64,000 bases of DNA, taken from sequence record OR525701.1. One strand, 5' to 3'. This document shows, one piece after another, positions 1 to 64,000 of the stretch. The notes under the pieces were generated by a model that had not been told where the DNA came from, did no database searches, and was given only the letters and a program-made list of their open reading frames with translations. Both the position numbers and the translations under genes were made by a program. How positions within the stretch are numbered: the stretch's first letter is position 1; each line of letters opens with the position of its first letter. The stretch comes from Escherichia phage vB-Eco-KMB38.

Positions 1-292
1 GAGTACGTCTTCAAATGGTGGGGCATAACCGTTCTTACAAATTTCTTCTACTCTAGCATCAGAATGGTGTGTAAAAGCATTCATCAGGGATAGATAAGGT
101 CCGGTTAAAAATGTTCTCATTTAGTTTCTCTTAAGGTTGGGGCCGTTCCGTGGCACATGTTAGGTCCTTCGACTCGCTATGTAAACCCATTACCGCATTG
201 CGCTCGACCTTATTACAGGTTGGAAAAGGTACATCACTCAGAGGACTCGACGTTCATGAGGAGAGGTTGCGTTTCCCTTTATTAGGCAAGAA

Positions 293-622
293 TTATACTC
301 TAGGCTTTTGAGCTTGTTTGGTATTGGATTCCCATGCAGCTTTGGTAATTTTGTTAGCGGCATAACCAAAGGCATTAGATAGAACACCTTTAGAGTTGAA
401 TACATCCAATCCAATAAGTACACCGGCTGTGTTAAATTTAGGAGCAAAGTACGCATTAGTTTTAGAAAGAGCTTTTTTCAATTCAGGGTCTTGAACCAAA
501 CCATCAAAAACGCCTTTACTATTTACTTTATATGTTACTTTGGGATTTTTACCTTCTTCGATAGCAGCTTTCTGTTCCGCAGATAATGTAACTTCAGTGA
601 TAAACTCTTGATACGTTTTCAT
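293..622 (-). CDS. Internal protein (Ip-type) with N-terminal capsid-targeting sequence
   Basis: N-terminus MKTYQEFITE matches the T4 IPI/IPII/IPIII capsid-targeting sequence (MKTYQEFIAE, cleaved by prohead protease after E); RBS AGGAAC upstream. Confidence 0.65.
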   Translation of the reverse strand: MKTYQEFITEVTLSAEQKAAIEEGKNPKVTYKVNSKGVFDGLVQDPELKKALSKTNAYFAPKFNTAGVLIGLDVFNSKGVLSNAFGYAANKITKAAWESNTKQAQKPRV

Positions 623-647
623 TTTGTTCCTATTGTTTTAATTTATG

Positions 648-962
648 TTATTCTTTAGGGAAGTTTTTAGAGTATGCATCATAAAGTTTATTACCAATAC
701 GACGGAAGACTTTAGCTGCAAAACGGTTTTCAGGGTTTTTAATCATGATTTGCATCATGTAAGTTCCTGCATCCGAAAGAGCTTCTTCATAGTACCCATT
801 AATTTCTTTAAGAGTCCTACGTTTACCGCCAGGACCATCAACAGTAATTTTCCATTTACCTGTAGAAGTGCGGCTCGGTGGTTCAACTTGTTCAATCCAA
901 ATATAACCGCCTTCAACGCGTTGGTTGGCGGATTCTGCAATAAATTCTTTATACGTTTTCAT
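648..962 (-). CDS. Internal protein (Ip-type) with capsid-targeting sequence
   Basis: N-terminus MKTYKEFIAE; preceded by a strong sigma70-like early promoter. Confidence 0.65.
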   Translation of the reverse strand: MKTYKEFIAESANQRVEGGYIWIEQVEPPSRTSTGKWKITVDGPGGKRRTLKEINGYYEEALSDAGTYMMQIMIKNPENRFAAKVFRRIGNKLYDAYSKNFPKE

Positions 963-983
963 TTTTGTTTCCTTGTTTGTTTT

Positions 984-1023
984 GATAGAGCAATTATACC
1001 ATATTAATACTTAAGCGTAAACC
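984..1023 (-). promoter_or_regulatory. T4-type early promoter (GTTTAC -35, TATAAT -10) for Ip gene 648..962
   Basis: Minus-strand sense GGTTTACGCTTAAGTATTAATATGGTATAATTGCTCTATCAA, then AAGGAAAC RBS and ATG. Confidence 0.6.
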
Positions 1024-1025
1024 GT

Positions 1026-1286
1026 TTAAGCTTTACCGCCAGAAATAATTCCGAAGTTGTTAAAATCATATCCAATATCGCCAACGTCTACTTTAGGGCT
1101 TGCTACAACATAAGCAATTTCACTACGTTTTGCATAGGTGTTGATTTCTTTACCATCGCCACCTAAGAAAGAATATCCATTACGTTTTAACGAGCCAAAG
1201 TCTTCCGCATCACCAATGAAAGCTTTAACTTTAAATTTAGGACCTTTGGCATCTGCTTCAAAGATAAATTCTTGATACATTTTCAT
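1026..1286 (-). CDS. Internal protein (Ip-type) with capsid-targeting sequence
   Basis: N-terminus MKMYQEFIFE; Gly-rich small protein. Confidence 0.55.
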   Translation of the reverse strand: MKMYQEFIFEADAKGPKFKVKAFIGDAEDFGSLKRNGYSFLGGDGKEINTYAKRSEIAYVVASPKVDVGDIGYDFNNFGIISGGKA

Positions 1287-1292
1287 TTTTCC

Positions 1293-1706
1293 TTAGTAAA
1301 TTGATTTACCATAGTATTTGTACCAAGTCGGACGTTGAGCAATTTTTTCATCTAAGCGTGCTTGACTTATCGCAATGGACGCTTCGGACGGGACATAATT
1401 ATTACGAAATTCGGCAGGTATGTCGGAAATATCCTGGACCGTCGTGTCCTTTATTTTGAAACCGCGTTTCAAACATTCAGCGATTAGCTCGATTTGACGT
1501 AAACGTAAAAATTCGAGTTTGTCGTAAAAGAATGTTACGTGACCTGTGCCTAAGATAAATGTTGGAGAGATTTTAAAATCCTTTACACGTTTACCATTTT
1601 GGACATGTTTACGGACTGCACCAAATACGCGTGGTAATTCACGATACTCAGCCATAAGATGTTGGTCGGTCAGTTCAGAAACAAGTGTTAAATTGATACG
1701 AGTCAT
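1293..1706 (-). CDS. denV: Endonuclease V, pyrimidine-dimer DNA glycosylase/AP lyase
   Basis: Sequence from [29 protein letters not shown] closely matches T4 DenV; start placed at internal Met (ORF track starts 12 nt upstream at 1718). Confidence 0.9.
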
Positions 1707-1764
1707 AATTTCCTCCAAGTAGTTGATGAATGTATAGTATCAAAACCCTTGGAGGAAGTAAACA

Positions 1765-2046
1765 CTATTTTTCTGAAGCGCCTGAAATATATTTTTCAAG
1801 ACGTTGTTTCATCAGCGAGCCGTTCTTAGCGATTTCTTCCGGTTTATCGCACATACGCAACAAGGCTTCAAGCTTAACGATATCACTGGTGCGCTCAAAT
1901 TTGCGAGTATCTATCTTACTAGCAAGTTCAGAAATACGTGCTAATAGACTTTCAGCTTCAACCAAAGCTGCACCTAGCTTAGTTGCAAATGTGTCAGTAG
2001 CTTCGTTAAGAATAGATTCTGATAAAAATTCACTATATGTTTTCAT
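1765..2046 (-). CDS. Internal protein (Ip-type) with capsid-targeting sequence
   Basis: Internal start gives [10 protein letters not shown]; ATG overlaps the lysozyme stop (ATGA); ORF-track start at 2061 is a TTG. Confidence 0.6.
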
Positions 2047-2531
2047 ATATACGCTTTCCAAGTTCCTGTTTTAAATGTTGATATTACGCGTTTCGCGCGA
2101 TTGGGTGTCTGACGATACCATTTAGATTGGGCTAGATTTACTGCCGCTTCGTCCCAACGTTTCTGTTGAAGCATACGAAGAGAATTAGTAAAACCGGCGA
2201 CGCCTGCTACACCCATTTGGAAGACCATATTGACCAATGCACAACGACGAACCGCATCTAAAGAATCGTATACCGGTTTAAGTTTAGCATTACCCAAGAT
2301 TCCGCGAACGGCTTTATCAACGTCTTCATTAAATAGCTTTTCAGCCTCATCAAGGGTAATTGGACCGTTGCATTTACGGCCGATCATTCTGTCAAGTTCA
2401 GCTTTAGCTACGGCTAAAGATGGGTTCTTTGTTACTAAATGGCCTATGCCAATCGTCCAAAAGCCTTCAGTGTCTTTGTATAAAGTCAGTCTAAGACCTT
2501 CGTCATTACGAAGCATTTCAAATATATTCAT
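2043..2531 (-). CDS. e: Lysozyme (endolysin, T4 e)
   Basis: [32 protein letters not shown]... near-identical in pattern to T4 lysozyme; GGAGG RBS directly upstream of the MNIFEML start. Confidence 0.95.
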
Positions 2532-2565
2532 AATACCTCCCACGTTTATAGGAGGTATTTATTAC

Positions 2566-3024
2566 TTATAGGAGGGTAGTGAGCACCTTATATAATGATT
2601 TGCCCATTACATATTCCCATTGAGAAGGTTTAATTAAAGCGAATGCATCAAATTCAGGAATCTGACGTCCGTCCGGGAATGTATGATAGGAATTACAAAC
2701 ACTATTTCTGAATTGCTCGTGCTCTACAGGGATGGTATATAGGAACAGGTGAATATTCTTATTGTCTGAGTAATGATGTTCACCTAGGTCTTTCAGGAAG
2801 GCAGGGTCATATTGTGTAAACCCAGTTTCTTCTTCGCATTCACGAATAGCGGCTTCGATAGGAGATTCGCCGGGCTCGACACGACCTTTAGGAATATCCC
2901 ACCGATGAGCTAAAGAACCTTTAGGACGAGAACCAGTTACACGCCCCATGAATAATTCTTTATCTTCGGTAAGGAAAATAATACCAGCTGATAGTTCTTT
3001 CACTTTATTTTTCTTACTCATCAT
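2566..3024 (-). CDS. nudE: Nudix hydrolase
   Basis: Nudix box GRVEPGESPIEAAIRECEEETG; position immediately upstream of e as in T4 (e.1); start uncertain by 1-5 codons. Confidence 0.85.
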   Translation of the reverse strand: MMSKKNKVKELSAGIIFLTEDKELFMGRVTGSRPKGSLAHRWDIPKGRVEPGESPIEAAIRECEEETGFTQYDPAFLKDLGEHHYSDNKNIHLFLYTIPVEHEQFRNSVCNSYHTFPDGRQIPEFDAFALIKPSQWEYVMGKSLYKVLTTLL

Positions 3025-3512
3025 CTCAAATTCCTGCATTCAGTAATAAAACGTTCAACTTCATTATTCTTGGCCTTTATCTTGGCTTTATGTTCTTGTA
3101 AACTACTTTTAATAAGATTAATAATGATGGCGGCGGTACCGCCGCCAATGATGCCACCAACACCACTTATGATACTAGATGCTAATAAGATAGCAATAAT
3201 ATCAACAAAACCGAAAGAACTCACCTTAGTACTGAAAAACCATATAGACGGTGCAAATATAATCCATCCTGTTATCCATTGACACTTATTGAAAAACTTT
3301 TCAAGCTCAGCTTGAGTTGTTCGTATTACTTCATCGATAGGTTGATATCCATTAATGTATCTGTTCACGATAATACCTGCTGGCTGGTCGATTTTAAATG
3401 CTTGACAATGGCGTTTCACTAAGTATGATGGACATCCTGTCCAATCTATAGAATAATATGAAATACCTTCGTCGCCATCGTCCATGTTTGTCCAGTGAAT
3501 TTTATGTATCAT
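3021..3512 (-). CDS. Hypothetical membrane protein (C-terminal TM segment, tail ERFITECRNLR)
   Basis: ORF with hydrophobic stretch IIAILLASSIISGVGGIIGGGTAAIII; no recognised homologue. Confidence 0.5.
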   Translation of the reverse strand: MIHKIHWTNMDDGDEGISYYSIDWTGCPSYLVKRHCQAFKIDQPAGIIVNRYINGYQPIDEVIRTTQAELEKFFNKCQWITGWIIFAPSIWFFSTKVSSFGFVDIIAILLASSIISGVGGIIGGGTAAIIINLIKSSLQEHKAKIKAKNNEVERFITECRNLR

Positions 3513-4198
3513 TACCAGCCTTCCATAGGGAATTCCAGATAAACTTGGGCGTTGACACGAATTTCATTGGTAATCTTTTTAACTCGGTCTGTATTACGAG
3601 ATACACGTCCGAACCAACGCCATCCATTACTAATTGCACGAGAACCAGTGTGCCATGTTTGCCAATCAAACTGAAGAAGAGTACGATCTGGAGCTTCCCA
3701 TTTCTCTAGTTCGCCTTTTTCGATTTTTTCGAGGACTTCTTTGTGCCACTGGCGATAGATAAGTTCGCCATCAGGAATCTGACTGAACTCTGCAGTTCCT
3801 GTTGCAAAATGAGTAGGACACACATCAGCGTTAACAAGACCAAGAATATGTTCAGAATGGTAACGAGGGTTGTCATAATCAGGTTGTCCTGCAGTAATAA
3901 AGTGTTGACCTACCGGAATATCAGGGCGTGGTACATCGTCATGGTGATAACCTGGGATAGCAGGGTACCAACCAGGCATCAGCATGTGGACTCGTGAATC
4001 AAATACAACCTGGTCGGTGTTCCAATCATCAGGCAAGTTCATGATGAAGCTGCGAGTAATAGGACCGCCGTTATTATAAGCAAATTCTAAACTACAGTTA
4101 AAGAACATAGGCTCGTTCTTGATTTTATCATTAGAAATACCGCCGGCAAAACCACCTACTGCACGAGCTTGACTATTAAACACTTTAGAACTATTCAT
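3512..4198 (-). CDS. Hypothetical protein (228 aa)
   Basis: Long uninterrupted ORF; start codon adjacent to stop of upstream gene; function not recognised. Confidence 0.55.
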   Translation of the reverse strand: MNSSKVFNSQARAVGGFAGGISNDKIKNEPMFFNCSLEFAYNNGGPITRSFIMNLPDDWNTDQVVFDSRVHMLMPGWYPAIPGYHHDDVPRPDIPVGQHFITAGQPDYDNPRYHSEHILGLVNADVCPTHFATGTAEFSQIPDGELIYRQWHKEVLEKIEKGELEKWEAPDRTLLQFDWQTWHTGSRAISNGWRWFGRVSRNTDRVKKITNEIRVNAQVYLEFPMEGW

Positions 4199-4199
4199 A

Positions 4200-4505
4200 T
4201 TATTTTCCTCGACATTCTTTAATGAAATTTTCTAGATTGGTAGATTCAATAGCTTTTTTACGAGCTTCTGCGTGTTCTTCTTCAGACAATTTACGTTTAT
4301 AATTGACCCAGACATTATGGTCGAAACCAGTCGTGGCATATAATATCAATGCTCCAACGAATAGCAAAAACGGCGATAAGAATACAAAACCAGGAACACC
4401 ATCCATATCGTAAGCCTTTTGTAATACTGCAACAGAAAGAGCTACGTAAAAAGGTGATGCAAGTATTGTTAAAAGACCAATTCGGTTGGTTTCTGTTAAT
4501 TTCAT
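4200..4505 (-). CDS. Hypothetical small membrane protein
   Basis: Two hydrophobic helices; GAGGAG RBS; C-terminal ENFIKECRGK; downstream of PeSL promoter. Confidence 0.55.
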   Translation of the reverse strand: MKLTETNRIGLLTILASPFYVALSVAVLQKAYDMDGVPGFVFLSPFLLFVGALILYATTGFDHNVWVNYKRKLSEEEHAEARKKAIESTNLENFIKECRGK

Positions 4506-4520
4506 AATATTCTCCTCAAG

Positions 4521-4562
4521 TTGATAGGACTACTATAACATAGTCCTATAATTGTGTAAACA
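4521..4562 (-). promoter_or_regulatory. PeSL-type early promoter cassette (GTTTAC -35, extended -10 TGTTATAGT inside 10-bp inverted repeat)
   Basis: Plus strand gataggactactataacatagtcctataattgtgtaaac; near-identical copies at 5816 and 12439. Confidence 0.6.
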
Positions 4563-4573
4563 GTTTTGTGAAG

Positions 4574-5530
4574 TTATTTGAAAGGTTTTACCATATGGAA
4601 ATTTTGTTTGAAACGTTTGACGTAATCGTCATGTCCTAAGCGTTGGTACATACTTACAACTTTGCTGTAGTTTTCCCAGGCGTATTCACGGAACCAACCG
4701 GAGGTGATGCTTGTGCAAACTTTTTCTAATGCCATCATGAAACTGGCTTCAGAGTTAATTTCAAAGTTATTAGGAATCTGAGAACGTTCTAATGCTAGTA
4801 CACATGATTCTTCATATACACCGGCCAATTTGACCATTTCTGGTAACGATTCGAACTTCTCGCGTGAGGTCATGACTTCAGAACCATCTTTCATGTAAAA
4901 TGTATAAGCCGGACGGTCTGTTAGTGCAATGGCTTCGTGAATAGTATCATGGTCATATGTGTAGATGTCATCTTTAAAGAATGCGCTTTTAGAAGTGTCA
5001 AGAATCGGGTGAGCATAGTTCAAGGTTTCTTTCTGGCGTTTCAGCATAATTTCAGTAAGTTCATCGTTCAGTGTAACACCTTTACCACGAAGATACTGGA
5101 TATGGTTCATAGTCTTTAAAAAGAATGGATTATTTTTCTTGAAACGATGAGACATTTTAATTGCAAGACATATCTCAGGAGTTGCCCAGTAAAACCCGGT
5201 CAAACGATCTTTAGTCAAATTTTTCTTGGCGTATTTTAAAAGGTCATAAGAAGACGTGAAATCTTCAGGAGTGAGTTCACCGACTAATTCACGAACATTA
5301 GTGATTGCCGGAACAATATATGCTTCAAAATGAGTTTCGCGTCCATTATGGAAGCATTTGAAAACTTGGACATCAGGGTTATCTTGGTGAACATATACAC
5401 CCATCATTTGATTTTTGAATGCATTCCAAGAACCTTGGTCCGCAATAAAGTCCCAATCGCTATTTTTGATAGCGCTAGAATCAATAAGACCATGATAGTG
5501 AAGTGCACGAGAACCAATAACTAACATCAT
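4574..5530 (-). CDS. Hypothetical protein (318 aa)
   Basis: Long ORF with GAGGAAAATATT RBS; no recognised family. Confidence 0.55.
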   Translation of the reverse strand: MMLVIGSRALHYHGLIDSSAIKNSDWDFIADQGSWNAFKNQMMGVYVHQDNPDVQVFKCFHNGRETHFEAYIVPAITNVRELVGELTPEDFTSSYDLLKYAKKNLTKDRLTGFYWATPEICLAIKMSHRFKKNNPFFLKTMNHIQYLRGKGVTLNDELTEIMLKRQKETLNYAHPILDTSKSAFFKDDIYTYDHDTIHEAIALTDRPAYTFYMKDGSEVMTSREKFESLPEMVKLAGVYEESCVLALERSQIPNNFEINSEASFMMALEKVCTSITSGWFREYAWENYSKVVSMYQRLGHDDYVKRFKQNFHMVKPFK

Positions 5531-5558
5531 AATATTTTCCTCGGATTAATTCATCAAC

Positions 5559-5810
5559 TTAAATTTCACGACATGCGATATTATATTCATCCCATAGGTC
5601 ATCATGTGAAGCCTCTACCAATGGAACGATTGTACCGTTTATGTCTTCATTATAAGGGCAAATTGTACAGTGCGCATCTTCGAATCGGATGCCTTTGTGT
5701 TCAGATTTTTTATAACGCATATCGAATAACTTTGCAAACTTTTCACGAGTAATAGTTTTAGCAACTACTTCGGTTCCAATACTTTCGTAATAAATCATTG
5801 TGGACTCCAT
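5559..5810 (-). CDS. Hypothetical small protein with Cys/His cluster
   Basis: 83 aa, HCTICPYNEDING...H suggests possible metal binding; PeSL promoter directly upstream. Confidence 0.5.
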   Translation of the reverse strand: MESTMIYYESIGTEVVAKTITREKFAKLFDMRYKKSEHKGIRFEDAHCTICPYNEDINGTIVPLVEASHDDLWDEYNIACREI

Positions 5811-5815
5811 TTAAT

Positions 5816-5857
5816 TTGATAGGACTACTATAACATAGCCCTATCTTGTTGTAAACT
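5816..5857 (-). promoter_or_regulatory. PeSL-type early promoter cassette
   Basis: gataggactactataacatagccctatcttgttgtaaac, repeat of the element at 4521. Confidence 0.6.
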
Positions 5858-5860
5858 GTT

Positions 5861-6058
5861 TTAGCAAGAATAACTAGACGATACCCAGCCTTGAACAGTA
5901 ATGCTATTATTAGATAATGAGATTGCGTTCTGGAGATTCAGACCTGCGTTATCTTCAATCCATAATGTAACTTCTTCGCGTTCTTCTGTTGCAATTTGGA
6001 ACAGGTTTTCCAGGGCAGCTACTGCCGTACGTACAGCACAATCTAATTCACGAGACAT
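5861..6058 (-). CDS. Small protein, paralogue family member (ends GWVSSSYSC)
   Basis: 65 aa; shares C-terminal W-x-S-S-S-x-x-C motif with the next two genes. Confidence 0.5.
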   Translation of the reverse strand: MSRELDCAVRTAVAALENLFQIATEEREEVTLWIEDNAGLNLQNAISLSNNSITVQGWVSSSYSC

Positions 6059-6067
6059 ATGGTTTCC

Positions 6068-6340
6068 TTAGCAAGTGTGAGAAGATGCGATCCAACCACC
6101 AGTTTCGAGGCTCAGGTTGTAGTCGTATTGGTAAACGTCAGCCCATTCAGCATAGCCGTTTTTTGTACAACGTTCAAGATCGGCTTTAAGCTGTCCGGGT
6201 GAATGATATGTTCCACCCATACCATAAGCTGGATACAAGTCGAATGTTGTGTTTTGTTTATCAGCAATTTCTTTGGCAGCCTCAATAGCTGCATAGATTT
6301 TTGCTACAGCTTCAGCCAGTTCGGTTTGTTCTTTAGACAT
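6068..6340 (-). CDS. Small protein, paralogue family member (ends GGWIASSHTC)
   Basis: 90 aa; N-terminus MSKEQ; conserved C-terminal motif followed by TAAGGAA RBS of next gene. Confidence 0.5.
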   Translation of the reverse strand: MSKEQTELAEAVAKIYAAIEAAKEIADKQNTTFDLYPAYGMGGTYHSPGQLKADLERCTKNGYAEWADVYQYDYNLSLETGGWIASSHTC

Positions 6341-6349
6341 AATGATTCC

Positions 6350-6655
6350 TTAGCACAACGCAGAAGACGAAACCCAAGCACCTTCAGTAATAACGTAACC
6401 ATTACCTTCACGCTTAACATCGCCACCATTATTTTCAATTTCATCTTTCATCCACTGGGATACGATTTCACCCTTAGGATAATAAGTACGACCGCTACCA
6501 TAATCACCTACAGAAAATGATACAGAATATTGGTCTGCGATCTTTGTTGCTTCTTCTTCGATACGTTCAGCTTGATTCAGAAGTTTATAAATTGCATCTG
6601 AAGCGGATTTGGCATCATTAAACTCTGGTACTTTAATTTCAATAATCTTACTCAT
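6350..6655 (-). CDS. Small protein, paralogue family member (ends GAWVSSSALC)
   Basis: 101 aa; N-terminus MSKI; same C-terminal motif. Confidence 0.5.
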   Translation of the reverse strand: MSKIIEIKVPEFNDAKSASDAIYKLLNQAERIEEEATKIADQYSVSFSVGDYGSGRTYYPKGEIVSQWMKDEIENNGGDVKREGNGYVITEGAWVSSSALC

Positions 6656-7011
6656 TTTCTACATTCCTTAATAAAGTTTTCTATTGTTTCATTTTCACGT
6701 CTAGCTAGGAGTTCATTATAACTAATCATTTGAGAAGCGTAAACCTTTTTATTTTTCTTGTTATGGTTTATAAAATCGTAGTAAAAATAGACTACAGTAC
6801 AAAAGGATGCGATGGATGCAAAGGCTTGGGTATACCGTAAGTCCTGCCATTGGTCTGTGAATCCACCAGTGTTCCCTATAAATCCTAACACAACGCCGTC
6901 AATAAGAAATCCAACTAATCCAAAGGCAAATCCCATGCCAATACTCATAATAAAAATTAGAATGTTCTCACCAAGAGAAGGCCATACGGTTAAGAGTTGA
7001 GGTTTTTGCAT
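6652..7011 (-). CDS. Hypothetical membrane protein
   Basis: Hydrophobic segments; AAGGAAAT RBS; C-terminal IENFIKECRK. Confidence 0.55.
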   Translation of the reverse strand: MQKPQLLTVWPSLGENILIFIMSIGMGFAFGLVGFLIDGVVLGFIGNTGGFTDQWQDLRYTQAFASIASFCTVVYFYYDFINHNKKNKKVYASQMISYNELLARRENETIENFIKECRK

Positions 7012-7385
7012 CTTATTTCCTTAACGAATTCCATAGCTTCTTCATATTCATACTTTTTAACAGCTTCATCATACTGAGCTTGGGCTTTTGCGCACTGAAC
7101 TTTCCACTCGCGAACTCGAGCTCTGTGATGACGGCCTTGGTGCCAATATCCTGCCCAATTAATAGGCATTAATAAAAACGGTACAATAAGTGGTGCGACG
7201 AACATTAATGAAAACGCTGCATCAGACGATATAACTTTATTGGAATCTAAAATAGCTCCTATAATCATAAAGATTAAAAATGCTAAAGCTAAAATAGGGC
7301 CAAATAGTACTTCGTTTGGGATTAATTTACGTTTGTATTCGTATGCCCATGGCTTAATTGGCATGTACAGGGTTGGCTTTGACAT
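6990..7385 (-). CDS. Hypothetical membrane protein
   Basis: ORF-track start at 7415 is TTG; first ATG gives MSKPTLYMPIK; two hydrophobic helices; C-terminal EFVKEIRCK. Confidence 0.5.
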   Translation of the reverse strand: MSKPTLYMPIKPWAYEYKRKLIPNEVLFGPILALAFLIFMIIGAILDSNKVISSDAAFSLMFVAPLIVPFLLMPINWAGYWHQGRHHRARVREWKVQCAKAQAQYDEAVKKYEYEEAMEFVKEIRCKNLNS

Positions 7386-7977
7386 ATTCTCTACATTCCA
7401 TAATAAATTGCTCAAGGATTAAATTGTTAGTGAAATTAGGACTAACAACCATAGTTTCATAAAGCGCATCAATAGCACTTAAAGCATCAACTCTTTTAAG
7501 CAAAGGCTTGCCTTCATACATAGTTTCAGAATCGACGATTAACGTAAAGTAATATTTTTTATTATCGACTAGAACTTCTGTGTCGATATAAAACATATTA
7601 GACCTCAGAAGCTTATCTCTAAAACCATAATAATCTTCTGAACGTTCGCTGATATATTCCCATTCAGTGTTTAAACAACAAACAGACCACGTAGGAGCAA
7701 CGAAATCAGTGAATCTAATATCATGGTCTGCAACTAGTTTAGCAATAGCTCCGATATCATGAATCATAATACCTGGGGCTAATAAAGATTTTCTGCTATG
7801 GCTAGCCGTTTTCTCAGTGGTCTCATAAGAAGCTGACCAGTACCATTTACGTCCGGTTGCAACATATCGTAATGAATCAACTAAAGACGTAGGTGGATTT
7901 ACCTTATCTCGGAACTCTTCGAACATCGAGTCAATATCATTATTTTGGTTTCGCATGTTAACTCCTTTATCATCCAA
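7354..7977 (-). CDS. Hypothetical protein (207 aa)
   Basis: ORF with C-terminal EQFIMECREY motif overlapping next gene start. Confidence 0.5.
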   Translation of the reverse strand: MDDKGVNMRNQNNDIDSMFEEFRDKVNPPTSLVDSLRYVATGRKWYWSASYETTEKTASHSRKSLLAPGIMIHDIGAIAKLVADHDIRFTDFVAPTWSVCCLNTEWEYISERSEDYYGFRDKLLRSNMFYIDTEVLVDNKKYYFTLIVDSETMYEGKPLLKRVDALSAIDALYETMVVSPNFTNNLILEQFIMECREYVKANPVHAN

Positions 7978-8005
7978 AAGGAGGACCGGAGTCCTCCGTA
8001 TTATT

Positions 8006-8599
8006 TTATTTCAAAGAGTTAATATATTCTTGTACATCAGCAGAAGTGGTTTCGACACCGGCTGGAGTACCATTGAACGTTTCAACACGAGTCAGAGTGT
8101 CTTCGATATCAACCTTAGTCAGTGCAGCGATTTCAATTACATCATCGGCCGTAGAGATACCAAGGGCATTGGCTGCTCGAGTTTCACGAATGTATTCGAG
8201 TTTGATTGCCAGATTCTGACGAGCATCATCAAGTTCAACCACCTTACGAGCAATTTCAATTCGCATAGCGGCATACCCGTCGGCTTTTGTATTAAGTTGT
8301 TCGGCAGTTCGACGATACAGAAGACCAAGCTTAGCATGCATGGTAACATCTTGTCCTTCGGCCAAGAGCTTACGAATTTCACGTTCCTTAGAAGCGGCTT
8401 GTTTATTCTTTTCAATAACAAGTTCGCGAATACGTTTTTCTTCATTAATAGATTTAACAGAAGCCGTTTTTAGTTCTTTGATTTGGGTAATCAACTTATC
8501 TGCAGCTGCGTTATACTGTTCTTCGACAGTCAGATTTTTAGCCATAGCAGTACCCAGTTTAGTGCGGATGAATTCAACAAGTTTCTTCAGTGTGTTCAT
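8006..8599 (-). CDS. Coiled-coil protein, possibly PspA/IM30-like
   Basis: Start at MNTLKK after AAAGG RBS (ORF-track start is 5 codons upstream); heptad-rich, charge-alternating sequence resembling PspA architecture; assignment is inference. Confidence 0.45.
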
Positions 8600-8669
8600 A
8601 TTATTACCTTTCAATTGGTGGTTTATTATCCAATGAGAGCATTATACTCTGCTCTCAAGAGTTTGTAAA

Positions 8670-8897
8670 TTATTTTTTAATCAAATTGACATAAAACTTG
8701 GCGTCTTCCGGGTGCATGCCTTCACAGTATTCTTCAACCATGAACTTCTTAACAGCTTCATAAGGACCACTCAGATTAAGCTCAGTTGTCCAGAACTTGG
8801 AATCTTGGGCTGAATCGATACGAACTTCAGGGTGACGGTTGCGAATAACTTCTTCGGTATATTCATAATCAACGACATCAATACTAACTTTAGCCAT
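8670..8897 (-). CDS. Hypothetical small protein (75 aa)
   Basis: ORF with AGAGGAAAAC RBS downstream of an early promoter. Confidence 0.5.
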   Translation of the reverse strand: MAKVSIDVVDYEYTEEVIRNRHPEVRIDSAQDSKFWTTELNLSGPYEAVKKFMVEEYCEGMHPEDAKFYVNLIKK

Positions 8898-8914
8898 TTT
8901 GTTTTCCTCTTGAT

Positions 8915-8958
8915 TTGATGTGATTACTATAACATAAACTTACTTAGATGTAAATTAT
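8915..8958 (-). promoter_or_regulatory. Early promoter (ATTTAC -35, TGTTATAGT extended -10)
   Basis: Minus-strand sense AATTTACATCTAAGTAAGTTTATGTTATAGTAATCACATCAA. Confidence 0.45.
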
Positions 8959-9108
8959 TTCAACGTCACCTTTAGCGGCTTTATAACCTTCAGCCCAAGA
9001 TACAACAGAGTTTTTATCTGAGGATTCAAATTCAGGCATTGGACTTTCACCGATATTCACACAGTATGTTTCTTCATTTTCATCGAACCAAATAATTAAA
9101 GTAGTCAT
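8945..9108 (-). CDS. Hypothetical small protein (~54 aa, below ORF-track cut-off)
   Basis: MTTLIIWFDENEETYCVNIGESPMPEF... preceded by GAGGAGTAAACAAA RBS and a promoter; coordinates approximate. Confidence 0.35.
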
Positions 9109-9168
9109 TTTGTTTACTCCTCTGTAGTTGATAAGTCTATAGTATCACCATCCTTGGTGCTTGTACAT
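9107..9168 (-). promoter_or_regulatory. Early promoter cassette; 44-bp copy also present at 45181-45224
   Basis: tcattttgtttactcctctgtagttgataagtctatagtatcac repeated near-exactly at 45181. Confidence 0.5.
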
Positions 9169-9176
9169 CGTTATTT

Positions 9177-9482
9177 TTAATTTTTCCAACTTAACAACTT
9201 GTAGTGTCCTTCATTCGTACGAGGTTTATCCCAAGAAATACTAATATATGATTCGCTATCAATAGAAGTCGCCGGGTTTTTCTCTACCGTAAGACCTTCA
9301 CTTTCCAGCCATTCAATAGTATTTGCGCATAAATCAGAAGAACACCTCATCGGGAACCGGCAAGATTTTTCACCTTTAGCTGCAGTGTTATACATCTTTT
9401 CTAGAATACGCTTTTGCACGTTTTTAAAAATAGTTTCAGCAGATTCTTCAGATTTTTTATTCAGTTCAGTATAAAGACTCAT
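9177..9482 (-). CDS. Hypothetical protein (101 aa)
   Basis: ORF with GAGGAAAATG RBS downstream of early promoter. Confidence 0.5.
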   Translation of the reverse strand: MSLYTELNKKSEESAETIFKNVQKRILEKMYNTAAKGEKSCRFPMRCSSDLCANTIEWLESEGLTVEKNPATSIDSESYISISWDKPRTNEGHYKLLSWKN

Positions 9483-9499
9483 AACATTTTCCTCTGCGG

Positions 9500-9540
9500 T
9501 TGATAAGTCTATAGTATCATGTCCTTAGAAGAAGTAAACA
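9500..9540 (-). promoter_or_regulatory. Early promoter (GTTTAC -35, TGATACTAT extended -10)
   Basis: Minus-strand sense GTTTACTTCTTCTAAGGACATGATACTATAGACTTATCAAC. Confidence 0.55.
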
Positions 9541-9570
9541 TCTTTATGAAATATTTTTATGCCCTAGATA

Positions 9571-9599
9571 CCAAAAAGCCCCAACCGTAAGGAAGGGGC
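9571..9599 (-). terminator. Rho-independent terminator (GCCCC...GGGGC hairpin plus U-run on minus strand)
   Basis: gccccaaccgtaaggaaggggc preceded on plus strand by aaaaa; lies just 3' of Ip gene 9606..10070. Confidence 0.55.
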
Positions 9600-9605
9600 A
9601 TTCTA

Positions 9606-10070
9606 TTATTTAATTTGTTTAGCAGACCAGATACGGTCTTTAATAAGTTTTTGGATATCTTCAACATACTCAAGGCTATGAGCGTGAGGATTATCTTTGA
9701 AACTATGTGCTCGTGCCAGTTTCTGGCCTTCTGTTTTGATTACTAAAAGCTCTTTAAGAATTGCTTCATACTTAGAAATAATTCCTTTGGCGATATTTTT
9801 TTCTTGAGCTGTTTTAGGGTCCGCTTTTGGCGCAGGTGCTTTACCTGTAGCTTTCTGGAACAATTCACCTGATGCAGCTAGGCTTTTAAAAACTCGGCTA
9901 ACAGTATTAGCATTAGTAAAACCTTCGGCTTTAAAATCTCTAATAAAACGGAAACGTTCTTCATCGGAGGCGTCTTTGTAAGAATATTTACCTGCTTGAA
10001 TTGCTGCAATCGCAGCGGCTTTTACATCTGAACTAGATTGTTCAGTCAAAAATTCAGCGTATGATTTCAT
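9606..10070 (-). CDS. Internal protein (Ip-type) with capsid-targeting sequence
   Basis: N-terminus MKSYAEFLTE; 154 aa. Confidence 0.55.
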   Translation of the reverse strand: MKSYAEFLTEQSSSDVKAAAIAAIQAGKYSYKDASDEERFRFIRDFKAEGFTNANTVSRVFKSLAASGELFQKATGKAPAPKADPKTAQEKNIAKGIISKYEAILKELLVIKTEGQKLARAHSFKDNPHAHSLEYVEDIQKLIKDRIWSAKQIK

Positions 10071-10113
10071 GTTGCTTTTCCTAAGTTAATTAACTTATCT
10101 ATTTATTATTATA

Positions 10114-10142
10114 CCAAAAAGCCCCAACCTTTCGGAAGGGGC
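10114..10142 (-). terminator. Rho-independent terminator
   Basis: gccccaacctttcggaaggggc with U-run on minus strand; near-copy of hairpin at 9578. Confidence 0.55.
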
Positions 10143-10194
10143 TAAGCCTTGCGGCAACCTTGTCGGGGTTCCACCTGCTAAGGCAAGTGTTTGT

Positions 10195-10286
10195 ACGAAA
10201 CGCCGGGATTCGAACCCGGTTATTAAGTAGTTGACGCTACTCAATATTTTTAAAAGGCCATATCTCGACCATATCCGAACGTTCCG
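10195..10286 (-). ncRNA. tRNA-like structured RNA (canonical T-arm and acceptor pairing, aberrant D/anticodon region)
   Basis: Minus-sense CCGGGTTCGAATCCCGG T-arm; 5' CGGAACG pairs with 3' CGTTTCG; interior does not fold as a standard cloverleaf. Confidence 0.3.
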
Positions 10287-10456
10287 TCAAAAACGCTACT
10301 CGGCTTACGGCAAAGATATTTCCTCGAATCGATAATTCTGTGCGCCGTTTCTGCTGTGAGATAAGGGACTTTAAGATGTCAACTCATGTACGCCTTAAAG
10401 TCGGGTCTTATTCAGGGAACATCAGTCCGACGACTTGCCGGTAGCGACCCGGCTTC

Positions 10457-10801
10457 TTATTTTGGCATATCATCAATTTGCTCTCGACGCCGACGCCATA
10501 GATTAATCGCTTCATTAACACATTCGGCGTTTGGTATATGACGGCAATAATATAATGATTCACGTTTCTGGAACCGATGTTGCAACGGGATTTCGTTTAA
10601 AAGGTCTTTACGGTCAAAGTATTCAAAACTAGTTAACCCAGAACGGTTTTTAATGAACTTCCAATGTCCAAATTCATTTTGAACATAGATGTAATCGGCA
10701 TGCTGATACAGCGAATTAATCAATCGATGAGAAATAACTGTATCATATTCGTTAAAATAAAACGTTAAATCATGAACTACCAGATAAACATTGCCTTTCA
10801 T
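10457..10801 (-). CDS. Hypothetical protein
   Basis: ORF-track start at 10849 would overlap tRNA-Arg; internal Met MKGNVYLVVHDL chosen. Confidence 0.45.
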   Translation of the reverse strand: MKGNVYLVVHDLTFYFNEYDTVISHRLINSLYQHADYIYVQNEFGHWKFIKNRSGLTSFEYFDRKDLLNEIPLQHRFQKRESLYYCRHIPNAECVNEAINLWRRRREQIDDMPK

Positions 10802-10819
10802 ATTTTCCTCACTTAAAGT

Positions 10820-10896
<77 letters not shown>

Positions 10897-10902
10897 AATA
10901 TA

Positions 10903-10976
10903 TGACCCAGACCAGATTCGAACTGGTAACCTTTCCCTTATGAGGGGACTGCTGCTAACCGTTGAGCTACAGGGCC
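10903..10976 (-). tRNA. tRNA with CAU anticodon (Ile2/Met type)
   Basis: Minus sense GGCCCTG...GTCCC-CTCATAA-GGGAA...ACCAG-TTCGAAT-CTGGT-CTGGGTC-A; adjacent to tRNA-Arg as in the T4 Ile-Arg pair. Confidence 0.65.
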
Positions 10977-11038
10977 TAAATAACTTTCTATTATGAAAGG
11001 CACTTTAGAGCACCTTTGGTAATAGATGGTATGAATTA

Positions 11039-11065
11039 ATAATAACACATAATTCTTAAAGCAAA
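11039..11065 (-). promoter_or_regulatory. Candidate MotA-dependent middle promoter upstream of the tRNA genes
   Basis: Minus sense TTTGCTTTA (MotA-box-like) followed 12 nt later by TATTAT. Confidence 0.4.
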
Positions 11066-11571
11066 TCAATCATTTTAACAGTTGGCAAAACGATTTCTTC
11101 TTCAATATAAGCAAATTCAACACATTCAACTACACGCAAGAAATCATAATCATAATATTCAGAAGCATGACCAAGAATACCAACGAGACCTTCTGATACT
11201 AAATATCCATTCTCACGGAACAGGTCGAATACACGCGATTCGTCTTCTTCAGATTTATTACCAAGGTCGACTTCAATATCAAAGACCTTTTTAATGAATT
11301 CTGGATAAAGCTGGTCTGAGAACAGTCCTTCAACCAAGTATTCGTAGATTAAAAGCGAGCAATCACTGAATGGTGTATTACCACAGTAACGTTCAGCTTT
11401 AGTGCTGGAATGACGACTCTTAAATTTCTTCAAAAGATATTTAAACTGTTGGAGCTCATGCTCTTCCACTTCAAACAATGTTTTGGTTTTATAGTTGTCA
11501 CCATCATTTTCATAAGTAGTGACATCAATTACGTAACCCTTAGGAATTGTACTGCCTAAACAAATATTCAT
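11056..11571 (-). CDS. Hypothetical protein (171 aa)
   Basis: ORF; acidic; no recognised family. Confidence 0.5.
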   Translation of the reverse strand: MNICLGSTIPKGYVIDVTTYENDGDNYKTKTLFEVEEHELQQFKYLLKKFKSRHSSTKAERYCGNTPFSDCSLLIYEYLVEGLFSDQLYPEFIKKVFDIEVDLGNKSEEDESRVFDLFRENGYLVSEGLVGILGHASEYYDYDFLRVVECVEFAYIEEEIVLPTVKMIDLL

Positions 11572-11575
11572 TTAC

Positions 11576-11866
11576 TCACCGTACCATATTAATGTAATTA
11601 TATTCAATGCAACGTAATTTCAAAGGATTCTTGAAAATATCATATTCAAGAGGGCCTTTTTCTGTTTCAATAAAGAAATCAAAGTTAACTGTGTTAAATT
11701 TATCATCTTCACAGAGTAATTTAACTTGCGAAGATGAACGGTCGATATAAACCTTTTCAACCTCAAAGTTAGTCAGAATACCATAGTCATTAACTAGTGC
11801 TTTAGCTGCACGTTGATCGCTTTCATATCCATTCTCGACAGATTTTACTTTAGCATAAAGAATCAT
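11576..11866 (-). CDS. Hypothetical protein (96 aa)
   Basis: ORF with start overlapping the upstream stop. Confidence 0.5.
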   Translation of the reverse strand: MILYAKVKSVENGYESDQRAAKALVNDYGILTNFEVEKVYIDRSSSQVKLLCEDDKFNTVNFDFFIETEKGPLEYDIFKNPLKLRCIEYNYINMVR

Positions 11867-12225
11867 GAGTGTTCCACCACTTCAAAGGTATGAGCATCAA
11901 CAATATGATACCAGTCAAAATTTTCTTCTGCGTTTTTATAAATTTCGCGAAGAGCCTCAACAGTTTTTCCTGTAGCAACAAGGTCGTCAATACCGCCAAG
12001 AGGATAACAGTCATATCCAGCAAACAGAAGGAAATTAATAGTTTCTGTAGGTTCTGGATGCAGAACACCGTTATCGTCTACCACTTCAAAGAAAGTGTAA
12101 GAAGGAGTACAAGTTTTAATCCAAGCCCATGCTTGAGCTGCTGAATCAAATGGTCTGCGTATCAAACGACAATCAGGGTCTTTAGAAGGATTTGCTTCAA
12201 AATCTGCATATACATGATATTTCAT
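11863..12225 (-). CDS. Hypothetical protein (120 aa)
   Basis: ORF; tight packing with neighbours. Confidence 0.5.
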   Translation of the reverse strand: MKYHVYADFEANPSKDPDCRLIRRPFDSAAQAWAWIKTCTPSYTFFEVVDDNGVLHPEPTETINFLLFAGYDCYPLGGIDDLVATGKTVEALREIYKNAEENFDWYHIVDAHTFEVVEHS

Positions 12226-12432
12226 TTACTCACCTTTTGCAATTTTATCCATAACAATAGCGATTAAACCGATTAGAAATGCTACTACCAATGAGATAGA
12301 ATTTTCTGTTGTTGTCAGTAGTCCACAAATGAATCCTACAAACATCGAAAAACTAAAGGCCATTGAAGCAATTACTACAGCAACATTACGAATCAGTTCA
12401 GCGCGTTTCATTTTATTTCTCCATTTACTCAT
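12226..12432 (-). CDS. Hypothetical small membrane protein
   Basis: 68 aa with two hydrophobic helices; PeSL promoter upstream. Confidence 0.5.
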   Translation of the reverse strand: MSKWRNKMKRAELIRNVAVVIASMAFSFSMFVGFICGLLTTTENSISLVVAFLIGLIAIVMDKIAKGE

Positions 12433-12438
12433 TTGTTT

Positions 12439-12478
12439 TGATAGGACTACTATAACATAGTCCTATCGTGTTGTAAAC
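12439..12478 (-). promoter_or_regulatory. PeSL-type early promoter cassette
   Basis: gataggactactataacatagtcctatcgtgttgtaaac, third copy of the 4521 element. Confidence 0.6.
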
Positions 12479-12481
12479 TAC

Positions 12482-12769
12482 TTACAGAAGAGTTTTTGCA
12501 ATAATTTTAAGCTGAGCTACAGAAATATGCTTAGCTTTAAACAGTGCAGTCTCTTCAGCCGGAGAGATAACAATAGTAGCGCCATCTTTCTTAGCAGACC
12601 ATCCATCCCCTAAGTAAACAGTACCTTTTACTTCTTCACCATCAACCAGACTAATCATTGGTTTACCCTCACGTCCTTTATTTGTTTTAATAACTTCAGA
12701 AGTAAGGGATGCTTCGGTCAGAGTAGAAACGTTAGCAACAGGTGATATAAATTCTTTATAGGTTTTCAT
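12482..12769 (-). CDS. Internal protein (Ip-type), at the ipI position upstream of 57B
   Basis: N-terminus MKTYKEFIS...TLTE; 95 aa; synteny with T4 ipI. Confidence 0.6.
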   Translation of the reverse strand: MKTYKEFISPVANVSTLTEASLTSEVIKTNKGREGKPMISLVDGEEVKGTVYLGDGWSAKKDGATIVISPAEETALFKAKHISVAQLKIIAKTLL

Positions 12770-12793
12770 TTTATTTCCTTGAGGCTGTTTATT

Positions 12794-12833
12794 TGATAGG
12801 ATGATAGTAACACACCATCATCCTTATGTAAAC
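12794..12833 (-). promoter_or_regulatory. PeSL-type early promoter cassette (variant)
   Basis: Minus-strand sense GTTTACATAAGGATGATGGTGTGTTACTATCATCCTATCAA with GGATGAT/ATCATCC inverted repeat. Confidence 0.55.
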
Positions 12834-12846
12834 TGTTTTGTGAAAA

Positions 12847-13532
<686 letters not shown>

Positions 13533-13536
13533 TTTA

Positions 13537-14271
13537 TTACCTTAAGATTTTTTCAATTTTAGAATAAAGCTCTTCTAAAGAGCCGTCGTTTGTAATAACT
13601 AAGTCGCCTTCTTCAATAGGCAACCCAGCTTCTGTAATATGTTTATCAGTGGATTCCGTACCAGAGCGAACCACATGAATAACTGTAGCACCCATCGCTC
13701 TAGCGGTTTCCATTTCATGGACTTGGCGTGTATCGGTCACAACGTAGTAATCGAAATCACTTCCAATATAATCCATATAGTTTAATGCAAAAAGCTTAAC
13801 CCAATACATACGGTCAAATAAATTAACGACAACATCCGTACCGAGGGCTTGCATAAGACGGCGGATCGACCACGTGTCGTTGATATTATTTATAGCTTCA
13901 CGCAGGGCTTCGTACGGTTTAATATCTAGATATGAGTATCCACCTTCTAGTGATGATAATACGTTAACACCATTAATTGGCAGGTATTGTCGTTGTAAAT
14001 AAATTAGCGTTTCTTCCATTAATTCAATAACATCTAATTTATTGAGATTTAATGGTGTTTCACGGTCGTATCCAATACCTTCAAAGTATTCGTATTTCAA
14101 CTCAGTGAATACATCCGGGTTTTCGACGTGTTTACGCTCCCAAGCTATTGCTAGAGAGTCTTTAATTGGATATGCTAATTGATATTTTATGGATTTAAAG
14201 TTTGAATTGATGTAATCAGCAGTAGTGTCTTTACCACTACGTTTGATGCCGCTTAAAAAGATTAGCTCCAT
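13537..14271 (-). CDS. 1: Deoxynucleoside monophosphate kinase
   Basis: MELIFLSGIKRSGKDTTADY P-loop and overall similarity to T4 gp1. Confidence 0.9.
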   Translation of the reverse strand: MELIFLSGIKRSGKDTTADYINSNFKSIKYQLAYPIKDSLAIAWERKHVENPDVFTELKYEYFEGIGYDRETPLNLNKLDVIELMEETLIYLQRQYLPINGVNVLSSLEGGYSYLDIKPYEALREAINNINDTWSIRRLMQALGTDVVVNLFDRMYWVKLFALNYMDYIGSDFDYYVVTDTRQVHEMETARAMGATVIHVVRSGTESTDKHITEAGLPIEEGDLVITNDGSLEELYSKIEKILR

Positions 14272-14325
14272 AGGTTTTTCCTCATATAATTTATGAACGA
14301 TTATAACATATGGAGCTAGAAGCGA

Positions 14326-14916
14326 TTAGCGCAAGGAAGGATGTCTAGAAATGGATTTAGATTCGGCAGCTTGACGTGGTTGTTGAGATACAATGACTTC
14401 GCCATCCTTTTCTATCGTCATATACGCGTAGTGAATAGTTGCTACGCACGTAACGGCAGGATCAGAGTCTTCAGTGTAACTAAATTCAATTTCGCTCAAA
14501 TCGGAAATCCATGGTTTATAGAAATTTGCCGTCAAAACCACTTCAGTCTTATTGTTGTTTAAAATGTGCAAAGTAACAAACTCAGGACCATCGGAGTGTG
14601 CCGTATTATGGCCGGTTATATAGTTATTAGTGCTGAGCATCCATTTATACATGTTCATCCAGGACGTCATGTCTTCATCAACTATAAATCGTACAATAAA
14701 AGGGTCATATTCAAATGTAGTGCCTGCACGCATTGCACGACCTAGCCCCATTGTGCCAGTCACAGTTTCAACAACAGGAATTCTCACACCTGGCAGTGGA
14801 GCCGTTTGGGCATTGAGCACAAAACCTGAAGTTCGTGTACTATCCGGGATATCCACAACAAAGTTTGTTATATTTGTTTGGTTAAAAATCTGTCTCGCTG
14901 GACGAGTCATAAGCAC
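14326..14916 (-). CDS. 3: gp3 tail completion/sheath stabiliser
   Basis: Synteny between genes 1 and 2; start codon uncertain. Confidence 0.6.
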   Translation of the reverse strand: MLMTRPARQIFNQTNITNFVVDIPDSTRTSGFVLNAQTAPLPGVRIPVVETVTGTMGLGRAMRAGTTFEYDPFIVRFIVDEDMTSWMNMYKWMLSTNNYITGHNTAHSDGPEFVTLHILNNNKTEVVLTANFYKPWISDLSEIEFSYTEDSDPAVTCVATIHYAYMTIEKDGEVIVSQQPRQAAESKSISRHPSLR

Positions 14917-15012
14917 CTCAAAAACGCTTTAATAAAAATGCAGTATAATGGTTTTAGGTCTCTTCCATTAATCCGGTTCAACAGAATATCAGACGAACGG
15001 AAGAGAATAGAA

Positions 15013-15834
15013 TTAAGACTTCCAAACAGTATTCGCAGAGAAACGTTTTCCTTTTGACATAAACTGCTGAGTAGGTAACATGATTATGTTAGCCCAGTCT
15101 TTAGGAGCTATTTCTGTTATTGTTCCTCTAATGTGGCCTGGCAGGTATGCTTTAATCATTTTGTCGGCACCTTGAAATCCTTTCACCTTGCTCCAATCTA
15201 TCTTCAACTTTGTGTTATTAGTAATAGTAGTTGTGCTAGCATATTGCTTCAGCAATTCTTCAAGAAACTGTTGACGTGCTTTAGGTGGGATATAGTGCAA
15301 GTTTAACCCATACATCAAATTATGTTTACCTAATCCTAAATAAATAATCAAAGGATATCTGTCCCAATACGGCAGAGTATCCTTATGTTTAGCATCATAC
15401 ACGTAAGTATAAATTTTGCCTGGCGTAGGCTTGACTACTTTATGACCTTTTACACTTTTCTTAATTGTTTCAACAAACCACTTAGATGATTTGTTGTTTA
15501 CTGCTGCGCCTTCATTTCTAATCTTTTCTCGTATTGAACTGCGAAACGAGTTTATCATCAGAAGTTGACGTTCTTGCTTATTGAGTTTATTTTTAGGTTT
15601 AGATTCAAGCGTTTCAATTTTCTGTGCAGTCTTAATAGATGATGCATATCTAGACATTGCAGATGTAAACGACGAGTATTTTATTCCTTTTGATTCTGCA
15701 AATGCTTTTGCAGTGATTCCTTTCTCTTTAGCTTTCTTGTATTCTAATCCTATCTCAATCCATTTTCTTTCATTTATAGACTGAGCAATCTTAGGGGCTT
15801 GTACGCCTTCAGATATAATTTGGAATATGCTCAT
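15013..15834 (-). CDS. 2: gp2 DNA end-protector protein
   Basis: 273 aa basic protein; synteny and size match T4 gp2. Confidence 0.7.
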
Positions 15835-15836
15835 AA

Positions 15837-16286
15837 TTACCCCTTGTATCCGAGTTTCCTAAGTCCGTCTTCGGTTAGAACTCGAAATTTTATATTTCTC
15901 TTTTCAGCAACAGCTGAGGCGGCTTTCCATTTGTCACAGTTCACGGACCAGGTATATATTTCGTTCATATAACGTTTCTTTGCGGCGGTCGTAAGATTTA
16001 CAGGCTTAATAGGCGGCTGAGTTTCTTTCTTTGGTTTTATTTCTACAAAGAACTCTTGACCTGATGCATCTTTCATCCATATATCCATAAAGTATCGACG
16101 TTTTTTACCTTCTGCGTTACAGAAATATGGAATTACTGCTGTTTCGCTGCCCCATGCAATAATTTCTGGATTTTTATCTAACCATTCGAAAAAGAATTTT
16201 TCCCAGTTTGAACGATATGTTATTTTGGTATGGTCTCCACGGTATTTTTTTAAATTTTTCGGGACCCATTTACCAGAGTAGGCCAT
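15837..16286 (-). CDS. 4: gp4 head completion protein
   Basis: From internal Met [19 protein letters not shown] matching the T4 gp4 N-terminus; AAGGAGGACAAC RBS; ORF-track start at 16430 is 48 codons upstream. Confidence 0.8.
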
Positions 16287-16347
16287 GTTGTCCTCCTTAT
16301 AAATAGTATTATTATTTATACCAATTTCATATTGGAAGGAGACTATT

Positions 16348-16923
16348 TTGTTATTTACATTCTTCGACCCAATAGGATATAGTGCTAAAACCATTAATAA
16401 GAATGCACCTACTATTCCTATGACAGACATATTTCGTAACTATAAAGAGTACTTTAAGCGTGTTGCTGCCAATTATAGATTACGTTCTTATTATATTAAA
16501 GGTTCTCCGCGTCCTGAAGAACTAGCAAACATAATTTATGGAAACCCTCAATTATACTGGGTCCTTTTGATGTGTAATGATAACTATGATCCGTATTATG
16601 GTTGGATTACATCTCAGGAAGCAGCGTATCAAGCTTCTATTCAGAAATATGCAAATGCCGGCGGAGACCAAATTCTTTATCATATTAACGAAAAACGCGA
16701 GAAATTTTATAACTTAGTTTCGTATCCAGATGAGCCATTAGTATGGTATGATAAAGGCGATAAAGCTCGTAAGTATCCACAATATAAAGGACCTTTAGCT
16801 GCAGTAGATACTTATGAAGCGGCAGTATTAGATAATGAAAAACTTCGTAAAATAAAAATTGTTGCAAAAGAAGATATAAACTCGTTTATCACAGATTTGA
16901 TTCGTGAGATGGAGATTGCATAA
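16348..16923 (+). CDS. 53: gp53 baseplate wedge protein
   Basis: MLFTFFDPIGYSAKTINKNAPTIPMTDIFRNY matches T4 gp53; apparent TTG start after GGAAGGAG RBS. Confidence 0.85.
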   Translation: MLFTFFDPIGYSAKTINKNAPTIPMTDIFRNYKEYFKRVAANYRLRSYYIKGSPRPEELANIIYGNPQLYWVLLMCNDNYDPYYGWITSQEAAYQASIQKYANAGGDQILYHINEKREKFYNLVSYPDEPLVWYDKGDKARKYPQYKGPLAAVDTYEAAVLDNEKLRKIKIVAKEDINSFITDLIREMEIA

Positions 16924-18656
16924 TGGAAATGATTAGCAGTAGCCTTAATTGGTTCGTGGGTGTTGTCGAGGACAGAATGGACCCATTAAAACAAGGGCGA
17001 GTTCGAGTTCGAGTCGTTGGTCTTCATCCGGCACAGAGAGCACAAGGTGACGTACAAGGTATTCCTACAGAAAAACTTCCGTGGATGACTGTTATTCAAC
17101 CTATTACGTCTGCGTCAATGTCAGGTATTGGTGGTTCTGTTACAGGTCCTGTTGAAGGAACTCGAGTATATGGTCATTTCTTAGACAAATGGAAAACAAA
17201 CGGTATTGTACTCGGTACATATGGTGGAATTGTACGCGAAAAGCCTAATAGACTCGAAGGTTTTTCCGACCCTACAGGTCAATATCCACGGCGTTTAGGT
17301 AATGATACGAACGTATTAAACCAAGGTGGCGAAGCTGGTTATTATTCGAACTCTAACGTAATTCAAGATAACAACTTGGATTATGGTATAAACCCAGACG
17401 ATACAGATTTAGCAAATATTCCAGAAGATGATGACCCTAATTTTACAATAACAGAAATGTTACGTCGTGACGAAGGTCTTCGTGATAAAGTGTATTGGGA
17501 CCATCTCGGGTATCCTACAGTAGGTATTGGACACCTTATCGTAATGGAAAAGACCCGAGACATGTCTCGAATTAATAAATTGTTATCCGATCAAGTAGGG
17601 CGTGAAGTAACAGGAAATCCGGGAACTATTACATTAGAAGAAGCAACAGCGTTATTTGAGAAGGACCTTGCTAAGATGCAGAAAGACATTCGTTCTAATT
17701 CTAAAGTAGGTCCTGTTTATGCTAAAATGAACAGATCTCGCCAAATGGCATTAGAAAACATGTGCTTCCAAATGGGCGTTGGTGGTGTAGCAAAATTCAA
17801 TACTATGCTTAAAGCAATGGCCGAAGGTGATTGGAAAACTGCATACAAATCTGGGCGCGATTCATTATGGTTCCAACAGACTAAAGGACGCGCTTCACGT
17901 GTAACAACAATTATTTTAACCGGTAACATGGAATCATATGGTGTTCCTGTTAAAACACCGCCTTCACCAGGAGTTGGTGCTGATTTAGTTACTAGAAATA
18001 CCGATCCAGACGACCCGGCAGGTCCTCCTGTTCCATTAGATTCACGCATCCTTTTTAAAGAACCAGAATCAAGTTATCGCGGTGAATACCCGTATGTTCA
18101 TGCTATGGAAACAGAAAGTGGTCATATCCAAGAATTTGACGATACTCCAGGTAATGAACGTTATCGCTTAGTTCATCCAACAGGGTCATATGAGGAAGTT
18201 TCTCCGTCTGGTCGTCGCACTCGTAAAACTGTAGAAGACCTTTTTGACATCACTAATGGTGATGGGAATTTCCTGGTTTCTGGTGATAAACTTGTTAACG
18301 TTGGTGCTAACGAAATATATTATAACATGGCGGACCGCCTCCATCAAATAGACGGCAATGACACAATCTTTATTCGTGGCAACCAAGTTAAAACTGTTGA
18401 AGGTGATGGAACTCTTTACGTTAAGGGCAATATCAAAATAGTCGTTGACGGGAATGCAGATATTCTTGTTAAAGGTGATGCTAAGACTCAAGTTGAAGGG
18501 AATCATGACTATACTGTCAATGGTAATGTTAAATGGACTGTCAATGGTAATGTTGATATGACTGTTGCTGGCAATTGGTCGGAGACAATGACTACAATGA
18601 GCTCAATAGCTTCAGGACAATATACTGTTGACGGATCTCGTATTGATATTGGGTAA
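16923..18656 (+). CDS. 5: gp5 baseplate hub/tail lysozyme with C-terminal beta-helix spike
   Basis: N-terminal OB domain, central lysozyme domain (TITEMLRRDEGLRDKVYWD), C-terminal VxGxxxx repeats. Confidence 0.95.
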   Translation: MEMISSSLNWFVGVVEDRMDPLKQGRVRVRVVGLHPAQRAQGDVQGIPTEKLPWMTVIQPITSASMSGIGGSVTGPVEGTRVYGHFLDKWKTNGIVLGTYGGIVREKPNRLEGFSDPTGQYPRRLGNDTNVLNQGGEAGYYSNSNVIQDNNLDYGINPDDTDLANIPEDDDPNFTITEMLRRDEGLRDKVYWDHLGYPTVGIGHLIVMEKTRDMSRINKLLSDQVGREVTGNPGTITLEEATALFEKDLAKMQKDIRSNSKVGPVYAKMNRSRQMALENMCFQMGVGGVAKFNTMLKAMAEGDWKTAYKSGRDSLWFQQTKGRASRVTTIILTGNMESYGVPVKTPPSPGVGADLVTRNTDPDDPAGPPVPLDSRILFKEPESSYRGEYPYVHAMETESGHIQEFDDTPGNERYRLVHPTGSYEEVSPSGRRTRKTVEDLFDITNGDGNFLVSGDKLVNVGANEIYYNMADRLHQIDGNDTIFIRGNQVKTVEGDGTLYVKGNIKIVVDGNADILVKGDAKTQVEGNHDYTVNGNVKWTVNGNVDMTVAGNWSETMTTMSSIASGQYTVDGSRIDIG

Positions 18657-18659
18657 TAT

Positions 18660-19175
18660 ATGGCACAAATACTTCCTTTAAATACCGACTTAGGAGAAGA
18701 CATGGAAGGGGCGTCTATTAACGTCCTTTTTACTCCACAGTTAGAAACAACCGAAACTTTAGTGTCAATAAATATAACAGATTATGAACCAACACAAGGC
18801 ATTACTGTAGATGGTAATCGTTTATATGGAACATATGAAAGTGTGTTTAGCTTTTCTTCGGATGCATTGAAATACCGATTAAATGATGATTTTGAAACCG
18901 CATCTTCATGGGATGATTTACCAAAAGATGAATCAACACAGTTATATTTGTGGAGAGCTCCTCAGAATCTTCGTAAAGTGTTTAGTTATACGGTTGAAAT
19001 GATTTATAACCACCAAGAAGAAAGTTCATCAGGCGGTTCTAGAAGTGACTCTGGTGTAGAACCTCCACCGGCTCCAGTACAAAAAACTCTTACTAAGGTT
19101 TATACAAAAACTATAGTAGGAAATTGGAGCAAATGGGCTCATCAATTACGAAACTATGTTTATGCGAGGCCATAA
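18660..19175 (+). CDS. 5.1: gp5.1-like protein
   Basis: Synteny between 5 and 5.4. Confidence 0.6.
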
Positions 19176-19176
19176 A

Positions 19177-19470
19177 ATGTCTGGATTAAGTTACGACCAG
19201 TGCGTTACAACAGGTCATGAAGCATGGCCTCCTACTGTAATAAATGCTTCCCAATCTAAAGTGTTCACCGGCGGTATTCCTGTTCTTGTAGCAGGAGACC
19301 AAATAACACCTCATACAGAAATTAAAAAACCGTACGAGACTCATGGAGGTGTTACTGAACCTCGTACATCTAAAGTATATGTCACCGGTAAAAAGGCCGT
19401 TCAAATGGCTGACCCAATTTCATGCGGGGATACTGTTTCTCAGGCCTCGTCAAAAGTCTTTATAAAATAG
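19177..19470 (+). CDS. 5.4: gp5.4 PAAR-repeat spike tip protein
   Basis: [19 protein letters not shown]...[20 protein letters not shown]; start at internal Met. Confidence 0.85.
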
Positions 19471-19478
19471 GAATTAAA

Positions 19479-21449
19479 ATGGCAAACACTCCTGTAAATT
19501 ATCAATTAGCCAGAACAGCGAATGCTATTCCCGAGATTTTTATCGGTGGTACATTTGCCGAAATCAAACAAAACATTATCGAATGGCTCAATGGGCAGAA
19601 TGAATTTCTTGATTATGATTTTGAAGGTTCACGTTTAAATGTATTGTGCGACCTTTTAGCATATAACACTCTTTATATCCAACAGTTCAGTAATAGTGCA
19701 GTGTATGAAAGCTTTATGCGTACTGCTAACTTGCGCAGTTCCGTTGTACAAGCGGCGCAGGATAATGGATATCTGCCTGCATCTAAATCAGCAGCACAAA
19801 CAGAAATTATGCTCACATGTACGGATGCATTAAATAGAAACTATATCACTATTCCACGTGGTACTCGTTTCCTGGCGTATGCTAAAGGTACTTCTGTAAA
19901 TCCATATAACTTTGTTTCCACCGAAGACGTCATTGTAGTTAAAGACAAAAATAATCAATATTTCCCACGTCTTAGGTTAGCTCAGGGACGTATTGTTCGT
20001 ACTGAATTAACATTTGATAAATTAAAACCTATCATTATTCGTGATAAGAACATTGACCGTAATTTGGTTAAATTGTATGTTGACGGAGCAGAATGGATTA
20101 ACTGGACTCGCAAATCGATGGTTCATGCTGGTTCTACTTCAACCATTTATTATATGCGAGAAACTGTTGACGGGAACACTGAATTTTATTTTGGTGAAGG
20201 TGAAATCTCTATTAACACATCAGAAGGTGCTTTAACATCCAACTACATTGGTGGCCTTAAACCTGTCCAGGGTTCTAAAATCGTAATTGAATATATTTCT
20301 ACTAATGGTGCTGAAGCAAATGGTGCAGTAGGATTCTCTTATGCTGATACATTAGCTAATATCACAGTTATTGGAATTAATGAAAACCCAAGTAATAACC
20401 CTGACTTCGTTGGTGCGGATGGCGGTGGCGACCCTGAAGATATTGAACGTATCCGTGAATTAGGTACAATTAAACGTGAAACTCAACAACGATGTGTGAC
20501 TGCGACAGATTACGACACATTCGTCTCTGAACGATTTGGTTCTATTATTCAAGCGGTTCAGACATTTACAGATTCATCTAAGCCTGGGTACGCATTTATT
20601 GCTGCTAAACCTAAGTCTGGGTTATATTTGACTTCCGTCCAACGAGACGATATTAAAAATTATCTTAATGAGTATAACTTAGGGACGATAACTCCTGTTG
20701 TTATTTCTCCTGATTATTTGTTTATTAAAATGAATATTCGCGTTACGTATGCATTGAACAAATTACAGGAATCTGAACAATGGTTAGAAGGCCAAATTAT
20801 TAATAAAATCGACCGGTATTATATTGAAGACGTGGAAATTTTTAACTCGTCATTCGCAAAATCTAAAATGCTAACGTATGTCGATGACGCAGATATTTCT
20901 ATCATTGGTTCGTCTGCGACTATTCAAATGGTTCGCGAGGTACAGAACTTCTACAAAACACCTGAAACAGGTATTAAATACAATAACCAGATTAAAGATA
21001 GAACATTAGAATCTAACGTGTTTTCATTTGATAGTTTACGCGTTGACCCTGAAACAGAAGCTACTATTAAATATGACGTTCGCATTGTAGGTTCAGATAG
21101 AAATGACCGTGGCATTGGACAAGTTATCATTGGTCCGTTTGCAGATGGCGACGTTATAGAAAATGCTTATATTCAACCATATACTGGTGACGATTTTAAT
21201 AAACTTCATGTTACGGACGGAAGAAACAAATATTACTCTATAGGTGAAGTAAATTATCCGGCTGATTCAATTTATTGGAATATAGCTAAAATTGATTTAA
21301 CTTCTGATAGGTTTGAAGTTCAAACTATTGAACTCTATTCAGACCCAGCTGATGATGTTATCTTTACTAAAGACGGGTCGTTAATTGTATTTGAAAATGA
21401 CTTACGTCCGCAATATTTAACCATAGATTTGGAGCCTATTTCACAATGA
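19479..21449 (+). CDS. 6: gp6 baseplate wedge protein
   Basis: MANTPVNYQLARTANAIPEIFIGGTFAEIKQN matches T4 gp6; start at internal Met. Confidence 0.9.
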   Translation: MANTPVNYQLARTANAIPEIFIGGTFAEIKQNIIEWLNGQNEFLDYDFEGSRLNVLCDLLAYNTLYIQQFSNSAVYESFMRTANLRSSVVQAAQDNGYLPASKSAAQTEIMLTCTDALNRNYITIPRGTRFLAYAKGTSVNPYNFVSTEDVIVVKDKNNQYFPRLRLAQGRIVRTELTFDKLKPIIIRDKNIDRNLVKLYVDGAEWINWTRKSMVHAGSTSTIYYMRETVDGNTEFYFGEGEISINTSEGALTSNYIGGLKPVQGSKIVIEYISTNGAEANGAVGFSYADTLANITVIGINENPSNNPDFVGADGGGDPEDIERIRELGTIKRETQQRCVTATDYDTFVSERFGSIIQAVQTFTDSSKPGYAFIAAKPKSGLYLTSVQRDDIKNYLNEYNLGTITPVVISPDYLFIKMNIRVTYALNKLQESEQWLEGQIINKIDRYYIEDVEIFNSSFAKSKMLTYVDDADISIIGSSATIQMVREVQNFYKTPETGIKYNNQIKDRTLESNVFSFDSLRVDPETEATIKYDVRIVGSDRNDRGIGQVIIGPFADGDVIENAYIQPYTGDDFNKLHVTDGRNKYYSIGEVNYPADSIYWNIAKIDLTSDRFEVQTIELYSDPADDVIFTKDGSLIVFENDLRPQYLTIDLEPISQ

Positions 21450-24400
21450 CAGTAAAAGCGCCAGCAGTCACGAGTCTCAGATTATCTAAATTGTCCGCAA
21501 ACCAAGTTCAAATTCGCTGGGATGAGGTTGGCGCTAATTTCTACTATTTTGTGGAAATAGCTGAGACCAAAACAGCTAATGGGGAAGCAATTCCCCGTAA
21601 TAGCTATAGATGGACTAATTTAGGATATACCGCTGATAACAATTTCTTTGAGTCTGGTTTAAATTCATTAACAACATATATGATGCGTGTGGCTACAGCA
21701 GCGGAGGGATTTGAGCAGTCTGATTGGAGATACACCGAAGAGTTTGAAACATTTGAAATAAACGCTTACACATTCCAACATATGATTGAAATGCAATTAG
21801 CTAACGAGTTTATTTCTGAAAAATTTACAAAAAATAATACCAACTACGTTGATTTTAATAATGACACGATCATGGCAGCACTGATGAGCGAGTCGTTCCA
21901 ATTTAGTCCTGCATACACCGATGTGTCATCGATTAGAAATTTTATAATTGGCGAAAATCAGTATCATGAAATCCAGGGGCATATCCAGGACGTATGTAAA
22001 GATATAAATCGAGTATATCTAATGGAATCTGAAGGAATTCTTTACCTTTTTGAAAGATTCCAACCTATTGTAAAAGTGTCTAATGATAAAGGCCAAACAT
22101 GGAAAGCTGTTAAATTGCTTAATGACCGTGTAGGATATCCACTTTCACGAACTGTATATTACCAATCAGAATATACGACGTATTTGCTCGGTTATGATAA
22201 GATTTTTTACGGGCGTAAATCATCCGATATTCGTTGGTCTGCTGATGATGTTCGTTTCAGTTCACAAGATGTAACATTTGCTAAAATCGGGGACCGATTA
22301 AATTTAGGTTTTGATGTAGAGATTTTCGGTACATACGCGTCATTACCAGGAAACGTATCACGTATTGCAGAAGCTATTACTTGTAATGACGACTATGTTT
22401 ATATTGCGGCAAGAGATAAAGTTCGCTTCGTTAAAACCAGTAACGCTCCTATTGATTCAGATCCATTATCTCCGACCTATTCCGAACGGTTGTTTGAACC
22501 CGAGACGTTTACAATAACAGGCAACCCTAAAGCAGTTTGTTATAAAATGGATTCTGTTGGTGGAAGAATATTTGCTCTTATTATTGGTGAAGTCGAAAAT
22601 GTTAATGACGACCCAAGAACAAAGCCTATTTTGGATTCTGTTGATAAAGGTGTATACGTTTTAGACCATGACGCTGGAACATTTAAAAGGATATTTGGTA
22701 ATACCGAAGAAGAACGCCGTCGTATAGAACCGGCTTTCACCAATATGTCTACTGATGGTGTTGAGCTTTATATCTCTTCTAGTAATTTTAAATTTTTAGA
22801 ATCTGATATTGTTGACGACCCAGAAACGCAATCTAAGTATGAACTTTTAAGAGCAGTTAAGTATGAATATCCTAGAGAATGGCTCGCAGATAAACATTAC
22901 CATATGATGATTTTCGCATCAAACGAAGAAAGTAATTGGGAAACTTTTTCACCAACTCCTATGCAGTATTATGCAGAACCTTTCTTTAGTTATTCTAGAA
23001 AATCAGGCACACGTTCTTGGATTAATAACTCTGATAGAGCGGTAGTGATTTATTCTGATTTGCTTTACACAAAGGTAGTGGAAAGCCACCCTAGCACTTC
23101 ACCTGATCGTAAAGTTCATGAATACTGGAATGATGGCGATTGTAAGATTGTTATGCCGAATATAGAATTCACTGGATTTAAAAAATACGCATCTGGTATG
23201 TTGTTTTATAAATCATCAGGTGAAATAATTTCATATTACGATTTTAGTTATCGTGTTAGAGATAACGTTTCTATAATTTGGAAGCCCACTAACGTATTCT
23301 TGACCGCCTCATTACAAAACCAAGAAAAAGAAACTTCTTGGGTTCCTGTTGAAGAGACAGGTCTAGCTGATCCGGATTTACGCCCATTACTCACTACAAT
23401 GATGCCAGAGTCTTATCTGTTGGATAATACAAACTTTGAAGCATTTTGTGAAGCGTATATTCAATATCTTTCTGATGGATACGGGACTCATTATAATAAC
23501 TTATTGAATTTGATTAAAAATAAATACCCACGAGAAGAACACGCATGGGAATATCTTTGGTCCGAAATTTATAAACGGAACATTTATTTGAATGCTGAGA
23601 AACGTGATTTAGTTTCTAGGTTCTTTGAGTCCAGAAGTTATGATTTTTATTCTACTAAAGGAACTGAAGCGTCGTATAAGTTTTTGTTTAAAGTTCTTTA
23701 TAACGAAGACGTTGAAGTGGAAATTGAGTCATCTGCTGGAACAGAGTACGATATCATAATTCAATCTGATTCTATAAGTGAAGATTTGGTTGGACAAACT
23801 ATATACACCGCTACAGGTAGATGTAATGTTACATATTTAGAAAGAAGCTATTCTAAAGGTAAATTACAATGGACTGTGACTATTCATAACCTTTTAGGTA
23901 GGCTTTTAGTCGGTCAAGAAGTAAAAGCCGAAAGACTAGCAGATTTTGAAGGTGAAATAGTTCGCGGTATTAAAGGTAAAGAACTTGCCCAAAACACTAT
24001 CGATTATTTTAATCGTGGTAGAGCTTATTACGTCATGAAAATAAAGTCAAATCTTCCGTCCTCTCGTTGGAAATCTGACGTACTACGTTTTGTACATCCG
24101 GTAGGATTTGGATTTATTGCAATAACCTTATTAACAATGTTTATTAATACAGGATTAACGCTTAAACATGTTGAAACTATTATTAATAAATATAAAAATT
24201 ATAAGTGGGATTCCGGACTGCCTACGGAATATGCAGACCGCGTCGCTCGTTTAGACCCTCAAGGTAATGTAGAATTCAGTCCTGTTACAGGTGAAGTAAT
24301 TTATGATGCTGGTCCTTATGCTGGTATCGAATACCCTTTACCTGCAAATTATAACGAAGAAAATGATAACTCTATTTTCCAAGGACAATTACCATCTGAA

Positions 24401-24544
24401 CGACGCAAGCCAATGAGCCCATTATTTGATGCATCAGGTACAACGTTCTCTAGATTTAGAGAGCTTGTTAATGAAAGATTGCTAGATAACGTGGGAAATC
24501 CTAGAGACCCGATTAATCCACCACAGGTTAAATTAGATGAATGA
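21446..24544 (+). CDS. 7: gp7 baseplate wedge protein
   Basis: 1032 aa, synteny and size as T4 gp7. Confidence 0.85.
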   Translation: MTVKAPAVTSLRLSKLSANQVQIRWDEVGANFYYFVEIAETKTANGEAIPRNSYRWTNLGYTADNNFFESGLNSLTTYMMRVATAAEGFEQSDWRYTEEFETFEINAYTFQHMIEMQLANEFISEKFTKNNTNYVDFNNDTIMAALMSESFQFSPAYTDVSSIRNFIIGENQYHEIQGHIQDVCKDINRVYLMESEGILYLFERFQPIVKVSNDKGQTWKAVKLLNDRVGYPLSRTVYYQSEYTTYLLGYDKIFYGRKSSDIRWSADDVRFSSQDVTFAKIGDRLNLGFDVEIFGTYASLPGNVSRIAEAITCNDDYVYIAARDKVRFVKTSNAPIDSDPLSPTYSERLFEPETFTITGNPKAVCYKMDSVGGRIFALIIGEVENVNDDPRTKPILDSVDKGVYVLDHDAGTFKRIFGNTEEERRRIEPAFTNMSTDGVELYISSSNFKFLESDIVDDPETQSKYELLRAVKYEYPREWLADKHYHMMIFASNEESNWETFSPTPMQYYAEPFFSYSRKSGTRSWINNSDRAVVIYSDLLYTKVVESHPSTSPDRKVHEYWNDGDCKIVMPNIEFTGFKKYASGMLFYKSSGEIISYYDFSYRVRDNVSIIWKPTNVFLTASLQNQEKETSWVPVEETGLADPDLRPLLTTMMPESYLLDNTNFEAFCEAYIQYLSDGYGTHYNNLLNLIKNKYPREEHAWEYLWSEIYKRNIYLNAEKRDLVSRFFESRSYDFYSTKGTEASYKFLFKVLYNEDVEVEIESSAGTEYDIIIQSDSISEDLVGQTIYTATGRCNVTYLERSYSKGKLQWTVTIHNLLGRLLVGQEVKAERLADFEGEIVRGIKGKELAQNTIDYFNRGRAYYVMKIKSNLPSSRWKSDVLRFVHPVGFGFIAITLLTMFINTGLTLKHVETIINKYKNYKWDSGLPTEYADRVARLDPQGNVEFSPVTGEVIYDAGPYAGIEYPLPANYNEENDNSIFQGQLPSERRKPMSPLFDASGTTFSRFRELVNERLLDNVGNPRDPINPPQVKLDE

Positions 24545-25541
24545 TTCAAGTGTTGTCTATCGTGCGATAGTTACTTCAAAATTTAGAACTGAAAAAATGT
24601 TGAATTTCTACAATTCAATAGGTGATGGTGATAATAAAAACACCATCTTTATAACGTTTGGTCGGTCTGAACCATGGGCTGCTAATGAAAATGAGGTGGG
24701 CTTCGCCCCACCGTATCCAACAGACTCGGTTTTAGGTGTAGCAGATATGTGGACTAACATGATGGGTTTAGTTAAAGTTATCCCATCTATGTTAGACTCG
24801 GTTATTCCTAGACGTGACTGGGGAGATATTCGTTATCCAGACCCTTATACATTCAAAATAAATGATATAGTCGTATGTAATACAGCCCCTTATAATGCTA
24901 CTGAAGTCGGGGCTGGATGGTTAGTATATCGTTGCGTAGATGTTCCTGATGTTGGGATGTGTTCTATTGAGTCTCTCGACAACAAAGAAGAATGTCTTAA
25001 ATTAGGTGGTAAATGGACACCTTCTGTTAGGTCAATGACTCCTCCTGAAGGTCGTGGAGATGCTGAAGGGATTATCGAAGTTGGTGATGGATATATATGG
25101 GAGTATCTTTATGAGATTCCACCTGATGTGTCTATAAACCGATGTACTAATGAATATATAGTCGTTCCATGGCCGGAAGAAGTTAAAGAAGACCCTGCTC
25201 GTTGGGGATATGAAAACAATCTAACCTGGCAACAAGATGATTTTGGCCTTGTGTATAGAGTTAAAGCAAACATAATTCGTTTTAAAGCCTATTTAGACTC
25301 AGTTTATTTCCCTAATGCAGCACTGCCTGGTAATAAAGGATTTAGACAAATTTCTATTATCACAAACCCCTTGGAAGCTAAACTCCGTCCTAATGACCCT
25401 AATATAAAGGCTGAAAAGGATTATTATGACCCTAGAGATTTACAGCGTCATTCTGGTGAAATGATTTATATGGAAAACCGTCCACCTATTATTATGGCAA
25501 TGGACCAAACCGAAGAGATCAATATTTTGTTTATGTTCTAA
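24537..25541 (+). CDS. 8: gp8 baseplate wedge protein
   Basis: 334 aa; size and position. Confidence 0.85.
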   Translation: MNDSSVVYRAIVTSKFRTEKMLNFYNSIGDGDNKNTIFITFGRSEPWAANENEVGFAPPYPTDSVLGVADMWTNMMGLVKVIPSMLDSVIPRRDWGDIRYPDPYTFKINDIVVCNTAPYNATEVGAGWLVYRCVDVPDVGMCSIESLDNKEECLKLGGKWTPSVRSMTPPEGRGDAEGIIEVGDGYIWEYLYEIPPDVSINRCTNEYIVVPWPEEVKEDPARWGYENNLTWQQDDFGLVYRVKANIIRFKAYLDSVYFPNAALPGNKGFRQISIITNPLEAKLRPNDPNIKAEKDYYDPRDLQRHSGEMIYMENRPPIIMAMDQTEEINILFMF

Positions 25542-25545
25542 TTTA

Positions 25546-25567
25546 GGGAGACTTCGGTCTCCCTTTC
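25546..25567 (+). terminator. Stem-loop/terminator after gene 8
   Basis: gggagacttcggtctccc followed by ttt; identical hairpin after gene 23. Confidence 0.45.
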
Positions 25568-25570
25568 GTG

Positions 25571-25578
25571 TATAAATA
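25571..25578 (+). promoter_or_regulatory. T4 late promoter TATAAATA (gene 9)
   Basis: Exact TATAAATA about 25 nt upstream of the gene 9 ATG. Confidence 0.6.
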
Positions 25579-25603
25579 GTATAAACTATTAAGGATTAGC
25601 CAC

Positions 25604-26467
25604 ATGTATATTCAAACTCCAAAACAATTGATTGACGTTGGCGAAATTGGTAACGCTTCTACAGGCGATATCCTTTTTGACGGCGGTGTTAAAATAAACA
25701 ATGATATAAACGCTATTTACAATGCGTTTGGTGACCAACGAAAAATGGCAACTGCTAATGGGACAGGACCGAATGGACAAATAATCCATGCCACTGGATA
25801 CTACCAAAAAGGAGGCCCTACTGATTATTTCACCCCTGTTCCAGTAGGAAGTAGACACGACATAGATGCTTCTACCGGTGGTGTTATTGTTACTGTTGCT
25901 AGAGGTGAACTCGGCGATTCCGTGGAATTTATAAATTCAAACGGATCAATTTCGGTAAACAACCCATTAAGTATCCAAGCATTAGATTCTATTAAAGGTG
26001 TTGCAGGTAATTTAGTTATAACCACACCTTATACTAAAGTTACTCTTCGTTGTATTTCTTCTGGTGCAGGCGGTTCAATATGGGATTATTCTACAGAAAG
26101 TATGTTTAGTCATACCGAAATTCCTGTAGACGGGACATGGAATATTATTTCGGACTATGTCAATATTCCTCTATTTTATAAAACTGAATATAACGCTGCT
26201 AAACTTTTGGTTACATGCCAATCTGCCAACGGTAGAAAAATTAAATCATGTGAAATAAATATTCTAATAGATACAATTAATTCAAGAGTTATTTCAACCG
26301 AATACGCCGTGATGCGCGTTGGTAATGATAACGAAGAAGATGAAATTGCGAATATTAGTTTTTCGATAATTAACAATTTTGCCACTATGACAGTTTCTTC
26401 ACATATAAATGGTCTTCGAGTGGCAGCTAAAGTTATTTCAACTCAGAAAATTAGGGTCGCTCAATAA
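25604..26467 (+). CDS. 9: gp9 baseplate protein (long tail fibre socket)
   Basis: 287 aa; MYIQTPKQLIDVGEIGNASTGDILFDGG. Confidence 0.85.
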   Translation: MYIQTPKQLIDVGEIGNASTGDILFDGGVKINNDINAIYNAFGDQRKMATANGTGPNGQIIHATGYYQKGGPTDYFTPVPVGSRHDIDASTGGVIVTVARGELGDSVEFINSNGSISVNNPLSIQALDSIKGVAGNLVITTPYTKVTLRCISSGAGGSIWDYSTESMFSHTEIPVDGTWNIISDYVNIPLFYKTEYNAAKLLVTCQSANGRKIKSCEINILIDTINSRVISTEYAVMRVGNDNEEDEIANISFSIINNFATMTVSSHINGLRVAAKVISTQKIRVAQ

Positions 26468-28281
26468 TGAAACAAAATATTAAAATTGGGAACGTCGTTG
26501 ATGACGGACAAGGCGATTACCTTCGTCGTGGTGGTGCAAAAATTAATGAAAACTTTGATGAGTTGTATTATGAATTAGGCGATGGCGAAGTTCCGTATTC
26601 CGCTGGTGCCTGGAAAACATACCATTCTTCAGATGGACTTAATTTAGCTGCTGAATGGGGTAAATCATACGCAATTGATACTTCAACAGGGCGTGTTTCT
26701 ATAAATTTACCTAAAGGAACAGTGGAAGATTATAATAAAGTAATTAGAGCCCGTGATGTATTCGCCACATGGAATATTAACCCTGTAACATTAATTGCTG
26801 CCAGCGGTGATACTATTAAAGGTTCTTCTAGCCCAGTAGAAATCAATGTACAGTTTTCAGACTTAGAATTAGTTTACTGTTCTCCTGGGCGCTGGGAATA
26901 TGTTAAAAATAAACAAATAGACAAAATTACTAGTTCTGATATTAGTAGTGTAGCTCGTAAAGAATTTTTAGTCGAAGTTCAAGGTCAAACTGATTTTCTT
27001 GATGTATTTGGGCCTGTTTCTTATAATGTGAATAATATCCGTGTAAAACATCGTGGTAACGAATTATACTACGGTGATGTGTTCAGTGACAATAGTGACT
27101 TTGGTTCTCCAGGAGCTAATCCTGGTGAAATCGTTGCATTAGATGGTAAAAACATCCGTTTAAGACAACCATGTAATATCGGCGACACCGTACAAATTGA
27201 AACCTTTTTAGATGGGATTACACAATTACGTAGTTCTTATTCTCGCCGCCAAATACGTATTTTAGATTCGAAATTAACAACCCGTCCTTCCTTAGAAGGA
27301 AGTGTATATGTCGCGGATTTGTCAACTTTGAAATCTATTCCTTTTTCGGCATTTGGAGTTAATCCTTCAGAACCGGTCAATACCAATTCTTTAGAAGTTC
27401 GTTTTAACGGTATTCTTCAAGAATTAGCTGGTACTGTTGGTTTACCTATGTTCAGATGTGAAGGTGCTGATGCAGAAACTTCTACCGAGTGTTCAGCTTT
27501 AGGTGGGACTTGGGTTACATCTAACACCGATTATTCTATTGAATACGATGATAACGATGCAACTATTGCACGTGCTTTAGTCTTTGACCGTAAGTTTGAA
27601 GACCAAGACATTATTGATATTACATGGTTTAATAACGATTTAGGCACTTTATTAAGTATCGATGACATTTTAGATACAACTGATGAAAGGTATGTCGCAC
27701 AAGGTGCAACCGTAAATGTGACCGGCGATGTGGCTTTGACCGATTTCAATAATATCGGATGGCCTAATGTAGAATCTGTTCCTGCATATAGCAGGGAATT
27801 CTCGTCTATTGCAAATATTTTTAACACCATTTACCCTGTCGGTACTATTTACGAAAATGCAGTGAACCCTAATAACCCAGCCACGTATTTAGGATTTGGT
27901 TCTTGGAAATTATGGGGACAAGGAAAAGTATTAGTTGGATGGAACGACGATATTAGCGATCCTAATTTTGCATTAAATAATAACGACCTTGATTCTAGCG
28001 GGAATCCTACACATACCGCCGGTGGAACACTCGGAACAACGTCTAACACACTAACTAATTCTGATTTACCTCCTACTCAAACTGACGAGAAAGTTCTTAT
28101 TTCCGATGAGAACGGTACAATTATTATTGGTGGTTGTCAATACGACCCTGATGCAGAAGGTCCTATATACACCAAATACCGTGAAGGCCACGCCACAACG
28201 AATAGTACACACATACCGCCTCAAGCCGTAAATAATATTCAACCGTCAATTACCGTATATCGTTGGGTAAGGATTGCATAA
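26467..28281 (+). CDS. 10: gp10 baseplate wedge protein
   Basis: 604 aa; synteny. Confidence 0.85.
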
Positions 28282-28940
28282 TGACCATACTTAATACTAA
28301 AGCGGGAGTAATATCCCGCGAAGCAGATTTTTTAGGATTTAGAAAAAATCCTACTCAAATTGATATTTTAAACAACCAAGGCGTAGGTTCTGTAACCATT
28401 TCTCAATTGGCAAAAGGATTCTACGATGATAACGTAGAATCTGCAATAAACGATGTTCATAATATTGCTAGAGCAGATGTAGGAACAGTTACAATTAACA
28501 CCTCAGGTGTATCTCCTGAAGGAACTTCACAGGTAGATTATTGGTCCTTTAGTGGAAGTGTAACTGACCCTAGTTTGCCCGATGGAAGCCCTGTTATTGT
28601 AAAAGTTTATGGGCTTCCTGTTAATGCTACTGTAGGTATGACAGCCGACGAATTTGTTGTACAATTACGTACTACTCTCCGGAATGCGATTTCCGACCAA
28701 TTGGCTATTGCAGAGTATAAAGATGACCCTAATGTTGGGACTAAATTACAAATAACATATTTAGATAACCAAAGACACGTACTCCCAACGTATTCCGCTT
28801 ATGGTATCACGGTTTCTCAAGAAATAGTGTCTCAGGCTAAGTCTGGGTACGGCACTTGGAATTTACTAGGTGCGCAAACCCTTACTCTTGACAACCATAC
28901 TTCACCTACAACCTTTTATTATTTTGTGAGAACCGCATGA
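28281..28940 (+). CDS. 11: gp11 baseplate wedge/short tail fibre attachment
   Basis: Start at [20 protein letters not shown] (TAATG overlap with gp10 stop). Confidence 0.85.
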
Positions 28941-30487
28941 GTAACAATACATATCAACACGTTTCGAACGAATCCGTATATGTTGAATTTGACCCTGTAG
29001 GGTCAAATTTTGATAGTTCAATAACCAATGTCCAGGCAGCCTTAGCCTCAATTAGCGCATATGGTGTTAAAGGTGTTCCTGACGCAAGCGAAGCAGAAAA
29101 AGGTGTAATTCAATTAGCGACAGAACAAGAAGTTCTTGATGGATTTAATAGTACTAAAGCCGTTACACCCGCCACATTAAATGCAAGACTTCAGTATCCG
29201 AACGCGTCAGAAACACAGTACGGCGTAACTAAATATGCAACACAAGAGGAGGCCATTGCTGGCACTTTAGACACTGTTTCTATTACTCCGCTTAAATTAA
29301 ACCAAACTATTGATAACACGTTCTCTACTCGTTATTCAACAGAAACAACTAACGGTGTTATTAAAATTGCAACTCAAACCGCTGCACTTGCCGGGTCTGA
29401 TGACACCACAGCAATGACTCCGCTTAAAACGCAGCAATTAGCAATAAAATTAATTTCTCAAATAGCTCCTAATAATGACCCGGCTTCAGAATCTATTACC
29501 GGTGTTGTGCGTTTAGCTACGGTGGCTCAAACACGTCAAGGAACTCTTCGCGAAGGATATGCAATTTCCCCGTATACCTTTATGAATTCTGTTGCAACAC
29601 AAGAATATAAAGGTGTTATACGTCTAGGAACACAAGCGGAAATTAATAGTAATTTGGGAGATGTTGCTGTAACAGGTGAAACGCTAAATGGTAGAGGAGC
29701 TACCGGTTCTATGCGTGGAGTCGTAAAATTAACGACGCAGGCCGGTGTTGCACCCGAAGGCGATGGCTCTGGAGCATTAGCATGGAACGCAGATGTAATT
29801 AATACACGCGGTGGGCAAACTATTAATGGTTCTTTAAATTTAGATCACCTCACAGCAAATGGAATTTGGTCGCGTGGCGGAATGTGGAAAAACGGTGACC
29901 AGCCAGTTGCAACAGAGAGATATGCATCTGAACGTGTTCCTGTTGGAACAATTCAAATGTTCGCAGGTGATAGCGCTCCTCCGGGTTGGGTTTTATGTCA
30001 TGGTGGGACCATTTCTGGAAACCAATTTCCGGACTATCGAAATGTGGTTGGAACGAGATTTGGCGGTGATTGGAATAATCCTGGAATTCCAGACATGCGC
30101 GGTCTTTTTGTTAGAGGAGCTGGCACAGGCAGCCATATTTTAAATAATCGCGGTCAAGACGGCTATGGAAAGGATAGATTAGGTGTAGGATGTGACGGCA
30201 TGCATGTTGGCGGTGTCCAAGCACAGCAAATGTCATATCATAAACACGCTGGTGGATGGGGCGAATATCAACGTCATGAGGCACCATTCGGAGCATCCGT
30301 ATATCAAGGTTATTTGGGTACTAGAAAATACTCTGATTGGGATAATGCGTCATATTTCACAAATGACGGCTTCGAATTAGGTGGTCACCGTGACGCAACA
30401 GGCACTCTTAACCGTGAAGGACTTATCGGATATGAGACTCGTCCATGGAATATATCTTTAAATTATATTATTAAAGTCCATTACTAA
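28937..30487 (+). CDS. 12: gp12 short tail fibre
   Basis: 516 aa; repetitive N-terminal region and C-terminal receptor-binding domain. Confidence 0.9.
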
Positions 30488-30496
30488 GGGTAAAAA

Positions 30497-31939
30497 ATGA
30501 TCGAATTAAAAAGTCTACCATACGTTGATGGCCCTCCTGATGAGGGTCAAAAACGTTTAAACTGGATTAAAAATTCAGAAGAAATAACTGGCGCTGATAC
30601 GTTATACGGTTCTGAAGGAGTAATGAACCGTCCAATAACAGAAGTTCAACGAAATGTAGAAACAATTAACGATAACGTTAAGACTATCGCAGAATCTTTA
30701 GATATCGCTAATGCTGATATTGTCACAATTAAAAGTATCTTGGATGTTTCTGGTGATGTAGATGCTTTAGCACAAATTGGACATAACACTGATGATATTG
30801 AAGTATTAAAACACACCGTAAATTCACACGGTGTTGATATTTTAAACACTGAAGAAAAACTAGATGATACTATTGCTAATATCGGAGTAGTTAATCCAGA
30901 AACAGATTCGGTGTATCGTACGGTGCGTAACGACCTTCTTTGGATTAAAACCGAATTAGGGCAATATACTGGACAAGATATTAATGGTGTCCCAACCGAA
31001 GGTAATGAAAGCACCGGGATGAAACGACGTATTATTACTAACAGTTCAGTGTTGGTTGACCAAGGCGTTCGTTTAACCGAGTTAGAAAATAAATTTGCCG
31101 ATTCTGACGTTGGGGCTCTGACAACCGAAGTTGAAAACCTCCGTCAAGAAATAGGTCCTAGACCATCGTTAACAGTACCGGTTTACACTCGTTTATCCGG
31201 TATTGATTCATCCATTTCTATCCAAACTAGAGATATTGCGGCATTAAAAGATTTTGTTGGATATCCTAATTCAACCGCTATTAAAACTCAAGTCGAGGCC
31301 AATCGTCTTTCTATATCAACAATAAATTCAGACATTAACTCGCCTGGCGGTATTAAACCACGTTTGACAACGTTAGAAACTACTATAGGCTCTCCAGATT
31401 TACCAACTACTCTTCAGGGTAAGATCAAATTAAATACCGATTCCATTTCAGGTATTAACACAGTTTTAGGTGTTGATTCTTCTAGTGGTTTACGTTTTAA
31501 CGTAGCATGGCTCAATCAGGTGGTTGGCGTTGATTCAAATGGTGGACAACCTGAACCGGCTGGTTCACTTTTATATAGGACTCGTATTCTTGAAACTGGT
31601 GTTACTGACCTAGGCAATAACATTCAAAACGTTCAAACCGAATTGGGAACTAATTCGTCCGGTATTAAAGGACAAGTGACTAGTTTAAATAAACTTATAA
31701 GCGGCACTAACCCAAACGGTCAAACCATAGAAGAACGTGGTATATTGCCAACAGTTAAAAACCATGACACAACAATTATGGCTTTAACTACGCGTGTTAC
31801 CACTTTAGAAACAGACCTTGCTGCAGCAGAAGCAGAAATTCAGGCCCTTAAAGAGGCTGGATATATTGAAGATGCTCCTTCAGACGGTAAATTCTATGTT
31901 CGCAAAGATGGTGCATGGGTTGAACTTCCTACAGCTTAA
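30497..31939 (+). CDS. wac: Fibritin (whisker antigen control)
   Basis: 480 aa coiled-coil repeats; C-terminal foldon-like GYIEDAPSDGKFYVRKDGAWVELPTA. Confidence 0.9.
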   Translation: MIELKSLPYVDGPPDEGQKRLNWIKNSEEITGADTLYGSEGVMNRPITEVQRNVETINDNVKTIAESLDIANADIVTIKSILDVSGDVDALAQIGHNTDDIEVLKHTVNSHGVDILNTEEKLDDTIANIGVVNPETDSVYRTVRNDLLWIKTELGQYTGQDINGVPTEGNESTGMKRRIITNSSVLVDQGVRLTELENKFADSDVGALTTEVENLRQEIGPRPSLTVPVYTRLSGIDSSISIQTRDIAALKDFVGYPNSTAIKTQVEANRLSISTINSDINSPGGIKPRLTTLETTIGSPDLPTTLQGKIKLNTDSISGINTVLGVDSSSGLRFNVAWLNQVVGVDSNGGQPEPAGSLLYRTRILETGVTDLGNNIQNVQTELGTNSSGIKGQVTSLNKLISGTNPNGQTIEERGILPTVKNHDTTIMALTTRVTTLETDLAAAEAEIQALKEAGYIEDAPSDGKFYVRKDGAWVELPTA

Positions 31940-31971
31940 TGAAAAGGGCCTTCGGGCCCTAAAGGATTTAT

Positions 31972-32898
31972 ATGTCAGGTTATAATGCACAAAACCCTAA
32001 AGAATTAAAGGACGTAATATTACGTCGTTTAGGCGCTCCTATTGTAAATGTTGAATTAACTACAGACCAAATTTATGATTGTATTTCACGAGCGTTAGAA
32101 CTTTATGGTGAATACCATTTTGATGGGTTGAATAAAGGTTTCCATGTATTTTTTGTTGATGATGAAGAAAAATACCGTCACGGCGTATTTGATATGCGTG
32201 GTTCTAACGTATTTGCCGTAACAAGAATTATAAGAACAAATGTTGGCTCTATTACTTCAATGGATGGTAATGCAACTTATCCATGGTTCACTGATTTCCT
32301 TTTAGGAATGGCAGGTGTTTCAGGTGGTATGGGTAGTAATTGTGGTAAATTCTATGGACCGAACGCTTTTGGCGCTGACCTTGGGTATTATTCTCAATTA
32401 GTATCTTATATGGGTATGCTTCAAGATATGATTGCTCCTCTTCCAGATTTTTGGTTTAACTCTGCAAATGAGCAATTAAAAGTAATGGGTAACTTTAGAC
32501 AGAAAGATGTCATTATCGTTGAATCATATGTTCGCTCTTATATCGAGACCCATAAGATGGTAGGAAATACAGTAGGGTATGGACAGGTCGGTCCTCGTGA
32601 TTCATGGTCTATTTCTGAGCGGTATGATAATCCAGATCATAATTTGGTCGGACGTCGAGTCGGTGAAGATCCTGCAACTAAACAAGGCGCATATAACAAC
32701 CGCTGGGTTAAAGATTACGCGACTGCATTAGCTAAAGAGCTTAATGGACAAATTCTTGCTAAACATCAAGGTATGATGTTACCGGGTGGCGTCACTGTTG
32801 ATGGTGTTCGATTAATCGAAGAAGCTCGATTAGAGAAAGAAGCTTTACGAGAAGAGTTATATTTACTAGACCCTCCTGCAGGTATTTTGGTAGGTTAA
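31972..32898 (+). CDS. 13: gp13 neck protein
   Basis: 308 aa; synteny. Confidence 0.85.
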
Positions 32899-32899
32899 T

Positions 32900-33664
32900 A
32901 TGGCAACTTATGATAAAAATCTTTTCGCCAAGCTAGAAAATCGTGGTGGGTATTCTCAGACAAATGAGACCGAAATCCTAAATCCATTTGTCAATTTTAA
33001 TAACTATGAGAATAGTCAGACATTAGCCGATGTTCTAGTGGCAGAAAGCATACAGATGCGCGGTATTGAATGTTTTTATGTTCCACGTGAATATGTTGCT
33101 GTGGACCTTATCTTTGGTGAGGACCTTAAAAATAAATTTACTAAAGCATGGAAATTTGCTGCATATCTTAACTCTTTTGAAGGTTATGAAGGAGCGAAAT
33201 CGTTCTTCAGCAACTTCGGAATGCAAGTTCAAGACGAAGTTACATTATCTATTAACCCAGGTCTTTTCAAACACCAGGTCAACAATCAGGAGCCTAAGGA
33301 AGGTGATTTAATATACTTCCCAATGGATAACAGTTTGTTTGAGATTAACTGGGTTGAACCGTATGACCCATTCTATCAAGTAGGTAAAAATGCGATTCGT
33401 AAAATTACTGCAGGCAAGTTTATTTACTCTGGCGAAGAAATCAATCCGGTGCTTCAGAAAAATGAAGGTATCAATATACCTGAATTTAGTGACTTGGAAC
33501 TTAACCCTGTTAGAAATCTTGACGGTATCCATGACATTAATATCGATGAATATTCTGAAGTTGAGCAAATCAATTCAGAGGCAAGTGAATACGTTGAGCC
33601 GTATGTAGTAGTTAACAACCGTGGTAGACAAAATTCACCCTTTGATGACGGATTTATGAATTAA
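32900..33664 (+). CDS. 14: gp14 neck protein
   Basis: 254 aa; synteny. Confidence 0.85.
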
Positions 33665-33713
33665 TAAATAGATAAGATAAAGCAAACACCGGTCGAAAGG
33701 CCGGTTAGGAGAA

Positions 33714-34538
33714 ATGATGTTTGGCTATTTTTACAACTCGTCGTTCAGGCGATATATCACAATGATGGGCGATTTGTTTTCAAATATCCAAGTTAACCGT
33801 CAATTGTCTACAGGCAATAAATTAATTAGGGTTCCTATTACGTATGCATCTAAAGAGCACTTTATGATGAAACTTAATAAATGGACCTCTATAAACTCAC
33901 AAGAAGATGTGGCTAAAGTCGAAACTATTCTACCACGTATAAATCTCCAAATGGTAGATTTCGTTTATAACCCAACGTTTAAAACGAATATATTGAATAA
34001 CTCTCTTTTGAGTAAATCGACTAAGGATATTGTAGACCAATACAACCCATCACCAATTAAAATGATTTTTGAACTGAGCATCTTTACTCGTTATGAAGAT
34101 GATATGTTCCAAATCGTTGAGCAAATTATTCCATATTTTCAGCCGCATTTTAATACGACTATGATTGAGCAATATGGGCAGGATATTCCATTTGAAAGGG
34201 ATATTAAAGTCGTATGGATGGCAGCAGCAATGGATGAACAAATAGACGGTGATAATTTATCTCGTCGACGTTTAGAGTGGTCATTAACATTTGAAGTAAA
34301 TGGATGGATGTATCCTCCGGTAGGCGCAGCTGAAGGCCTTATTAAAACGACTTATCTTGATTTTCATGCTAATGAACGAGACCTTCAAACAGCCGCCAGT
34401 GTTTTTGAATCAGTTGATACAGAAATTAAACCGAGAGACGTTGAAGCACAAGATTGGAATGGCGAAGTTGAACAAACTTATACTCATGATATTCCAATCC
34501 CGACTCCACCAACCCCTCCTGGTCCTAGAAAACAATAA
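33714..34538 (+). CDS. 15: gp15 tail sheath stabiliser/completion
   Basis: MFGYFYNSSFRRY N-terminus as in T4 gp15. Confidence 0.9.
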   Translation: MMFGYFYNSSFRRYITMMGDLFSNIQVNRQLSTGNKLIRVPITYASKEHFMMKLNKWTSINSQEDVAKVETILPRINLQMVDFVYNPTFKTNILNNSLLSKSTKDIVDQYNPSPIKMIFELSIFTRYEDDMFQIVEQIIPYFQPHFNTTMIEQYGQDIPFERDIKVVWMAAAMDEQIDGDNLSRRRLEWSLTFEVNGWMYPPVGAAEGLIKTTYLDFHANERDLQTAASVFESVDTEIKPRDVEAQDWNGEVEQTYTHDIPIPTPPTPPGPRKQ

Positions 34539-36864
<2,326 letters not shown>

Positions 36865-36891
36865 AAATAAAGCAAATTAAGAGGAATTAAA

Positions 36892-38874
36892 ATGGCACTT
36901 CTCTCTCCGGGCGTTGAGCTCAAAGAAACTACCGTACAGAGTACTGTAGTTAATAACTCCACTGGTACTGCTGCCCTGGCTGGAAAATTCCAATGGGGAC
37001 CTGCATTCCAGATTAAACAAATCACCGATGAAGTTGCGTTGGTTGATATGTTTGGTACTCCTAATACGGATACAGCAGATTATTTCATGTCTGCTATGAA
37101 CTTCCTTCAATATGGTAACGACCTTCGTGTTGTACGCGCAGTCGATCGTGATACTGCTAAGAACTCATCTCCTGTGGCAGGAAACATTAATTTTACTATT
37201 TCTTCGGCTGGCACCAACTATAGAGTCGGTGATAAAGTTGTAGTTAAATATTCTACAGATATTATCGAACCAGACGGTGAAGTTACTTCGGTTGATTCTG
37301 ACGGTAAAATTTTGAATATCTTTATTCCTTCAGGTAAAATTATCGCTAAAGCGAAAGAAATCGGCGAATATCCTGAATTAGGTTCAAACTGGACTGCCGA
37401 AATGTCTGGGTCTTCTTCTGGTCTGTCTGCAGTAATTACTATTGATTCTGTTGTAATGGATTCTGGTATTCTGTTGACTGAAGTTGAAACTTCAGAAGAA
37501 GCTATTACTTCTCTAACTTTCCAAGAATCTATTAAAAAATACGGTGTCCCGGGTGTAGTTGCTCTTTATCCTGGTGAACTTGGCGACCAGCTCGAAATTG
37601 AAATCGTATCTAAAGCAGACTATGACAAAGGTGCTTCGGCCCAGTTAAAAATTTATCCTGATGGTGGTACTCGTGCATCTACTGCTAAAGCAATCTTTGG
37701 GTATGGCCCGCAAACTGATGACCAATATGCAATTATCGTTCGTCGCAACGACGCGGTAGTCCAGAGCGTAGTTCTTTCTACTAAACGTGGTGAACGCGAT
37801 ATTTATGGTAGCAATATCTTCATTGATGATTTCTTTGCTAAAGGCGCAAGCAATTATATTTTCGCTACGGCACAAGGTTGGCCAAAAGGTTTCTCTGGCG
37901 TAATCAAACTGAATGGTGGCTTATCATCTAATGAAACGGTTGAAGCCGGTGATTTAATGGAAGCTTGGGATTTGTTTGCTGACCGTGAATCGGTTAATGC
38001 ACAGTTGTTTATTGCTGGTTCTTGTGCTGGTGAATCTTTAGAAGTTGCTTCTACAGTTCAGAAACATGTTGTAGCAATTGGTGATTCTCGTCAAGATTGC
38101 TTGGTTCTTTGCTCACCGCCACGTGCAACTATAGTCGGTATTCCTGTTAATCGTGCAGTTGATAATCTGGTTGATTGGCGTACAGCGTCAGGAACTTACA
38201 CTGATAATAACTTTAATATAAGTTCTACTTATGCTGCTATTGATGGTAACTATAAATATCAATATGACAAATATAACGATGTGAATCGTTGGGTTCCATT
38301 AGCTGCTGATATCGCCGGTCTTTGTGCTCGAACAGACAATATTTCTCAGCCTTGGATGTCTCCAGCCGGTTATAACCGTGGACAAATTCTTAACGTTATT
38401 AAGCTTGCAATTGAAACTCGTCAAGCACAGCGTGATCGTTTGTATCAAGAAGCTATTAACCCTGTTACTGGTACCGGTGGTGATGGATATGTTCTGTACG
38501 GTGATAAAACTGCCACTTCTGTTCCTTCGCCATTTGACCGTATTAACGTACGTCGTTTGTTTAACATGGTTAAAACGAACATTGGTTCAGCATCCAAATA
38601 TCGCCTATTTGAATTGAACAACGCATTTACCCGTTCGTCTTTCCGTACAGAGACTTCTCAATATCTACAGGGTATTAAAGCTCTCGGTGGTGTATATAAC
38701 TTTAAAGTTGTTTGTGATACTACCAATAACACCCCAGCAGTTATCGACCGTAATGAATTTGTAGCTACTTTCTACTTACAACCTGCCCGCTCGATAAATT
38801 ATATTACGTTGAACTTTGTAGCAACAGCAACTGGCGCTGATTTCGACGAACTGATTGGTGCTGTAGGTGGCTAA
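36892..38874 (+). CDS. 18: Tail sheath protein
   Basis: MALLSPGVELKETTVQ; 660 aa. Confidence 0.95.
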   Translation: MALLSPGVELKETTVQSTVVNNSTGTAALAGKFQWGPAFQIKQITDEVALVDMFGTPNTDTADYFMSAMNFLQYGNDLRVVRAVDRDTAKNSSPVAGNINFTISSAGTNYRVGDKVVVKYSTDIIEPDGEVTSVDSDGKILNIFIPSGKIIAKAKEIGEYPELGSNWTAEMSGSSSGLSAVITIDSVVMDSGILLTEVETSEEAITSLTFQESIKKYGVPGVVALYPGELGDQLEIEIVSKADYDKGASAQLKIYPDGGTRASTAKAIFGYGPQTDDQYAIIVRRNDAVVQSVVLSTKRGERDIYGSNIFIDDFFAKGASNYIFATAQGWPKGFSGVIKLNGGLSSNETVEAGDLMEAWDLFADRESVNAQLFIAGSCAGESLEVASTVQKHVVAIGDSRQDCLVLCSPPRATIVGIPVNRAVDNLVDWRTASGTYTDNNFNISSTYAAIDGNYKYQYDKYNDVNRWVPLAADIAGLCARTDNISQPWMSPAGYNRGQILNVIKLAIETRQAQRDRLYQEAINPVTGTGGDGYVLYGDKTATSVPSPFDRINVRRLFNMVKTNIGSASKYRLFELNNAFTRSSFRTETSQYLQGIKALGGVYNFKVVCDTTNNTPAVIDRNEFVATFYLQPARSINYITLNFVATATGADFDELIGAVGG

Positions 38875-38906
38875 TAAGACGCCTGATGGGCTATTTCGGT
38901 AGCCCA

Positions 38907-38914
38907 TATAAATA
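38907..38914 (+). promoter_or_regulatory. T4 late promoter TATAAATA (gene 19)
   Basis: Exact TATAAATA after hairpin gggctatttcggtagccc. Confidence 0.6.
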
Positions 38915-38986
38915 TACTATATCGTTTAAAAATTAATTCTATGGGCATCCGGTTAATCCTAAGCCCATATTACTACAGAGGCTAAT

Positions 38987-39478
38987 ATGTTTGTAGATGA
39001 CGTAACTCGTGCCTTCGAATCTGGTGATTTCGCTCGCCCTAACCTGTTCGAAGTAGAAATCTCTTATCTTGGGCAAAACTTTAGCTTCCAGTGTCGTGCT
39101 ACTGCTCTTCCTGCTGCGATCGTTGAAAAGGTTCCTGTTTCTTATATGAACCGTAAAATTAACGTGGCCGGTGACCGTACATTCGATGATTGGACTATTA
39201 CAGTAATGAACGACGATGCTCATAGTATTCGTCAGAAATTCGTTGATTGGCAAGGTATTGCAGCAGGACAAGGTAATGAAATTACCGGTGGTAAACCTGC
39301 TGAATATAAAAAGTCTGCTATCGTTCGTCAATTTGCTCGTGATGCTAAAACGGTCACTAAAGAAGTTGAAATTGTTGGCTTGTGGCCTACTAACGTTGGT
39401 GAAGTATCTCTTGATTGGGATTCGAATAACGAGATTGAAACGTTCGAAGTAACTCTTGCTCTTGATTGGTGGGAATAA
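38987..39478 (+). CDS. 19: Tail tube protein
   Basis: 163 aa; MFVDDVTRAFESGDFARPNLFEVEI. Confidence 0.95.
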   Translation: MFVDDVTRAFESGDFARPNLFEVEISYLGQNFSFQCRATALPAAIVEKVPVSYMNRKINVAGDRTFDDWTITVMNDDAHSIRQKFVDWQGIAAGQGNEITGGKPAEYKKSAIVRQFARDAKTVTKEVEIVGLWPTNVGEVSLDWDSNNEIETFEVTLALDWWE

Positions 39479-39526
39479 TCTGGTTGGGGAGAAATCCCCA
39501 GCTTCCCGTGATGACGGAGAAGTCCA

Positions 39527-39534
39527 TATAAATA
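39527..39534 (+). promoter_or_regulatory. T4 late promoter TATAAATA (gene 20)
   Basis: Exact TATAAATA after hairpin tggggagaaatcccca. Confidence 0.6.
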
Positions 39535-39562
39535 TAACTATAATTCCCATTCGGAGAATACA

Positions 39563-41134
39563 ATGAAATTTAATATCTTAAGTTTGTTTGCTCCATGGGC
39601 AAAAATGGACGAACGTGATTACAAAGACCAAGAAAAAGAAAATTTAGAATCTATCACCACACCAAAATTAGACGACGGTGCTAAAGAATACGAAGTATCT
39701 GAAAATGAAGCACAGCAAACATATAATGCTATGTTTCAGAGAATGTTCGGTAGTCAAGAACCAGGGCTCAAATCAACACGTGAATTAATCGATACGTATC
39801 GAAATTTGATGACGAACTATGAAGTGGATAATGCAGTCTCTGAAATAGTTTCCGATGCTATCGTATATGAAGATGATACAGAAGTCGTTTCTATAAATTT
39901 AGACAACACAAAATTTAGTCCAAATATCAAATCAATGATGTTGGATGAATTTAACGAAGTGTTAAATCATTTATCTTTCCAACGTAAAGGTTCAGATCAT
40001 TTTAGACGTTGGTATGTGGATTCTCGAATTTTCTTCCATAAAATTATTGACCCTAAACGCCCTAAAGAAGGTATTAAAGAGCTTCGTCGTTTAGACCCAC
40101 GTCAAGTTCAATATGTCCGTGAAGTTATTACAACCACTGAAGCCGGTGTTAAAATAGTCAAGGGTTATAAAGAATATTTCATTTATGACACATCACACGA
40201 ATCTTATGCTTGTGATGGTCGCATATATGAAGCTGGCACAAAAATAAAAATCCCTAAAGCCGCGATTGTTTATGCCCATTCTGGTTTAGTTGATTGTTGT
40301 GGTAAAAATATCATTGGTTATTTGCATCGGGCTATTAAGCCGGCAAACCAATTAAAACTTCTTGAAGATGCCGTCGTAATTTATCGTATTACTCGTGCTC
40401 CTGATCGTCGTGTATGGTACGTTGATACAGGTAATATGCCTTCAAGAAAAGCAGCAGAACATATGCAACATGTTATGAATACGATGAAAAACCGTATTGC
40501 ATATGATGCTACTACAGGCAAGATTAAAAACCAGCAGCATATTATGTCGATGACCGAAGATTATTGGTTACAACGACGTGATGGTAAAGCAGTAACAGAA
40601 GTTGATACATTACCGGGTGCAGATAATACTGGAAATATGGAAGATGTACGTTGGTTCCGTAATGCGCTTTATATGGCTTTACGTATTCCTATTACCCGTA
40701 TTCCAAGCGACCAAGGTGGTATACAGTTTGATGCTGGTACTTCTATTACACGAGATGAATTGTCGTTTGGTAAATTTATTCGTGAGCTGCAACATAAATT
40801 TGAAGAGATATTCCTAGACCCGCTTAAAACTAATTTAATTCTTAAAGGAATTATTACAGAAGATGAGTGGAATGATGAAATAAATAATATTAAGATAAAA
40901 TTTCATCGGGATAGTTATTTCTCGGAATTAAAGGATGCTGAGATTCTGGAGCGTCGCATTAATATGCTTCAGATGGCCGAACCATTTATTGGTAAATATA
41001 TTTCTCACAGAACAGCTATGAAAGATATTCTTCAGATGTCTGACGAGGAAATTGAACAAGAGGCTAAGCAAATTGAAGAAGAGTCGAAAGAGGCTCGTTT
41101 CCAAGACCCCGACCAAGAACAAGAGGATTTTTAA
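39563..41134 (+). CDS. 20: Portal vertex protein
   Basis: 523 aa; synteny and size. Confidence 0.95.
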
Positions 41135-41364
41135 TGGACGATTTAATTCAAGCTATTAAATCAAACGACCTCGTTGCTACTCGAAAGTTTTTTGAAAGTG
41201 CAATGGCAGAAAAAACGGTTCGTTTGATTGAAGCGCGCAAAGCAGAAATCGCTTCTCAATTTTTGATTGAAGGCGAAGAACCTGAAGAAGAAAAGAAAGC
41301 TTCGGAAGACGACGCTGATGAAGGCGATGACGACGAAGACGAAGATGATGAGGACGATGAATAA
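41134..41364 (+). CDS. 67: Prohead core protein gp67
   Basis: 76 aa with acidic D/E tail. Confidence 0.8.
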
Positions 41365-41789
41365 TGTATCTTATCCCTGAATCTTATGAATTGGTACTCG
41401 AAAATGTCGAAGCACTTATTCCTGAAGCACAGGGCCGAATCGATGCATTGTCTTCTGCTCTCGATATTGACGATATAAATACTATTATCGAGAACATGCT
41501 TGAAACTGAAACGGATTTAGCTGTTGCAATGGCTTCCATTATTAATGAAGAACAGTTAAATGAGTTTATCGTTAAACATGTTTCTTCTCGTGGTGAAGTC
41601 ACCCGCACTAAAGACCGTAAAACTCGCGAACGTAACGCGTTCCAAACCACTGGTCTTTCTAAAGCAAAACGTAGACAAATCGCTCGTAAGGTCGTTAAAG
41701 CTAAAAAAGCTAACCCTTCAGGCCAAGTTAAAGGCTTGCGTAAGCGTAAAAAGGCTCTTAAACGTCGTAAAGCATTAGGATTAAGCTAA
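41364..41789 (+). CDS. 68: Prohead core protein gp68
   Basis: 141 aa, basic C-terminus. Confidence 0.8.
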
Positions 41790-42430
41790 TGAATAAACCC
41801 GAGTTACTTATTGAAACTTGGGGTCAACCCGGTGAGATTATTGATGGCGTTCCAATGTTGGAATCTCATGATGGAAAAGATTCTGGCTTAAAACCAGGGC
41901 TTTATATAGAAGGTATTTTTCTTCAGGCAGAGGTTGTTAACCGAAATAAACGTTTATATCCTAAACGCGTTTTGGAAAAAGCAGTAAGTGACTATATTAA
42001 AGAACAAGTCGCAACCAAACAAGCCCTTGGAGAATTAAACCATCCACCTCGTGCAAATGTTGACCCTATGCAAGCCGCTATCATTATTGAAGATATGTGG
42101 TGGAAAGGAAACGATGTATATGGACGTGCTAGAATTATTGAAGGCGACCATGGTCCCGGCGATAAATTAGCTGCTAATATACGAGCTGGCTGGATTCCAG
42201 GTGTTTCCTCTCGTGGTCTTGGTTCTTTAACCGACACCAATAAAGGGTACCGTATCGTGAACGAAGGATTTAAATTAACCGTCGGCGTAGATGCCGTATG
42301 GGGACCTTCTGCTCCAGATGCTTGGGTTACTCCTAAACAAATATCAGAATCAGAAAATTCGGTGGAAACCACCAAAAACAGTGCTGATGAAGCATTTAAA
42401 GCTCTCGCAGAGAGTTTAAAAGCATTATAA
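41789..42430 (+). CDS. 21: Prohead core protease
   Basis: 213 aa; synteny. Confidence 0.9.
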   Translation: MNKPELLIETWGQPGEIIDGVPMLESHDGKDSGLKPGLYIEGIFLQAEVVNRNKRLYPKRVLEKAVSDYIKEQVATKQALGELNHPPRANVDPMQAAIIIEDMWWKGNDVYGRARIIEGDHGPGDKLAANIRAGWIPGVSSRGLGSLTDTNKGYRIVNEGFKLTVGVDAVWGPSAPDAWVTPKQISESENSVETTKNSADEAFKALAESLKAL

Positions 42431-42433
42431 ATA
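42426..42433 (+). promoter_or_regulatory. T4 late promoter TATAAATA (gene 22)
   Basis: Exact TATAAATA overlapping the gene 21 stop. Confidence 0.6.
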
Positions 42434-42463
42434 ATAATGTAATCTAAACCACAGGACACTAAA

Positions 42464-43276
42464 ATGATCAAAGAACAACTTTTGAAAGAAGCTCAGAATA
42501 TCGAGACTTCAGTTGCTCTTAATAGTGTTTTCGAATCAGTAGAACTGTCTCCGGACGTTAAAGCTAATTTCAGCACTGTATTCGAAGCCACCGTTAAGCA
42601 GGAAGCAGTCAAACTGGCTGAATCTCATATTAAAGCCATCGCCGAAAAAGCCGAAGAAGAAGTTGAAAAGGCTAAAGAAGATGCTGAAGAGAAAGCTGAT
42701 AAAAAATTGGCTGAACAAGCTTCTAAATTCCTAGACCATCTTGCAAAAGAATGGCTCGCAGAAAACCAAATCGCAGTTGATAAAGGCATTAAAGCTGATT
42801 TGTTCGAATCCATGCTTGGTGGTCTGAAAGAACTGTTTGTTGAACATAACGTTGTTGTTCCAGAAGAATCTGTAGATGTTGTAGCAGAAATGGAAGAAGA
42901 GCTGGCCGAACATAAAGAAGAAACCGCTCGTTTGTTCGAAGAAGTTGCCAAACGTGATGCATATATCAATTACGTTCAGCGTGAAACCGCTATTAATGAA
43001 AGCGTAAAAGACCTGACTGAATCTCAGAAAGAAAAAGTTATTGGCCTGGTTGAAGGTATGGATTATTCTGACGCATTTGGTACTAAGTTAACTGCTATTG
43101 TAGAAATGGTTAAAGGTTCTACTAAAGAAGAAGCCGCTATTACCGAAAGTATAAATACAGTTGACAATGACGCTGCCGGTCTTAATTTTGTTGCCGAAGC
43201 AGTTGACACTACCACAACTCAGGTAGAACAGAATTCTAATGTAAGTTTATATGCGAAAGTCGCATCTCGTTTCTAA
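42464..43276 (+). CDS. 22: Prohead core scaffold protein
   Basis: 270 aa, highly acidic helical. Confidence 0.9.
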   Translation: MIKEQLLKEAQNIETSVALNSVFESVELSPDVKANFSTVFEATVKQEAVKLAESHIKAIAEKAEEEVEKAKEDAEEKADKKLAEQASKFLDHLAKEWLAENQIAVDKGIKADLFESMLGGLKELFVEHNVVVPEESVDVVAEMEEELAEHKEETARLFEEVAKRDAYINYVQRETAINESVKDLTESQKEKVIGLVEGMDYSDAFGTKLTAIVEMVKGSTKEEAAITESINTVDNDAAGLNFVAEAVDTTTTQVEQNSNVSLYAKVASRF

Positions 43277-43293
43277 TTTAAAGGTTAACACAA

Positions 43294-44862
43294 ATGACTA
43301 CTATCAAAACTAAAGCTCAGCTCGTAGATAAATGGAAAGAACTGCTGGAAGGTGAAGGCCTGCCGGAAATCGCTAATAGCAAGCAGGCTATTATCGCTAA
43401 AATCTTCGAAAACCAGGAAAAAGATTTCGAAGTATCCCCTGAATATAAAGACGAGAAAATCGCTCAGGCATTTGGTTCTTTCTTGACCGAAGCTGAAATT
43501 GGTGGTGACCACGGTTATAATGCTCAGAACATCGCAGCAGGTCAAACCTCTGGTGCAGTAACCCAAATTGGGCCAGCAGTTATGGGTATGGTTCGTCGTG
43601 CTATTCCTAATCTGATCGCTTTTGATATTTGTGGTGTTCAGCCTATGAACAGCCCTACCGGTCAGGTATTTGCTCTCCGTGCAGTATATGGTAAAGACCC
43701 TATCGCTGCAGGCGCTAAAGAAGCTTTCCATCCGATGTATGCCCCAGACGCGATGTTCTCTGGTCAGGGTGCTGCTAAGAAATTCCCAGCTCTGGCTGCT
43801 GACACTACTACTGTTGTAGGTGATATCTATACTCACTTCTTCCAAGAAACTGGTACTGTATATCTGCAAGCTTCTGCTGTCGTAACACTTGATTCTAGTG
43901 CGACTGATGCAGCTAAATTAGATGCAGAAGTTAAGAAACAAATGGAAGCTGGTGCACTGGTAGAAATCGCTGAAGGTATGGCTACTTCTATCGCTGAACT
44001 TCAGGAAGGTTTCAACGGTTCTACCGATAACCCATGGAATGAAATGGGCTTCCGTATCGATAAACAAGTTATTGAAGCTAAATCTCGCCAGCTGAAAGCT
44101 GCTTACTCTATCGAATTAGCACAAGACCTCCGTGCAGTACACGGTATGGATGCTGATGCTGAACTGAGTGGTATTCTGGCTACAGAAATTATGCTAGAAA
44201 TCAACCGTGAAGTTGTTGATTGGATTAACTACTCTGCACAGGTTGGTAAATCTGGTATGACCCTGACTCCGGGTTCTAAAGCTGGTGTATTTGACTTCCA
44301 GGACCCGATTGATATCCGTGGTGCTCGTTGGGCCGGTGAAAGCTTTAAATCTCTGTTGTTCCAGATTGATAAAGAAGCAGTTGAAATTGCTCGTCAAACC
44401 GGTCGTGGTGAAGGTAACTTCATTATCGCTTCCCGTAACGTAGTTAACGTACTGGCTTCAGTTGATACTGGTATTTCTTACGCTGCACAGGGTCTGGCTT
44501 CTGGTTTTAATACCGACACTACTAAGTCTGTATTTGCCGGTGTACTTGGTGGTAAATACCGCGTATACATCGACCAGTATGCTAAACAGGATTACTTCAC
44601 CGTTGGTTACAAAGGCGCTAACGAAATGGATGCAGGTATTTACTATGCTCCTTACGTTGCACTTACCCCACTGCGTGGTTCCGATCCTAAGAACTTCCAG
44701 CCGGTAATGGGCTTTAAAACTCGTTACGGTATCGGTGTTAACCCGTTTGCTGAAAGTTCCCTGCAGGCTCCAGGTGCTCGCATCCAGTCCGGTATGCCGT
44801 CTATCCTGAACAGCCTTGGTAAGAACGCTTACTTCCGCCGTGTATATGTAAAAGGCATCTAA
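43294..44862 (+). CDS. 23: Major capsid protein
   Basis: 522 aa; MTTIKTKAQLVDKWKELLEGEG N-terminal propeptide. Confidence 0.97.
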   Translation: MTTIKTKAQLVDKWKELLEGEGLPEIANSKQAIIAKIFENQEKDFEVSPEYKDEKIAQAFGSFLTEAEIGGDHGYNAQNIAAGQTSGAVTQIGPAVMGMVRRAIPNLIAFDICGVQPMNSPTGQVFALRAVYGKDPIAAGAKEAFHPMYAPDAMFSGQGAAKKFPALAADTTTVVGDIYTHFFQETGTVYLQASAVVTLDSSATDAAKLDAEVKKQMEAGALVEIAEGMATSIAELQEGFNGSTDNPWNEMGFRIDKQVIEAKSRQLKAAYSIELAQDLRAVHGMDADAELSGILATEIMLEINREVVDWINYSAQVGKSGMTLTPGSKAGVFDFQDPIDIRGARWAGESFKSLLFQIDKEAVEIARQTGRGEGNFIIASRNVVNVLASVDTGISYAAQGLASGFNTDTTKSVFAGVLGGKYRVYIDQYAKQDYFTVGYKGANEMDAGIYYAPYVALTPLRGSDPKNFQPVMGFKTRYGIGVNPFAESSLQAPGARIQSGMPSILNSLGKNAYFRRVYVKGI

Positions 44863-44886
44863 TCTTAATTGATTAAATCTTATTTT

Positions 44887-44912
44887 GGGAGACTTCGGTC
44901 TCCCATTTTTGG
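44887..44912 (+). terminator. Rho-independent terminator after gene 23
   Basis: gggagacttcggtctccc followed by atttttggtttt. Confidence 0.7.
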
Positions 44913-44914
44913 TT

Positions 44915-45184
44915 TTATTTCTGTGCAATTTCGATGTAAGTTTTCAAAATATTTTGCCAATTAGGCATACCTTCTTGGACATATGCTGGAGAACCGTCTT
45001 TGTTTTTGAATGATGCAAGTTTATCAGTGGCCCAATAACCTTTAGCTCGAGCTTCAGAATCAACTTTCATCCATACTTTGTTGAAGGCATTACCATTAAC
45101 TTTTGCACCATATTTTTCTACTAACTTAACGGCTTCAGTTTCCAGAACTTTTAAAGTATCTCGTAAGAAACGTGCTTTAGTCAT
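44915..45184 (-). CDS. Hypothetical protein (89 aa) in the 23-24 intergenic slot
   Basis: ORF with GAGGAGTAAACAAA RBS and its own early promoter; T4 carries segD at this position. Confidence 0.55.
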   Translation of the reverse strand: MTKARFLRDTLKVLETEAVKLVEKYGAKVNGNAFNKVWMKVDSEARAKGYWATDKLASFKNKDGSPAYVQEGMPNWQNILKTYIEIAQK

Positions 45185-45204
45185 TTTGTTTACTCCTCTG
45201 TAGT

Positions 45205-45244
45205 TGATAAGTCTATAGTATCACATACCAAATACGTTGTAAAC
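45205..45244 (-). promoter_or_regulatory. PeSL-type early promoter cassette
   Basis: Minus-strand sense GTTTACAACGTATTTGGTATGTGATACTATAGACTTATCAAC. Confidence 0.55.
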
Positions 45245-45250
45245 AATCTT

Positions 45251-45258
45251 TATAAATA
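45251..45258 (+). promoter_or_regulatory. T4 late promoter TATAAATA (gene 24)
   Basis: Exact TATAAATA about 28 nt upstream of the gene 24 ATG. Confidence 0.6.
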
Positions 45259-45285
45259 ATCTATATCACATAAGGAAAAAATGCA

Positions 45286-46569
45286 ATGAGTAAAATCCAA
45301 AAATTATTGCGTGAATCTACAACGTCTACTAGCAACTCAATTGGTCGCCCAAATCTCGTTGCTTTGACTCGCGCTACGACTAAATTAATATATTCTGACA
45401 TTGTAGCAACACAAAGAACTAATCAACCTGTTGCTGCTTTTTATGGTATCAAATATCTTAACCCAGATAATGAATTCACATTTAAAACTGGTGCTACTTA
45501 TGCGGGTGAAGTTGGATATGTAGACCGAGAAAAAATTACTGAGCTCACAGAAGAATCAAAAGTCACACTAAATAAAGGTGATTTTTTCAAATATAATAAT
45601 ATCGTCTATAAAGTGTTAGAAGATACACCATTTGCAGATATTCAAGAAAGTGATCTAGAATTAGCTCTTCAGATTGCAGTCGTTCATTTAAAGGTACGGT
45701 TATTTTCAGATGCAGCGGTAACAAGCAAATTTGAAAGCTCCGATAGCGAAATTTCTGATGCAAGATTCCAGATTAATAAATGGCAAACTTCAGTCAAATC
45801 TCGTAAACTTAAAACCGGCCTCACGGTTGAATTAGCGCAAGATTTGGAAGCGAATGGATTTGATGCCCCTAACTTCTTAGAAGATTTGCTTGCTACTGAA
45901 ATGGCAGATGAAATTAATAAAGATATTCTTCAGTCTTTAATTACTGTATCGAAACGTTATAAAGTTACTGGAATTACTGACACTGGATTTATTGACTTGA
46001 GCTATGCATCCGCTCCAGAAGCAGGTCGTTCATTATATCGAATGGTGTGTGAAATGGTATCGCACATTCAAAAAGAGACAACTTATACTGCAACGTTTTG
46101 TGTAGCCTCAGCTCGTGCAGCTGCTATTCTTGCTGCTTCCGGTTGGTTAAAACATAAGCCAGAAGATGACAAGTATCTTTCACAAAATGCTTATGGATTC
46201 TTGGCAAATGGATTACCTCTTTACTGCGATACCAACAGCCCGTTAGATTATGTTATTGTGGGTGTTGTGGAAAATCTCGGTGAAAAAGAAATTGTAGGGT
46301 CCATCTTTTATGCTCCATACACTGAAGGAGTAGATTTAGATGACCCGGAACATGTTGGTGCATTTAAAGTTGTAGTTGATCCAGAAAGCTTGCAACCGTC
46401 TATCGGATTATTGGTTAGATATGCTTTATCAGCAAATCCTTACACAGTAGCAAAAGACGAAAAAGAAGCGAGAATAATTGATGGTGGGGACATGGATAAA
46501 ATGGCAGGACGTTCAGACTTGTCTGTTTTATTAGGTGTTAAACTACCAAAAATTATCATTGATGAATGA
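45286..46569 (+). CDS. 24: Capsid vertex protein
   Basis: 427 aa, paralogue of gp23. Confidence 0.95.
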   Translation: MSKIQKLLRESTTSTSNSIGRPNLVALTRATTKLIYSDIVATQRTNQPVAAFYGIKYLNPDNEFTFKTGATYAGEVGYVDREKITELTEESKVTLNKGDFFKYNNIVYKVLEDTPFADIQESDLELALQIAVVHLKVRLFSDAAVTSKFESSDSEISDARFQINKWQTSVKSRKLKTGLTVELAQDLEANGFDAPNFLEDLLATEMADEINKDILQSLITVSKRYKVTGITDTGFIDLSYASAPEAGRSLYRMVCEMVSHIQKETTYTATFCVASARAAAILAASGWLKHKPEDDKYLSQNAYGFLANGLPLYCDTNSPLDYVIVGVVENLGEKEIVGSIFYAPYTEGVDLDDPEHVGAFKVVVDPESLQPSIGLLVRYALSANPYTVAKDEKEARIIDGGDMDKMAGRSDLSVLLGVKLPKIIIDE

Positions 46570-46600
46570 AAAAAAAAAGGGACCTTACGGTCCCTTTTTT
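46570..46600. terminator. Bidirectional rho-independent terminator
   Basis: A-run, hairpin gggaccttacggtccc, T-run; sits between convergent genes 24 and rnlB. Confidence 0.7.
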
Positions 46601-46602
46601 CG

Positions 46603-47601
46603 TTATGATACTAATTCAATCCATGCAGGACGCAGAACATCTTGCACCATTCGGACTAATTCTTTCTTAACAAGATTCGGATTATCAGATGATGCTAATA
46701 CAATACCTTCACGAGAAGTTTCTTCCAGAATATCTTGAACAGTCAGTCCCATCACTTTGCCAAAATCTTTTGGCGTTACAACCCCAATCTTAGAAATCAC
46801 ATTATTAACACGATTTAATGTAACATAACAAGCTAGAACATCAAGCAAGTTTTTGTCAATTTCGGTTAATGGAACCTGAGTTTTAACAGGTTTATCAGAC
46901 TTTTTCTTTTCACTGAATTTAGAGTTCTTGCACTTAATAGCTACACGAGTACCGTTTGGCAGCCATTTAGGGAAACAAGGCTTCAGAACATAACCTTCTG
47001 CAGTATTATTACCAATAACATTAGCATCAAATACACAATTATTTGCTTCGACAAGGTCTTCTGACGCAGTAGCATTATAAGCGGCTAAGACAGAATCAAG
47101 GTCGTTTGGAATCATGATAAGAGCATCAAATGTTCCGCGACCAAGCATCGGGGCCATTTTAAAACCGAATTCATTACAGAAATCTTGCATTTCATAATCG
47201 GTCAAATACGTATTATCACCACTTTCTGTATTGATAAGGATATCGAACACATAAAAATCTTTTTCACCGTAGTCAACACCTTTCTGGATTCCACCACCGG
47301 CGAATTCACCGAATACTTGATACGATACGGCTCGAGCTGTGTACATGAATTCCTGAACAGCTTTAATAGCTTTATCATACTTCTTGAGTACGATTTCATA
47401 ACCATAAAAATCTTCTGCTGGAAGAATAGGGCCTGTGCGCTTGGCGCATGTGACGTTGTCACGTTCAATTATTAACGAGAAGTTGGTCCCATGGATTTTC
47501 TCACGTGCTACCCAAACACCAGTAGTCAAACCATTAGTGTAGAGTTTTTCAATAAACTTAGAGTTGTAGTGGTTTTCAAGACTGCTGTATTTCTTAAACA
47601 T
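46603..47601 (-). CDS. rnlB: RNA ligase 2
   Basis: [20 protein letters not shown]...KIHGTNFSL (lysine nucleotidyltransferase motif) closely matches T4 Rnl2. Confidence 0.95.
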
Positions 47602-47720
47602 AAATCACCATTATAAATAATAATATCAAAATAATTAGCAGAGACTCTGTCTCCGACCGGATGTTTAATTTGAATGGATAGAACCTAGATTCATTATACC
47701 ATCAAAAAATGTAAAGCATA

Positions 47721-47972
47721 TTAGAACTTGATTTCTATCCAATGACCATCACGCTGGTCGTGATTAATTTTATACTGAAAGCCATTATCACGTAACCACT
47801 GACCGACTTGCTCAGTGATAGTTAAATCATTCTTTGACGGGTAGTACGTGAATTGTGTCTGACCTTTGTCAGCAGCTTTCTCTGCCATCACAGAGAAGTT
47901 AGTAATAAAATCACTCAACAAATTAGCTTTAGTGGCCAGAGCCCTTTCTCTTAATTCCTGTGCAAAACTCAT
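47721..47972 (-). CDS. Hypothetical protein (83 aa)
   Basis: ORF at the T4 24.2/24.3 position. Confidence 0.5.
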   Translation of the reverse strand: MSFAQELRERALATKANLLSDFITNFSVMAEKAADKGQTQFTYYPSKNDLTITEQVGQWLRDNGFQYKINHDQRDGHWIEIKF

Positions 47973-48175
47973 TTCTTCACCTTTTTGTTAATCAAACGTT
48001 TACGGTATACAACTTTTTCTTTTGCTTTAAACTTTGACCGAGCTGTCTCGGCTTTAGTCCATAGTAATCCAACTTCTTTAGGTTGTAAACCGATTTTTTG
48101 AGCAATTTCTACGAATGAAAATCCCGCCTCATGTAATGTATAAACTTCAACCTCAGTTCTCATAATCAATCTCAT
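47969..48175 (-). CDS. Hypothetical small basic protein, possible HTH
   Basis: 68 aa, EAGFSFVEIAQKIGL helix-turn-helix-like, basic tail. Confidence 0.45.
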   Translation of the reverse strand: MRLIMRTEVEVYTLHEAGFSFVEIAQKIGLQPKEVGLLWTKAETARSKFKAKEKVVYRKRLINKKVKK

Positions 48176-48227
48176 GTTATCGAGTTGGTGTCATTATATA
48201 CATCAATCTCAAGTCGTGTTTTTATGC

Positions 48228-48260
48228 TTTAAAAACGAAGAAAGGGGCCGAAGCCCCTTA
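48228..48260 (-). terminator. Rho-independent terminator after hoc
   Basis: aaggggccgaagcccctt hairpin with T-rich tract on minus strand. Confidence 0.5.
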
Positions 48261-48263
48261 CGA

Positions 48264-49394
48264 TTATGGATATGTATAGATGATACCAGTTTCTAAAGCA
48301 GTTTTATGGATGATATATCCATTACGCGATTCTTGAACATCAACTTCTGGATAATCTTTCATCATCTTCTGGAGAGTGTAACGATGCAGGTAGTATTTAC
48401 TATCTGGGTCGTCAATTTTCCAATCTTTACCTTCTTCAGTCATTTTTTGGATTTCATCCATAACCCACCAACCGCACCAGATGTAAGCTGAAGTACGATG
48501 TGGAAGAGGATGAACATAAGGTAGTTCACCTTCTGGTTCCGGAGCAACTTTATCAGTTACCTGAACTTGACCCGTCGTTTTAACTGTTTTACTATCATAA
48601 TCGGTTGCAGTAACAACTGCAGTAACTTCAATAGTTTGACTTCCAACAGATGAGGTATCAACTGTATACACATTAGTCGATCCTTCTACAGGAGAAGAAT
48701 CTTTCTTCCATGAATAAGTAATTTGTGCCGATTCTGGTGCACCAGTCACATTAGCAGTAAATGTAGCCGAAGCATCTTGTTGAACACTAATAGAAGGAGG
48801 AGTCAATGTAACCTGTGGATTCATTGTCTTCTTATTAACAGTCAGTGATACTTCATTAGAAGTAACTTCTTTTGCATTATAATCATCAGCAGTTACTTGG
48901 GCTACGCATTTAATTCTTTTGACTCCATTTGTAGTTGGAGTATAGTTAAATGTAGAGTTAGTTTCTCCACTAATTTGAGAATCGTCAACATACCATTGAT
49001 ACGTAGCAGATGCACCTGATGGCTGCGAAGCCAAAGCAGCAGTAAATTTAACAGCTGTTCCAATTACTCCTGCTGGAGGACTATTGGGAGTTACGGCTAA
49101 TGTAGTCGTCTGGGTTTTGTTTTTGACTGTAATAGTTGTACTAATTTCAGCTGTTTCAGCTTCACTGTCAGGAACTGGATTTGTTGCAACTACTTTAATA
49201 GTTTTTTGTCCAGCAGGACCCTTTAATACATAACTAAAAGTTGCTGACGTTTCTTCCTGTGGAGCATCGTCTACAGTCCAAGCATATGTAATAGGTCCGT
49301 CTCCAGTTTGACCGCTGGGCGTAGCAGTAAACTGCTTAGTCTGATCTATAACTCCGGTAGGCGTTTTAGGAGTTATATCAACTGTAAAAGCCAT
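48264..49394 (-). CDS. hoc: Highly immunogenic outer capsid protein (Ig-like domains)
   Basis: MAFTVDITPKTPTGVIDQTKQFTATPSGQTG...; 376 aa, closely matches T4 Hoc. Confidence 0.95.
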   Translation of the reverse strand: MAFTVDITPKTPTGVIDQTKQFTATPSGQTGDGPITYAWTVDDAPQEETSATFSYVLKGPAGQKTIKVVATNPVPDSEAETAEISTTITVKNKTQTTTLAVTPNSPPAGVIGTAVKFTAALASQPSGASATYQWYVDDSQISGETNSTFNYTPTTNGVKRIKCVAQVTADDYNAKEVTSNEVSLTVNKKTMNPQVTLTPPSISVQQDASATFTANVTGAPESAQITYSWKKDSSPVEGSTNVYTVDTSSVGSQTIEVTAVVTATDYDSKTVKTTGQVQVTDKVAPEPEGELPYVHPLPHRTSAYIWCGWWVMDEIQKMTEEGKDWKIDDPDSKYYLHRYTLQKMMKDYPEVDVQESRNGYIIHKTALETGIIYTYP

Positions 49395-49403
49395 AAGTTA
49401 TCC

Positions 49404-50072
49404 TTATTTTAATGTTACGAAAGAAGAATTACGAGTTTCGCGAATTAGAACTGATCCATCGCGATTAATATAATAAATTAAGCTAAATAATGTTTGGTGT
49501 GCCGACGCATGTTCAAAACTGGTTGGGCGAGATTTCCAATCAGGTGTTTCGGCTATCCATTGATAAATCCACCAAGGAACAGTAACATACCCTGGGCCTT
49601 TGCCTAATTTAATGAGTGTAGGACTAAAATTTTCAGGCAGAACAAATTTTACTTCTTTATTTACTTCTGGCTCAGGCTCTTTTTCAGATTCAACAACCTG
49701 AGTAATTGCTTCTTCAAATTTATCATGGTCGAATTCTATTTCTTGTTCGACAACTTCTAATACTTCAACTTGTTCTGCCGGAGAATCAAACAACAGAATA
49801 GCTTCTTCTTTAACTTCTTCGTTGGTGAAATTAACACCGTCCACATCATCTGCGGCAGTAATTAAATCGGTGATAGATAATCCATCAGTTTCAGGTAATG
49901 GTTCATTAGCCAGTGCGTTAAGAGCTTCTTCGATATCAATAACAATATTATCGAATGATTTTGTTTTCTTAACACTAATACCAAATTGTGCCGCATATTC
50001 AAACAGTTTAGCTTTGGCTTCCTTTTTATCAGAAAGAGCACGTAACTCTTCAATATAGTCTTTATCGATCAT
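49404..50072 (-). CDS. inh: Inhibitor of prohead protease
   Basis: 222 aa acidic protein at the T4 inh position. Confidence 0.75.
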   Translation of the reverse strand: MIDKDYIEELRALSDKKEAKAKLFEYAAQFGISVKKTKSFDNIVIDIEEALNALANEPLPETDGLSITDLITAADDVDGVNFTNEEVKEEAILLFDSPAEQVEVLEVVEQEIEFDHDKFEEAITQVVESEKEPEPEVNKEVKFVLPENFSPTLIKLGKGPGYVTVPWWIYQWIAETPDWKSRPTSFEHASAHQTLFSLIYYINRDGSVLIRETRNSSFVTLK

Positions 50073-50086
50073 GGTATTTCCTCATT

Positions 50087-50094
50087 ATAAATAT
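50087..50094 (+). promoter_or_regulatory. T4 late promoter TATAAATA upstream of GIY-YIG endonuclease gene
   Basis: Exact TATAAATA. Confidence 0.45.
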
Positions 50095-50121
50095 AACTAT
50101 ATTTATTACATGGAAAAGAGT

Positions 50122-50853
50122 ATGTATCACTTTGTTTATGAGACCGTAAATTTAATTAATGGTAAAAAGTACATTGGCAAACATTCTACAGAAAATTTAA
50201 ATGATTCGTATCTAGGGTCAGGTGTTGCCTTAAATCGCGCTATCAAAAAATACGGAGAAGAATCATTTAAACGTTCAATAATTAAACAATTTGAAACTTC
50301 CGCTGAAGCTTTAGAATACGAAGCTCAGTTAGTAACAGAGGATTTGGTCAAATCTAACGAGTATTATAATATGCGCCAAGGCGGTGAAGGTGGAAGGTAT
50401 AAGTACACCGAAGCTGATAAGACTAAAATGTCTAATAGTGCTAAAGAACGAATAAAGAGGCTTGGTCATAATCTTTTAGGAAAACACAGATCGGAAGAAA
50501 CAAAAAGAAAACTATCTGAAACAAATAAACGTCGATACTCTGAAGACCCAACATGCCACGGGCGGTATGGTACAGGAAAGCCAAAGATTGATAAAATTAA
50601 AGGTCCTAAAAATCCTACAACTCTAAATAAAATTTGTGTTAACAACGGTAAAGAAAACAGATTTATATCAGCCGAGGACCCGATGCCTGAAGGATTTGTA
50701 AAAGGAATGGTCCAACTTAATAGAAAATCTAGAAAGGGCTGTGAAGTAAAACCTACGACCACCGGCAGAATATGGGTAAATAACGGGGCTATAAATAAAT
50801 TAGTAAATCCGTTATCCATCCCAGATGGATATGTTAAAGGCCGTTTAAGGTAA
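50122..50853 (+). CDS. GIY-YIG homing endonuclease (SegE-like)
   Basis: YHFVYETVNLINGKKYIGKHS GIY-YIG motif, basic NUMOD-like C-terminal region; T4 segE occupies this slot; start chosen after GGAAAAGAG RBS. Confidence 0.7.
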   Translation: MYHFVYETVNLINGKKYIGKHSTENLNDSYLGSGVALNRAIKKYGEESFKRSIIKQFETSAEALEYEAQLVTEDLVKSNEYYNMRQGGEGGRYKYTEADKTKMSNSAKERIKRLGHNLLGKHRSEETKRKLSETNKRRYSEDPTCHGRYGTGKPKIDKIKGPKNPTTLNKICVNNGKENRFISAEDPMPEGFVKGMVQLNRKSRKGCEVKPTTTGRIWVNNGAINKLVNPLSIPDGYVKGRLR

Positions 50854-50858
50854 TTATT

Positions 50859-52373
50859 ATGACAGATATTAAAGTACATTTTCACGATTTTAGCCATGTA
50901 AGAATTGAATGCGACGAAAGCGTGTTCTATGAATTACGCGACTTTTTTAGCTTTGAAGCCGATGGGTACAAATTCAACCCGCGTTACAAATATGGGAACT
51001 GGGATGGTAGAATTCGACTTTTAGATTACAATCGTTTGTTACCATATGGGCTTGTAGGACAAATAAAAAAGTTCTGTAACAATATGAGTTATTCTGTATG
51101 GATTGACCCTAAAATCTTTGAGACCGAAGACCTTACCAGAGAAGATTTTGGCGCGTGGCTTTCTAAACAAGAAATTTATTCAGGCAACGCCAAAATCGAA
51201 CCACATTGGTATCAAAAAGATGCAGTATACGAAGGACTAGTTAATCGTCGTCGAATTTTAAACCTTCCAACATCGGCAGGTAAATCACTAATCCAAGCAC
51301 TTTTAGCTCGATATTATCTAGAGAACTATGAAGGTAAAATTCTCATTATCGTCCCTACAACAGCATTGACAACCCAGATGGCTAATGATTTTGTTGATTA
51401 TCGCTTGTTTAGTCATTCGATGATTAAGAAAATTGGCGGTGGTGCTGATAAAGCGGACAAATCTAAAAACGACGCTCCAATTATTGTTGGCACATGGCAA
51501 ACGGTAGTTAAGCAGCCTAAAGAATGGTTCTCTCAGTTCGGTATGATGATGAACGATGAATGCCACTTAGCTACAGGCAAAAGTATTTCTTCAATCATCT
51601 CAGGATTAAATAATTGCATGTTTAAATTCGGTTTATCTGGCTCATTAAGAGACGGAAAAGCCAATGTAATGCAGTACGTAGGTATGTTCGGCGAAATCTT
51701 CCGTCCTGTTAGCACATCTAAATTAATGGAAGACGGACAGGTAACTGAGCTTAAGATTAATAGTATTTTCCTTCGTTATCCGGACGAATTCGCCATTAAA
51801 TTAAAAGGTAAAACATACCAAGAAGAAGTTAAAATTATTACCGGACTAAAACGACGTACAAAGTGGATTGCTCAACTTTCAGTCAAATTAGCTAAGAAAG
51901 ACGAGAACGCATTTGTAATGTTTAAACATGTTACACATGGTAAAGAAATATTTGAAGCTATTAAAGAGCTTGGATACGAAAAAGTTTATTACGTATCAGG
52001 TGAAGTTGATACCGAAACACGTAACGCGCTTAAAGTCATGGCAGAAAATGGTAAAGGCATTATTATTGTCGCATCATATGGAGTATTCTCTACTGGTATT
52101 TCAGTCAAGAATCTTCATCATGTTATTTTTGCCCATGGTGTTAAATCAAAAATTATCGTACTTCAAACCGTAGGTCGCGTGCTTCGTAAGCATGGTTCTA
52201 AAGCTGTTGCTACAGTTTGGGATCTCATCGATGACGCAGGTGTAAAACCTAAATCATTAAATACTAAAAAGAAGTATACTCATCTTAATTACTTGTTAAA
52301 ACACGGTATTGATCGTATCCAACGTTACGCTGATGAGAAATTTAACTATGTAATGAAAACAATTAATTTATAA
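50859..52373 (+). CDS. uvsW: UvsW helicase
   Basis: MTDIKVHFHDFSHVRIECDES...LPTSAGKSLIQALLA; closely matches T4 UvsW. Confidence 0.95.
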   Translation: MTDIKVHFHDFSHVRIECDESVFYELRDFFSFEADGYKFNPRYKYGNWDGRIRLLDYNRLLPYGLVGQIKKFCNNMSYSVWIDPKIFETEDLTREDFGAWLSKQEIYSGNAKIEPHWYQKDAVYEGLVNRRRILNLPTSAGKSLIQALLARYYLENYEGKILIIVPTTALTTQMANDFVDYRLFSHSMIKKIGGGADKADKSKNDAPIIVGTWQTVVKQPKEWFSQFGMMMNDECHLATGKSISSIISGLNNCMFKFGLSGSLRDGKANVMQYVGMFGEIFRPVSTSKLMEDGQVTELKINSIFLRYPDEFAIKLKGKTYQEEVKIITGLKRRTKWIAQLSVKLAKKDENAFVMFKHVTHGKEIFEAIKELGYEKVYYVSGEVDTETRNALKVMAENGKGIIIVASYGVFSTGISVKNLHHVIFAHGVKSKIIVLQTVGRVLRKHGSKAVATVWDLIDDAGVKPKSLNTKKKYTHLNYLLKHGIDRIQRYADEKFNYVMKTINL

Positions 52374-52398
52374 GGGCTTCGGCCCTTAGGAGATAAAA

Positions 52399-52632
52399 AT
52401 GGTACTTGAATTTAAACAATTTTTATACGAAGCATCTATTGACGAATTCATGGGTAAAATTGCTAGTTGTCATACCTTAGAAGGGCTTGAAGAATTGGAA
52501 GCTTATTATAAGAAACGTATAAAAGAAACGGAATTAAAAGATACAGATGATATTTCTGTCAGGGATGCCTTAGCAGGTAAGCGTGCCGAACTTGAAGGCG
52601 ACGATGATGAGGATGAGGAAGAAGACTTTTAA
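52399..52632 (+). CDS. uvsW.1: UvsW.1
   Basis: 77 aa with acidic tail; position after uvsW. Confidence 0.8.
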   Translation: MVLEFKQFLYEASIDEFMGKIASCHTLEGLEELEAYYKKRIKETELKDTDDISVRDALAGKRAELEGDDDEDEEEDF

Positions 52633-52663
52633 TTAAAAAAGGCCCGACCTTTTTGGAAGGGCC
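52633..52663 (-). terminator. Rho-independent terminator for the minus-strand uvsY transcription unit
   Basis: ggcccgacctttttggaagggcc with U-run on minus strand. Confidence 0.5.
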
Positions 52664-52688
52664 AAAAACCATAGGCAAAAAGGTAACA

Positions 52689-52856
52689 CTATAGTAAAAG
52701 TTGGGTTTCGTTCAATTGCTCTTCTGAACTTTCTGAAACCGGCAATTGTTGGACATAATTATAACAAGGGCCAGGATGTGCCGGACCTTTGTCTGTTTCA
52801 ACAACCAATGCAGAATCGATTGGAGTTTTACAGACAACACAAATCTTATCTGACAT
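52689..52856 (-). CDS. Small Cys-rich protein (uvsY.-1 position, ~55 aa)
   Basis: MSDKICVVCKTPIDS...GPCYNY; below the ORF-track cut-off; coordinates approximate. Confidence 0.4.
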   Translation of the reverse strand: MSDKICVVCKTPIDSALVVETDKGPAHPGPCYNYVQQLPVSESSEEQLNETQLLL

Positions 52857-52888
52857 GATTGCCTCCTAAGTTGAAATTACATATCTAT

Positions 52889-53113
52889 TTATACCACTCG
52901 CATGCACATATCGATACCCATATCTTTTGTATAAAAATACTCGTCGATGTACCCGGCAAACTTCCCTTTAATATAAAGGACGTCTTCGCCACAAGGATGG
53001 TCTGCCAGGATACGAATATCCTGACGACGTAGACGATACTTTTCCATTAAGAATTTAATTTCAGTTTCAAATTCTTCATCATTATTAAAGGCATCTTCAA
53101 TTGAATAGCGCAT
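52889..53113 (-). CDS. uvsY.-2-like protein
   Basis: 74 aa ORF directly downstream of uvsY. Confidence 0.6.
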   Translation of the reverse strand: MRYSIEDAFNNDEEFETEIKFLMEKYRLRRQDIRILADHPCGEDVLYIKGKFAGYIDEYFYTKDMGIDMCMRVV

Positions 53114-53526
53114 TATTGCCCCGCTTCAAATTCTCGCATATCCTGGATATGTTTAAGTGCAAAACTACGAGACTTAACTGCGTCAAGTGCACCACTACAG
53201 AACTCAAGTAAAATTCCCCAGTATTGTAAAGTAGTCTCTATTTTAAGCACATCTTTATCTGCGGCCAAGACAGTTTTCATTTCAGATTTCTCGTATCGGT
53301 CCATACTGAATTCATCACCATCACCTCGTCCCGAGTAGTAGTCTAATCTTGCTTTTAGAGCAGTTTTCTTCTGAGTCTCTATACGCAACATTTCTTTACG
53401 AATAAATGAGTGCTTACGTAGCCATTTGCTGTATAACTTAACATTATTCGCCGTCTCATATTGCAACTTTGTCGTATCAATAGCTAAGTCTGCGTCTAAC
53501 TCTTCCTGTAAATCTTCCAGCTTCAT
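53113..53526 (-). CDS. uvsY: UvsY recombination mediator
   Basis: From internal Met MKLEDLQEELDADLAIDTTKLQYE matching T4 UvsY; ORF track starts 27 codons upstream. Confidence 0.9.
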   Translation of the reverse strand: MKLEDLQEELDADLAIDTTKLQYETANNVKLYSKWLRKHSFIRKEMLRIETQKKTALKARLDYYSGRGDGDEFSMDRYEKSEMKTVLAADKDVLKIETTLQYWGILLEFCSGALDAVKSRSFALKHIQDMREFEAGQ

Positions 53527-53606
53527 AATATTCTCTCTTTTAACTAATAATCTCCCGGCTGTATCGGAAGGACCTAAAACCATTATACATAGGTTGCCTT
53601 GAAGCA

Positions 53607-54005
53607 TTACACTCTATTGCTTGATGCTAACTGAAGTTTGATCTGTTCGATATCATCAGGGTTATCTACGACCGAAAATCTAATCTCTACTATAACCGTA
53701 TAGTCGTCATATACTGGCGTTACACTTACAGAAAGTTTGTCGATGCGTGGCTCATAGTTACGGACGGCTGCCTGGATATTACGCTCAATCGTATCAGCTG
53801 TAAGCGGTGTCATGTTCTCGAAAAGTTCGTCGACCAAATCGCATCCAAATTCAGGGTCGAAGGGGCGTGAGCCTTTTCTAGTTGTCACTATGCCAAGAAG
53901 ACTATTTTTAATAGAACGAAGTCCTACAGAACGAGCAACGTCCTTGTTCCAATCCATACGCATTTCTGGGTCGATATCTGAATAAAGTTTATTGATATTA
54001 GACAT
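53607..54005 (-). CDS. 25: gp25 baseplate wedge protein
   Basis: MSNINKLYSDIDPEMRMDWNKDVARS; 132 aa. Confidence 0.95.
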   Translation of the reverse strand: MSNINKLYSDIDPEMRMDWNKDVARSVGLRSIKNSLLGIVTTRKGSRPFDPEFGCDLVDELFENMTPLTADTIERNIQAAVRNYEPRIDKLSVSVTPVYDDYTVIVEIRFSVVDNPDDIEQIKLQLASSNRV

Positions 54006-54631
54006 TATAATAACTCAAAGAATTCTTTGAGGCCTCGTATTGTGTGAACGTGTGACGCCCCACATTTGGGACATTTAATAGGGGTTGCCAGATAAATTGA
54101 TGGCGATACCAAAAGATTTTTAATATTGATCATGTCATCTTCTGTTATAAGGCCGTAAAGGTCGTTTATTTCTGCTTCAGTTAAATCTTCAACAGGGATG
54201 GACTCTCCATTAACAAAAACAGCCTCAATACATGAAGCAATCATTAATGCGATATTTTTATCATCAAATAATTTAGGTTGACGGAACTTAATTTTAATAC
54301 CGCTGAACGAATACCAGGGATCGGCCTGTTCATCTAATTGAGTGTGCAATAAATTCATATAGACTTGAAATGAATGCCCACAGGAACAATTCCAGGTGTG
54401 TTCTTGATTCACTTCACCTAACGAATGTGCCCACAGATTTACCAACAATAGCTCGGCTTCTTGTTTAGTCAAGTTTTTAGCATTAGAGCAATTAGTGATA
54501 ATATTGTTCACTGCTGATTCAATAGTACCGGTAGCCCGCGCACCTATGAGTCCTAAATATTCTTTTAAAGTAAAGGCTCTACAATTCACTTCTTTATCGC
54601 CTAAACGTACGGTAAACGTATATTTGTACAT
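54005..54631 (-). CDS. 26: gp26 baseplate hub protein
   Basis: 208 aa; synteny. Confidence 0.85.
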   Translation of the reverse strand: MYKYTFTVRLGDKEVNCRAFTLKEYLGLIGARATGTIESAVNNIITNCSNAKNLTKQEAELLLVNLWAHSLGEVNQEHTWNCSCGHSFQVYMNLLHTQLDEQADPWYSFSGIKIKFRQPKLFDDKNIALMIASCIEAVFVNGESIPVEDLTEAEINDLYGLITEDDMINIKNLLVSPSIYLATPIKCPKCGASHVHTIRGLKEFFELL

Positions 54632-54653
54632 GTTAACTCCTTTATTGTGTATT

Positions 54654-54661
54654 TATAAATA
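54654..54661 (+). promoter_or_regulatory. T4 late promoter TATAAATA (gene 51); reverse complement of overlapping TATTTATA gives a second late promoter for gene 26
   Basis: tatttataaata in divergent 26/51 intergenic region. Confidence 0.55.
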
Positions 54662-54678
54662 ATAGAAAAGGAGTAATT

Positions 54679-55431
54679 ATGGCTAATATAATTCGTTGTA
54701 AATTACCGGATGGTGTTCATCGTTTTAAGCCGTTCACTGTGGCGGATTATAGAGACTTTTTACTAGTTAGAAATGATATCGAACATCGTTCGCCGCAAGA
54801 ACAAAAAGAAATAATTGCCGATTTGATTGATGATTATTTTGGCGAGTACCCTAAAACATGGCAACCATTTATATTCCTGCAAGTTTTTGCAGGCTCTATA
54901 GGCAAAACAAAAGTTCCCGTTATTTTCACTTGCCCTAAATGCTCTAAAGAAAAAACTGCACCATTTGAGATATATCAAAAAGAACTAGTCGAACCTGAAC
55001 TTGATGTTGCTGGTATAAAAATACGTTTTTCTTTCCCTGAAAAGTTTTATGACAATAAAGCATTAATGATAAGTGAAAACATAAAAGAAATATATTATAA
55101 TGATGAATGGTACCCATGGAATGATTTGACTGAAGAGAACCAAATCCAAGTAATAGAAGCAATAGACATTGACTCGCTCGAGAAGGTTATTGCTTCTATG
55201 AATCCTATTAATTTGACCCTTAGATTAGGTTGTTGTGAACGTCATGTTAAAACATATACTGATATCTTAGAGGTTTTTAAATTGTTAGTTAACCCTGATG
55301 AGATTTTTACATTCTATCAGATAAACCATTCACTAGTAAAGAGTCAATACACATTGGATTCTATTATGCAAATGATTCCTGTTGAACGTGGTATTGCTTT
55401 AACATTAGTAGAAAAGGACCATAAAAAATGA
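54679..55431 (+). CDS. 51: gp51 baseplate hub assembly protein
   Basis: 250 aa; synteny. Confidence 0.85.
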
Positions 55432-56600
55432 CAGTATTCCAACGTCCAGGATATCCTAACTTAAGCGTTAAATTATACCAAGATTATTCGGCTTGGCAAG
55501 AAAATAGATACGTTGAACTCGCAGCAACAATAACAACTTTAACCATGCGAGATTCGCTATATGGAAGAAATGAAGGGATTCTTCAATTTTATGACACTAA
55601 AAACATCCACACTAAAATGGATGGTAGACAGATAGTCCAAATCTCTGTTTCAAATTCAAACACACCTCTCCAAGTTAGAACTCGAATTTACGGATGTAGA
55701 CATTATTCTGTGTCTGTGGACTCAAAAGGTGACAATATTATTGCAATTGAGCTTGGAACAATACATTCTATAGAGAACCTTAAATTTGGGCGACCATTCT
55801 TCCCAGACGCAGGAGAATCTATACGCGAAATGTTAGGTGTCATATATAAAGACCGTACATTAATTACTCCGCCAATAAACACTATTAATGCTTATGTTCC
55901 TGATATTCCTTGGACAAGCACATTTGATGATTATTTGGCATATGTCAGAGAATTAGGACTTGCTACAGCGAGTGATAAGTTCGTATTCGTATGGCAAGAT
56001 ATTTTAGGCGTAAACATGATTGACTACGATACTCTTATTGGTCAGGAAGGCATTAAGATGATTGTAGGCGAGCCAAATACCGTAGGTCAGTATATTCAAG
56101 AGCTTGAGTATCCATTGGTATGGGATTTCACCTGGATGACTAAAGCTAACCAATTTACAAGAGACCCTATTAAAAACGCCACGATATTCGCCCATTCATT
56201 TTTAGATACATCTATTCCGGTTATTGTTACAGGCGATGGTGATAATGCTATTGTTGTGTCAAGATCTGGTGGATATTCCGAAATGACTTATCGTAATGGA
56301 TTTGAAGAAGCAAGTCGTCTTCAGACAATGGCTCAATATGACGGATATGCTAAATGCACTACTACAGGTAATTTTAACATAACGCCTGCTACTAAAATTA
56401 TATTTGTTGACCAAAAGAACCAATTCAAATCTGAATTTTACGTAGATGAAGTTATTCATGAGTTATCAAATAACAACTCACAAACTCATCTATACATGTT
56501 TACCAACTCAATGGTGTTAGAACCTGTTAACCCAGTTAAGGTTAAAAATGAACTTAAATCTGATTCTACCTCTAAAGAAAATAATTCTACCACAGTCTAA
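55428..56600 (+). CDS. 27: gp27 baseplate hub protein
   Basis: 390 aa; synteny and size. Confidence 0.9.
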
Positions 56601-57081
56601 TAAAAAGATAATGATTCCCAAATTAGGGCTCAAACATTATAATCTTTTAAAGGACGTTAAAGGTCCTGACGAAAACATGAAAATCTTAGCCGATTCTATT
56701 TGTAAAAATATGAGTCCCGCAGATTTTGATTTTGCATGTCTACACATATTGGAATTTAATAACAAACTTAAGTCTGAAGTTGAAAAAGATGGATTCACTT
56801 ATAAACTAGATGACGTCTATGTATGCCAACGAACAGAATTCCAATTTCAAGGTAATACTTTTTATTTTAGACCCCCAGGCAAATTTGAACAATTCGCTAC
56901 AATCAGTGAAATGTTATCAAATTGCTTAATAAAAGTTAATGACGAAGAGAAAGAAATTTCTTTCCTTGAGATGCCTGCTTTTGTAATCAAATGGGCAGAA
57001 GACCTTTCGACAACCATTGCTATTCCGGGCCCCAATGGCCCTATTAAGGGTATAGCAGAAATTATTGGATTGCTTGAATGA
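56548..57081 (+). CDS. 28: gp28 baseplate hub distal protein
   Basis: 177 aa; overlaps 3' end of gene 27. Confidence 0.75.
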
Positions 57082-58850
57082 AACCTGAAGAAATGAAATC
57101 CATGCGTAGAAATAAGGTCATTGCCGATAATAAACCACAAAAAGTAGCTGCAACAGCAGCTACCGATTCATTAGAAGCATTGAATAACATTTCATCAAAA
57201 CTAGACGATGTCCAAGCCGCGTCTGAACTCACATCACAAAGTGTAGAAGATAAAGGCAATAGAATTATTGAATCAATTGGAGACTTAAAGAATTCGACAG
57301 ATAATACTGCTGAAGGCACAGAGCTTATCGCAGAAGTTATTGAAAAACAAACTGAAGTCACTAAAAGTATAAACGAAGTTTCTAGTGCAATAAGCTCTAA
57401 GTTAGACCGATTAGCTACATTGTTAGAGCAAAAATTACAAACATCTACCGCTATTCAAAATACAGGAGGCACCTCTCTTGAAGTAATTGAGAACGCTATA
57501 CCTGTTAAAGTGGTTGAGAATGAAACTTCTGATGAGTTGTTTAAAGCATTACCTACACCTGAAAAGATTGATAATAAGCCGGACGAAGATTTCTTCCCAG
57601 CCCCTGTTCAAGAAAGTGCTAATTCTACTTCTGATTCTAAAGGCGGAATTAGCTTTAAATTGAGCGATAAAATTGCAATGCTCACCAAAACAGTTCAAAC
57701 CGGGTTTAATAAATCAATATCAATTTCAGACAGAATTGCTGGAATGCTTTTCAAATACACTATAACAGCTGCTATTGAAGCCGCAAAAATGGCCGCACTT
57801 ATTCTTGGTATTGTTATCGGTATTGATTTATTGATAGTCCATTTCAAATATTGGACAGACAAGTTCACTTCTGCCTGGGATTTATTTGATGAAAACTTTA
57901 CTAAATTCTCCGATGAAGCTCAAGAGTGGGGTAAATTCTTAAGTGATATATTCACTTCTATTGACTCGATAAAACAATTGTGGGAAGCTGGAGACTGGGG
58001 TGGTTTAACCGTTGCTATTGTCAAAGGTGTAGGAACAGCATTAATGAACTTAGGTGAACTAATTCAATTAGGAATGGCTAAACTCTCCGCGTCTATATTG
58101 CGTGCTATAGGTTTTGGTGATACCGCGGACGAAATAGAAGGACGTGCTTTAGAAGGATTCCAAGAAACTACTGGGAACAAATTAAAGAAAGAAGACCAAG
58201 AGAAAGTCGCTAAATATCAAATGAAGCGTGACGACGGGGAATTAGGAACCGTTTCTAAAGGTCTTGATATGTTACAACGCGGCAAAACATTCGTTACTAA
58301 CTGGGTTCGTGGTAATGACAATAAAGAAGAGTTTAGTACAAGTGATGAGCGTGCTGCGGAATCAGCAAAATTAAAAGAGTTACCTGAAGAGGAACGTAAA
58401 GAGGCATATATAAAAGCTAATGAAACTCGTGCGGCACTGGTTAGATTTGAGGATTATATCGATAAAATCGATATGTCTAATCCGGAAAATGCTAAAAACG
58501 TCGAGAAGTCTTATGCTGATTTAAGTAAACTTATTAAAGACCCTGAACTTAATAAAACTCCTGTTGTTAAAAAGGAAATAGATGCTAGATTTGAAAAGCT
58601 AAATAATAAAATGGCTGAAGCCAAAAAGGCTCAGACAACAGTTAAGCCTGAATCTTCGTCTAAATCTCCGGAAGCAAAACAAGTTCAGTCAATAGAGAAA
58701 GGACGTGCTTCTGAATCTAAACAACAGCAACCGGTAGCGGCGATTAGTAACACAAATAATGTCGTCAAAAAGAATACCGTAGTCCAGAATATGACCCCTG
58801 TAACAAGTACAACGGCTCCTGGAATTTTCCATGCCACCGGTGTTAATTAA
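57078..58850 (+). CDS. 29: gp29 tail tape-measure/hub protein
   Basis: 590 aa; synteny. Confidence 0.9.
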   Translation: MKPEEMKSMRRNKVIADNKPQKVAATAATDSLEALNNISSKLDDVQAASELTSQSVEDKGNRIIESIGDLKNSTDNTAEGTELIAEVIEKQTEVTKSINEVSSAISSKLDRLATLLEQKLQTSTAIQNTGGTSLEVIENAIPVKVVENETSDELFKALPTPEKIDNKPDEDFFPAPVQESANSTSDSKGGISFKLSDKIAMLTKTVQTGFNKSISISDRIAGMLFKYTITAAIEAAKMAALILGIVIGIDLLIVHFKYWTDKFTSAWDLFDENFTKFSDEAQEWGKFLSDIFTSIDSIKQLWEAGDWGGLTVAIVKGVGTALMNLGELIQLGMAKLSASILRAIGFGDTADEIEGRALEGFQETTGNKLKKEDQEKVAKYQMKRDDGELGTVSKGLDMLQRGKTFVTNWVRGNDNKEEFSTSDERAAESAKLKELPEEERKEAYIKANETRAALVRFEDYIDKIDMSNPENAKNVEKSYADLSKLIKDPELNKTPVVKKEIDARFEKLNNKMAEAKKAQTTVKPESSSKSPEAKQVQSIEKGRASESKQQQPVAAISNTNNVVKKNTVVQNMTPVTSTTAPGIFHATGVN

Positions 58851-58858
58851 GGATTATT

Positions 58859-59968
58859 ATGATTAGTGTAAAAGAAATAGTAGTAGATGCAAAGGATTTA
58901 AATAAAGCAATCCCAGTCTCAGAAAGTGCTGGGCAAAGCACTAAAACCGAAACAACTACTAAAACTTATGTTGCTCAATTTCCTACAGGAAGAGCAGCCG
59001 GAAATGACTCCACAGGAGACTTCCAGGTAACAGACCTTTATAAGAATGGATTATTATTTACCGCGTACAATATGTCTGCACGCGATTCAGGATCCCTCAG
59101 GAATTTACGTCCTGCATACGCCGGGACTTCATCCAATGGTATCATATCAGATTTAACTGATAATGTGAAAGATGCAGTGACTAAATTCTCAAATGGATTG
59201 CTTCCTGCTGGAGCTAATAAATCTACCATAAATAAAACTCCTGTTGCCAATATCCTGTTGCCACGTTCCAAATCTGACGTTGATACAACTTCACATCGTT
59301 TTAATGATATCGGTGATAGTCTTATTACTAAAGGTGGAGGTACTGCTACGGGTGTTTTAAGTAACATTGCTTCTACTGCAGTCTTTGGTGCATTAGATTC
59401 TATTACCCAGGGGCTTATGGCTGATAATAACGAACAGATTTATACGACTTCTCGTAGTATGTATGGTGGTGCCGAGAACCGTACTAAAGTCTTTACATGG
59501 GATTTAACTCCACGTTCAACTGAAGACCTTATGGCTATTATAAACATTTACCAGTATTTTAACTATTTCTCATATGGTGAGACCGGTAAATCACAGTACG
59601 CCCAAGAGATTAAAAGTTATTTAGACGAATGGTACCGTTCAACGTTTATTGAGCCTATGACCCCAGACGATGCTGTAAAAAATAAGACATTGTTTGAAAA
59701 GATTACTGCGTCATTAACAAACGTATTAGTTGTAAGCAACCCTACGATTTGGATGGTTAAAAACTTTGGACACACATCTAAATTTGACGGGTTAACTGAT
59801 GTATTTGGCCCATGTCAAATTCAAAGCGTACGTTTTGATAAAACTCCAAATGGACAATTTAATGGTCTTGCTGTTGCTCCTAACTTACCGTCAACATTTA
59901 CGTTAGAGGTAACAATGCGAGAAATTATTACATTAAACCGTTCTTCACTTTATGCGGGGACTTTCTAA
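58859..59968 (+). CDS. 48: gp48 baseplate-tail tube junction protein
   Basis: 369 aa; synteny. Confidence 0.9.
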   Translation: MISVKEIVVDAKDLNKAIPVSESAGQSTKTETTTKTYVAQFPTGRAAGNDSTGDFQVTDLYKNGLLFTAYNMSARDSGSLRNLRPAYAGTSSNGIISDLTDNVKDAVTKFSNGLLPAGANKSTINKTPVANILLPRSKSDVDTTSHRFNDIGDSLITKGGGTATGVLSNIASTAVFGALDSITQGLMADNNEQIYTTSRSMYGGAENRTKVFTWDLTPRSTEDLMAIINIYQYFNYFSYGETGKSQYAQEIKSYLDEWYRSTFIEPMTPDDAVKNKTLFEKITASLTNVLVVSNPTIWMVKNFGHTSKFDGLTDVFGPCQIQSVRFDKTPNGQFNGLAVAPNLPSTFTLEVTMREIITLNRSSLYAGTF

Positions 59969-60930
59969 TGTACTCTTTAGAAGAATTTAATAACCAAGCT
60001 ATAAATGCAGATTTCCAACGAAACAATATGTTTAGTTGTGTATTTGCTACTACACCGTCGACTAAATCATCTTCACTAATTTCGTCAATTGGTAGTTTTG
60101 CTTATAATAACTTAGGGTTGGATTCAGATTGGCTAGGATTGACTCAAGGTGATATCAATCAGGGCGTTACAACCCTGATTACAGCAGGAACACAGAAATT
60201 AATTCGAAAATCAGGTGTAAGTAAATATCTGATTGGAGCAATGAGTCAACGTACGGTACAAAGCTTGTTAGGTGAGTTCACAGTAGGAGCTTATCTGATA
60301 GACTTCTTCAATATGGCATATAATAATACAGGTTTAATGATTTATTCTGTAAAAATGCCTGAGAACCGATTATCTTATGAAACGGATTTCAACTATAACT
60401 CACCGAACATCCGAATTACCGGTCGAGAAATGGACCCGTTAGTAATAAGCTTTAGAATGGATTCCGAAGCATCCAACTTTAGAGCAATGCAGGACTGGGT
60501 AAACTCAGTCCAAGACCCTGTAACAGGTCTTCGCGCTTTACCACAAGACGTCGAAGCAGATATTCAGGTTAATTTACATGCACGAAATGGTTTACCGCAT
60601 ACCGCTGTCATGTTCACCGGATGTATTCCTGTTAGTGTCTCTTCTCCTGAGTTAACGTATGATGGTGATAATCAGATAACAGTTTTTGACGTAACATTTG
60701 CTTATCGCGTTATGCAATCAGGTGCTGTAAATAGACAGGCTGCTTTAGAGTGGTTGGAATCAGGACTTATTAGTAGTGTTTCAGGAATGTTTGGAAATAA
60801 TCAGAATGATTCTGGTCTAGGAAGTGCAGTATCAAGACTTTCTAGATTAGGTGGGACCGCCGGAGGTGTGTCTAATATAAACACATTGACAGGTGTGGTG
60901 AATTCTACATCAAGAGTTTTAGGACTATAA
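59968..60930 (+). CDS. 54: gp54 baseplate-tail tube initiator
   Basis: 320 aa; synteny. Confidence 0.9.
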   Translation: MYSLEEFNNQAINADFQRNNMFSCVFATTPSTKSSSLISSIGSFAYNNLGLDSDWLGLTQGDINQGVTTLITAGTQKLIRKSGVSKYLIGAMSQRTVQSLLGEFTVGAYLIDFFNMAYNNTGLMIYSVKMPENRLSYETDFNYNSPNIRITGREMDPLVISFRMDSEASNFRAMQDWVNSVQDPVTGLRALPQDVEADIQVNLHARNGLPHTAVMFTGCIPVSVSSPELTYDGDNQITVFDVTFAYRVMQSGAVNRQAALEWLESGLISSVSGMFGNNQNDSGLGSAVSRLSRLGGTAGGVSNINTLTGVVNSTSRVLGL

Positions 60931-60960
60931 GAAAAAGGGAGACGTTGTCTCCCTTTAGGG
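60931..60960. terminator. Stem-loop/terminator between gene 54 and the convergent minus-strand gene
   Basis: A-run, gggagacgttgtctccc hairpin, ttt. Confidence 0.5.
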
Positions 60961-60962
60961 GT

Positions 60963-61295
60963 TTATTTACGGAATGAAAGGAATGCTGGTGCTCGGAATG
61001 GAGTATCATCTTTAGAGTATTTAACTAATACGACCATTGGTACCTCTGTTTCTAAATGTCCTGTCAATACACCGATAAAAATTTGATCAGTGTGCTCAGG
61101 GTCACGAAAGTTTTTAAGAGGTTCCATAGCAATATGGAATGCACCTGGGAATACTCGATTCAATTCGTCAATCACAGCTTCGTTAAAAACATCATCCGCT
61201 GGGATAACATCTTCAACTACTAGTTCTTGACCATTAAAGCGAAGCATAGATTTCATAACGTTTTCCTCATGTTGTTGATAGGATGATAGTATCAC
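60963..61295 (-). CDS. Hypothetical protein (110 aa) at the alt.-3 position
   Basis: ORF with GAGGAAAACG RBS and own early promoter. Confidence 0.55.
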   Translation of the reverse strand: MILSSYQQHEENVMKSMLRFNGQELVVEDVIPADDVFNEAVIDELNRVFPGAFHIAMEPLKNFRDPEHTDQIFIGVLTGHLETEVPMVVLVKYSKDDTPFRAPAFLSFRK

Positions 61296-61316
61296 ACATC
61301 CATGTGTTTGTAAACT
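61276..61316 (-). promoter_or_regulatory. PeSL-type early promoter cassette
   Basis: Minus-strand sense GTTTACAAACACATGGATGTGTGATACTATCATCCTATCAAC. Confidence 0.55.
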
Positions 61317-63402
61317 ATCCTTGGAAAAATTTAAACGGAACTGATTCTAAATCCATTAAAGATGCTAACAATTCCAAACCTTTAGGTGCACTAGTTTTTT
61401 CTACAAATGAGGAGAACGATACCAGCTCATCAGATTCGATTTCACCCGTCATAGCGACCACCTCGCCTGTTTCCATGAGAACATCACCATCGTAAATGAC
61501 AGCTTCATCTAACTGGTCTGAAGACATGACTTCAGCTTGAATAAATTTAAGGTTGGATTCTAAACCTGCACCAGTGTCAGATGACGCATCTGTAATTTTA
61601 TTTATCTGCAAGAGAATGCCTCTAGGCAAAATAATTTCTTGCTCATTAGGGTGATTACTCAACTGTCCTGGATAAATCACGTTAACTTTATGGGCGCCAT
61701 CAATAGCCCATCCAACGTTAACACGGATTTGTTCTGGCGCATGCATAGCTGTTCTTACTTGACTAGGAGAAATAGTAACACCTTCGTCATTATTGTCAAT
61801 GTTAAGCTCTTTGCGAACTTCTTCAGGAGCAAGTCCAAGGGCAACGTTCTCTTTAAACCCACCGAAAATAATAGGAGCTAGTGAAGTGGAAACATAGTTT
61901 CTGAAGTAGAATACCTTATTTTTAACCATTGCTTCGTAAATAGGCATTCTGATAGACTGAGCTCTATATAACGTTAGACCTTCAGGTAAACGATCTCCAT
62001 TTAAAAACGCCGAATCAAGACCATCAATAGCGCGTTTAACTTCATCTTCATCTGCAACATCGTAAAAATCTGGTTTATAACGACCTAACAACATATTATT
62101 GATATCTGTATATGCAGAAGAGGCATATTCACGAATAGCTCGTTTTTCAGCAACAGAGTATTGTTTAGGGTCACGATTCATTGTTATATTAAAGGTGCCT
62201 CTAGCTGATTCTCGTGCATAAGTATACATCACATTAGACAAGAACGCTGATTTACGTTGTTTCCAAGTTCTTTCAGATACTTCAGCTAAAACGTCGTCAG
62301 GCAGTTGGAAATTATCACGTCTAAAATCTTCAAACCATTCGTCTTTAATAGAGTCTGCAATTTCATTTGCAGCTTCAACAAAAGCAGCTAATGCTTTAAC
62401 AGATGTTGTTTTTTCGGTTTTAATTTTCTTAGCAAACTTTTCTAAAGTCGGCTTAATAACACTACCATAAGAAACTTCATCGGCAAATTTAAAGGATTCA
62501 TCAATACGATTATAAATCTTATTTTCGATATCAGCAACTAAAGTGCCTTTTGCTGTGGACGATGCTTGGGCTAGTACGATTTCATATGCTTCAGGAAGTA
62601 ATTCGGCTGTAGCCGGGCCACTAACTTCTTTAGCAGAATTTTCGTATTTCTGGAATAACTCACCTTCTTGACGGTCAGCTTCTAAAGATTGACTTGCTGC
62701 AATAGCACGACGAGAAATTTTAGTGCGAGCAATAACAGGCTTATCTTTACGTTTTTCTTCTACCGCGGCAATAGAACCAGCGATAGCCGTTTCTTTGGTG
62801 ACCTTTTCACCGGTCTTTTTACTCACATAAACTTCGCCAACATCAGAATCTACTTTCGTGTACAACTCTGTGTTAATGTTAGGGATGCCTTTAATATCTT
62901 CAATGTTGGCATTTTTACGAACCATCATCACATAGGTGTGTTTACCTGTGAATTGATACATTGCCGACAATACTTTAAAACGACCACCGGTTTTAGTAGA
63001 AACTAAACGAGCAAGAAGAGTTTGAAGCTGCTGTCCACGTCCTTTCAATTTCTTGGTAGGGAATCTGAACAGAACCGCATCCATACGAAGAGCTTTAACC
63101 TGTTCATATACTGTATTGAAAATGGTGTTGATTGCATCAATAGGAGCAGGACCAAGGCCGTTTTTCAATTCAGCGAGATTACCCTTTTCAGACAGACTCA
63201 TAATAACAACATGGGCATATTTGTCGCCAAGTTTAACTTGTTTTACAGCATCGCCTTCAGAAAGGTAAGAGAATAAGCGAACTACGATGTTTGTATCGAT
63301 ATCACCAATTTTCCAGACTTGTGGAACTTTAGCTTTAGGGTTCAAATTGACGACAGGAAGACTGCCTTCAGATTCAAACACTTCATTTAATTGTTCAGAC
63401 AT
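61315..63402 (-). CDS. alt: Alt mono-ADP-ribosyltransferase (packaged, injected)
   Basis: 695 aa; size and position between gene 54 and DNA ligase as in T4. Confidence 0.85.
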   Translation of the reverse strand: MSEQLNEVFESEGSLPVVNLNPKAKVPQVWKIGDIDTNIVVRLFSYLSEGDAVKQVKLGDKYAHVVIMSLSEKGNLAELKNGLGPAPIDAINTIFNTVYEQVKALRMDAVLFRFPTKKLKGRGQQLQTLLARLVSTKTGGRFKVLSAMYQFTGKHTYVMMVRKNANIEDIKGIPNINTELYTKVDSDVGEVYVSKKTGEKVTKETAIAGSIAAVEEKRKDKPVIARTKISRRAIAASQSLEADRQEGELFQKYENSAKEVSGPATAELLPEAYEIVLAQASSTAKGTLVADIENKIYNRIDESFKFADEVSYGSVIKPTLEKFAKKIKTEKTTSVKALAAFVEAANEIADSIKDEWFEDFRRDNFQLPDDVLAEVSERTWKQRKSAFLSNVMYTYARESARGTFNITMNRDPKQYSVAEKRAIREYASSAYTDINNMLLGRYKPDFYDVADEDEVKRAIDGLDSAFLNGDRLPEGLTLYRAQSIRMPIYEAMVKNKVFYFRNYVSTSLAPIIFGGFKENVALGLAPEEVRKELNIDNNDEGVTISPSQVRTAMHAPEQIRVNVGWAIDGAHKVNVIYPGQLSNHPNEQEIILPRGILLQINKITDASSDTGAGLESNLKFIQAEVMSSDQLDEAVIYDGDVLMETGEVVAMTGEIESDELVSFSSFVEKTSAPKGLELLASLMDLESVPFKFFQG

Positions 63403-63457
63403 AGTGTTTTCCTTTTAGTAATAATTTATATTTATGCCAAAAAGAGCCCGAAGGCTC

Positions 63458-63667
63458 TTAATCCACAATCGGGAGCAAAGTACGATAAACTTCAAAATTA
63501 GGGCCTTTTTCATACCCATCAACGTTATCTACGAAAACCCGATACGAATTTTCATTAGGAAAATCTAATATAATCTGAGAGCAAGAGGTGGAAACATCTC
63601 CACCATCCTTCTTAGCTACAATAACTGTTTCTAAATAAGCTTTCATTATAAACCTGTCTGGGACCAC
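63458..63667 (-). CDS. Hypothetical small protein (69 aa)
   Basis: ORF between ligase and alt. Confidence 0.45.
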   Translation of the reverse strand: MVPDRFIMKAYLETVIVAKKDGGDVSTSCSQIILDFPNENSYRVFVDNVDGYEKGPNFEVYRTLLPIVD

Positions 63668-64000
63668 GGTCCAAATACATCTTCAAACGAATCCGCTTCT
63701 GTTTTATCAAAACGGAACCCTTTAATAATTGGAAGGAAAATACCTACAGTACCTTCACGGCCTTTAGAATGAACCCAACCATTACATTCACAATCAGCGA
63801 TACGTCCAATTAATTTACCTTCACGAGCTTCGGCCATTAATCGTTCACGGTCTAAATCATGACGCTCGTCTAAAGGAATAAGAACCTTTACACCGTCAAC
63901 TGTTTTATGAGTTGTATCTTTAAAACCTGAACCACAATCGGTTGTAATACGACGACAACGTGATACGAGTTCGACACCACCTAATTTGTTAGGGACTTTA
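63646..64000 (-). CDS. 30: DNA ligase, C-terminal part (gene continues beyond window end)
   Basis: Open frame runs to the window edge; C-terminal ...FRFDKTEADSFEDVFGPWSQTGL resembles the T4 DNA ligase terminus; position after alt. Confidence 0.7.
   Translation of the reverse strand, partial: KVPNKLGGVELVSRCRRITTDCGSGFKDTTHKTVDGVKVLIPLDERHDLDRERLMAEAREGKLIGRIADCECNGWVHSKGREGTVGIFLPIIKGFRFDKTEADSFEDVFGPWSQTGL

What the first reader, a model, noticed from the sequence alone, without database searches (positions are those of the whole stretch)
8006..8599. PspA/IM30-like coiled-coil protein in the early region
The ~197-aa protein is almost entirely amphipathic helix with PspA-like charge periodicity and an N-terminal amphipathic segment. 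A phage-encoded membrane-stress (ESCRT-III-like) protein could protect the inner membrane during injection or lysis timing. This is a guess from composition and architecture only.
Basis: inference. Interest (0 to 1): 0.5.

Follow-up and report, generated by a model that had tools for sequence, protein, structure and literature searches.

The report
T4 e.6: a phage PspA-like protein

Summary
The ORF is real. It lies at window 8006..8599 on the minus strand and encodes 197 aa. It has its own sigma-70-type promoter and a hairpin directly after the stop codon. It is the ortholog of phage T4 gene e.6 (88% identical), which belongs to PHROG 1203, "unknown function".

The protein alone matches no Pfam family or solved structure. 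The family evidence does link it to PspA/IM30:
- Two divergent family members from Kuttervirus-type phages pass Pfam's PspA_IM30 threshold.
- A family profile puts Vipp1/PspA in eight of its nine best PDB matches (E 5e-5 to 1e-3), aligned in register from residue 1.
- hhalign gives 92-94% probability.
- Cyanobacterial Vipp1's best match among all PHROGs is PHROG 1203 (E 1.4e-7).
- The AlphaFold model has the PspA helix order, and Foldseek ranks Vipp1 structures first.

Compared with PspA, the protein lacks about 25 residues across helices alpha4/alpha5, is basic, and has no pspBC/pspF partners nearby.

A 2022 paper already called a Kuttervirus member of PHROG 1203 a PspA homologue. T4 screens find e.6 expressed early and dispensable in the laboratory.

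Homology is well supported. A role as a membrane-stabilising polymer is inference. This is a new member of a known kind, of moderate interest.

The parts
8006..8599 (-). CDS of the e.6 ortholog, 197 aa plus stop codon; a divergent PspA/IM30-superfamily protein (PHROG 1203)
   Evidence: ORF list and sequence. 88% identical to T4 e.6. PHROG 1203 at E 1.7e-86. Third-codon-position bias in differences from T4. PspA/IM30 link.
8641..8669 (-). Sigma-70-type (T4 early-type) promoter, TTTACA-17 nt-TATAAT, in the 70-nt gap upstream of the gene
   Evidence: 11 of 12 consensus matches. An equivalent TTTACA-17-TATTAT with a TG extension lies upstream of T4 e.6. T4 e.6 RNA is classed as early.
8607..8612 (-). 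Shine-Dalgarno-like GAAAGG, 7 nt upstream of the ATG
   Evidence: Read directly from the sequence.
7974..7997 (-). Intrinsic-terminator-like hairpin GGAGGACTCCGGTCCTCC followed by TTTTGG, 8 nt after the stop codon. It closes a one-gene transcription unit or stabilises the 3' end of the RNA.
   Evidence: T4 has a different GC hairpin (AGGGGCTTCGGCCCCT) at the same position after e.6.
8534..8596 (-). Residues 2-22: N-terminal basic amphipathic helix, the counterpart of PspA/Vipp1 helix alpha0 (the membrane-binding helix in those proteins)
   Evidence: Predicted helix 2/3-22. Aligns to PspA/Vipp1 residues 1-22. Hydrophobic moment 0.35-0.43 and charge +4. Low pLDDT.
8165..8527 (-). Residues 25-145: long helical hairpin (helix 25-80, turn 81-85 at the conserved G82, helix 86-145), the counterpart of PspA alpha1 and alpha2/3
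   Evidence: pLDDT 85-96. In-register alignment to Vipp1/PspA. Foldseek 6zvs_A: rmsd 2.9 A over 121 columns.
8009..8164 (-). Residues 146-197: near-invariant G147 elbow, shortened alpha4 (151-174, conserved ...VETF) and short alpha5 (185-197, conserved T..D...Y..SLK). About 25 residues are missing relative to PspA.
   Evidence: Global hhalign alignment, conservation analysis, model. Low to medium confidence.

Best explanation
The gene is the ortholog of phage T4 e.6. It encodes a compact, divergent member of the PspA/IM30(Vipp1)/ESCRT-III superfamily.

**Shown here**
- Homology to PspA/Vipp1 over essentially the whole length.
- The same helix order as PspA: alpha0, then the alpha1-alpha2/3 hairpin, then an elbow, alpha4 and alpha5.
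- A deletion of about 25 residues across the end of alpha4 and the start of alpha5.
- A basic N-terminal helix.
- A one-gene early transcription unit read by host sigma-70 RNA polymerase.
- Strong purifying selection.
- No phage-encoded partner conserved next to it.
- Dispensable for T4 growth on laboratory E. coli.

**Inferred**
- Soon after infection the protein binds the anionic inner membrane through its basic amphipathic alpha0 helix.
- It then self-assembles, like PspA and Vipp1, into a membrane-coating polymer.
- That polymer limits proton and ion leakage, keeping the cell energised while the phage replicates.
- In effect the phage would supply its own phage-shock protein. The infected host cannot induce its own sigma-54/PspF-dependent psp operon once T4 has shut off host transcription (established T4 biology).

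**Stresses it might counter, none tested**
- The puncture made at DNA entry and by superinfecting particles.
- Host abortive-infection effectors that depolarise the membrane.
- Holin load during lysis inhibition.

**My probabilities**
- Homology to PspA/IM30: about 0.9.
- Acts as a membrane-binding polymer: about 0.55.
- Any one specific stress: 0.3 or less.
For: **Identity**
- 88% identical to T4 e.6, with the same neighbours e.5, e.4 and e.3.
- PHROG 1203 at E 1.7e-86.

**Homology to PspA/IM30**
- 5 of 43 family members hit PF04012. P0183 (39.0 bits, E 8.9e-10) and P0177 (35.1 bits) exceed the 33.9-bit gathering score, and the next-best families reach only about 14-15 bits.
- Both are full-length members of the e.6 family: E 4e-17 and 1e-19 to the e.6 profile, and E 3.5e-65 and 1e-52 to PHROG 1203.
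- Relatives 77-85% identical to P0183 are in Ackermannviridae genomes. SJ3 ORF51 is 23.7% identical to e.6 by direct BLASTP, E 1e-11.
- The family profile puts Vipp1/PspA in eight of the nine best PDB matches, in register.
- hhalign gives 92.4% and 94% probability.
- Reciprocal test: Vipp1's best PHROG is 1203, E 1.4e-7.
- Shuffle control: z of about 12.
- P0183's best NCBIfam hit is LiaH, the Bacillus PspA homologue, in register but weak at E 0.005.

**Fold**
- AlphaFold helices match the PspA layout.
- The eight best Foldseek PDB hits are Vipp1, and archaeal ESCRT-III CdvB2 also appears.

**Expression and selection**
- Promoter and hairpin flank the gene.
- Early RNA and middle protein class in T4.
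- e.6 is 88% conserved between this phage and T4, against 35-52% for e.3, e.4 and e.5.
- 74 synonymous against 23 non-synonymous codon changes.
- Present in 1101 phage records, against 1487 with the core tail gene gp3.

**N-terminal helix**
- It is basic, +4 against 0 to +2 in PspA and Vipp1.

**Independent prior call**
- A PHROG 1203 member from a Kuttervirus was called a PspA homologue, with an anti-abortive-infection hypothesis (PMC9409062).
Against: **Limits of the homology evidence**
- The window protein alone hits no Pfam family, including PF04012, at E up to 10.
- It hits nothing in the PDB by sequence and no NCBIfam PspA or LiaH model.
- The narrower profile A1 gave only E 1.5-3.5 to Vipp1.
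- E. coli PspA scores only about 5 bits against the family profile.
- An unrelated coiled coil, prefoldin alpha, reaches 22 bits (E 9e-4) in the same PDB search, so E-values near 1e-3 are not clean.

**Limits of the functional inference**
- The amphipathicity of alpha0 is not statistically exceptional (shuffle p 0.17) and the model is poor there.
- The alpha4/alpha5 deletion removes part of the segment that mediates subunit contacts in Vipp1/PspA polymers, so polymerisation cannot be assumed.
- No functional evidence exists. CRISPRi knock-down of T4 e.6 is 'Not Fit', meaning no defect.
- Transposon insertions at all 43 TA sites are tolerated, and the one conditional comparison I read shows log2FC -0.20, p 0.55.
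Confidence: 0.6

Rival explanations
1. It is a true PspA homologue, but it works as a mimic or regulator rather than as a membrane protector. It would bind host Psp components (PspF, PspB/C or PspA itself). That would silence, hijack or poison the host phage-shock response, or co-assemble with host PspA.
For: E. coli PspA has a second, regulatory role as the PspF-binding anti-activator (established knowledge). e.6 is made immediately after infection from a strong early promoter, when many T4 early proteins act on host factors. The alpha4/alpha5 truncation could disable normal polymerisation while the hairpin is kept. The hairpin region is well conserved.
Against: The family resembles cyanobacterial Vipp1 (27 bits) much more than the hosts' own PspA (5-17 bits). 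That is not what a mimic of enterobacterial PspA would be expected to show. T4 shuts off host transcription anyway, so repressing psp would add little. No phenotype is known.
Confidence: 0.12
2. It shares the PspA-type helical hairpin by descent but has been repurposed for a job away from the membrane. It could be, for example, a coiled-coil adaptor or scaffold for another phage or host protein complex.
Against: The alpha0 helix is retained in register with conserved K5, F10 and K14 and a basic charge across the family. There is no conserved partner gene next to it in the two phage families. An early, non-structural expression class argues against a virion role. The database labels trace to no experiment that I could find.
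Confidence: 0.15
3. The resemblance to PspA is a coiled-coil artefact, and the protein is an unrelated helical protein.
Against: The alignment is in register from residue 1 over 146-199 positions, with the same helix breaks. Heptad-preserving shuffles reach at most 8.6 bits against 27.0, and the reversed sequence scores -4.8. Two intermediates pass Pfam's curated threshold with a gap of 20 bits or more to any other family. The reciprocal best hit among 38,880 PHROGs is this family. Foldseek's eight best hits are a single family.
Confidence: 0.06

Closest known systems
PspA / IM30 (Vipp1) / LiaH family (Pfam PF04012), bacterial branch of the ESCRT-III superfamily
   Same: Helix order alpha0, alpha1-alpha2/3 hairpin, elbow, alpha4, alpha5. 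The alignment is in register from residue 1, with the hairpin turn at the same position (~81-85, around a conserved Gly). There are conserved motifs at the start of alpha4 (…VETF, compare …FESFE/FERME) and at the C-terminal end of alpha5 (D..Y..SLK, compare E.L..LKA). No transmembrane segment. Size about 200-220 aa.
   Different: About 11-18% identity only. The protein itself is below Pfam's threshold. About 25 residues are missing across the end of alpha4 and the start of alpha5. pI is 7.8 against 5.4, and alpha0 carries +4. It lacks the Vipp1 C-terminal extension. It is encoded by a lytic phage as a single early gene, with no pspBC, pspF or sigma-54 promoter nearby.
Gp_125 of Salmonella phage SeF3a (Kuttervirus) and other Ackermannviridae members of PHROG 1203, called PspA homologues by Gendre et al. 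2022 (PMC9409062)
   Same: Same PHROG family. The equivalent SJ3 ORF51 aligns with e.6 over the full length (23.7% identity, E 1e-11). Both lie in an early/replication gene region and are annotated 'hypothetical protein'.
   Different: The Ackermannviridae branch is closer to canonical PspA and passes the Pfam threshold. The T4-type branch does not. The neighbouring genes differ. That paper presented the gene as a peculiarity of one of its Kuttervirus isolates and, in the passages read, did not connect it to T4 e.6. Here the gene is near-universal in T4-type phages of enterobacteria.
Canonical PspA/IM30 proteins annotated in other phages (e.g. Acinetobacter phage vB_AbaM_ME3, 229 aa) and Snf7/ESCRT-III proteins of giant viruses
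   Same: Virus-encoded members of the same superfamily. They appear in the Foldseek BFVD hit list for the e.6 model.
   Different: Only weak structural matches (E 0.07-0.11). They are full-length and recognisable by standard annotation, and are not members of PHROG 1203.
BAR-domain proteins (F-BAR, I-BAR)
   Different: No sequence or profile similarity. BAR is a dimeric three-helix unit. The match depends on the low-confidence packing of alpha0 against the hairpin in a monomer model. Rejected as a family assignment.

Membership tests
PspA/IM30 family (Pfam PF04012) | Score at or above Pfam's gathering threshold (33.9 bits) on the PspA_IM30 profile | tested here: not met
   The window protein has no PF04012 hit at E up to 10. 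Family members P0183 (39.0 bits) and P0177 (35.1 bits) do pass, and P0180 scores 22.3 bits. Membership is therefore transitive, at superfamily level, not direct.
PspA/IM30 family (Pfam PF04012) | Significant profile-to-profile or profile-to-sequence similarity to bona fide PspA/Vipp1 over the core (alpha0 to alpha3) | tested here: met
   PDB profile search E 4.7e-5 (1-146 against 1-147). hhalign 92.4% and 94% probability. Vipp1 to PHROG 1203 at E 1.4e-7. Shuffle control 0 of 500.
PspA/IM30 family (Pfam PF04012) | N-terminal amphipathic helix alpha0 (~residues 1-22) that binds membrane | tested here: inconclusive
   A helix is predicted at 2/3-22 and aligns to alpha0. Hydrophobic moment is 0.35-0.43 (PspA 0.40) and charge +4. 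However pLDDT is below 50 and shuffle p is 0.17. Membrane binding itself cannot be tested here.
PspA/IM30 family (Pfam PF04012) | Long alpha1-alpha2/3 coiled-coil hairpin followed by an elbow and helices alpha4 and alpha5 | tested here: met
   Helices 25-80 and 86-145 have pLDDT 85-96. G147 is 98% conserved at the elbow. Helices 151-160, 166-174 and 186-196 follow. alpha4/alpha5 are about 25 residues shorter than in PspA.
PspA/IM30 family (Pfam PF04012) | Self-assembly into rings, rods or carpets on membranes | not testable with these tools
   Only monomer prediction was available. This needs multimer modelling or electron microscopy of purified protein.
Psp (phage-shock) system of Enterobacteria | Genomic and functional coupling to pspF and pspBC, and sigma-54-dependent stress induction | tested here: not met
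   The neighbours are e.5, the e.7-position ORF and small ORFs of unknown function. The promoter is sigma-70 type. No partner is conserved between the T4-type and Kuttervirus loci.
ESCRT-III / Snf7 (Pfam PF03357) | Sequence match to the Snf7 profile, or a specific structural match to ESCRT-III subunits | tested here: inconclusive
BAR domain | Three-helix crescent dimer with sequence-family support | tested here: not met

The most novel reading that the evidence does not exclude
T4 e.6 and its relatives would be a phage-made ESCRT-III-type membrane-repair polymer. On this reading it keeps the infected cell energised against membrane damage. It could be the factor behind the classical 'resealing' of the envelope after T-even DNA injection or superinfection. 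It could also be a broad counter-defence against abortive-infection effectors that kill by depolarising or perforating the inner membrane. This would be a conditional function, invisible on laboratory K-12.
Probability: 0.25. Interest if true: 0.75.

Novelty: new member of a known kind. Interest (0 to 1): 0.55.

Why it matters
T4 is the reference lytic phage, and roughly 130 of its genes still have no function. One of them is e.6. It is well conserved, early-expressed and detected as protein, yet dispensable in the laboratory. It is near-universal in T4-type phages of enterobacteria and also occurs in Ackermannviridae.

Placing e.6 in the PspA/Vipp1/ESCRT-III superfamily turns an "unknown" into a directly testable hypothesis in a tractable system. 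The hypothesis is that lytic phages bring their own membrane-maintenance protein because the shut-off host can no longer induce its own.

If true, it would link the phage-shock/ESCRT-III field to phage takeover and possibly to counter-defence. It would also offer a minimal 197-residue PspA for structural work.

The homology was already noted once for a Kuttervirus relative, so the conceptual novelty is limited. What is added here is the T4 connection, the breadth of the family and the controls.

Tried and rejected
**Single-sequence searches.** Pfam, PDB, PADLOC and NCBIfam gave nothing for the window protein.

**hhalign of the close-homologue alignment A1 against one E. coli PspA sequence.** Meaningless result, 0.7% probability. 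It needed the more divergent family alignment A2 and a PspA+Vipp1 alignment.

**Database searches that added nothing.**
- A search seeded with E. coli PspA returned only relatives at 86% identity or more, so it did not yield a diverse PspA profile.
- A search with A2 in the word-indexed database added no new relatives.
- The exhaustive representative search found only 45 clusters, all about 200 aa, and none was a canonical PspA.

**Structure searches.**
- The afdb50 library was unavailable.

**Search for a conserved partner gene (a PspB/C analogue).** e.5 against the Kuttervirus SJ3 ORF52 'membrane protein', and all other neighbour pairs, showed no similarity.

**Database labels.** 'Host specificity protein' and 'tail completion protein' on some homologues have no visible support and conflict with early, non-structural expression.

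**Start codon.** The longer TTG start at 8614 (202 aa) was rejected in favour of the ATG at 8599. That start has a Shine-Dalgarno-like sequence and matches the length and N-terminus of T4 e.6.

**Overlapping ORFs.** ORFs on the other strand and in other frames (7955..8473 +, 8340..8636 +, 8137..8445 -) were rejected because the codon-position pattern of substitutions supports the e.6 frame.

**Literature.** Searches for T4 e.6 together with PspA found nothing. I read only one of several conditional comparisons in the HIDEN-SEQ supplement.

Full report
**1. What is at the coordinates**

Window 8006..8599 holds a minus-strand ORF. It starts with ATG at 8599, encodes 197 codons, and ends with a TAA stop at 8008..8006.

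The gene has its own flanking signals:
- A Shine-Dalgarno-like GAAAGG lies 7 nt upstream of the ATG.
- A sigma-70-type promoter, TTTACA-17-TATAAT (11 of 12 consensus matches), lies at 8669..8641 in the 70-nt gap upstream.
- A GC-rich hairpin, GGAGGACTCCGGTCCTCC followed by TTTTGG, starts 8 nt after the stop codon.

The gene therefore looks like a one-gene early transcription unit.

The window comes from a Tequatrovirus; it is 100% identical to Escherichia phage EP02SG over 3 kb. The ORF is the ortholog of phage T4 gene e.6 (T4p129, 'conserved hypothetical protein'). The two proteins are 88% identical over all 197 residues. T4 has the same layout: TTTACA-17-TATTAT upstream, and a different GC hairpin (AGGGGCTTCGGCCCCT) after the stop.

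The coding frame is confirmed by how the gene has diverged from T4. The 116 nucleotide differences fall 23/10/83 on codon positions 1/2/3, and 74 codon changes are synonymous against 23 non-synonymous. The overlapping ORFs on the plus strand and in other frames are therefore by-products.

**2. Distribution and selection**

tblastn finds the protein in 1101 phage records, 1099 of them near full length. The hosts are Escherichia, Shigella, Klebsiella, Enterobacter, Yersinia, Citrobacter, Salmonella, Cronobacter, Aeromonas and others. The core tail gene gp3 is found in 1487 records.

| Host name in record | e.6 records | gp3 records |
|---|---|---|
| Escherichia | 541 | 606 |
| Shigella | 80 | 84 |
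| Enterobacter | 52 | 56 |

The gene is thus near-universal in T4-type phages of enterobacteria. It was not among the listed hits for Acinetobacter or Vibrio T4-type phages.

An exhaustive HMMER scan of 1.84 billion representative proteins found only 45 clusters, and the full-length ones are about 195-209 aa. This is a small, compact and apparently phage-borne family.

Its divergent members (P0183, P0177 and others) have relatives 77-85% identical in Ackermannviridae genomes such as Kuttervirus SJ3 ORF51, FEC14 and Klebsiella vB_KpnM-20.

Between this phage and T4, e.6 is 88% identical. Its neighbours e.5, e.4 and e.3 are 47%, 52% and 35% identical. e.6 is therefore under much stronger constraint than the surrounding accessory genes.

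**3. Test of the PspA idea by sequence**

The single sequence gives nothing:
- No Pfam PF04012 hit.
- No PDB sequence hit.
- PHROG 1203, 'unknown function'.
- A profile of close homologues (A1) gave only E 1.5-3.5 to Vipp1, although the alignment was suggestively in register.

Widening the family alignment to 43 sequences (A2) changed the picture.

(a) Each member was scanned against Pfam. Five hit PspA_IM30. P0183 (39.0 bits, E 8.9e-10) and P0177 (35.1 bits, E 1.4e-8) exceed the curated 33.9-bit threshold. They align at residues 6-146 to profile positions 2-143, and every other family scores below about 15 bits. These two are unambiguous e.6-family members, and direct BLASTP links e.6 to the Kuttervirus protein at E 1e-11.

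(b) The A2 profile was searched against all PDB sequences. Eight of the nine best matches are Vipp1/PspA chains (E 4.7e-5 to 1.1e-3), aligned 1-146 against 1-147.

(c) hhalign of A2 against a PspA+Vipp1 alignment (A3) gives 92.4% probability and E 5e-7 locally. In global mode it gives 94% and E 2.3e-8 over 199 columns.

(d) Reciprocally, Synechocystis Vipp1 was scanned against all 38,880 PHROGs. Its best hit is PHROG 1203, at E 1.4e-7 and 1-140 against 1-139.

(e) Coiled coils inflate such scores; prefoldin alpha reached E 9e-4 in (b). I therefore scored 500 heptad-register-preserving shuffles of Vipp1 against the A2 profile. They averaged -3.3 ± 2.5 bits with a maximum of 8.6, and the reversed sequence scored -4.8, against 27.0 bits for the real sequence.

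I conclude that the e.6 family is a genuine but highly divergent branch of the PspA/IM30 superfamily. It is closer to the general PspA/Vipp1 consensus than to the hosts' own PspA: E. coli PspA scores about 5 bits. That argues against recent capture from an enterobacterial host.

**4. Test by structure**

Two AlphaFold2 models (24- and 43-sequence alignments; mean pLDDT 76.5 and 77.9) agree on the helix layout:
- helix 2/3-22;
- a break at 23-24;
- helix 25-80;
- a turn at 81-85;
- helix 86-145;
- shorter helices at 151-160, 166-174 and 186-196.

This is the PspA/Vipp1 order of alpha0, alpha1, alpha2/3, alpha4 and alpha5. The hairpin is confident (pLDDT 85-96). alpha0 and the alpha4 region are not.

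Foldseek against the PDB ranks eight Vipp1 structures first (E 7e-4 to 3e-2). It gives rmsd 2.9 Å over 121 columns to 6zvs_A, and archaeal ESCRT-III CdvB2 appears further down.

In the viral structure library the model finds its own family. It also finds, weakly, an annotated 'PspA/IM30 family protein' of Acinetobacter phage ME3 and a giant-virus Snf7 protein.

**5. How it differs from PspA**

- The global alignment shows about 25 residues missing. e.6 keeps the start of alpha4 (…DTLTRVETF against …EAMARFESFE) and the C-terminal end of alpha5 ([12 protein letters not shown] against DAISEQLAQLKAK). It lacks what lies between.
- The best-conserved single positions include G147 (98%, the elbow), L123, L43, I40, Y192, K5, K14, F175 and L196.
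- The protein is basic (pI 7.8 against 5.4). Its alpha0 carries +4 (family mean +3.3), against 0 for PspA and +2 for Vipp1.
- Nothing like pspB, pspC or pspF lies nearby, and all neighbours are PHROGs of unknown function.
- No neighbouring gene is shared between the T4-type and Kuttervirus loci.

**6. What is already known**

Gendre et al. 2022 (PMC9409062) reported from an HHpred comparison that Gp_125 of Salmonella phage SeF3a (PHROG 1203) is homologous to PspA. They suggested it might be an anti-abortive-infection factor. They treated it as a peculiarity of one of their Kuttervirus isolates. No other paper in the searchable library mentions PHROG 1203, and none links T4 e.6 to PspA.

For T4 e.6 itself, three large screens give data:
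- Time-resolved omics class it as early RNA / middle protein (PMC9697503 supplement).
- CRISPRi-ART lists it as PHROG 1203, unknown function, prior essentiality 'UNKNOWN', and knock-down 'Not Fit', meaning no defect (PMC11879866 supplement).
- HIDEN-SEQ recovered insertions at all 43 TA sites and scored it 'Non-essential'. The one conditional comparison I read showed no significant change (bioRxiv 10.1101/2025.11.20.689424 supplement).

**7. Most likely mechanism**

Shown:
- a PspA-superfamily protein;
- made early from a host-RNA-polymerase promoter;
- strongly conserved;
- dispensable in the laboratory.

Inferred from what PspA, Vipp1 and LiaH do (established knowledge):
- the basic alpha0 helix binds the anionic inner membrane;
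- the hairpins pack into a polymer that stabilises stressed membrane and limits proton leakage.

A lytic phage has a plausible reason to carry its own copy. After T4 shuts off host transcription, the sigma-54/PspF-dependent psp operon cannot respond, yet the phage needs an energised membrane until lysis.

Candidate stresses are the injection puncture and superinfection, membrane-targeting abortive-infection effectors, and holin load during lysis inhibition. None has been tested.

The alpha4/alpha5 truncation means that polymer geometry, or even the ability to polymerise, cannot be assumed.

Rival readings are a regulatory mimic of host Psp components, a hairpin repurposed for a non-membrane role, and a chance resemblance. 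They are given in the Rival explanations section with their tests.

**8. Verdict**

Two qualifications apply: the gene is on the minus strand, and the amphipathicity of the N-terminal helix is not statistically exceptional.
- The PspA/IM30 interpretation is supported at superfamily level.
- Strict Pfam membership of this particular protein is not met.
- The biological role is unproven.
- Novelty: a new, truncated and basic member of a known kind, whose family-level homology was already noted once in the literature.
- Interest is moderate. The value lies in giving a conserved T4 gene of unknown function a concrete, testable hypothesis.

Noticed in passing
window 5861..6655 (-): Three tandem small ORFs (65, 90 and 101 aa; PHROG 4882 and twice PHROG 899, all of unknown function) end in a shared C-terminal motif, G-W-(V/I)-(S/A)-S-S-x-x-C. 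The endings are …QGWVSSSYSC, …GGWIASSHTC and …GAWVSSSALC. They look like a small paralogous family with a conserved terminal cysteine, and I have no explanation for the motif.
   Followed up: partly
window 7354..8599 compared with L001 (T4) 9958..11906: Between this phage and T4, e.6 is 88% identical, while the adjacent genes e.5, e.4 and e.3 are only 47%, 52% and 35% identical. This is a sharp local contrast in constraint within a single accessory-gene block.
   Followed up: yes
window 7980..7997 (-) and L001 11292..11307: The hairpin after e.6 is conserved in position but not in sequence: GGAGGACTCCGGTCCTCC here, and AGGGGCTTCGGCCCCT with a UUCG loop in T4. That suggests selection for the structure, as a terminator or RNA-stabilising element between e.6 and e.5.
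   Followed up: partly
window 10820..10976 (-): Only two tRNA genes (Arg-TCT and Met-CAT) were found in the first 20 kb, where T4 has eight tRNAs plus rnaC and rnaD. Rfam reports nothing but these two tRNAs in 7000..12000. A 130-aa ORF (10457..10849) overlaps the end of tRNA-Arg and is probably spurious.
   Followed up: partly
window 8670..8897 (-): The 75-aa ORF upstream of e.6, in the position of T4 e.7, matches only the last 74 positions of a 391-position PHROG profile (PHROG 1764). It shows no similarity to T4 e.7. It may be a remnant or a domain-sized relative of a larger protein.
   Followed up: no
window 4574..5530 (-): A 318-aa ORF (PHROG 2141, unknown function, E 2e-149) lies in the e-region. 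It has no counterpart among T4 e.2-e.8. Its identity and its presence elsewhere in T4 were not checked.
   Followed up: no
database labels of e.6 homologues: Some homologues are labelled 'host specificity protein' (UniRef and several GenBank records) or 'tail completion protein' (Klebsiella phage UPM 2146). Nothing seen here supports these names, and they conflict with the early, non-structural expression class in T4. They are likely propagated mis-annotations.
   Followed up: partly
L005 (Salmonella phage SJ3) 5001..6222: In Kuttervirus the PspA-like gene (ORF51) is followed by a 191-aa predicted membrane protein (ORF52) with an N-terminal transmembrane segment. It is unrelated to T4 e.5, e.4 or e.3 by BLASTP. 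Whether it partners the PspA-like protein is unknown.
   Followed up: partly

Follow-up and report, generated by a model that had tools for sequence, protein, structure and literature searches.

Regulatory cassettes of T4-type phages

PeSLs, or promoter-early stem-loops, are regulatory cassettes of T4-type phages (Arbiol et al. 2010, PMC2839356; Comeau et al. 2014, PMC4122927). Their crossovers have been mapped experimentally between the −10 element and the SD or ATG, and homology of less than 50 bp suffices for T4 recombination (PMC2839356). PeSLs are reported from RB49/phi1, PST/T4, and nt-1/KVP40; RB69 is absent from the 2010 paper (PMC2839356). The early promoters of RB69 have been listed in their own right, and both sites described below are on that list, as Pe:72567 and Pe:109605 (Nolan et al. 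2006, PMC1524935, additional file 3). This catalogue gives coordinates alone, and no mention was found there of an identical −10-to-ATG tract in the two.

A 47-bp tract present at two distant loci

The window is the whole stretch of 64,000 nucleotides analyzed here, taken from Escherichia phage vB-Eco-KMB38 (OR525701.1), an RB69-like coliphage of the genus Mosigvirus. It carries one 47-bp tract twice, with a distance of approximately 36 kb between the two copies (Table 1). On the minus strand, the tract reads GTGATACTATAGACTTATCAACTACAGAGGAGTAAACAAAATGACTA and runs from an extended −10 through the start site, a 24-nt leader, and the SD GAGGAG to the ATG and codon 2. An earlier note had reported a duplication of 44 bp. 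This duplication is real: the 44-mer has two exact plus-strand matches, at 9105–9148 and 45181–45224, with 0 expected from 100 shuffles. The second coordinate of the note was exact and the first was 2 nt too high; the exact identity runs 3 nt past the 44-mer, and its ends coincide with functional limits, the −10 on one side and codon 2 on the other. In a comparison of the window with itself—which the note had proposed as a check—the 47-bp pair tops all exact repeats, direct or inverted, the runner-up being 29 bp long. At both loci, the minus-strand ATG of a small ORF, of 54 and 89 aa, respectively, lies inside the repeat. As the note had stated, the repeat supplies the RBS and the promoter-proximal part of a small minus-strand ORF, namely −10 region, leader, RBS, and start codon at both sites.

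Table 1. Positions of the twin tract and of the features around its two copies in the window
Feature	Position	Strand	Remarks
54-aa ORF, RB69ORF145c homolog	8944..9108	-	phrog_5461, family without functional annotation; e-tRNA hyperplastic region
Copy 1	9102..9148	-	Extended −10 GTGA+TACTAT 9148..9139; predicted start ~9132; SD GAGGAG 9122..9117; ATG 9108..9106; codon 2
−35 of copy 1, ATGTAC	9163..9168	-	4/6 match to GTTTAC; outside identical tract; orthologous to T2/Shfl2 locus; RB69 Pe:72567
101-aa ORF, RB69ORF146c homolog	9177..9482	-	
Related leader, 21 nt exact (GATACTATAGACTTATCAAC...)	9474..9520	-	Drives upstream 101-aa ORF
Gene 23, major capsid protein	43294..44862	+	Left flank of slot
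Hairpin TGGGAGACTTCGGTCTCCCA	44886..44905	.	Gene-23 terminator, 3' boundary of slot cassette; T-run after it on + strand only
89-aa ORF between genes 23 and 24	44915..45184	-	phrog_6003
Copy 2	45178..45224	-	Extended −10 45224..45215; predicted start ~45208; SD 45198..45193; ATG 45184..45182; RB69 Pe:109605
−35 of copy 2, GTTTAC	45239..45244	-	6/6; outside identical tract; conserved in JS10, VR20, 04086, LF82-1
Late promoter of gene 24, TATAAATA	45251..45258	+	Back to back with cassette's early promoter
Gene 24, capsid vertex protein	45286..46569	+	Right flank of slot

The 47-mer is found at an identity of at least 99% in 126 phage records, mostly at two to five places per record and with the RB69 reference genome among them. 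In the identity bands of 90% and above, 126 of the 144 records hold it as a perfect match, whereas the surrounding 901 bp are at least 99% identical in only 13 records. Both loci were inspected directly in RB69, HX01, and UGJNEcP2, and one locus each in SA79RD (23–24) and NBG1 (ORF145c). A search of the window for an inverted-repeat pair around either copy, as in a transposable element or MITE, gave none.

The locus of copy 1 is variable between relatives. Neither ORF146c nor the frd.3-like ORF is present in T2 and Shfl2, and in G53 and NHEP29 the place is taken by another ORF, of 167 aa. A twin of the ORF145c leader was also looked for in T2, where this leader is single-copy. In the window, the related leader of the ORF146c homolog lies 372 bp from copy 1 as a direct repeat, so that the two leaders bracket this ORF; the ORF146c promoter has a hairpin plus T-run upstream, at 9568–9599.

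Predicted early promoter and leader

Both copies fit the RB69 early promoter pattern GTTTAC-N14-gtggTAttaT, the sigma-70, Alt-stimulated type (PMC1524935): GTGATACTAT follows the −35 hexamer after 14 nt at either site, giving the T4-type spacer and extended −10. We infer from these features that both are T4-type early promoters, their activity, start sites, and processing by RegB being predictions of the same kind. A generic sigma-70 scan calls copy 2 as TTTACA-17-TACTAT with TG and misses copy 1, with its weak −35. T4 has ATTTAC at the place of the copy 2 −35. By inspection, an A/T-rich stretch lies upstream of each, TATTTATAAAGATT at copy 2 and GGAAAAATTAAAAATAACG at copy 1, and the annotation of SA79RD gives the ortholog of the 23–24 site as an early promoter of the T4 type. 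The predicted start sites are placed purely by spacing. Folding gives the leader RNA less structure than shuffled controls (z = +1.0 and +1.4), and Rfam shows no family over the leader, with subthreshold matches on terminators only; on both grounds, the idea that the leader holds a structured RNA element was rejected. The GGAG within the SD is the motif of RegB, a phage RNase that cuts such sites in early mRNAs.

Expression would proceed as follows. Host sigma-70 RNA polymerase would read a locus-specific −35—GTTTAC at 23–24, ATGTAC at ORF145c—together with the shared extended −10 GTGA TACTAT, and transcription would start approximately 7 nt downstream, within TATCAA, a motif common to the whole family. 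The product would be an unstructured leader of 24 nt with the SD GAGGAG 8 nt ahead of the AUG. RegB could cut the GGAG of this leader, the type of site being suitable.

Origin of the shared tract

The window contains at least 13 early promoters of the common architecture GTTTAC-N17/18-TAnnnT-...TATCAA...-SD-ATG. In the 78 pairwise comparisons between 13 of these promoter-leaders, the twin pair is 100% identical and the next-best pair 76%, with a median of 62% (SD of the distribution, 9.5). An identity of 100% against this median indicates that DNA passed between the two loci. The identity breaks off abruptly on both sides, and the flanks are orthologous to the relatives of their own locus: copy 1 matches T2/Shfl2 in its −35 and spacer, and copy 2 matches JS10, VR20, and T4 in its −35 and late-promoter block. 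Against the ORF145c leaders of T2, Shfl2, and HMD-9, the 47-mer has 75% identity with 10 to 11 gap columns, and against the 23–24 leaders of JS10 and 04086, 78% with 5 gap columns.

The 47-mer most probably comprises the downstream two-thirds of a T4-type early promoter plus leader and start codon, was copied as a patch in the Mosigvirus ancestor, and has since acted as a homology arm for the swapping of payloads. In that ancestor, a short patch from the −10 region to codon 2 would have been copied between members of the promoter family by homologous recombination or gene conversion, each copy thereafter drifting independently under purifying selection. The changes seen are restricted to single loci: the SD is changed by A>T (GAGGAG to GTGGAG) at ORF145c alone in HX01 and UGJNEcP2, UGJNEcP2 carries a G>A at 23–24 alone, and RB69 has three changes, all in the 23–24 copy. 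Since more than 100 genomes have both copies and the later variants are locus-specific, the copying event is older than the Mosigvirus radiation. The sequence of codon 2 (ACT) had been considered as a sign of an origin at ORF145c; this was undone by a metagenomic ORF-A allele that likewise starts ATGACT. The description of the promoter/leader as mobile is not supported: there is no sign of autonomous mobility, and the pattern is that of homologous exchange within a promoter family.

The gene 23–24 slot and its payloads

The junction of genes 23 and 24 behaves as a cassette slot, and its contents vary between empty, segD, ORF-A, ORF-B, and ORF-B plus endonuclease. The note had asked whether relatives carry segD or nothing here, and both occur: T4 has segD, and the slot is empty, with a length of 80 to 96 bp, in RB5, CF1, Roth34, and Melville. 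Mosig-, Dhaka-, and Gapriverviruses have a phrog_6003 ORF in the slot, which is joined in LF82-1 by a segD-like endonuclease. The slot of 04086 features ORF-B and an unannotated stretch of approximately 730 bp; it aligns with LF82-1 over the whole locus and hence probably also holds a segD-like endonuclease beside the ORF.

The 89-aa ORF of the window had been regarded as an ORFan, which it is not. Collinear homologs occupy the same slot, with identities of 32 to 37% in JS10 and VR20 and of 61 to 71% in metagenomic phages. PHROGs places it in a family without assigned function, and Pfam returns nothing significant and no GIY-YIG, DUF4859 reaching 17.9 bits, which is below the 22.6-bit cut-off. 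The AlphaFold model is of moderate quality (pLDDT 68, pTM 0.56); a Foldseek search with this model gives the ORF-B homolog only in BFVD and no match in the PDB. As the 89-aa ORF is the sole ORF of the slot, the window has no endonuclease gene, GIY-YIG or HNH, at this place. The note had further read the duplication as implying that the ORF was acquired as a cassette. The 47 bp neither prove nor date such an acquisition: the closest ORF-A-type alleles have a different leader, and the −35 of the slot and the late-promoter block are conserved even in T4.

An exchange of payload can be followed in LF82-1, which is 95% identical to the window up to GAGGAG and then continues with a Dhaka-type ORF and the segD-like endonuclease. 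The left breakpoint falls inside the leader, directly after GAGGAG, and the right one at, or approximately 10 nt upstream of, the terminator hairpin, where the window sequence resumes. JM10 carries an entire JS10-type leader. A scan of IMG/VR with the 20-nt promoter core matched only three contigs, too small a number for a survey of payloads; one of them (170,473 bp) has the same core before an unrelated ORF of 78 aa. The leader and the gene-23 terminator would serve as homology arms by which the 23–24 payload is swapped between phages, a modular shuffling of the PeSL type. The swap in LF82-1 could, instead of from the leader itself, stem from the adjacent homing endonuclease. A more far-reaching reading takes the junction in T-even phages as a dedicated expression slot, whose divergent promoter block and terminator hairpin form standing homology arms in the manner of an integron attachment site. 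Early payloads—segD, ORF-A, ORF-B, or ORF-B plus endonuclease—would be traded between genera, and a payload or leader brought in from the e-tRNA hyperplastic region would have left the 47-bp twin as its trace. We regard this as unlikely. Should the fast-diverging phrog_6003 protein prove to act in antidefense or in immunity to endonucleases, the capsid operon would have a small arms-race locus embedded in it at this slot.

Retention of the identity

A shared operator would explain the identity by coregulation, with a single post-transcriptional regulator—a RegA-like repressor, for instance, or RegB, or a small RNA—recognizing the sequence shared by both mRNAs. The identity does span the whole 5' UTR and the start codon beyond the promoter, the SD includes the RegB motif, and the tract is more conserved than its surroundings. 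However, RNA structure does not rise above background, Rfam has no match, and the SD variant GTGGAG is tolerated in HX01, UGJNEcP2, and one IMG/VR contig. An operator would in any case account for the retained identity and not for its origin, and as such it is compatible with the copying of a patch; as an explanation of its own, it is improbable.

Still more doubtful is an ongoing concerted evolution, in which frequent gene conversion during the highly recombinogenic replication keeps the copies identical. Homology below 50 bp is enough for T4-type recombination (PMC2839356), and the excess conservation of the 47-mer over its 901-bp surroundings agrees with such a process; yet purifying selection on the promoter and translation-initiation region accounts for this excess equally well, and a changed copy is never matched by its partner, be it in HX01, in RB69, or in UGJNEcP2 with a different change in each copy. 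With all variants of these three phages being locus-specific, ongoing homogenization is rejected as the main explanation.

Independent convergence, with unrelated promoters drifting to one optimal sequence, could draw on the strong consensus that reaches past the −10 in all early promoters of the phage, but it is effectively refuted by the identity distribution, in which the other 77 pairs reach a maximum of 76%, and by the identity of nonconsensus leader positions, the sharp ends, and a chance expectation of 0. An assembly or sequencing artefact, the misassembly that the note had named as a refutation, is refuted by the presence of both copies in more than 100 independently sequenced genomes, RB69 included.

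Comparison with known systems

With the probable copying of a promoter-leader patch in the Mosigvirus ancestor and its probable later use in payload exchange, the twin is a clear case from nature, and from the widely used RB69/Mosigvirus group, of the way in which small early genes are moved by T4-type phages. One promoter-leader of approximately 47 bp is common to the hyperplastic region and to a variable slot in an otherwise rigid block of capsid genes, and in the field isolate LF82-1, a swap breaks within this leader. In annotations, each of the two ORFs should be labeled an early gene and given a promoter of its own; for phage engineering, the 23–24 slot accepts insertions and has promoter and terminator ready.

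The freestanding GIY-YIG homing endonuclease gene segD of T4 sits in this slot as well, with the orientation and the divergent early/late promoter block of the 89-aa ORF, the difference being the endonuclease itself, which the slot of the window lacks. The 5' leaders of the T-even internal-protein (IP) genes (Repoila et al. 1994, as cited in PMC4122927) offer a further parallel: as far as described in the citing paper, a conserved 5'/regulatory segment is proposed there as homology for payload shuffling, as here, at another locus and with another sequence.

The twin also resembles the PeSLs. Each copy reads as a strong early promoter of the sigma-70 kind whose 3' end carries SD and ATG, and this repeated unit stands before small nonessential ORFs. 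Insertions, deletions, and replacements between close relatives occur at both twin loci, the LF82-1 breakpoint falls in the PeSL crossover zone between −10 and SD/ATG, and the ORF146c homolog is bracketed by related leaders 372 bp apart, as in a PeSL-flanked cassette. There are also differences. The twin copies are without the defining stem-loop adjoining the promoter: upstream of either copy there is no terminator-like site, and the best inverted repeat around the −10 has 3 bp, compared with 6 to 9 bp in five other promoters of the window. They lie 36 kb apart around essential genes, so that neither a viable deletion nor a small mini-circle, as from recombination between PeSLs, would be expected, and one of them sits inside the conserved head-gene module instead of a hyperplastic region. 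The twin does not reveal a new mechanism; it shows PeSL-like cassette behavior and adds an ordinary case to the recombination-prone regulatory cassettes known from T4-type phages.

Identity and anatomy of the repeat

The earlier note described a 44-bp sequence duplicated between the early region and the interval between genes 23 and 24. This feature is real: the 44-mer occurs exactly twice in the window, at 9105–9148 and 45181–45224, with 0 occurrences expected from 100 shuffles. The second position had been placed correctly; the first coordinate was 2 nt too high, and 3 bases were missing. The identity reaches 47 bp (repeat family D3), and the 47-mer, GTGATACTATAGACTTATCAACTACAGAGGAGTAAACAAAATGACTA on the minus strand, is the longest exact repeat of the window in either orientation. 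Next in length come repeats of 29, 24, 23, and 21 bp, which correspond to other early-promoter cores; terminator hairpins rank after these. A homing-endonuclease cassette or a transposon is excluded as the identity of the twins by the repeat and Pfam domain searches, which yielded no inverted-repeat pair around either copy and no significant endonuclease domain. Over the two stretches of ~0.8–0.9 kb that were compared, the window matches Escherichia phages PTK and AlbertHofmann at 100%, and many other Mosigviruses of the RB69 group at 96–99%.

Features of the two copies and their surroundings (window positions)
Feature	Position	Strand	Description
Copy 1 of the 47-mer	9102–9148	-	before the RB69ORF145c homolog in the e-to-tRNA hyperplastic region; ORF146c homolog on one side, frd.3-like gene on the other
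54-aa ORF	8944..9108	-	ATG inside copy 1
ORF146c-homolog leader	9474–9520	-	21 exact nt in common with copy 1; direct orientation, 372 bp apart, the two bracketing the ORF146c homolog
Copy 2 of the 47-mer	45178–45224	-	before the 23–24 intergenic ORF; divergent from gene 24, convergent with gene 23
89-aa ORF	44915..45184	-	ATG inside copy 2
Extended -10, GTGA + TACTAT	5' start of the 47-mer	-	read from the sequence
24-nt leader, then SD GAGGAG 8 nt before ATG	within the 47-mer	-	read from the sequence
Codon 2	3' end of the 47-mer	-	
Gene 24 late promoter TATAAATA	45251–45258		7 bp from the -35 of copy 2
Gene-23 terminator hairpin	44886–44905		adjoins the 3' end of the 23–24 ORF

Transcription is expected to start ~7 nt downstream of the -10, at the A of TATCAAC and within the 47-mer. 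Neither -35 hexamer belongs to the identical tract: copy 1 has ATGTAC and copy 2 has GTTTAC, with copy 2 being called as TTTACA-17-TACTAT with an upstream TG by a generic sigma-70 scan. Judged by sequence, the twins truly belong to the T4-type early-promoter class. A published catalogue for RB69 already predicts an early promoter at each site, Pe:72567 and Pe:109605 (Nolan et al. 2006, PMC1524935, additional file 3), and the annotation of SA79RD marks the orthologous 23–24 site as an early promoter of the T4 type. Folding gave the two leader RNAs no more structure than shuffled controls (z = +1.0 and +1.4), and none of the Rfam families covers the leader, which resembles a simple, open region for translation initiation. 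The 47-mer would provide both small genes with immediate, strong, host-polymerase-driven expression, and the GGAG within the SD probably renders the leader sensitive to RegB.

The window holds two further repeats. An 18-bp terminator hairpin with a UUCG-type loop, GGGAGACTTCGGTCTCCC, is identical at 25546–25563—after a 334-aa late gene (24537–25541) and just before a TATAAATA—and at 44887–44904 after gene 23; this pair adds a further regulatory module that is present more than once. Coding sequence at 41305–41364 and 52594–52623 contains runs of GAAGACGA/GATGA codons, which give an acidic repeat rich in Asp/Glu (family D5).

The early-promoter family

At least 13 minus-strand sites of the window feature the architecture GTTTAC-N17/18-TAnnnT-...TATCAA...-SD-ATG. 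In all 78 pairwise alignments of 13 segments from -10 to ATG, the median identity is 62% (sd 9.5) and the second-best pair reaches 76%, against 100% for the twins. Family resemblance hence explains similarity but not identity, and a DNA patch was copied between the two loci.

In five of the 13 promoters, a perfect 6–9 bp inverted repeat surrounds the -10 hexamer, and one more promoter (61315) has a 5-bp repeat there; the minus-strand -35 positions are 12478, 4561, 5856, 12833, 61315, and 8670. The arms come in three different sequences, GATAGGACT/AGTCCTATC, AGGATG/CATCCT, and TGAGAGC/GCTCTCA; among control TAnnnT hexamers, just 3.6% have an inverted repeat of at least 6 bp. The covarying arms suggest a hairpin under selection whose loop displays the -10; it probably corresponds to the 'AGNA-loop-TCNT' stem in promoter-early stem-loops (PeSLs) of PST/T4-type phages (PMC4122927). 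The twins are without this 6–9 bp inverted repeat. In addition, a 32-bp repeat of 91% identity is located at 9568–9599 and 10111–10142 (family D8; 543 bp apart), the first copy upstream of the ORF146c promoter. Its minus strand reads as a GC hairpin and T-run, GCCCCTTCC...GGGGCTTTTT, and these terminator + promoter units have the canonical PeSL layout.

Relatives of the copy 1 locus

The ORF145c homolog of T2-type Tequatroviruses shares 96–98% amino-acid identity with the 54-aa ORF. Their -35 and spacer (TGTACAAACACCAAGGACGGTG) and their coding sequence align closely with the flanks of copy 1, which are native to their locus. The T2-type segment from -10 to ATG, single-copy in T2, is 75% identical to the 47-mer with 10–11 gap columns and features the same TATAGACTTATCAA, TACAGA, and ATGACTA. 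The protein identity between Mosigviruses and T2 or Shfl2 is closer than expected between these genera, which would suggest that the gene has moved horizontally between the two in recent times. Some Mosigviruses (G53, locus L014, 1666–2169; NHEP29, locus L015, 2145–2648) carry one 167-aa ORF in place of the ORF145c and ORF146c homologs, a further replacement within this hyperplastic stretch.

The gene 23–24 junction as a variable slot

The 89-aa ORF had been taken for an ORFan; it belongs to phrog_6003 and is an old, widespread resident of this junction. Dhakavirus JS10 and Gaprivervirus VR20 carry collinear homologs at this position (32–37% identity), and so do three metagenomic T4-like contigs (61–71%). 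T4 carries segD instead, Aeromonas phage 25 two plus-strand ORFs, and LF82-1 a Dhaka-type ORF with a segD-like endonuclease—an arrangement probably shared by 04086. In RB5 (Tequatrovirus), CF1 (Moonvirus), Roth34, and Melville, the junction is empty, with 80–96 bp holding a terminator hairpin and TATAAATA. Since the content varies and is lacking in some phages, the junction is a variable slot, and what it holds is, compared with the empty state, an inserted cassette with its own promoter. JS10, VR20, 04086, and LF82-1 all retain the block of gene 24 start, late promoter, and GTTTAC -35, as does T4 with ATTTAC as -35; the flanks of copy 2 are likewise native to their locus. At least three leader types are attached to different slot alleles; leader and payload have not co-diverged. 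The proposal that the ORF was acquired as a cassette thus holds in that the junction is a cassette slot with a shuffled leader, but the duplication alone does not demonstrate acquisition of the ORF.

The segD-like gene of LF82-1 (locus L005, 1201–2130), situated after the Dhaka-type ORF on a Mosigvirus backbone, encodes a 219-aa GIY-YIG homing endonuclease with 73% DNA identity to T4 segD. At the same place, 04086 (locus L006, 1201–2200) has an unannotated ~730-bp stretch, aligning with LF82-1 across the locus. The Melville junction (locus L029, about 1250–1290) still holds TGTAAAACAATATTATAAATA, resembling the GTAAAC (-35, other strand) + TATAAATA block of the window, a resemblance that may reflect the leftover of a lost cassette or chance. 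Two tandem gp24-like vertex-protein genes are present in Salmonella phage Melville (L029, 1301–2948) and a 173-kb metagenomic T4-like contig (L019, 1–2401).

Natural recombinants

From gene 24 across the promoter and the leader up to ...CAGAGGAG, LF82-1 agrees with the window at 95%; it then switches to JS10-type sequence (ATTAAAAATGAAC...) and returns to window-like sequence ~10 nt before the terminator hairpin. Its left breakpoint lies inside the leader, the same place as PeSL crossovers, which were mapped experimentally between the -10 and SD or ATG (PMC2839356). The adjacent endonuclease as well as the leader may have contributed to this event, and the endonuclease may have initiated it. 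JM10, also of Mosigvirus backbone, carries a complete JS10-type leader.

Age and mode of transfer

The perfect 47-mer is found in 126 records, typically at 2–5 places per record. Most Mosigvirus records have it without a mismatch, while only 13 reach ≥99% identity over the surrounding 901 bp, which gives a rough hint of constraint. Variants are locus-specific: GAGGAG>GTGGAG occurs only at ORF145c (HX01, UGJNEcP2, and one IMG/VR contig), one G>A only at 23–24 (UGJNEcP2), and three changes only at 23–24 (RB69). This confinement of variants to their own locus speaks against continuing homogenisation between the copies and agrees with a single transfer that preceded the Mosigvirus radiation, after which the copies evolved independently and mostly conservatively. 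In RB69 (109291–109571, L007), the 23–24 ORF is split into ORF188c and ORF189c, and one of the three leader substitutions adjoins the -10; either the gene is decaying or the type phage sequence contains errors. As to direction, the JS10 23–24 leader (78% identity, with SD and spacing unchanged) is about as close to the 47-mer as the ORF145c leader of T2, and the nearest alleles of the window-type phrog_6003 ORF carry a further, different leader.

Mechanism and comparison with PeSLs

The 47-mer is a homology patch of ~47 bp, a kind usable by the T4 recombination system, and was copied once between members of the promoter family. A crossover between the identical copies would delete 36 kb with genes for baseplate, tail, and head; hence, only non-crossover (patch) outcomes are viable. 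At the 23–24 slot, the 47-mer and the gene-23 terminator serve as boundaries for payload exchange. The closest known concept is the PeSL regulatory cassette (Arbiol 2010; Comeau 2014), which the twins match in the unit of promoter, SD, and ATG, in being associated with insertions and deletions, and in where the breakpoint lies. However, both copies lack the stem-loop that defines a PeSL, and the twins are therefore described as PeSL-like in their working, not as canonical members.

Follow-up and report, generated by a model that had tools for sequence, protein, structure and literature searches.

The internal (injected) head proteins of T4 have a common feature that is limited to a capsid-targeting sequence (CTS) of about 10 residues. 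Mutational work on IPIII showed that residues 4 and 7 govern targeting and that residues 8 and 10 govern processing, with the prohead protease gp21 cleaving after L/I-x-E. Ip1, Ip2 and Ip3 are inhibitors of GmrSD type IV enzymes, each acting on a different one, and a fourth CTS protein, Bas37_0260, inhibits McrBC (10.1101/2025.11.20.689424). These are the CTS proteins of T-even phages with a known function; all are specific inhibitors of type IV restriction, and their targets were matched only in 2025. The known internal proteins (Ips) are encoded between 57B and tRNA.4 (ipI) or between vs.8 and e (ipII, ipIII and Ip4). Cassettes delimited by GGGG/CCCC stem-loops, termed PeSLs, recombine into minicircles and cause insertions and deletions of the type discussed here, and T4 recombination requires <50 bp of homology (Arbiol 2010, PMC2839356). 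These findings were carried to the T-even phages by Comeau 2014 (PMC4122927) and tied there to the older polymorphism at the ipI locus. Nolan et al. reported for five T4-like genomes that late promoters are confined to sites ahead of T4 late-gene orthologs and novel ORFs are generally early, and that A or T is usual at position -13 in RB69-type phages. Phage RB32 has a gene, RB32ORF133c (YP_803075.1), whose product is annotated as hypothetical and is not labelled an Ip; its GenBank entry describes it as 'flanked by 34 bp imperfect direct repeat'. The Ip class, the cassette architecture and the flanking repeat of RB32 are already known, and the analysis presented here does not overturn current understanding.

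We analyzed a stretch of 64,000 nucleotides from Escherichia phage vB-Eco-KMB38 (OR525701.1), referred to below as the window. Our main reading, to which we assign a probability of roughly 0.65, is that one ORF in it, the ipA-type gene, codes for a T4-type internal (injected) head protein that has gone unannotated, and that this gene lies in a terminator-delimited cassette site. The window belongs to a Mosigvirus, an RB69-like T-even phage: the 901 bases round the gene (9400-10300) match those of two Escherichia phages, PTK (MW512264) and AlbertHofmann (MZ501047), at 100% identity, and those of many further Mosigvirus (RB69 group) genomes at 98-99%. On the minus strand the order is 57B, ipI, the homologs of tRNA.4, tRNA.3 and tRNA.2, tRNA-Met, tRNA-Arg, a small ORF, rnaD and rnaC, and the rnaC homolog is followed by the ipA-type ORF and then by small early ORFs. 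The 3' trailer of the rnaC homolog enters the upstream hairpin. An Rfam scan of the region from 5 to 16 kb found nothing beyond two tRNAs, with the rnaC and rnaD homologs and the hairpins matching no family. The window also encodes the prohead protease gp21, the scaffold protein gp22, the portal protein gp20 and the capsid proteins gp23 and gp24. Coordinates are collected in Table 1.

Table 1. Features of the ipA-type locus and related genes in the window
Feature	Position	Strand	Remarks
ipA-type gene	9606..10070	-	154-aa pre-protein; ATG start; PHROG 2280
CTS-like propeptide MKSYAEFLTE	10041..10070	-	codons 1-10; predicted gp21 cut after E10 (L-T-E|Q)
A7 homopolymer run in gene	9796..9802	-	codons E90-K91-N92
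Upstream hairpin	10121..10142	-	GCCCCAACCTTTCGGAAGGGGC; T-run 10116-10120; left copy of direct repeat
Downstream hairpin	9578..9599	-	GCCCCAACCGTAAGGAAGGGGC; T-run 9573-9577; right copy of direct repeat
Late-promoter-like box	10100..10107	-	AATAAATA; 30 nt upstream of ATG
Shine-Dalgarno AGGAA	10078..10082	-	read from sequence
Early-type promoter of next gene (ORF 9177..9482)	9511..9539	-	GTTTAC-N17-TACTAT, TG upstream of -10
rnaC homolog (T4 species 1 RNA)	10194..10332	-	approximate, by eye against T4 6909-7047
ORFs with CTS score >=6	293-622, 648-962, 1026-1286, 1765-2046, 9606-10070, 12482-12769	-	
gp21 prohead protease	41789..42430	+	PF03420, E 2.8e-107
gp22 scaffold protein	42464-43276		PF25623, E 2.2e-89

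The first-pass annotation, made from the letters of the window, had proposed an additional Ip-type gene beginning MKSYAEFLTE. The reading frame is as it described, with the addition that it runs on the minus strand, and its product begins MKSYAEFLTEQSSS. The protein is basic (pI 9.5), and its predicted mature form is a lysine-rich product of 144 aa and ~16 kDa. Comparison with RB32ORF133c, an ortholog of ~75% amino-acid identity at the same site, gave 64 synonymous and 46 non-synonymous differences (dN/dS 0.09 overall), which rules out a chance open frame. To judge from these substitutions, the gene is under purifying selection, and it is almost certainly a real gene in a polymorphic cassette. 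Selection is unevenly distributed along the protein, with dN/dS at 0.03 in the C-domain (the C-terminal third) and at 0.13-0.26 in the N-domain, whose alleles fall into deeply diverged classes with saturated dS. A tblastn search found the gene in 511 phage records, ~70 of them at >=95% identity (the Mosigvirus type) and ~400 at 60-80% (the Tequatrovirus type). In all of the ~130 matches listed of these 511 records it is annotated as "hypothetical protein", and its PHROG family has no assigned function.

Homology searches tell little about what the protein does. No Pfam family was found for it, and sequence searches against Pfam, PADLOC and the PDB returned no meaningful match. A match to a GemA fragment (E 0.07) was set aside as meaningless, and so was a match to Old Yellow Enzyme (E 0.003), which covers the low-complexity linker. 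The sole match to an 'internal virion protein' family profile, phrog_7857, is weak (E 0.008) and confined to the N-terminus. Literature searches on the ORF names and on virion proteomics of Mosigvirus yielded nothing about the gene, and the SegB/Septu paper does not mention it.

The case for an internal protein begins at the N-terminus. The ipA-type protein keeps Y4, F7, L8 and E10, with Y4 and F7 identical to IPIII, and L8-T9-E10 at the end of the CTS forms the gp21 motif L/I-x-E, as in IPI, IPII and IPIII of T4 and in Ip4-Ip9. We scored every Met followed by >=60 codons (n = 438 in the window) against MKTYQEFIAE. Scores of <=4 of 10 were obtained for 431 of these starts, and the maximum among starts that are not of Ip type was 5. 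MKSYAEFLTE scores 6, and only six starts reach that value or more, all of them N-termini of minus-strand ORFs; one of these ORFs, 12482-12769, is a bona fide ipI (PF11634, E 2.6e-49). In pairwise BLAST, the ~12 N-terminal residues alone are common to the ipA-type ORF and IPI, IPII and IPIII of T4, Ip4, Ip5, Ip7 and Ip9 of RB32 and the Ips of RB69, and the Ips of T4, RB32 and RB69 resemble one another in an equally limited way. Hence the lack of similarity past the CTS is itself a trait that the ipA-type protein has in common with other Ips, as are its small size, its basic character, and its non-essential status and variable presence among close relatives. Bas37_0260 was recognised in the same manner, only by the N-terminal signal of IPI-III, to which it is otherwise unrelated, and it too is accessory and comes from an Ip locus that is polymorphic; it is a different protein, encoded at the ipI site, with a function shown genetically, whereas that of the ipA-type protein is predicted. 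Unlike the known Ip genes, the ipA-type gene lies at a third locus, after rnaC.

An exhaustive HMM search of 1.8 billion representatives returned only ~10 proteins, mostly short and with CTS-like starts, which tblastn places in T4-like phages. The more distant relatives, taken from this search and from Klebsiella and Karamvirus phages, at 26-48% identity overall, keep an aromatic residue at position 4, a hydrophobic one at 7, L, I or V at 8 and mostly E at 10, with starts such as MLKFNEFLAE, MLEYSEFLKE, MITFNDILAE and MLNFKEFITE. That this pattern is kept at such low overall identity argues for selection on the targeting and processing signal itself. A match to a PPR-repeat protein in the same search was weak and is not trusted as homology.

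Among the T-even phages, the site in RB69 is occupied by another CTS gene (MKTYAEFLTEAAKLP...), which a frameshift has broken into ORF149c and ORF148c. The intact form of this gene, which we call ipB, encodes 187 aa and is present in 165 records, described as "hypothetical" in all matches listed. Homology between the ipA and ipB proteins extends along their full length (hhalign probability 97.7%, E 1.6e-12), and the Karamvirus protein bridges the two. Unlike the Ips of T4, the ipA-type protein has its own paralogous family, made up of ipA, ipB and the relatives in Karamvirus and Klebsiella phages. An AlphaFold2 model of moderate quality (pLDDT 75, shallow alignment) consists of a disordered propeptide (the CTS, aa 1-10), a confident three-helix N-domain (13-67), a disordered K/A/P linker (72-84, PAPKADPK) and a long antiparallel helical hairpin at the C-terminus (85-151). 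This predicted two-domain, all-helical architecture differs from the compact alpha/beta fold of IPI*. In the Karamvirus homolog the linker has grown to ~45 residues of AKP-type repeats. Searches with structure and sequence gave no functional lead.

The signals upstream of the gene resemble those of a late gene. GGTATAATAATAAATAG, containing AATAAATA, directly follows the upstream T-run. The alleles of Tequatrovirus and of loci L007 and L009 have a perfect TATAAATA at this position, and either TATAAATA or AATAAATA stands right after the terminator T-run in 10/10 homologous ipA loci examined, in a spacer that is just 60-65% identical among these loci. The Karamvirus homolog has the same layout of terminator and TATAAATA, and in the Klebsiella-phage locus CATAAATA lies further upstream, ahead of a small intervening ORF. 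WATAAATA is common in AT-rich DNA (we estimate roughly one per 4 kb on each strand), so it is the conserved position and not the motif itself that supports the promoter call. No acceptable -35 element was found for a TATAAT that overlaps the box. We infer that the ipA-type gene is transcribed late from this predicted promoter. Given that late promoters in the five genomes of Nolan et al. precede late-gene orthologs only, the predicted late promoter makes this novel ORF an exception, and one that would suit a virion protein. The label Ip-type given in the first pass agrees, as far as the DNA can be read, with the four conserved residues, the basic pI and the late-promoter motif.

One may ask whether the CTS-like start is instead vestigial or coincidental, the product being a cytoplasmic late protein tied to the adjacent stable RNAs and tRNAs, for example as an RNA-binding protein. 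The gene is indeed directly downstream of rnaC in Tequatrovirus and Mosigvirus and occupies the same post-tRNA site in Karamvirus, and residues 37-76 weakly resemble one PPR-type helical repeat (P0017, E 2e-4, six repeats matched). However, the PPR match is weak and covers a single helical hairpin, T4 retains rnaC and rnaD yet is without the gene, and a terminator parts the gene from the RNA operon and leaves it with its own predicted late promoter. Moreover, the N-terminal motif is the best-kept feature at 26-48% identity, which would be hard to explain without selection for targeting and processing. We consider a cytoplasmic role very unlikely, and that the protein is packaged and processed quite likely.

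The hairpins that flank the gene had been described in the first pass as near-identical terminators of the form GCCCC...GGGGC at 9578-9599 and 10121-10142, and this description is accurate. The two are identical at 19/22 positions, every difference being in the tetraloop, and they are the only two matches in the 64 kb to the hairpin pattern with <=3 mismatches (0 expected from 100 shuffles). The hairpins are part of a longer direct repeat of 32 nt (9568-9599 and 10111-10142; 29/32 identical, 91%; 543 nt apart), which takes in the T-run (A/T run) and 'GGTAT' besides the hairpin. Each copy reads GCCCCUUCC-loop-GGUUGGGGC and then UUUUUGGUAU on the coding (minus) strand, and with a stem-loop followed by a T-run on this strand each copy is terminator-shaped for leftward transcription. 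The hairpins fold at -16.7 and -17.3 kcal/mol, with z-scores of merely -1.6 and -1.7, modestly better than shuffled sequence. This moderate stability is due to a 2x2 U.U internal loop; the versions in T4 and RB32 have perfect 10-bp stems at -23 kcal/mol. A simple terminator scan flagged neither hairpin, again because of the internal loop. GenBank records of near-identical phages annotate the hairpins as terminators, and ARNOLD calls the downstream hairpin a terminator in the record of KAW3E185. TransTerm calls, both with confidence 100, the RB69 homolog of the upstream hairpin (74086-74107) and a different hairpin downstream of the RB69 gene at the site. The upstream hairpin is the predicted intrinsic terminator of the unit of tRNA-Met, tRNA-Arg, ORF, rnaD and rnaC, and the downstream hairpin would end the transcript of the ipA-type gene. 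Together with the promoter types, the two terminators would mark off three units: an operon of early/middle RNA genes, a predicted late gene and a block of early ORFs.

This arrangement resembles the PeSL and PmSL cassettes (PMC2839356, PMC4122927), in that GC-rich GGGG/CCCC stem-loop terminators flank a single non-essential ORF in a hyperplastic region, with insulated transcription and with indels between close relatives whose junctions lie at the elements. The early promoter after the downstream hairpin is like the T-even PeSL consensus TTTACW..TAYWAT, and hairpin and promoter form a terminator/early-promoter unit of the PeSL type. A PeSL consists of a stem-loop with a sigma70-like early promoter that drives an ORF, and only the downstream copy, which serves the next gene, has this composition; the upstream hairpin is paired with a late-promoter box, unlike the early- and middle-promoter versions described, and Arbiol 2010 (PMC2839356) nowhere uses the term 'late promoter'. 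Also unlike in PeSLs, the hairpin and T-run (32 nt) alone are repeated here and the promoter is not.

To place the cassette among its relatives, we compared the site after rnaC. T4 is without the gene and has one hairpin after rnaC (GCCCCGACCGAAAGGTTGGGGCTTTTTGGTATCTAAGCC...), followed by the e.8 promoter; PST has an empty site identical in state, with a single hairpin. RB32 has rnaC, hairpin, TATAAATA, ORF133c, hairpin, GGTATCTAGGCC... and e.8, so that adding one cassette and a further repeat copy to the T4 sequence gives the RB32 locus. The RB32 locus differs from the window in its perfect TATAAATA, its perfect hairpin stems and in being followed by e.8, where the window has the ORFan block. 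The gene is missing from T4, PST, RB7 and others and is found in RB32, RB18, RB68 and the Mosigvirus group. With the T4 empty site as query against a spread sample of Tequatrovirus records at full coverage, the site was contiguous (empty) in 6 and split (occupied, ~555 bp larger) in 24. The synteny comparison proposed along with the first-pass annotation thus shows that presence is not universal, and the precise empty site with one hairpin in T4 and PST bears out the idea of an insulated single-gene cassette. The annotation had called the cassette 'inserted' between the RNA region and the ORFan block; the location holds, but T4 could equally be the phage that lost it, given that several genera have the site filled. 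KMB38 is not alone in carrying the cassette, which represents one state of a conserved cassette site. Other states include a tandem of ipA, hairpin and ipB in L005 (phiE142), L010 and L011. In L007 and L009, ipA is followed by a different short hairpin, an unrelated ORF of 184-219 aa and then the usual hairpin, and in L006 the two hairpins are present and this ORF is missing.

Identity along the locus changes abruptly at the hairpins. Identity between the window and RB32 is 93-100% over rnaC. It is 47-72% in the stretch that begins with the upstream T-run and takes in the first two-thirds (5' side) of the ORF, and 75-90% in the remaining third; immediately past the downstream hairpin the homology is lost. 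The same low-identity island appears between phiE142 (Mosigvirus) and a Tequatrovirus contig, where the adjoining ipB reaches 92-100% DNA identity. Both Mosigvirus hairpin copies have the U.U-bulge variant that T4 and RB32 are without, and the two copies of KAW3E185 match throughout, down to a TTAC loop, where the upstream copy of the window has a GAAA loop. The identical copies in KAW3E185 and the common U.U variant suggest gene conversion between the copies, and the breakpoints point to recombination at the hairpins. The hairpins would then have two jobs. As terminators, they would keep transcription of the Ip gene (late) apart from that of the RNA operon (early/middle) on one side and of the ORFans (early) on the other; as a 32-nt direct repeat, they would supply short homology for T4-type recombination, through which the gene could be lost (as in the empty site of T4), regained, swapped or stacked with a paralog.

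A simpler view is that the twin hairpins are terminators only, similar through one ancient duplication and without a part in the gain, loss or exchange of genes. Both copies do sit where terminators are needed. An IMG/VR scan for the hairpin pattern found >=80 loci, many in unrelated contigs, so the pattern alone is unspecific and only paired copies ~535-560 bp apart are informative; and L006, L007, L009 and RB69 use another downstream hairpin, unrelated in some loci, which shows that the twin repeat is not obligatory. Against this, the empty site of T4 and PST has exactly one repeat copy with identical junctions, the same hairpin stands between stacked cassettes, the identity breakpoints coincide with the hairpins, the copies have changed in concert (the loops of KAW3E185, the U.U variant of Mosigvirus), and PeSL stem-loops of the same GGGG/CCCC type have been found experimentally to recombine into minicircles. 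We regard terminators without any such part as rather improbable. A bolder proposal would make the post-rnaC site a dedicated, hairpin-delimited array of injected-protein cassettes in which the terminator hairpin is the exchange site and may be loosely comparable to an integron attC site, and phage nucleases that act on cruciforms or hairpins could assist the exchange, as could double-strand breaks from SegB, the homing endonuclease next to the site. This is speculative, and we think it unlikely; if it is true, co-infecting T-even genera trade Ip genes that come equipped with a late promoter and ready to express, and ipA and ipB form an unrecognised Ip superfamily in which the variable N-domain sets target specificity.

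For the protein itself, under our main reading of an injected head protein, the predicted late promoter immediately after the tRNA/rnaD/rnaC terminator would drive the gene, the first 10 residues would act as a capsid-targeting sequence that brings the product into the scaffolding core of the prohead, and gp21 would cut after Glu10 (L-T-E|Q). The 144-aa lysine-rich product would remain with the packaged DNA and enter the next host by injection, where it would most likely disarm an early-acting defence, the leading guess being a type IV restriction enzyme. The choice of target follows the precedent of all CTS proteins that have been characterised. That the protein is an anti-defence effector is a tentative proposal, at odds slightly below even, and the ipA-type gene should be viewed as a candidate for a phage counter-defence protein. 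The very strong conservation of the C-domain is unlike a typical arms-race interface.

Alternatively, the protein might be packaged as a dispensable DNA-associated or core structural protein, for example a histone-like charge neutraliser or condensing factor in the head, or a core component that gp21 cuts into peptides. Internal proteins in T4 heads make contact with DNA phosphates through their lysines, and a basic, lysine-rich protein with a disordered K/A/P linker, so extended in the Karamvirus homolog, would suit such contacts. The dN/dS of 0.03 in the C-terminal domain is more in keeping with a housekeeping interaction than with an arms race, and an internal L-K-E offers a possible second gp21 site. 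However, the gene is wholly missing from T4, PST, RB7 and others, so that any structural role is dispensable, every CTS protein of known function is a restriction inhibitor, and the N-domain occurs in deeply diverged allele classes. In our assessment a purely structural role is unlikely.

Widespread as they are (511 and 165 sequenced phages, respectively), ipA and ipB have been overlooked, and the lack of a third Ip locus in T4 probably explains why. Indeed, T4 provides a natural empty site with its flanking hairpin, and carrier phages are available among the BASEL phages and the RB collection. The locus as a whole constitutes a natural series of 0, 1 and 2 cassettes that bears on the question of terminator repeats as drivers of modular exchange.

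Two minor features of the coding region may be added. The L-K-E lies at residues 105-107 of the ipA-type protein, and cleavage there could fragment the protein. Frameshifted alleles of the gene exist among close relatives, in which its presence is variable, and the frameshifted, truncated variants in other phages arise at the position of the A7 run.

Besides ipA, the 154-aa gene flanked by twin hairpins, the capsid-targeting sequence (CTS) motif opens five further ORFs of the window, and on this motif the window would encode six Ip-type proteins. Among the five, only ipI belongs to a recognised family, and the ORF at 1765-2046 shares 92% identity with RB69ORF127c and 48% with RB32 Ip5. A distant paralog of ipA, the 187-aa CTS gene ipB, is frameshifted in RB69, where its halves are annotated as separate ORFs, and is unbroken in 165 other phage records.

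Coordinates of the features (window positions unless a locus is named)
Feature	Position	Strand	Remarks
CTS-motif ORF	293-622	minus	N-terminal capsid-targeting motif
CTS-motif ORF	648-962	minus	N-terminal capsid-targeting motif
CTS-motif ORF	1026-1286	minus	N-terminal capsid-targeting motif
CTS-motif ORF	1765-2046	minus	N-terminal capsid-targeting motif
CTS-motif ORF, ipI	12482-12769	minus	N-terminal capsid-targeting motif; PF11634
Palindromic hairpin GGAGGACCGGAGTCCTCC	7980-7997	both	perfect; T-runs on both strands
A7 run inside ipA	9796-9802	minus	codons E90-K91-N92
rnaD and rnaC homologs	about 10194-10460	minus	counterparts of the stable T4 RNAs species 2 (rnaD) and species 1 (rnaC)
130-aa ORF	10457-10849	minus	TTG start, mechanically listed; RB69ORF150c-like, PHROG 3355
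Frameshifted ipB	L004 (RB69) 11429-11991	minus	RB69ORF149c + ORF148c
Third cassette	L007 and L009, about 1904-2573		after ipA; bounded by hairpins

Homologs of ipA in other phages (clusters P0007, P0008 and P0009) carry a frameshift at the point of the A7 run that cuts the protein off (...AQEKISPKELFLSMKQFLKSF), which could reflect pseudogenisation, sequencing error or slippage. A 94-aa metagenomic protein (P0010) is a chimera: the N-terminal part resembles the tRNA.3-like protein (window 11863-12225), and the final 31 residues are the ipA C-terminus, implying that in some phage a deletion took out the tRNA/rnaC region. The sole non-phage match to the ipA family profile is P0017, an 869-aa PPR/TPR-like repeat protein in which six tandem repeats weakly match ipA residues 37-76 (E = 2e-4), and this is probably a mere helical-hairpin resemblance.

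In some T-even contigs (L007, L009) ipA is followed by a third, unrelated cassette, consisting of a 184-219-aa ORF with a short hairpin, GCCCCGTCTGGGGC, on one side and a copy of the usual hairpin on the other; the L009 ORF has an N-terminal hydrophobic stretch (MKLLKYLSWVLLVPLDF...). At L006 1971-2110, the ORF is absent and both hairpins are kept.

The rnaC homolog shows 93-100% identity to RB32 across rnaC, and neither it nor the rnaD homolog matched any Rfam family at E<=1. The stop codon of the 130-aa ORF adjoins the start of the rnaD homolog. As listed, from its TTG start, the ORF overlaps tRNA-Arg (10820-10896) at that gene's 3' end; the true start is likely an ATG giving MKGNVYLVV..., 114 aa.

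When the T4 rnaC-e.8 intergenic segment (L002 6640-6960) was used as query, we found 1815 matching places in 695 records, a mean of about 2.6 per genome, and therefore part of this segment is a dispersed repeat of T-even genomes. The repeated part probably corresponds to the region with the early promoter upstream of e.8, and its dispersal is as expected for PeSL-type (stem-loop terminator and early promoter) elements. With T-runs on either strand, the palindromic hairpin has a terminator shape both ways; it separates the e.5-like ORF (7354-7977) from the e.6-like ORF (8006-8614), which lie 28 nt apart, and its homolog in the KAW3E185 record is annotated as a terminator.

Follow-up and report, generated by a model that had tools for sequence, protein, structure and literature searches.

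The locus and its parts

On the minus strand of the DNA analysed here, a stretch of 64,000 nucleotides from Escherichia phage vB-Eco-KMB38 (OR525701.1) that we call the window, the region 10116-10460 very probably holds the orthologues of the T4 genes rnaD (species 2 RNA) and rnaC (species 1 RNA), with a conserved trailer and then an intrinsic terminator after them. These small stable RNAs of T4 have been known since the 1970s, and the finding is a rediscovery in that the genes are already known from T4 and are present here as near-identical copies; we do not claim that the rnaC fold itself is new. The features of the locus, with those of the predicted rnaC fold, are as follows.

10903-10976, minus strand: tRNA-Met(CAU), by ARAGORN and Rfam tRNA
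10820-10896, minus strand: tRNA-Arg(UCU), by ARAGORN and Rfam tRNA
10457..10801, minus strand: 114-aa ORF, phrog_3355, RB69ORF150c-like, between tRNA-Arg and rnaD
10339..10460, minus strand: rnaD (species 2 RNA) orthologue, about 122 nt, by alignment to T4 rnaD (MT984581 71033-71150)
10453-10437, minus strand: rnaD hairpin 1, GCCGG-GUCGCUA-CCGGC
about 10412-10362, minus strand: lineage-specific distal stem-loop of rnaD
10333..10338, minus strand: rnaD-rnaC spacer GAAUUA, followed by U10332; AAUUAU is conserved in T4-type copies
10194..10332, minus strand: rnaC (species 1 RNA) orthologue, 139 nt by the T4 annotation
10191-10331, minus strand: structural core of rnaC
10331-10325, minus strand: putative acceptor 5' strand of rnaC (CGAUUCG)
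10324-10255, minus strand: long arm of rnaC
10290-10285, minus strand: tip loop of the long arm, UUGACG
10254-10246, minus strand: A/U linker of rnaC
10245-10222, minus strand: hairpin 2 of rnaC, with the loop CGUCAA at 10236-10231
10219-10203, minus strand: T-arm of rnaC, CCGGG-UUCGAAU-CCCGG
10202-10196, minus strand: putative acceptor 3' strand of rnaC (CGUUUCG)
10195, minus strand: U73-like base of rnaC
10194-10191, minus strand: tail of rnaC, ACAA
10143..10190, minus strand: conserved 3' trailer with small hairpins, 1 difference from T4 over the stretch
10189-10172, minus strand: trailer hairpin CACUUGC-CUUA-GCAGGUG, a computed fold
10116..10142, minus strand: intrinsic terminator GCCCCUUCC-GAAA-GGUUGGGGC followed by UUUUU, read from the sequence, folding as a hairpin and conserved in T4

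The tRNA-Arg and tRNA-Met genes, the two scoring 71 and 52 bits with the Rfam tRNA model, would be the upstream members of one minus-strand transcription unit with the region, and the stop codon of the 114-aa ORF falls within the 5' end of rnaD. An earlier, sequence-only reading of this DNA had described a non-coding region at 10143-10450 between a gene and a terminator. This location agrees with ours, as the region lies between the ORF ending at 10457 and the terminator hairpin (10142-10121, with its T-run), and the only ORFs within it are mechanical ones of at most 51 aa. The extent of the feature, 10116-10460, is slightly wider, and what had been taken as a single element is instead two RNA genes, a conserved trailer and a terminator. 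The terminator at 10116..10142 was missed by a simple terminator scanner because of its internal UU/UU mismatch, and a plus-strand terminator call at 10437-10453 was discarded since it is merely the reverse complement of rnaD hairpin 1. The trailer is present in all T4/Mosigvirus-type loci and is absent where a tRNA directly follows rnaC. The nearest late promoter (TATAAATA) on the minus strand is at 13887 and none is found just upstream of the region, and the neighbouring ORFs have no match in Pfam.

Identity and relatives of the region

The window belongs to a Mosigvirus and Escherichia phage PTK is 100% identical to it across the region. The match to T4 extends over 352 nt with about 90% identity, the T4 annotation under it being rnaD, rnaC and tRNA-Arg, and window positions 10116-10460 on the minus strand correspond, base for base, to the T4 module, which consists of rnaD, rnaC, the trailer hairpins and the terminator. 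Of the identities that the sequence-only reading had offered, that of a small stable RNA of the T4 species 1/2 type was thus the right one. The rnaC of the window is identical to that of T4 at 140 of 141 positions, although the flanking genes of the two phages are not homologous and their tRNA-Arg(UCU) genes are strongly different. In both phages rnaC comes after rnaD, has the same trailer and terminator behind it and is of the same length (139-140 nt in T4); the RNA itself being essentially identical, the two copies differ in their setting, as the window phage has an ORF between tRNA-Arg and rnaD, only two tRNAs, and a non-homologous downstream gene. The 139-nt rnaC is likewise annotated in RB3 and in Mosigvirus ATK47.

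About 800 phage genomes carry a conserved copy of the region. Our comparison set holds 29 distinct rnaC variants from eight phage genera, and in all eight rnaC sits in tRNA clusters. In the window it is downstream of tRNA-Met, tRNA-Arg and rnaD and shares the minus strand with them, and the copies of Karam-, Teguna-, Gelderland-, Moon- and Marfavirus are inside tRNA clusters with tRNA-like spacers of a few nt. When searched alone, rnaD has matches in 734 phage records and is restricted to T4/Mosigvirus-type phages. A newly built covariance model (R1), made from 11 sequences of other genera with no T4/Mosigvirus sequence among them, matches the window at 10191-10331 on the minus strand with 96.4 bits (E = 2.6e-22), which is its sole significant match in the window. 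Among 185,579 genomes of bacteria and archaea that were scanned, none had a copy of the rnaC 3' half, two pattern scans of IMG/VR (the 3' half alone; the two loops plus the T-loop) gave known members and GC-rich false positives only, and a metagenome scan for distant homologues gave 10 loci, every one of known type.

Rfam has no family for the locus. When matches with E up to 10 were considered, only a tRNA-Sec match of 17 bits, compared to a gathering score of 47, and noise were obtained, and ARAGORN makes no tRNA call here, which bears out the earlier remark that there is no clean cloverleaf. Because this family is missing, most of the roughly 800 phage genomes with the locus leave it unannotated or label it wrongly, and in public records it appears as hypothetical proteins, tRNA-Met, tRNA-Lys and tRNA-OTHER.

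Fold and covariation of rnaC

Judged from the compared sequences, rnaC is under strong purifying selection and compensatory changes keep a fold that is not a cloverleaf. In the fold that the covariation supports, the two ends of rnaC pair as a 7-position acceptor-like stem (C-G, G-C, A-U, U.U, U.U, C-G, G-C), and this stem is stacked without a gap on a canonical T-arm of 5 bp whose loop is UUCGAAU. After the acceptor stem come an invariant U and N-C-A-A, and position -1 is a U in nearly all variants. A rod-like arm of about 70 nt takes the place of the D-arm, and this arm and one hairpin of 9-10 bp together replace the remainder of the cloverleaf. The z-score for folding of the rnaC stretch is -4.8, and constrained folds give a similar long-arm layout with a total length of 141-143 nt. 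When RNAalifold was run on the 11 type B variants only, which have a second type of long arm and come from other genera, the same architecture was obtained independently.

Covariation in rnaC was counted over 23 distinct variants. In this set 90% of the cells of the fold are paired, compared to 36-50% when the partners are slid, and changes on both sides are seen in 28 of the 52 pairs. The apical hairpin of the long arm is 100% paired with compensatory changes in all five of its pairs, and such changes are found in eight of the nine pairs of hairpin 2 and two of the five of the T-arm. Pair 3 of the terminal acceptor stem is GC in 14 variants and AU in 9, and the two U.U positions of this stem become U-A and C-G in Yersinia phage TG1. 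The tip loop UUGACG is the exact complement of the hairpin 2 loop CGUCAA, each being 6 nt long, and the two loops change together, as in the pairs UUGAUG/CAUCAA and UUGGCG/CGCCAA. All 6 positions of this loop-loop helix are paired in all 23 variants and two of them are compensated, A-U being replaced by G-C in Marfavirus and C-G by U-A in TG1. The junction nucleotides AGGA and GGCCUU do not vary and neither does the core helix of rnaD, and therefore those pairings are without covariation support.

Two further observations concern the loops. The covariation between them fits pairing in cis, within a molecule, and in trans, between molecules, alike. The hexamer TTGACG was also considered as a -35 promoter box and was rejected, as there is no suitably spaced -10 box and the hexamer covaries with the second loop as RNA.

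rnaC compared with tRNAs and coding sequences

The T-arm CCGGG-UUCGAAU-CCCGG that had been noticed on the minus strand is indeed there, at 10219-10203. The same reading had paired CGGAACG (10286-10280) with CGUUUCG (10202-10196) as complementary acceptor halves and from these had suggested a tRNA with a long variable arm. Both halves are present but they do not form a conserved stem: compensatory change is seen in 0 of its 7 pairs, 12 of the 23 variants leave its third pair unpaired, and the internal CGGAACG overlaps the fully paired apical hairpin in which 5/5 pairs covary. The partner of CGUUUCG in the covariation-supported fold is the 5' end of rnaC, CGAUUCG. That the 3' 93 nt of rnaC (10287-10195) are an unusual, aminoacylated long-variable-arm tRNA used in translation is therefore very improbable, although CGGAACG and CGUUUCG can make a 7-bp stem beside a perfect T-arm, ARAGORN calls the PG7 copy a tRNA-Met(CAU) of 95 nt and the G9062 copy a tRNA-???(aa), and some public records use the tRNA labels given above. 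ARAGORN is blank at the locus in both the window and T4, and the 17 bits of the tRNA-Sec match, which could be counted in favour of a tRNA, are far under the gathering score. The internal stem is broken in TG1 and in ZX13-type sequences and the type B sequence is entirely different there. There is no 7-nt anticodon loop, the sole candidate anticodon hairpin having a 6-nt loop that is complementary to the long-arm tip loop. Finally, the RNA annotated in T4 is 139 nt and not 93 nt, and accumulation of T4 RNAC was confirmed by Northern blot (PMC9697503).

Like canonical tRNAs, including those of class II with their long variable arms, rnaC has an acceptor of 7 positions stacked on a T-stem of 5 bp, a T-loop that reads UUCGAAU and, ahead of N-C-A, an unpaired U that resembles a discriminator base, and it is located in tRNA clusters with tRNA-like spacers. 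Unlike them it has no D-arm and no 7-nt anticodon loop, it has two conserved U.U mismatches in the acceptor and about 105 nt between the acceptor and the T-arm, and of the cloverleaf only the T-arm and the acceptor-like stem are present; neither ARAGORN nor the Rfam tRNA model detects it.

The pseudogene that had also been suggested, a tRNA gene in decay or another leftover without selected structure, would account for a T-arm without a cloverleaf and for the adjoining tRNA genes. This is refuted by the conservation pattern and its likelihood is practically nil: the sequence is nearly identical across about 800 genomes and eight genera, strong purifying selection acts on it, the 28 base pairs with compensatory changes preserve a fold that is not that of a tRNA, and in T4 the stable RNA has been demonstrated (PMC9697503). 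An equally negligible likelihood is given to a true small-protein gene in one of the overlapping short ORFs (34-51 aa, on both strands). Such mechanical ORFs exist and many public records put hypothetical proteins over the homologous stretch, but the rnaC variants differ by indels of 1-2 nt, which are in loops and linkers, their substitutions are base-pair compensations without a codon pattern, and the record of phage PTK has no CDS here.

Structure of rnaD

The rnaD of the window is separated from rnaC by a 6-nt spacer. Its parts are a tail at the 5' end, hairpin 1, a core helix that does not vary and a distal stem-loop that is peculiar to the lineage. It is predicted to fold as a 5' hairpin and a long irregular rod, the distal part of which is lineage-specific. 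Compared to T4 rnaD (about 118 nt), the 5' 50 nt and the 3' 25 nt are nearly identical and the central hairpin is replaced. Thus the two RNAs share hairpin 1, the 5' and 3' strands of the core and the position directly upstream of rnaC, whereas the central distal stem-loop of about 50 nt has another sequence in the window, where it is still a hairpin, the 3' end is CACAG in the window and CACCA in T4, and the 5' end abuts the CCA of tRNA-Arg in T4 and overlaps the stop codon of the ORF in the window. RNAalifold on 13 variants shows that the closing pair of hairpin 1 is GC in 6 and AU in 6 and that the distal stem covaries. The long-range pairing proposed in the sequence-only reading does exist as a complementarity, between GGGUCG (about 10450-10445) and GACCCGAC (10408-10401), but it is not generally conserved: its 3' half falls in the part of rnaD that varies, and GGGUCG can therefore pair with GACCC in the lineage of the window alone.

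The loop of rnaD hairpin 1, GUCGCUA, is invariant and may contact the UAGCG repeat of rnaC, and genera without rnaD retain this repeat. A hammerhead in rnaD (CUGAUG ... GAAAC) was considered and rejected, as the flanking strands form a two-way helix and not a three-way junction and Rfam gives no match. A convergent SNP in rnaD has been reported in the T4-like phage BW1 after evolution on a semi-permissive host (PMC12685909).

rnaC compared with other structured RNAs

In tmRNA the paired ends of a longer RNA form an acceptor stem by a T-arm and the 5' end is processed by RNase P (PMC3985003). The likeness of rnaC to tmRNA (SsrA) is that the ends form an acceptor stem beside a T-arm with a large insertion between them. 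The differences are that rnaC has no G3:U70 alanine identity pair, its pair 3 being A-U or G-C, that most rnaC variants have no encoded CCA, and that there is neither a tag reading frame nor the tmRNA pseudoknots; rnaC gets no tmRNA call from ARAGORN and no match to tmRNA in Rfam.

The pairing of the two rnaC loops may be intermolecular, in which case rnaC would form head-to-tail dimers or larger RNA-only complexes that act as a scaffold or container and would not be a monomeric mimic of a tRNA. We consider this unlikely. Two perfectly complementary, covarying 6-nt loops suit trans pairing as well as they suit pairing in cis, and, going by the fold, the loops would face in opposite directions in the case of coaxial stacking of the long arm, with about 27 bp, on hairpin 2, with about 10 bp, at the four-way junction. 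By a rough estimate, however, a closed intramolecular triangle is geometrically possible by way of the conserved A/U linker of 9-11 nt and the internal loops of the long arm. An RNA with two mutually complementary loops is also found in phi29, where the pRNA, a phage RNA of about 120 nt, pairs its left and right loops in trans as a ring at the portal and this pairing is essential for packaging; unlike rnaC, it lacks a tRNA-like end, and the two are not homologous. T4 packaging needs no RNA, both DNA packaging and assembly of T4 having been reconstituted without it, and we know of no report of a multimeric species 1 RNA, and both of these points argue against complexes of rnaC. There is precedent for them in ROOL and GOLLD, RNAs of phages and prophages that are encoded near tRNA islands and form RNA-only cages through kissing loops, and the loop-loop contact of ROOL was first taken as tertiary and turned out to be quaternary (PMC12286853). 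It has also been shown that RNAs of less than 200 nt can build large assemblies (bioRxiv 10.64898/2026.07.01.735769).

Like rnaC, ROOL and GOLLD are structured phage RNAs beside tRNA genes with unknown function and with loop-loop contacts detected by covariation. Expression of GOLLD rises in phage-induced lysis (PMC12286853) and the T4 small RNAs are classed as late (PMC9697503). On the other hand, rnaC is 4-6 times smaller, it is not known to form multimers, it has no similarity to them in sequence, and it does not match their Rfam families even with E up to 10.

Expression and processing

It has been reported that RNAC and RNAD of T4 are late RNAs validated by Northern blotting, the probe described being that for RNAC (PMC9697503). 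By analogy with the T4 blot, rnaD and rnaC would accumulate in the window phage as stable RNAs, the former about 120 nt and the latter about 140 nt long. Both RNAs would be made within the tRNA-Met/tRNA-Arg/ORF transcript and excised from it by those enzymes of the host that process tRNAs. RNase P and/or RNase E would cut after ...AAUUAU and before CG, and the cut would be followed by 3' exonucleolytic trimming back to the acceptor stem. The spacer at 10333..10338 is the probable endonucleolytic processing site, with RNase E and/or RNase P as candidate enzymes. The T4 annotation puts the start of rnaC one base ahead of the first pair of the acceptor and its end at ...GUA, which is unlike a clean RNase P cut and a CCA-like end.

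Another explanation is that rnaC and rnaD are punctuation of the tRNA operon, that is, processing signals, barriers to 3' exonucleases or terminator-proximal stabilisers with no function in trans, and that both accumulate merely because of a compact, tRNA-like shape. A tRNA-like end would attract the enzymes that process the adjacent tRNAs, both RNAs are at the 3' end of the tRNA unit directly ahead of the terminator in T4 and Mosigvirus, and no phenotype of rnaC or rnaD is known. This explanation is nevertheless doubtful, as rnaC is placed mid-cluster among tRNAs or beside CDSs, and not at a 3' end, in Karam-, Gelderland- and Tegunavirus, and the window phage has two tRNAs only and yet keeps an rnaC nearly identical to that of T4. 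Moreover, the invariant loops, the covarying loop-loop contact and the conserved arm length exceed what punctuation needs.

Possible functions and significance

No function has been assigned to RNAC and RNAD of T4 (PMC9697503; PMC3014915), and in the literature that was searched we found no experiment that gives rnaC or rnaD a function. T4 deletions of the whole tRNA region are viable on laboratory hosts and hence any function of rnaC and rnaD would be conditional. A possibility that we put forward tentatively is that rnaC is a non-decoding, tRNA-shaped mimic whose acceptor/T-arm end is bound by a tRNA-end-binding protein and which thereby serves as a decoy or a ligand. The protein might be one of the host's processing or modifying enzymes, or it might be a nuclease or transferase of a defence system directed at the acceptor ends of tRNAs. 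With the two loops locked together, the remainder of rnaC would stay rigid and unlike a tRNA, the decoy or ligand would help the phage in some hosts, and rnaD would be an accessory RNA of the T4/Mosigvirus lineages only. The idea of a decoy is based on the shape, the context and one evolution experiment, and that experiment affected rnaD and not rnaC.

Precise targets for mutation follow from the derived fold of rnaC: the terminal acceptor and the two U.U mismatches conserved in it, the T-arm, the long arm of fixed length and the covarying 6-bp loop-loop contact. In addition, a family built from the present alignment would repair the annotation of the locus. In a bolder form, which we hold with low confidence, rnaC would be a purpose-built RNA machine, and more than a tRNA-like leftover, in which the covarying complementary loops either lock a mimic of the tRNA end in a rigid, closed shape or join copies of the RNA as an RNA-only assembly and which counters host factors that act on tRNA ends. 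If this is true, the oldest orphan phage RNAs would have a function, and rnaC would join ROOL and GOLLD, as a small member, among the phage RNAs associated with tRNA islands.

Identity and layout of the locus

The phage is T4-like and belongs to the genus Mosigvirus, and the 371 bases around the locus match Escherichia phage PTK at 100% identity and T4 at about 90%. The T4 record annotates tRNA-Arg, rnaD (species 2) and rnaC (species 1) in the matching stretch, and the PTK record has no annotated feature there.

Layout of the locus; rnaD to terminator placed by pairwise alignment to T4
10457-10801, minus strand, ORF of 114 aa (phrog_3355; RB69ORF150c-like in ATK47), between tRNA-Arg and rnaD
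about 10460-10339, minus strand, rnaD
between rnaD and rnaC, minus strand, spacer of 6 nt
10332-10194, minus strand, rnaC (T4 annotation)
10190-10143, minus strand, conserved trailer with small hairpins
10142-10116, minus strand, intrinsic terminator

Between the window and T4, rnaC is identical at 140 of 141 positions and the trailer plus terminator differ at 3 positions; the same 139-nt rnaC is annotated in RB3 and in Mosigvirus ATK47. The best interpretation of the locus is already known biology: this genome carries unannotated orthologues of T4 rnaD and rnaC. This bears out the guess of the sequence-only reading that a T4-style species 1/2 RNA lies here, and its T-arm, CCGGG-UUCGAAU-CCCGG, can be read directly at 10219-10203 on the minus strand. 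It had also seen no clean cloverleaf and no ORF. ARAGORN calls just the two real tRNAs (10820-10976), a search of Rfam gave nothing at the gathering score and tRNA-Sec alone (17 bits) in permissive mode, and only short mechanical ORFs overlap the region. A small ORF as the product is hardly credible.

In many deposited genomes the rnaC locus carries the label tRNA-Met, tRNA-OTHER ('tRNA-???(aa)') or tRNA-Lys, or has hypothetical proteins laid over it (PG7, KJ101592, 75846-75940; SonariX, PQ898399; G9062, MK373779, 69609-69704; G29, MK327940; G4507, NC_054919). This mis-annotation is widespread because rnaC has no Rfam family. On the PG7 copy ARAGORN calls a 95-nt tRNA-Met(CAU); that rnaC is a real tRNA is nevertheless most improbable given the fold described below.

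Fold of rnaC

We collected 29 distinct rnaC variants from GenBank phages, IMG/VR and metagenomes, covering eight genera (Tequatro-, Mosig-, Karam-, Teguna-, Marfa-, Moon-, Gelderland- and Kanagawavirus), and pair counts were made on 23 of them. The long arm is T4-like in type A and of a different sequence in type B, which occurs in other genera; the folded variants are 141-143 nt in total with a similar arm layout. The 5' end, CGAUUCG, pairs with CGUUUCG as a terminal acceptor (n=23) in which pair 3 is either G-C (14 variants) or A-U (9) and U.U occupies positions 4 and 5 in 22 of 23; in Yersinia phage TG1 these two are U-A and C-G, giving a perfect 7-bp stem. There follow a rod-like long arm of about 70 nt closed by AGG...CCU, whose apical 5-bp stem is paired in every variant with compensatory changes in 5/5 pairs (n=23), an A/U-rich linker of 9-11 nt, hairpin 2 of 9-10 bp with compensatory changes in 8/9 pairs (n=23), a T-arm with 2/5 pairs compensatory and a canonical T-loop (n=23), and a tail of an invariant U and then N-C-A-A, which the Marfavirus copies encode as U-CCA.

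Over the 23 variants 90% of cells are paired, compared to 36-50% when partners are slid by 1-3 columns, and none of 500 shuffles reached the observed covariation. Given 11 type-B sequences only and no author input, RNAalifold arrives at the same architecture, and a covariance model built from those 11 finds the window rnaC at full length (96.4 bits, E = 2.6e-22) as the sole significant match in 64 kb. A pseudogene, which the sequence-only reading had entertained on finding a T-arm with no canonical D and anticodon regions, is scarcely to be believed beside this covariation.

The same reading had taken CGGAACG (10286-10280) and CGUUUCG (10202-10196) as acceptor halves. The two are indeed complementary; as an acceptor stem they fail, with no compensatory changes, a third position unpaired in 12 of 23 variants, a broken stem in TG1 and unrelated sequence at those positions in type B. 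In the supported fold CGGAACG makes up the apical hairpin's 3' strand together with two bases of the loop, and it appears complementary to CGUUUCG only because CGUUU, with which it truly pairs, resembles the beginning of that sequence.

Loop-loop contact in rnaC

UUGACG (10290-10285), the 6-nt loop that caps the long arm, is exactly complementary to CGUCAA (10236-10231), the 6-nt loop of hairpin 2. Complementarity holds at all six positions in 23/23 aligned variants, and by inspection six later-added variants keep the same loop pairs. Two loop positions change together (UUGGCG/CGCCAA in Marfavirus, UUGAUG/CAUCAA in TG1), and the stems bearing the loops are unrelated in sequence between types A and B. 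This comparative record is strong evidence that the loops make a real RNA-RNA contact, covariation being blind to whether one molecule or more than one takes part. We roughly estimate that a single molecule could close on itself in this way; for an intermolecular contact there is a precedent in ROOL, a phage RNA found near tRNA islands (PMC12286853). That rnaC is a self-assembling RNA, which the covariation would fit equally, we consider quite unlikely.

On the minus strand rnaC contains the 9-nt string GAGUAGCGU twice, in the long arm (10302-10294) and in hairpin 2 (10243-10235). The rnaD hairpin 1 loop, GUCGCUA (10448-10442), which never varies, is complementary to UAGCG within this repeat, and an rnaD-rnaC contact through these is conceivable.

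rnaD and the trailer

Compared to T4, rnaD keeps its 5' and 3' parts, and a central stem-loop of about 50 nt differs in sequence. When 13 variants were folded with RNAalifold, three elements emerged: a 5' hairpin whose loop, GUCGCUA, is invariant, a core helix (GUCGUCGGACUGAUGU with ACA.CAG...CGGCG.AC) that is likewise invariant, and a distal stem-loop of lineage-specific sequence in which pairing is maintained. The long-range pairing GGGUCG/GACCCGAC proposed earlier can form in the window and is confined to its version of rnaD: GGGUCG/GACCC needs sequence found only in that version of the variable part, and hairpin 1, which has a covarying closing pair (GC:6/AU:6), is in competition with it.

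We found rnaD in 734 phage records, none from Enterobacter or Klebsiella phages, and rnaC stands without rnaD at the Karam-, Marfa-, Teguna- and related loci that were examined. Marfavirus has a conserved hairpin element, GGGGUGG...CCACCCC and about 50 nt long, between tRNA-Met and rnaC, the place of rnaD in T4 (at 1032-1082 of L008, the Klebsiella phage P545 locus, and also in loci L011, L012, L014, L042 and L056); it shares no sequence similarity with rnaD, and its fold z-score is weak (-1.5).

A terminator scanner called a terminator-like site on the plus strand at 10437-10453 (GCCGGTAGCGACCCGGC followed by a T-rich tail). It corresponds, in reverse complement, to hairpin 1 of rnaD and the A-rich tail at the rnaD 5' end, and might in principle halt antisense transcripts entering the tRNA unit. 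The trailer (10143-10190, minus strand) folds into small hairpins, CACUUGC-CUUA-GCAGGUG among them. Across T4-type and Mosigvirus-type phages it hardly varies (1 difference from T4), a conservation that exceeds the needs of a simple spacer, and it is missing where a tRNA comes after rnaC.

Genomic context and distribution

rnaC always lies among or adjoining tRNA genes. In Karam- and Gelderlandvirus it begins 6 nt past the CCA of tRNA-Trp and ends a few nt ahead of tRNA-Gly, spaced just as a tRNA is within a multimeric precursor, and nearly all variants have U immediately before the first acceptor pair. That rnaC is a mere processing or stability module we think unlikely. No copy was found in a scan of 185,579 bacterial and archaeal genomes, and relaxed scans found no more distant relatives.

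The window phage has two tRNAs only. Its tRNA-Arg(UCU) (10820-10896, minus strand) and that of T4 (2427-2501 of L001, the T4 locus) are very different in sequence, whereas rnaC about 500 nt away is nearly identical; either these tRNA genes are non-orthologous or the RNA module was recently exchanged. The phrog_3355 ORF ends in a stop codon (10459-10457) within the rnaD 5' end; in T4 tRNA-Arg directly abuts rnaD, and other lineages have a different ORF there ending in the same UAAGAA. The gene downstream is non-homologous to that of T4. With the intervening ORF and the divergent tRNA-Arg, this makes the rnaD-rnaC-terminator module a conserved island amid non-homologous surroundings.

The T4 late-promoter box TATAAATA occurs 18 times in the window against 8 expected, mostly on the plus strand at 36-51 kb, which fits a block of late (structural) genes there; the window scan found none just upstream of the tRNA/rnaD/rnaC unit.

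Possible function

The roles of T4 RNAC and RNAD have been described as unknown (PMC3014915). They were placed in the late-RNA class with Northern blot validation, the probe described being RNAC (PMC9697503), and when a T4-like phage was evolved on semi-permissive E. coli an identical single rnaD SNP arose in 3/3 lines (PMC12685909). Gene identity, fold and tRNA-cluster context being established, we offer as a tentative guess that rnaC is a non-decoding tRNA mimic. From what is understood of tRNA maturation, rnaD and rnaC would be co-transcribed with the upstream tRNAs and cut free at ...AAUUAU|CG by RNase P and/or RNase E, plus 3' trimming, and the RNAs would be stable because both rnaC ends are buried in a tRNA-like minihelix. 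The acceptor/T-arm end may then engage a tRNA-end-binding protein, either a processing or modifying enzyme or a defence factor, while the loop-loop lock would keep the remainder rigid, and the outcome would be a conditional benefit to the phage that depends on the host. The covariation-backed fold makes the old question of what rnaC and rnaD do testable.
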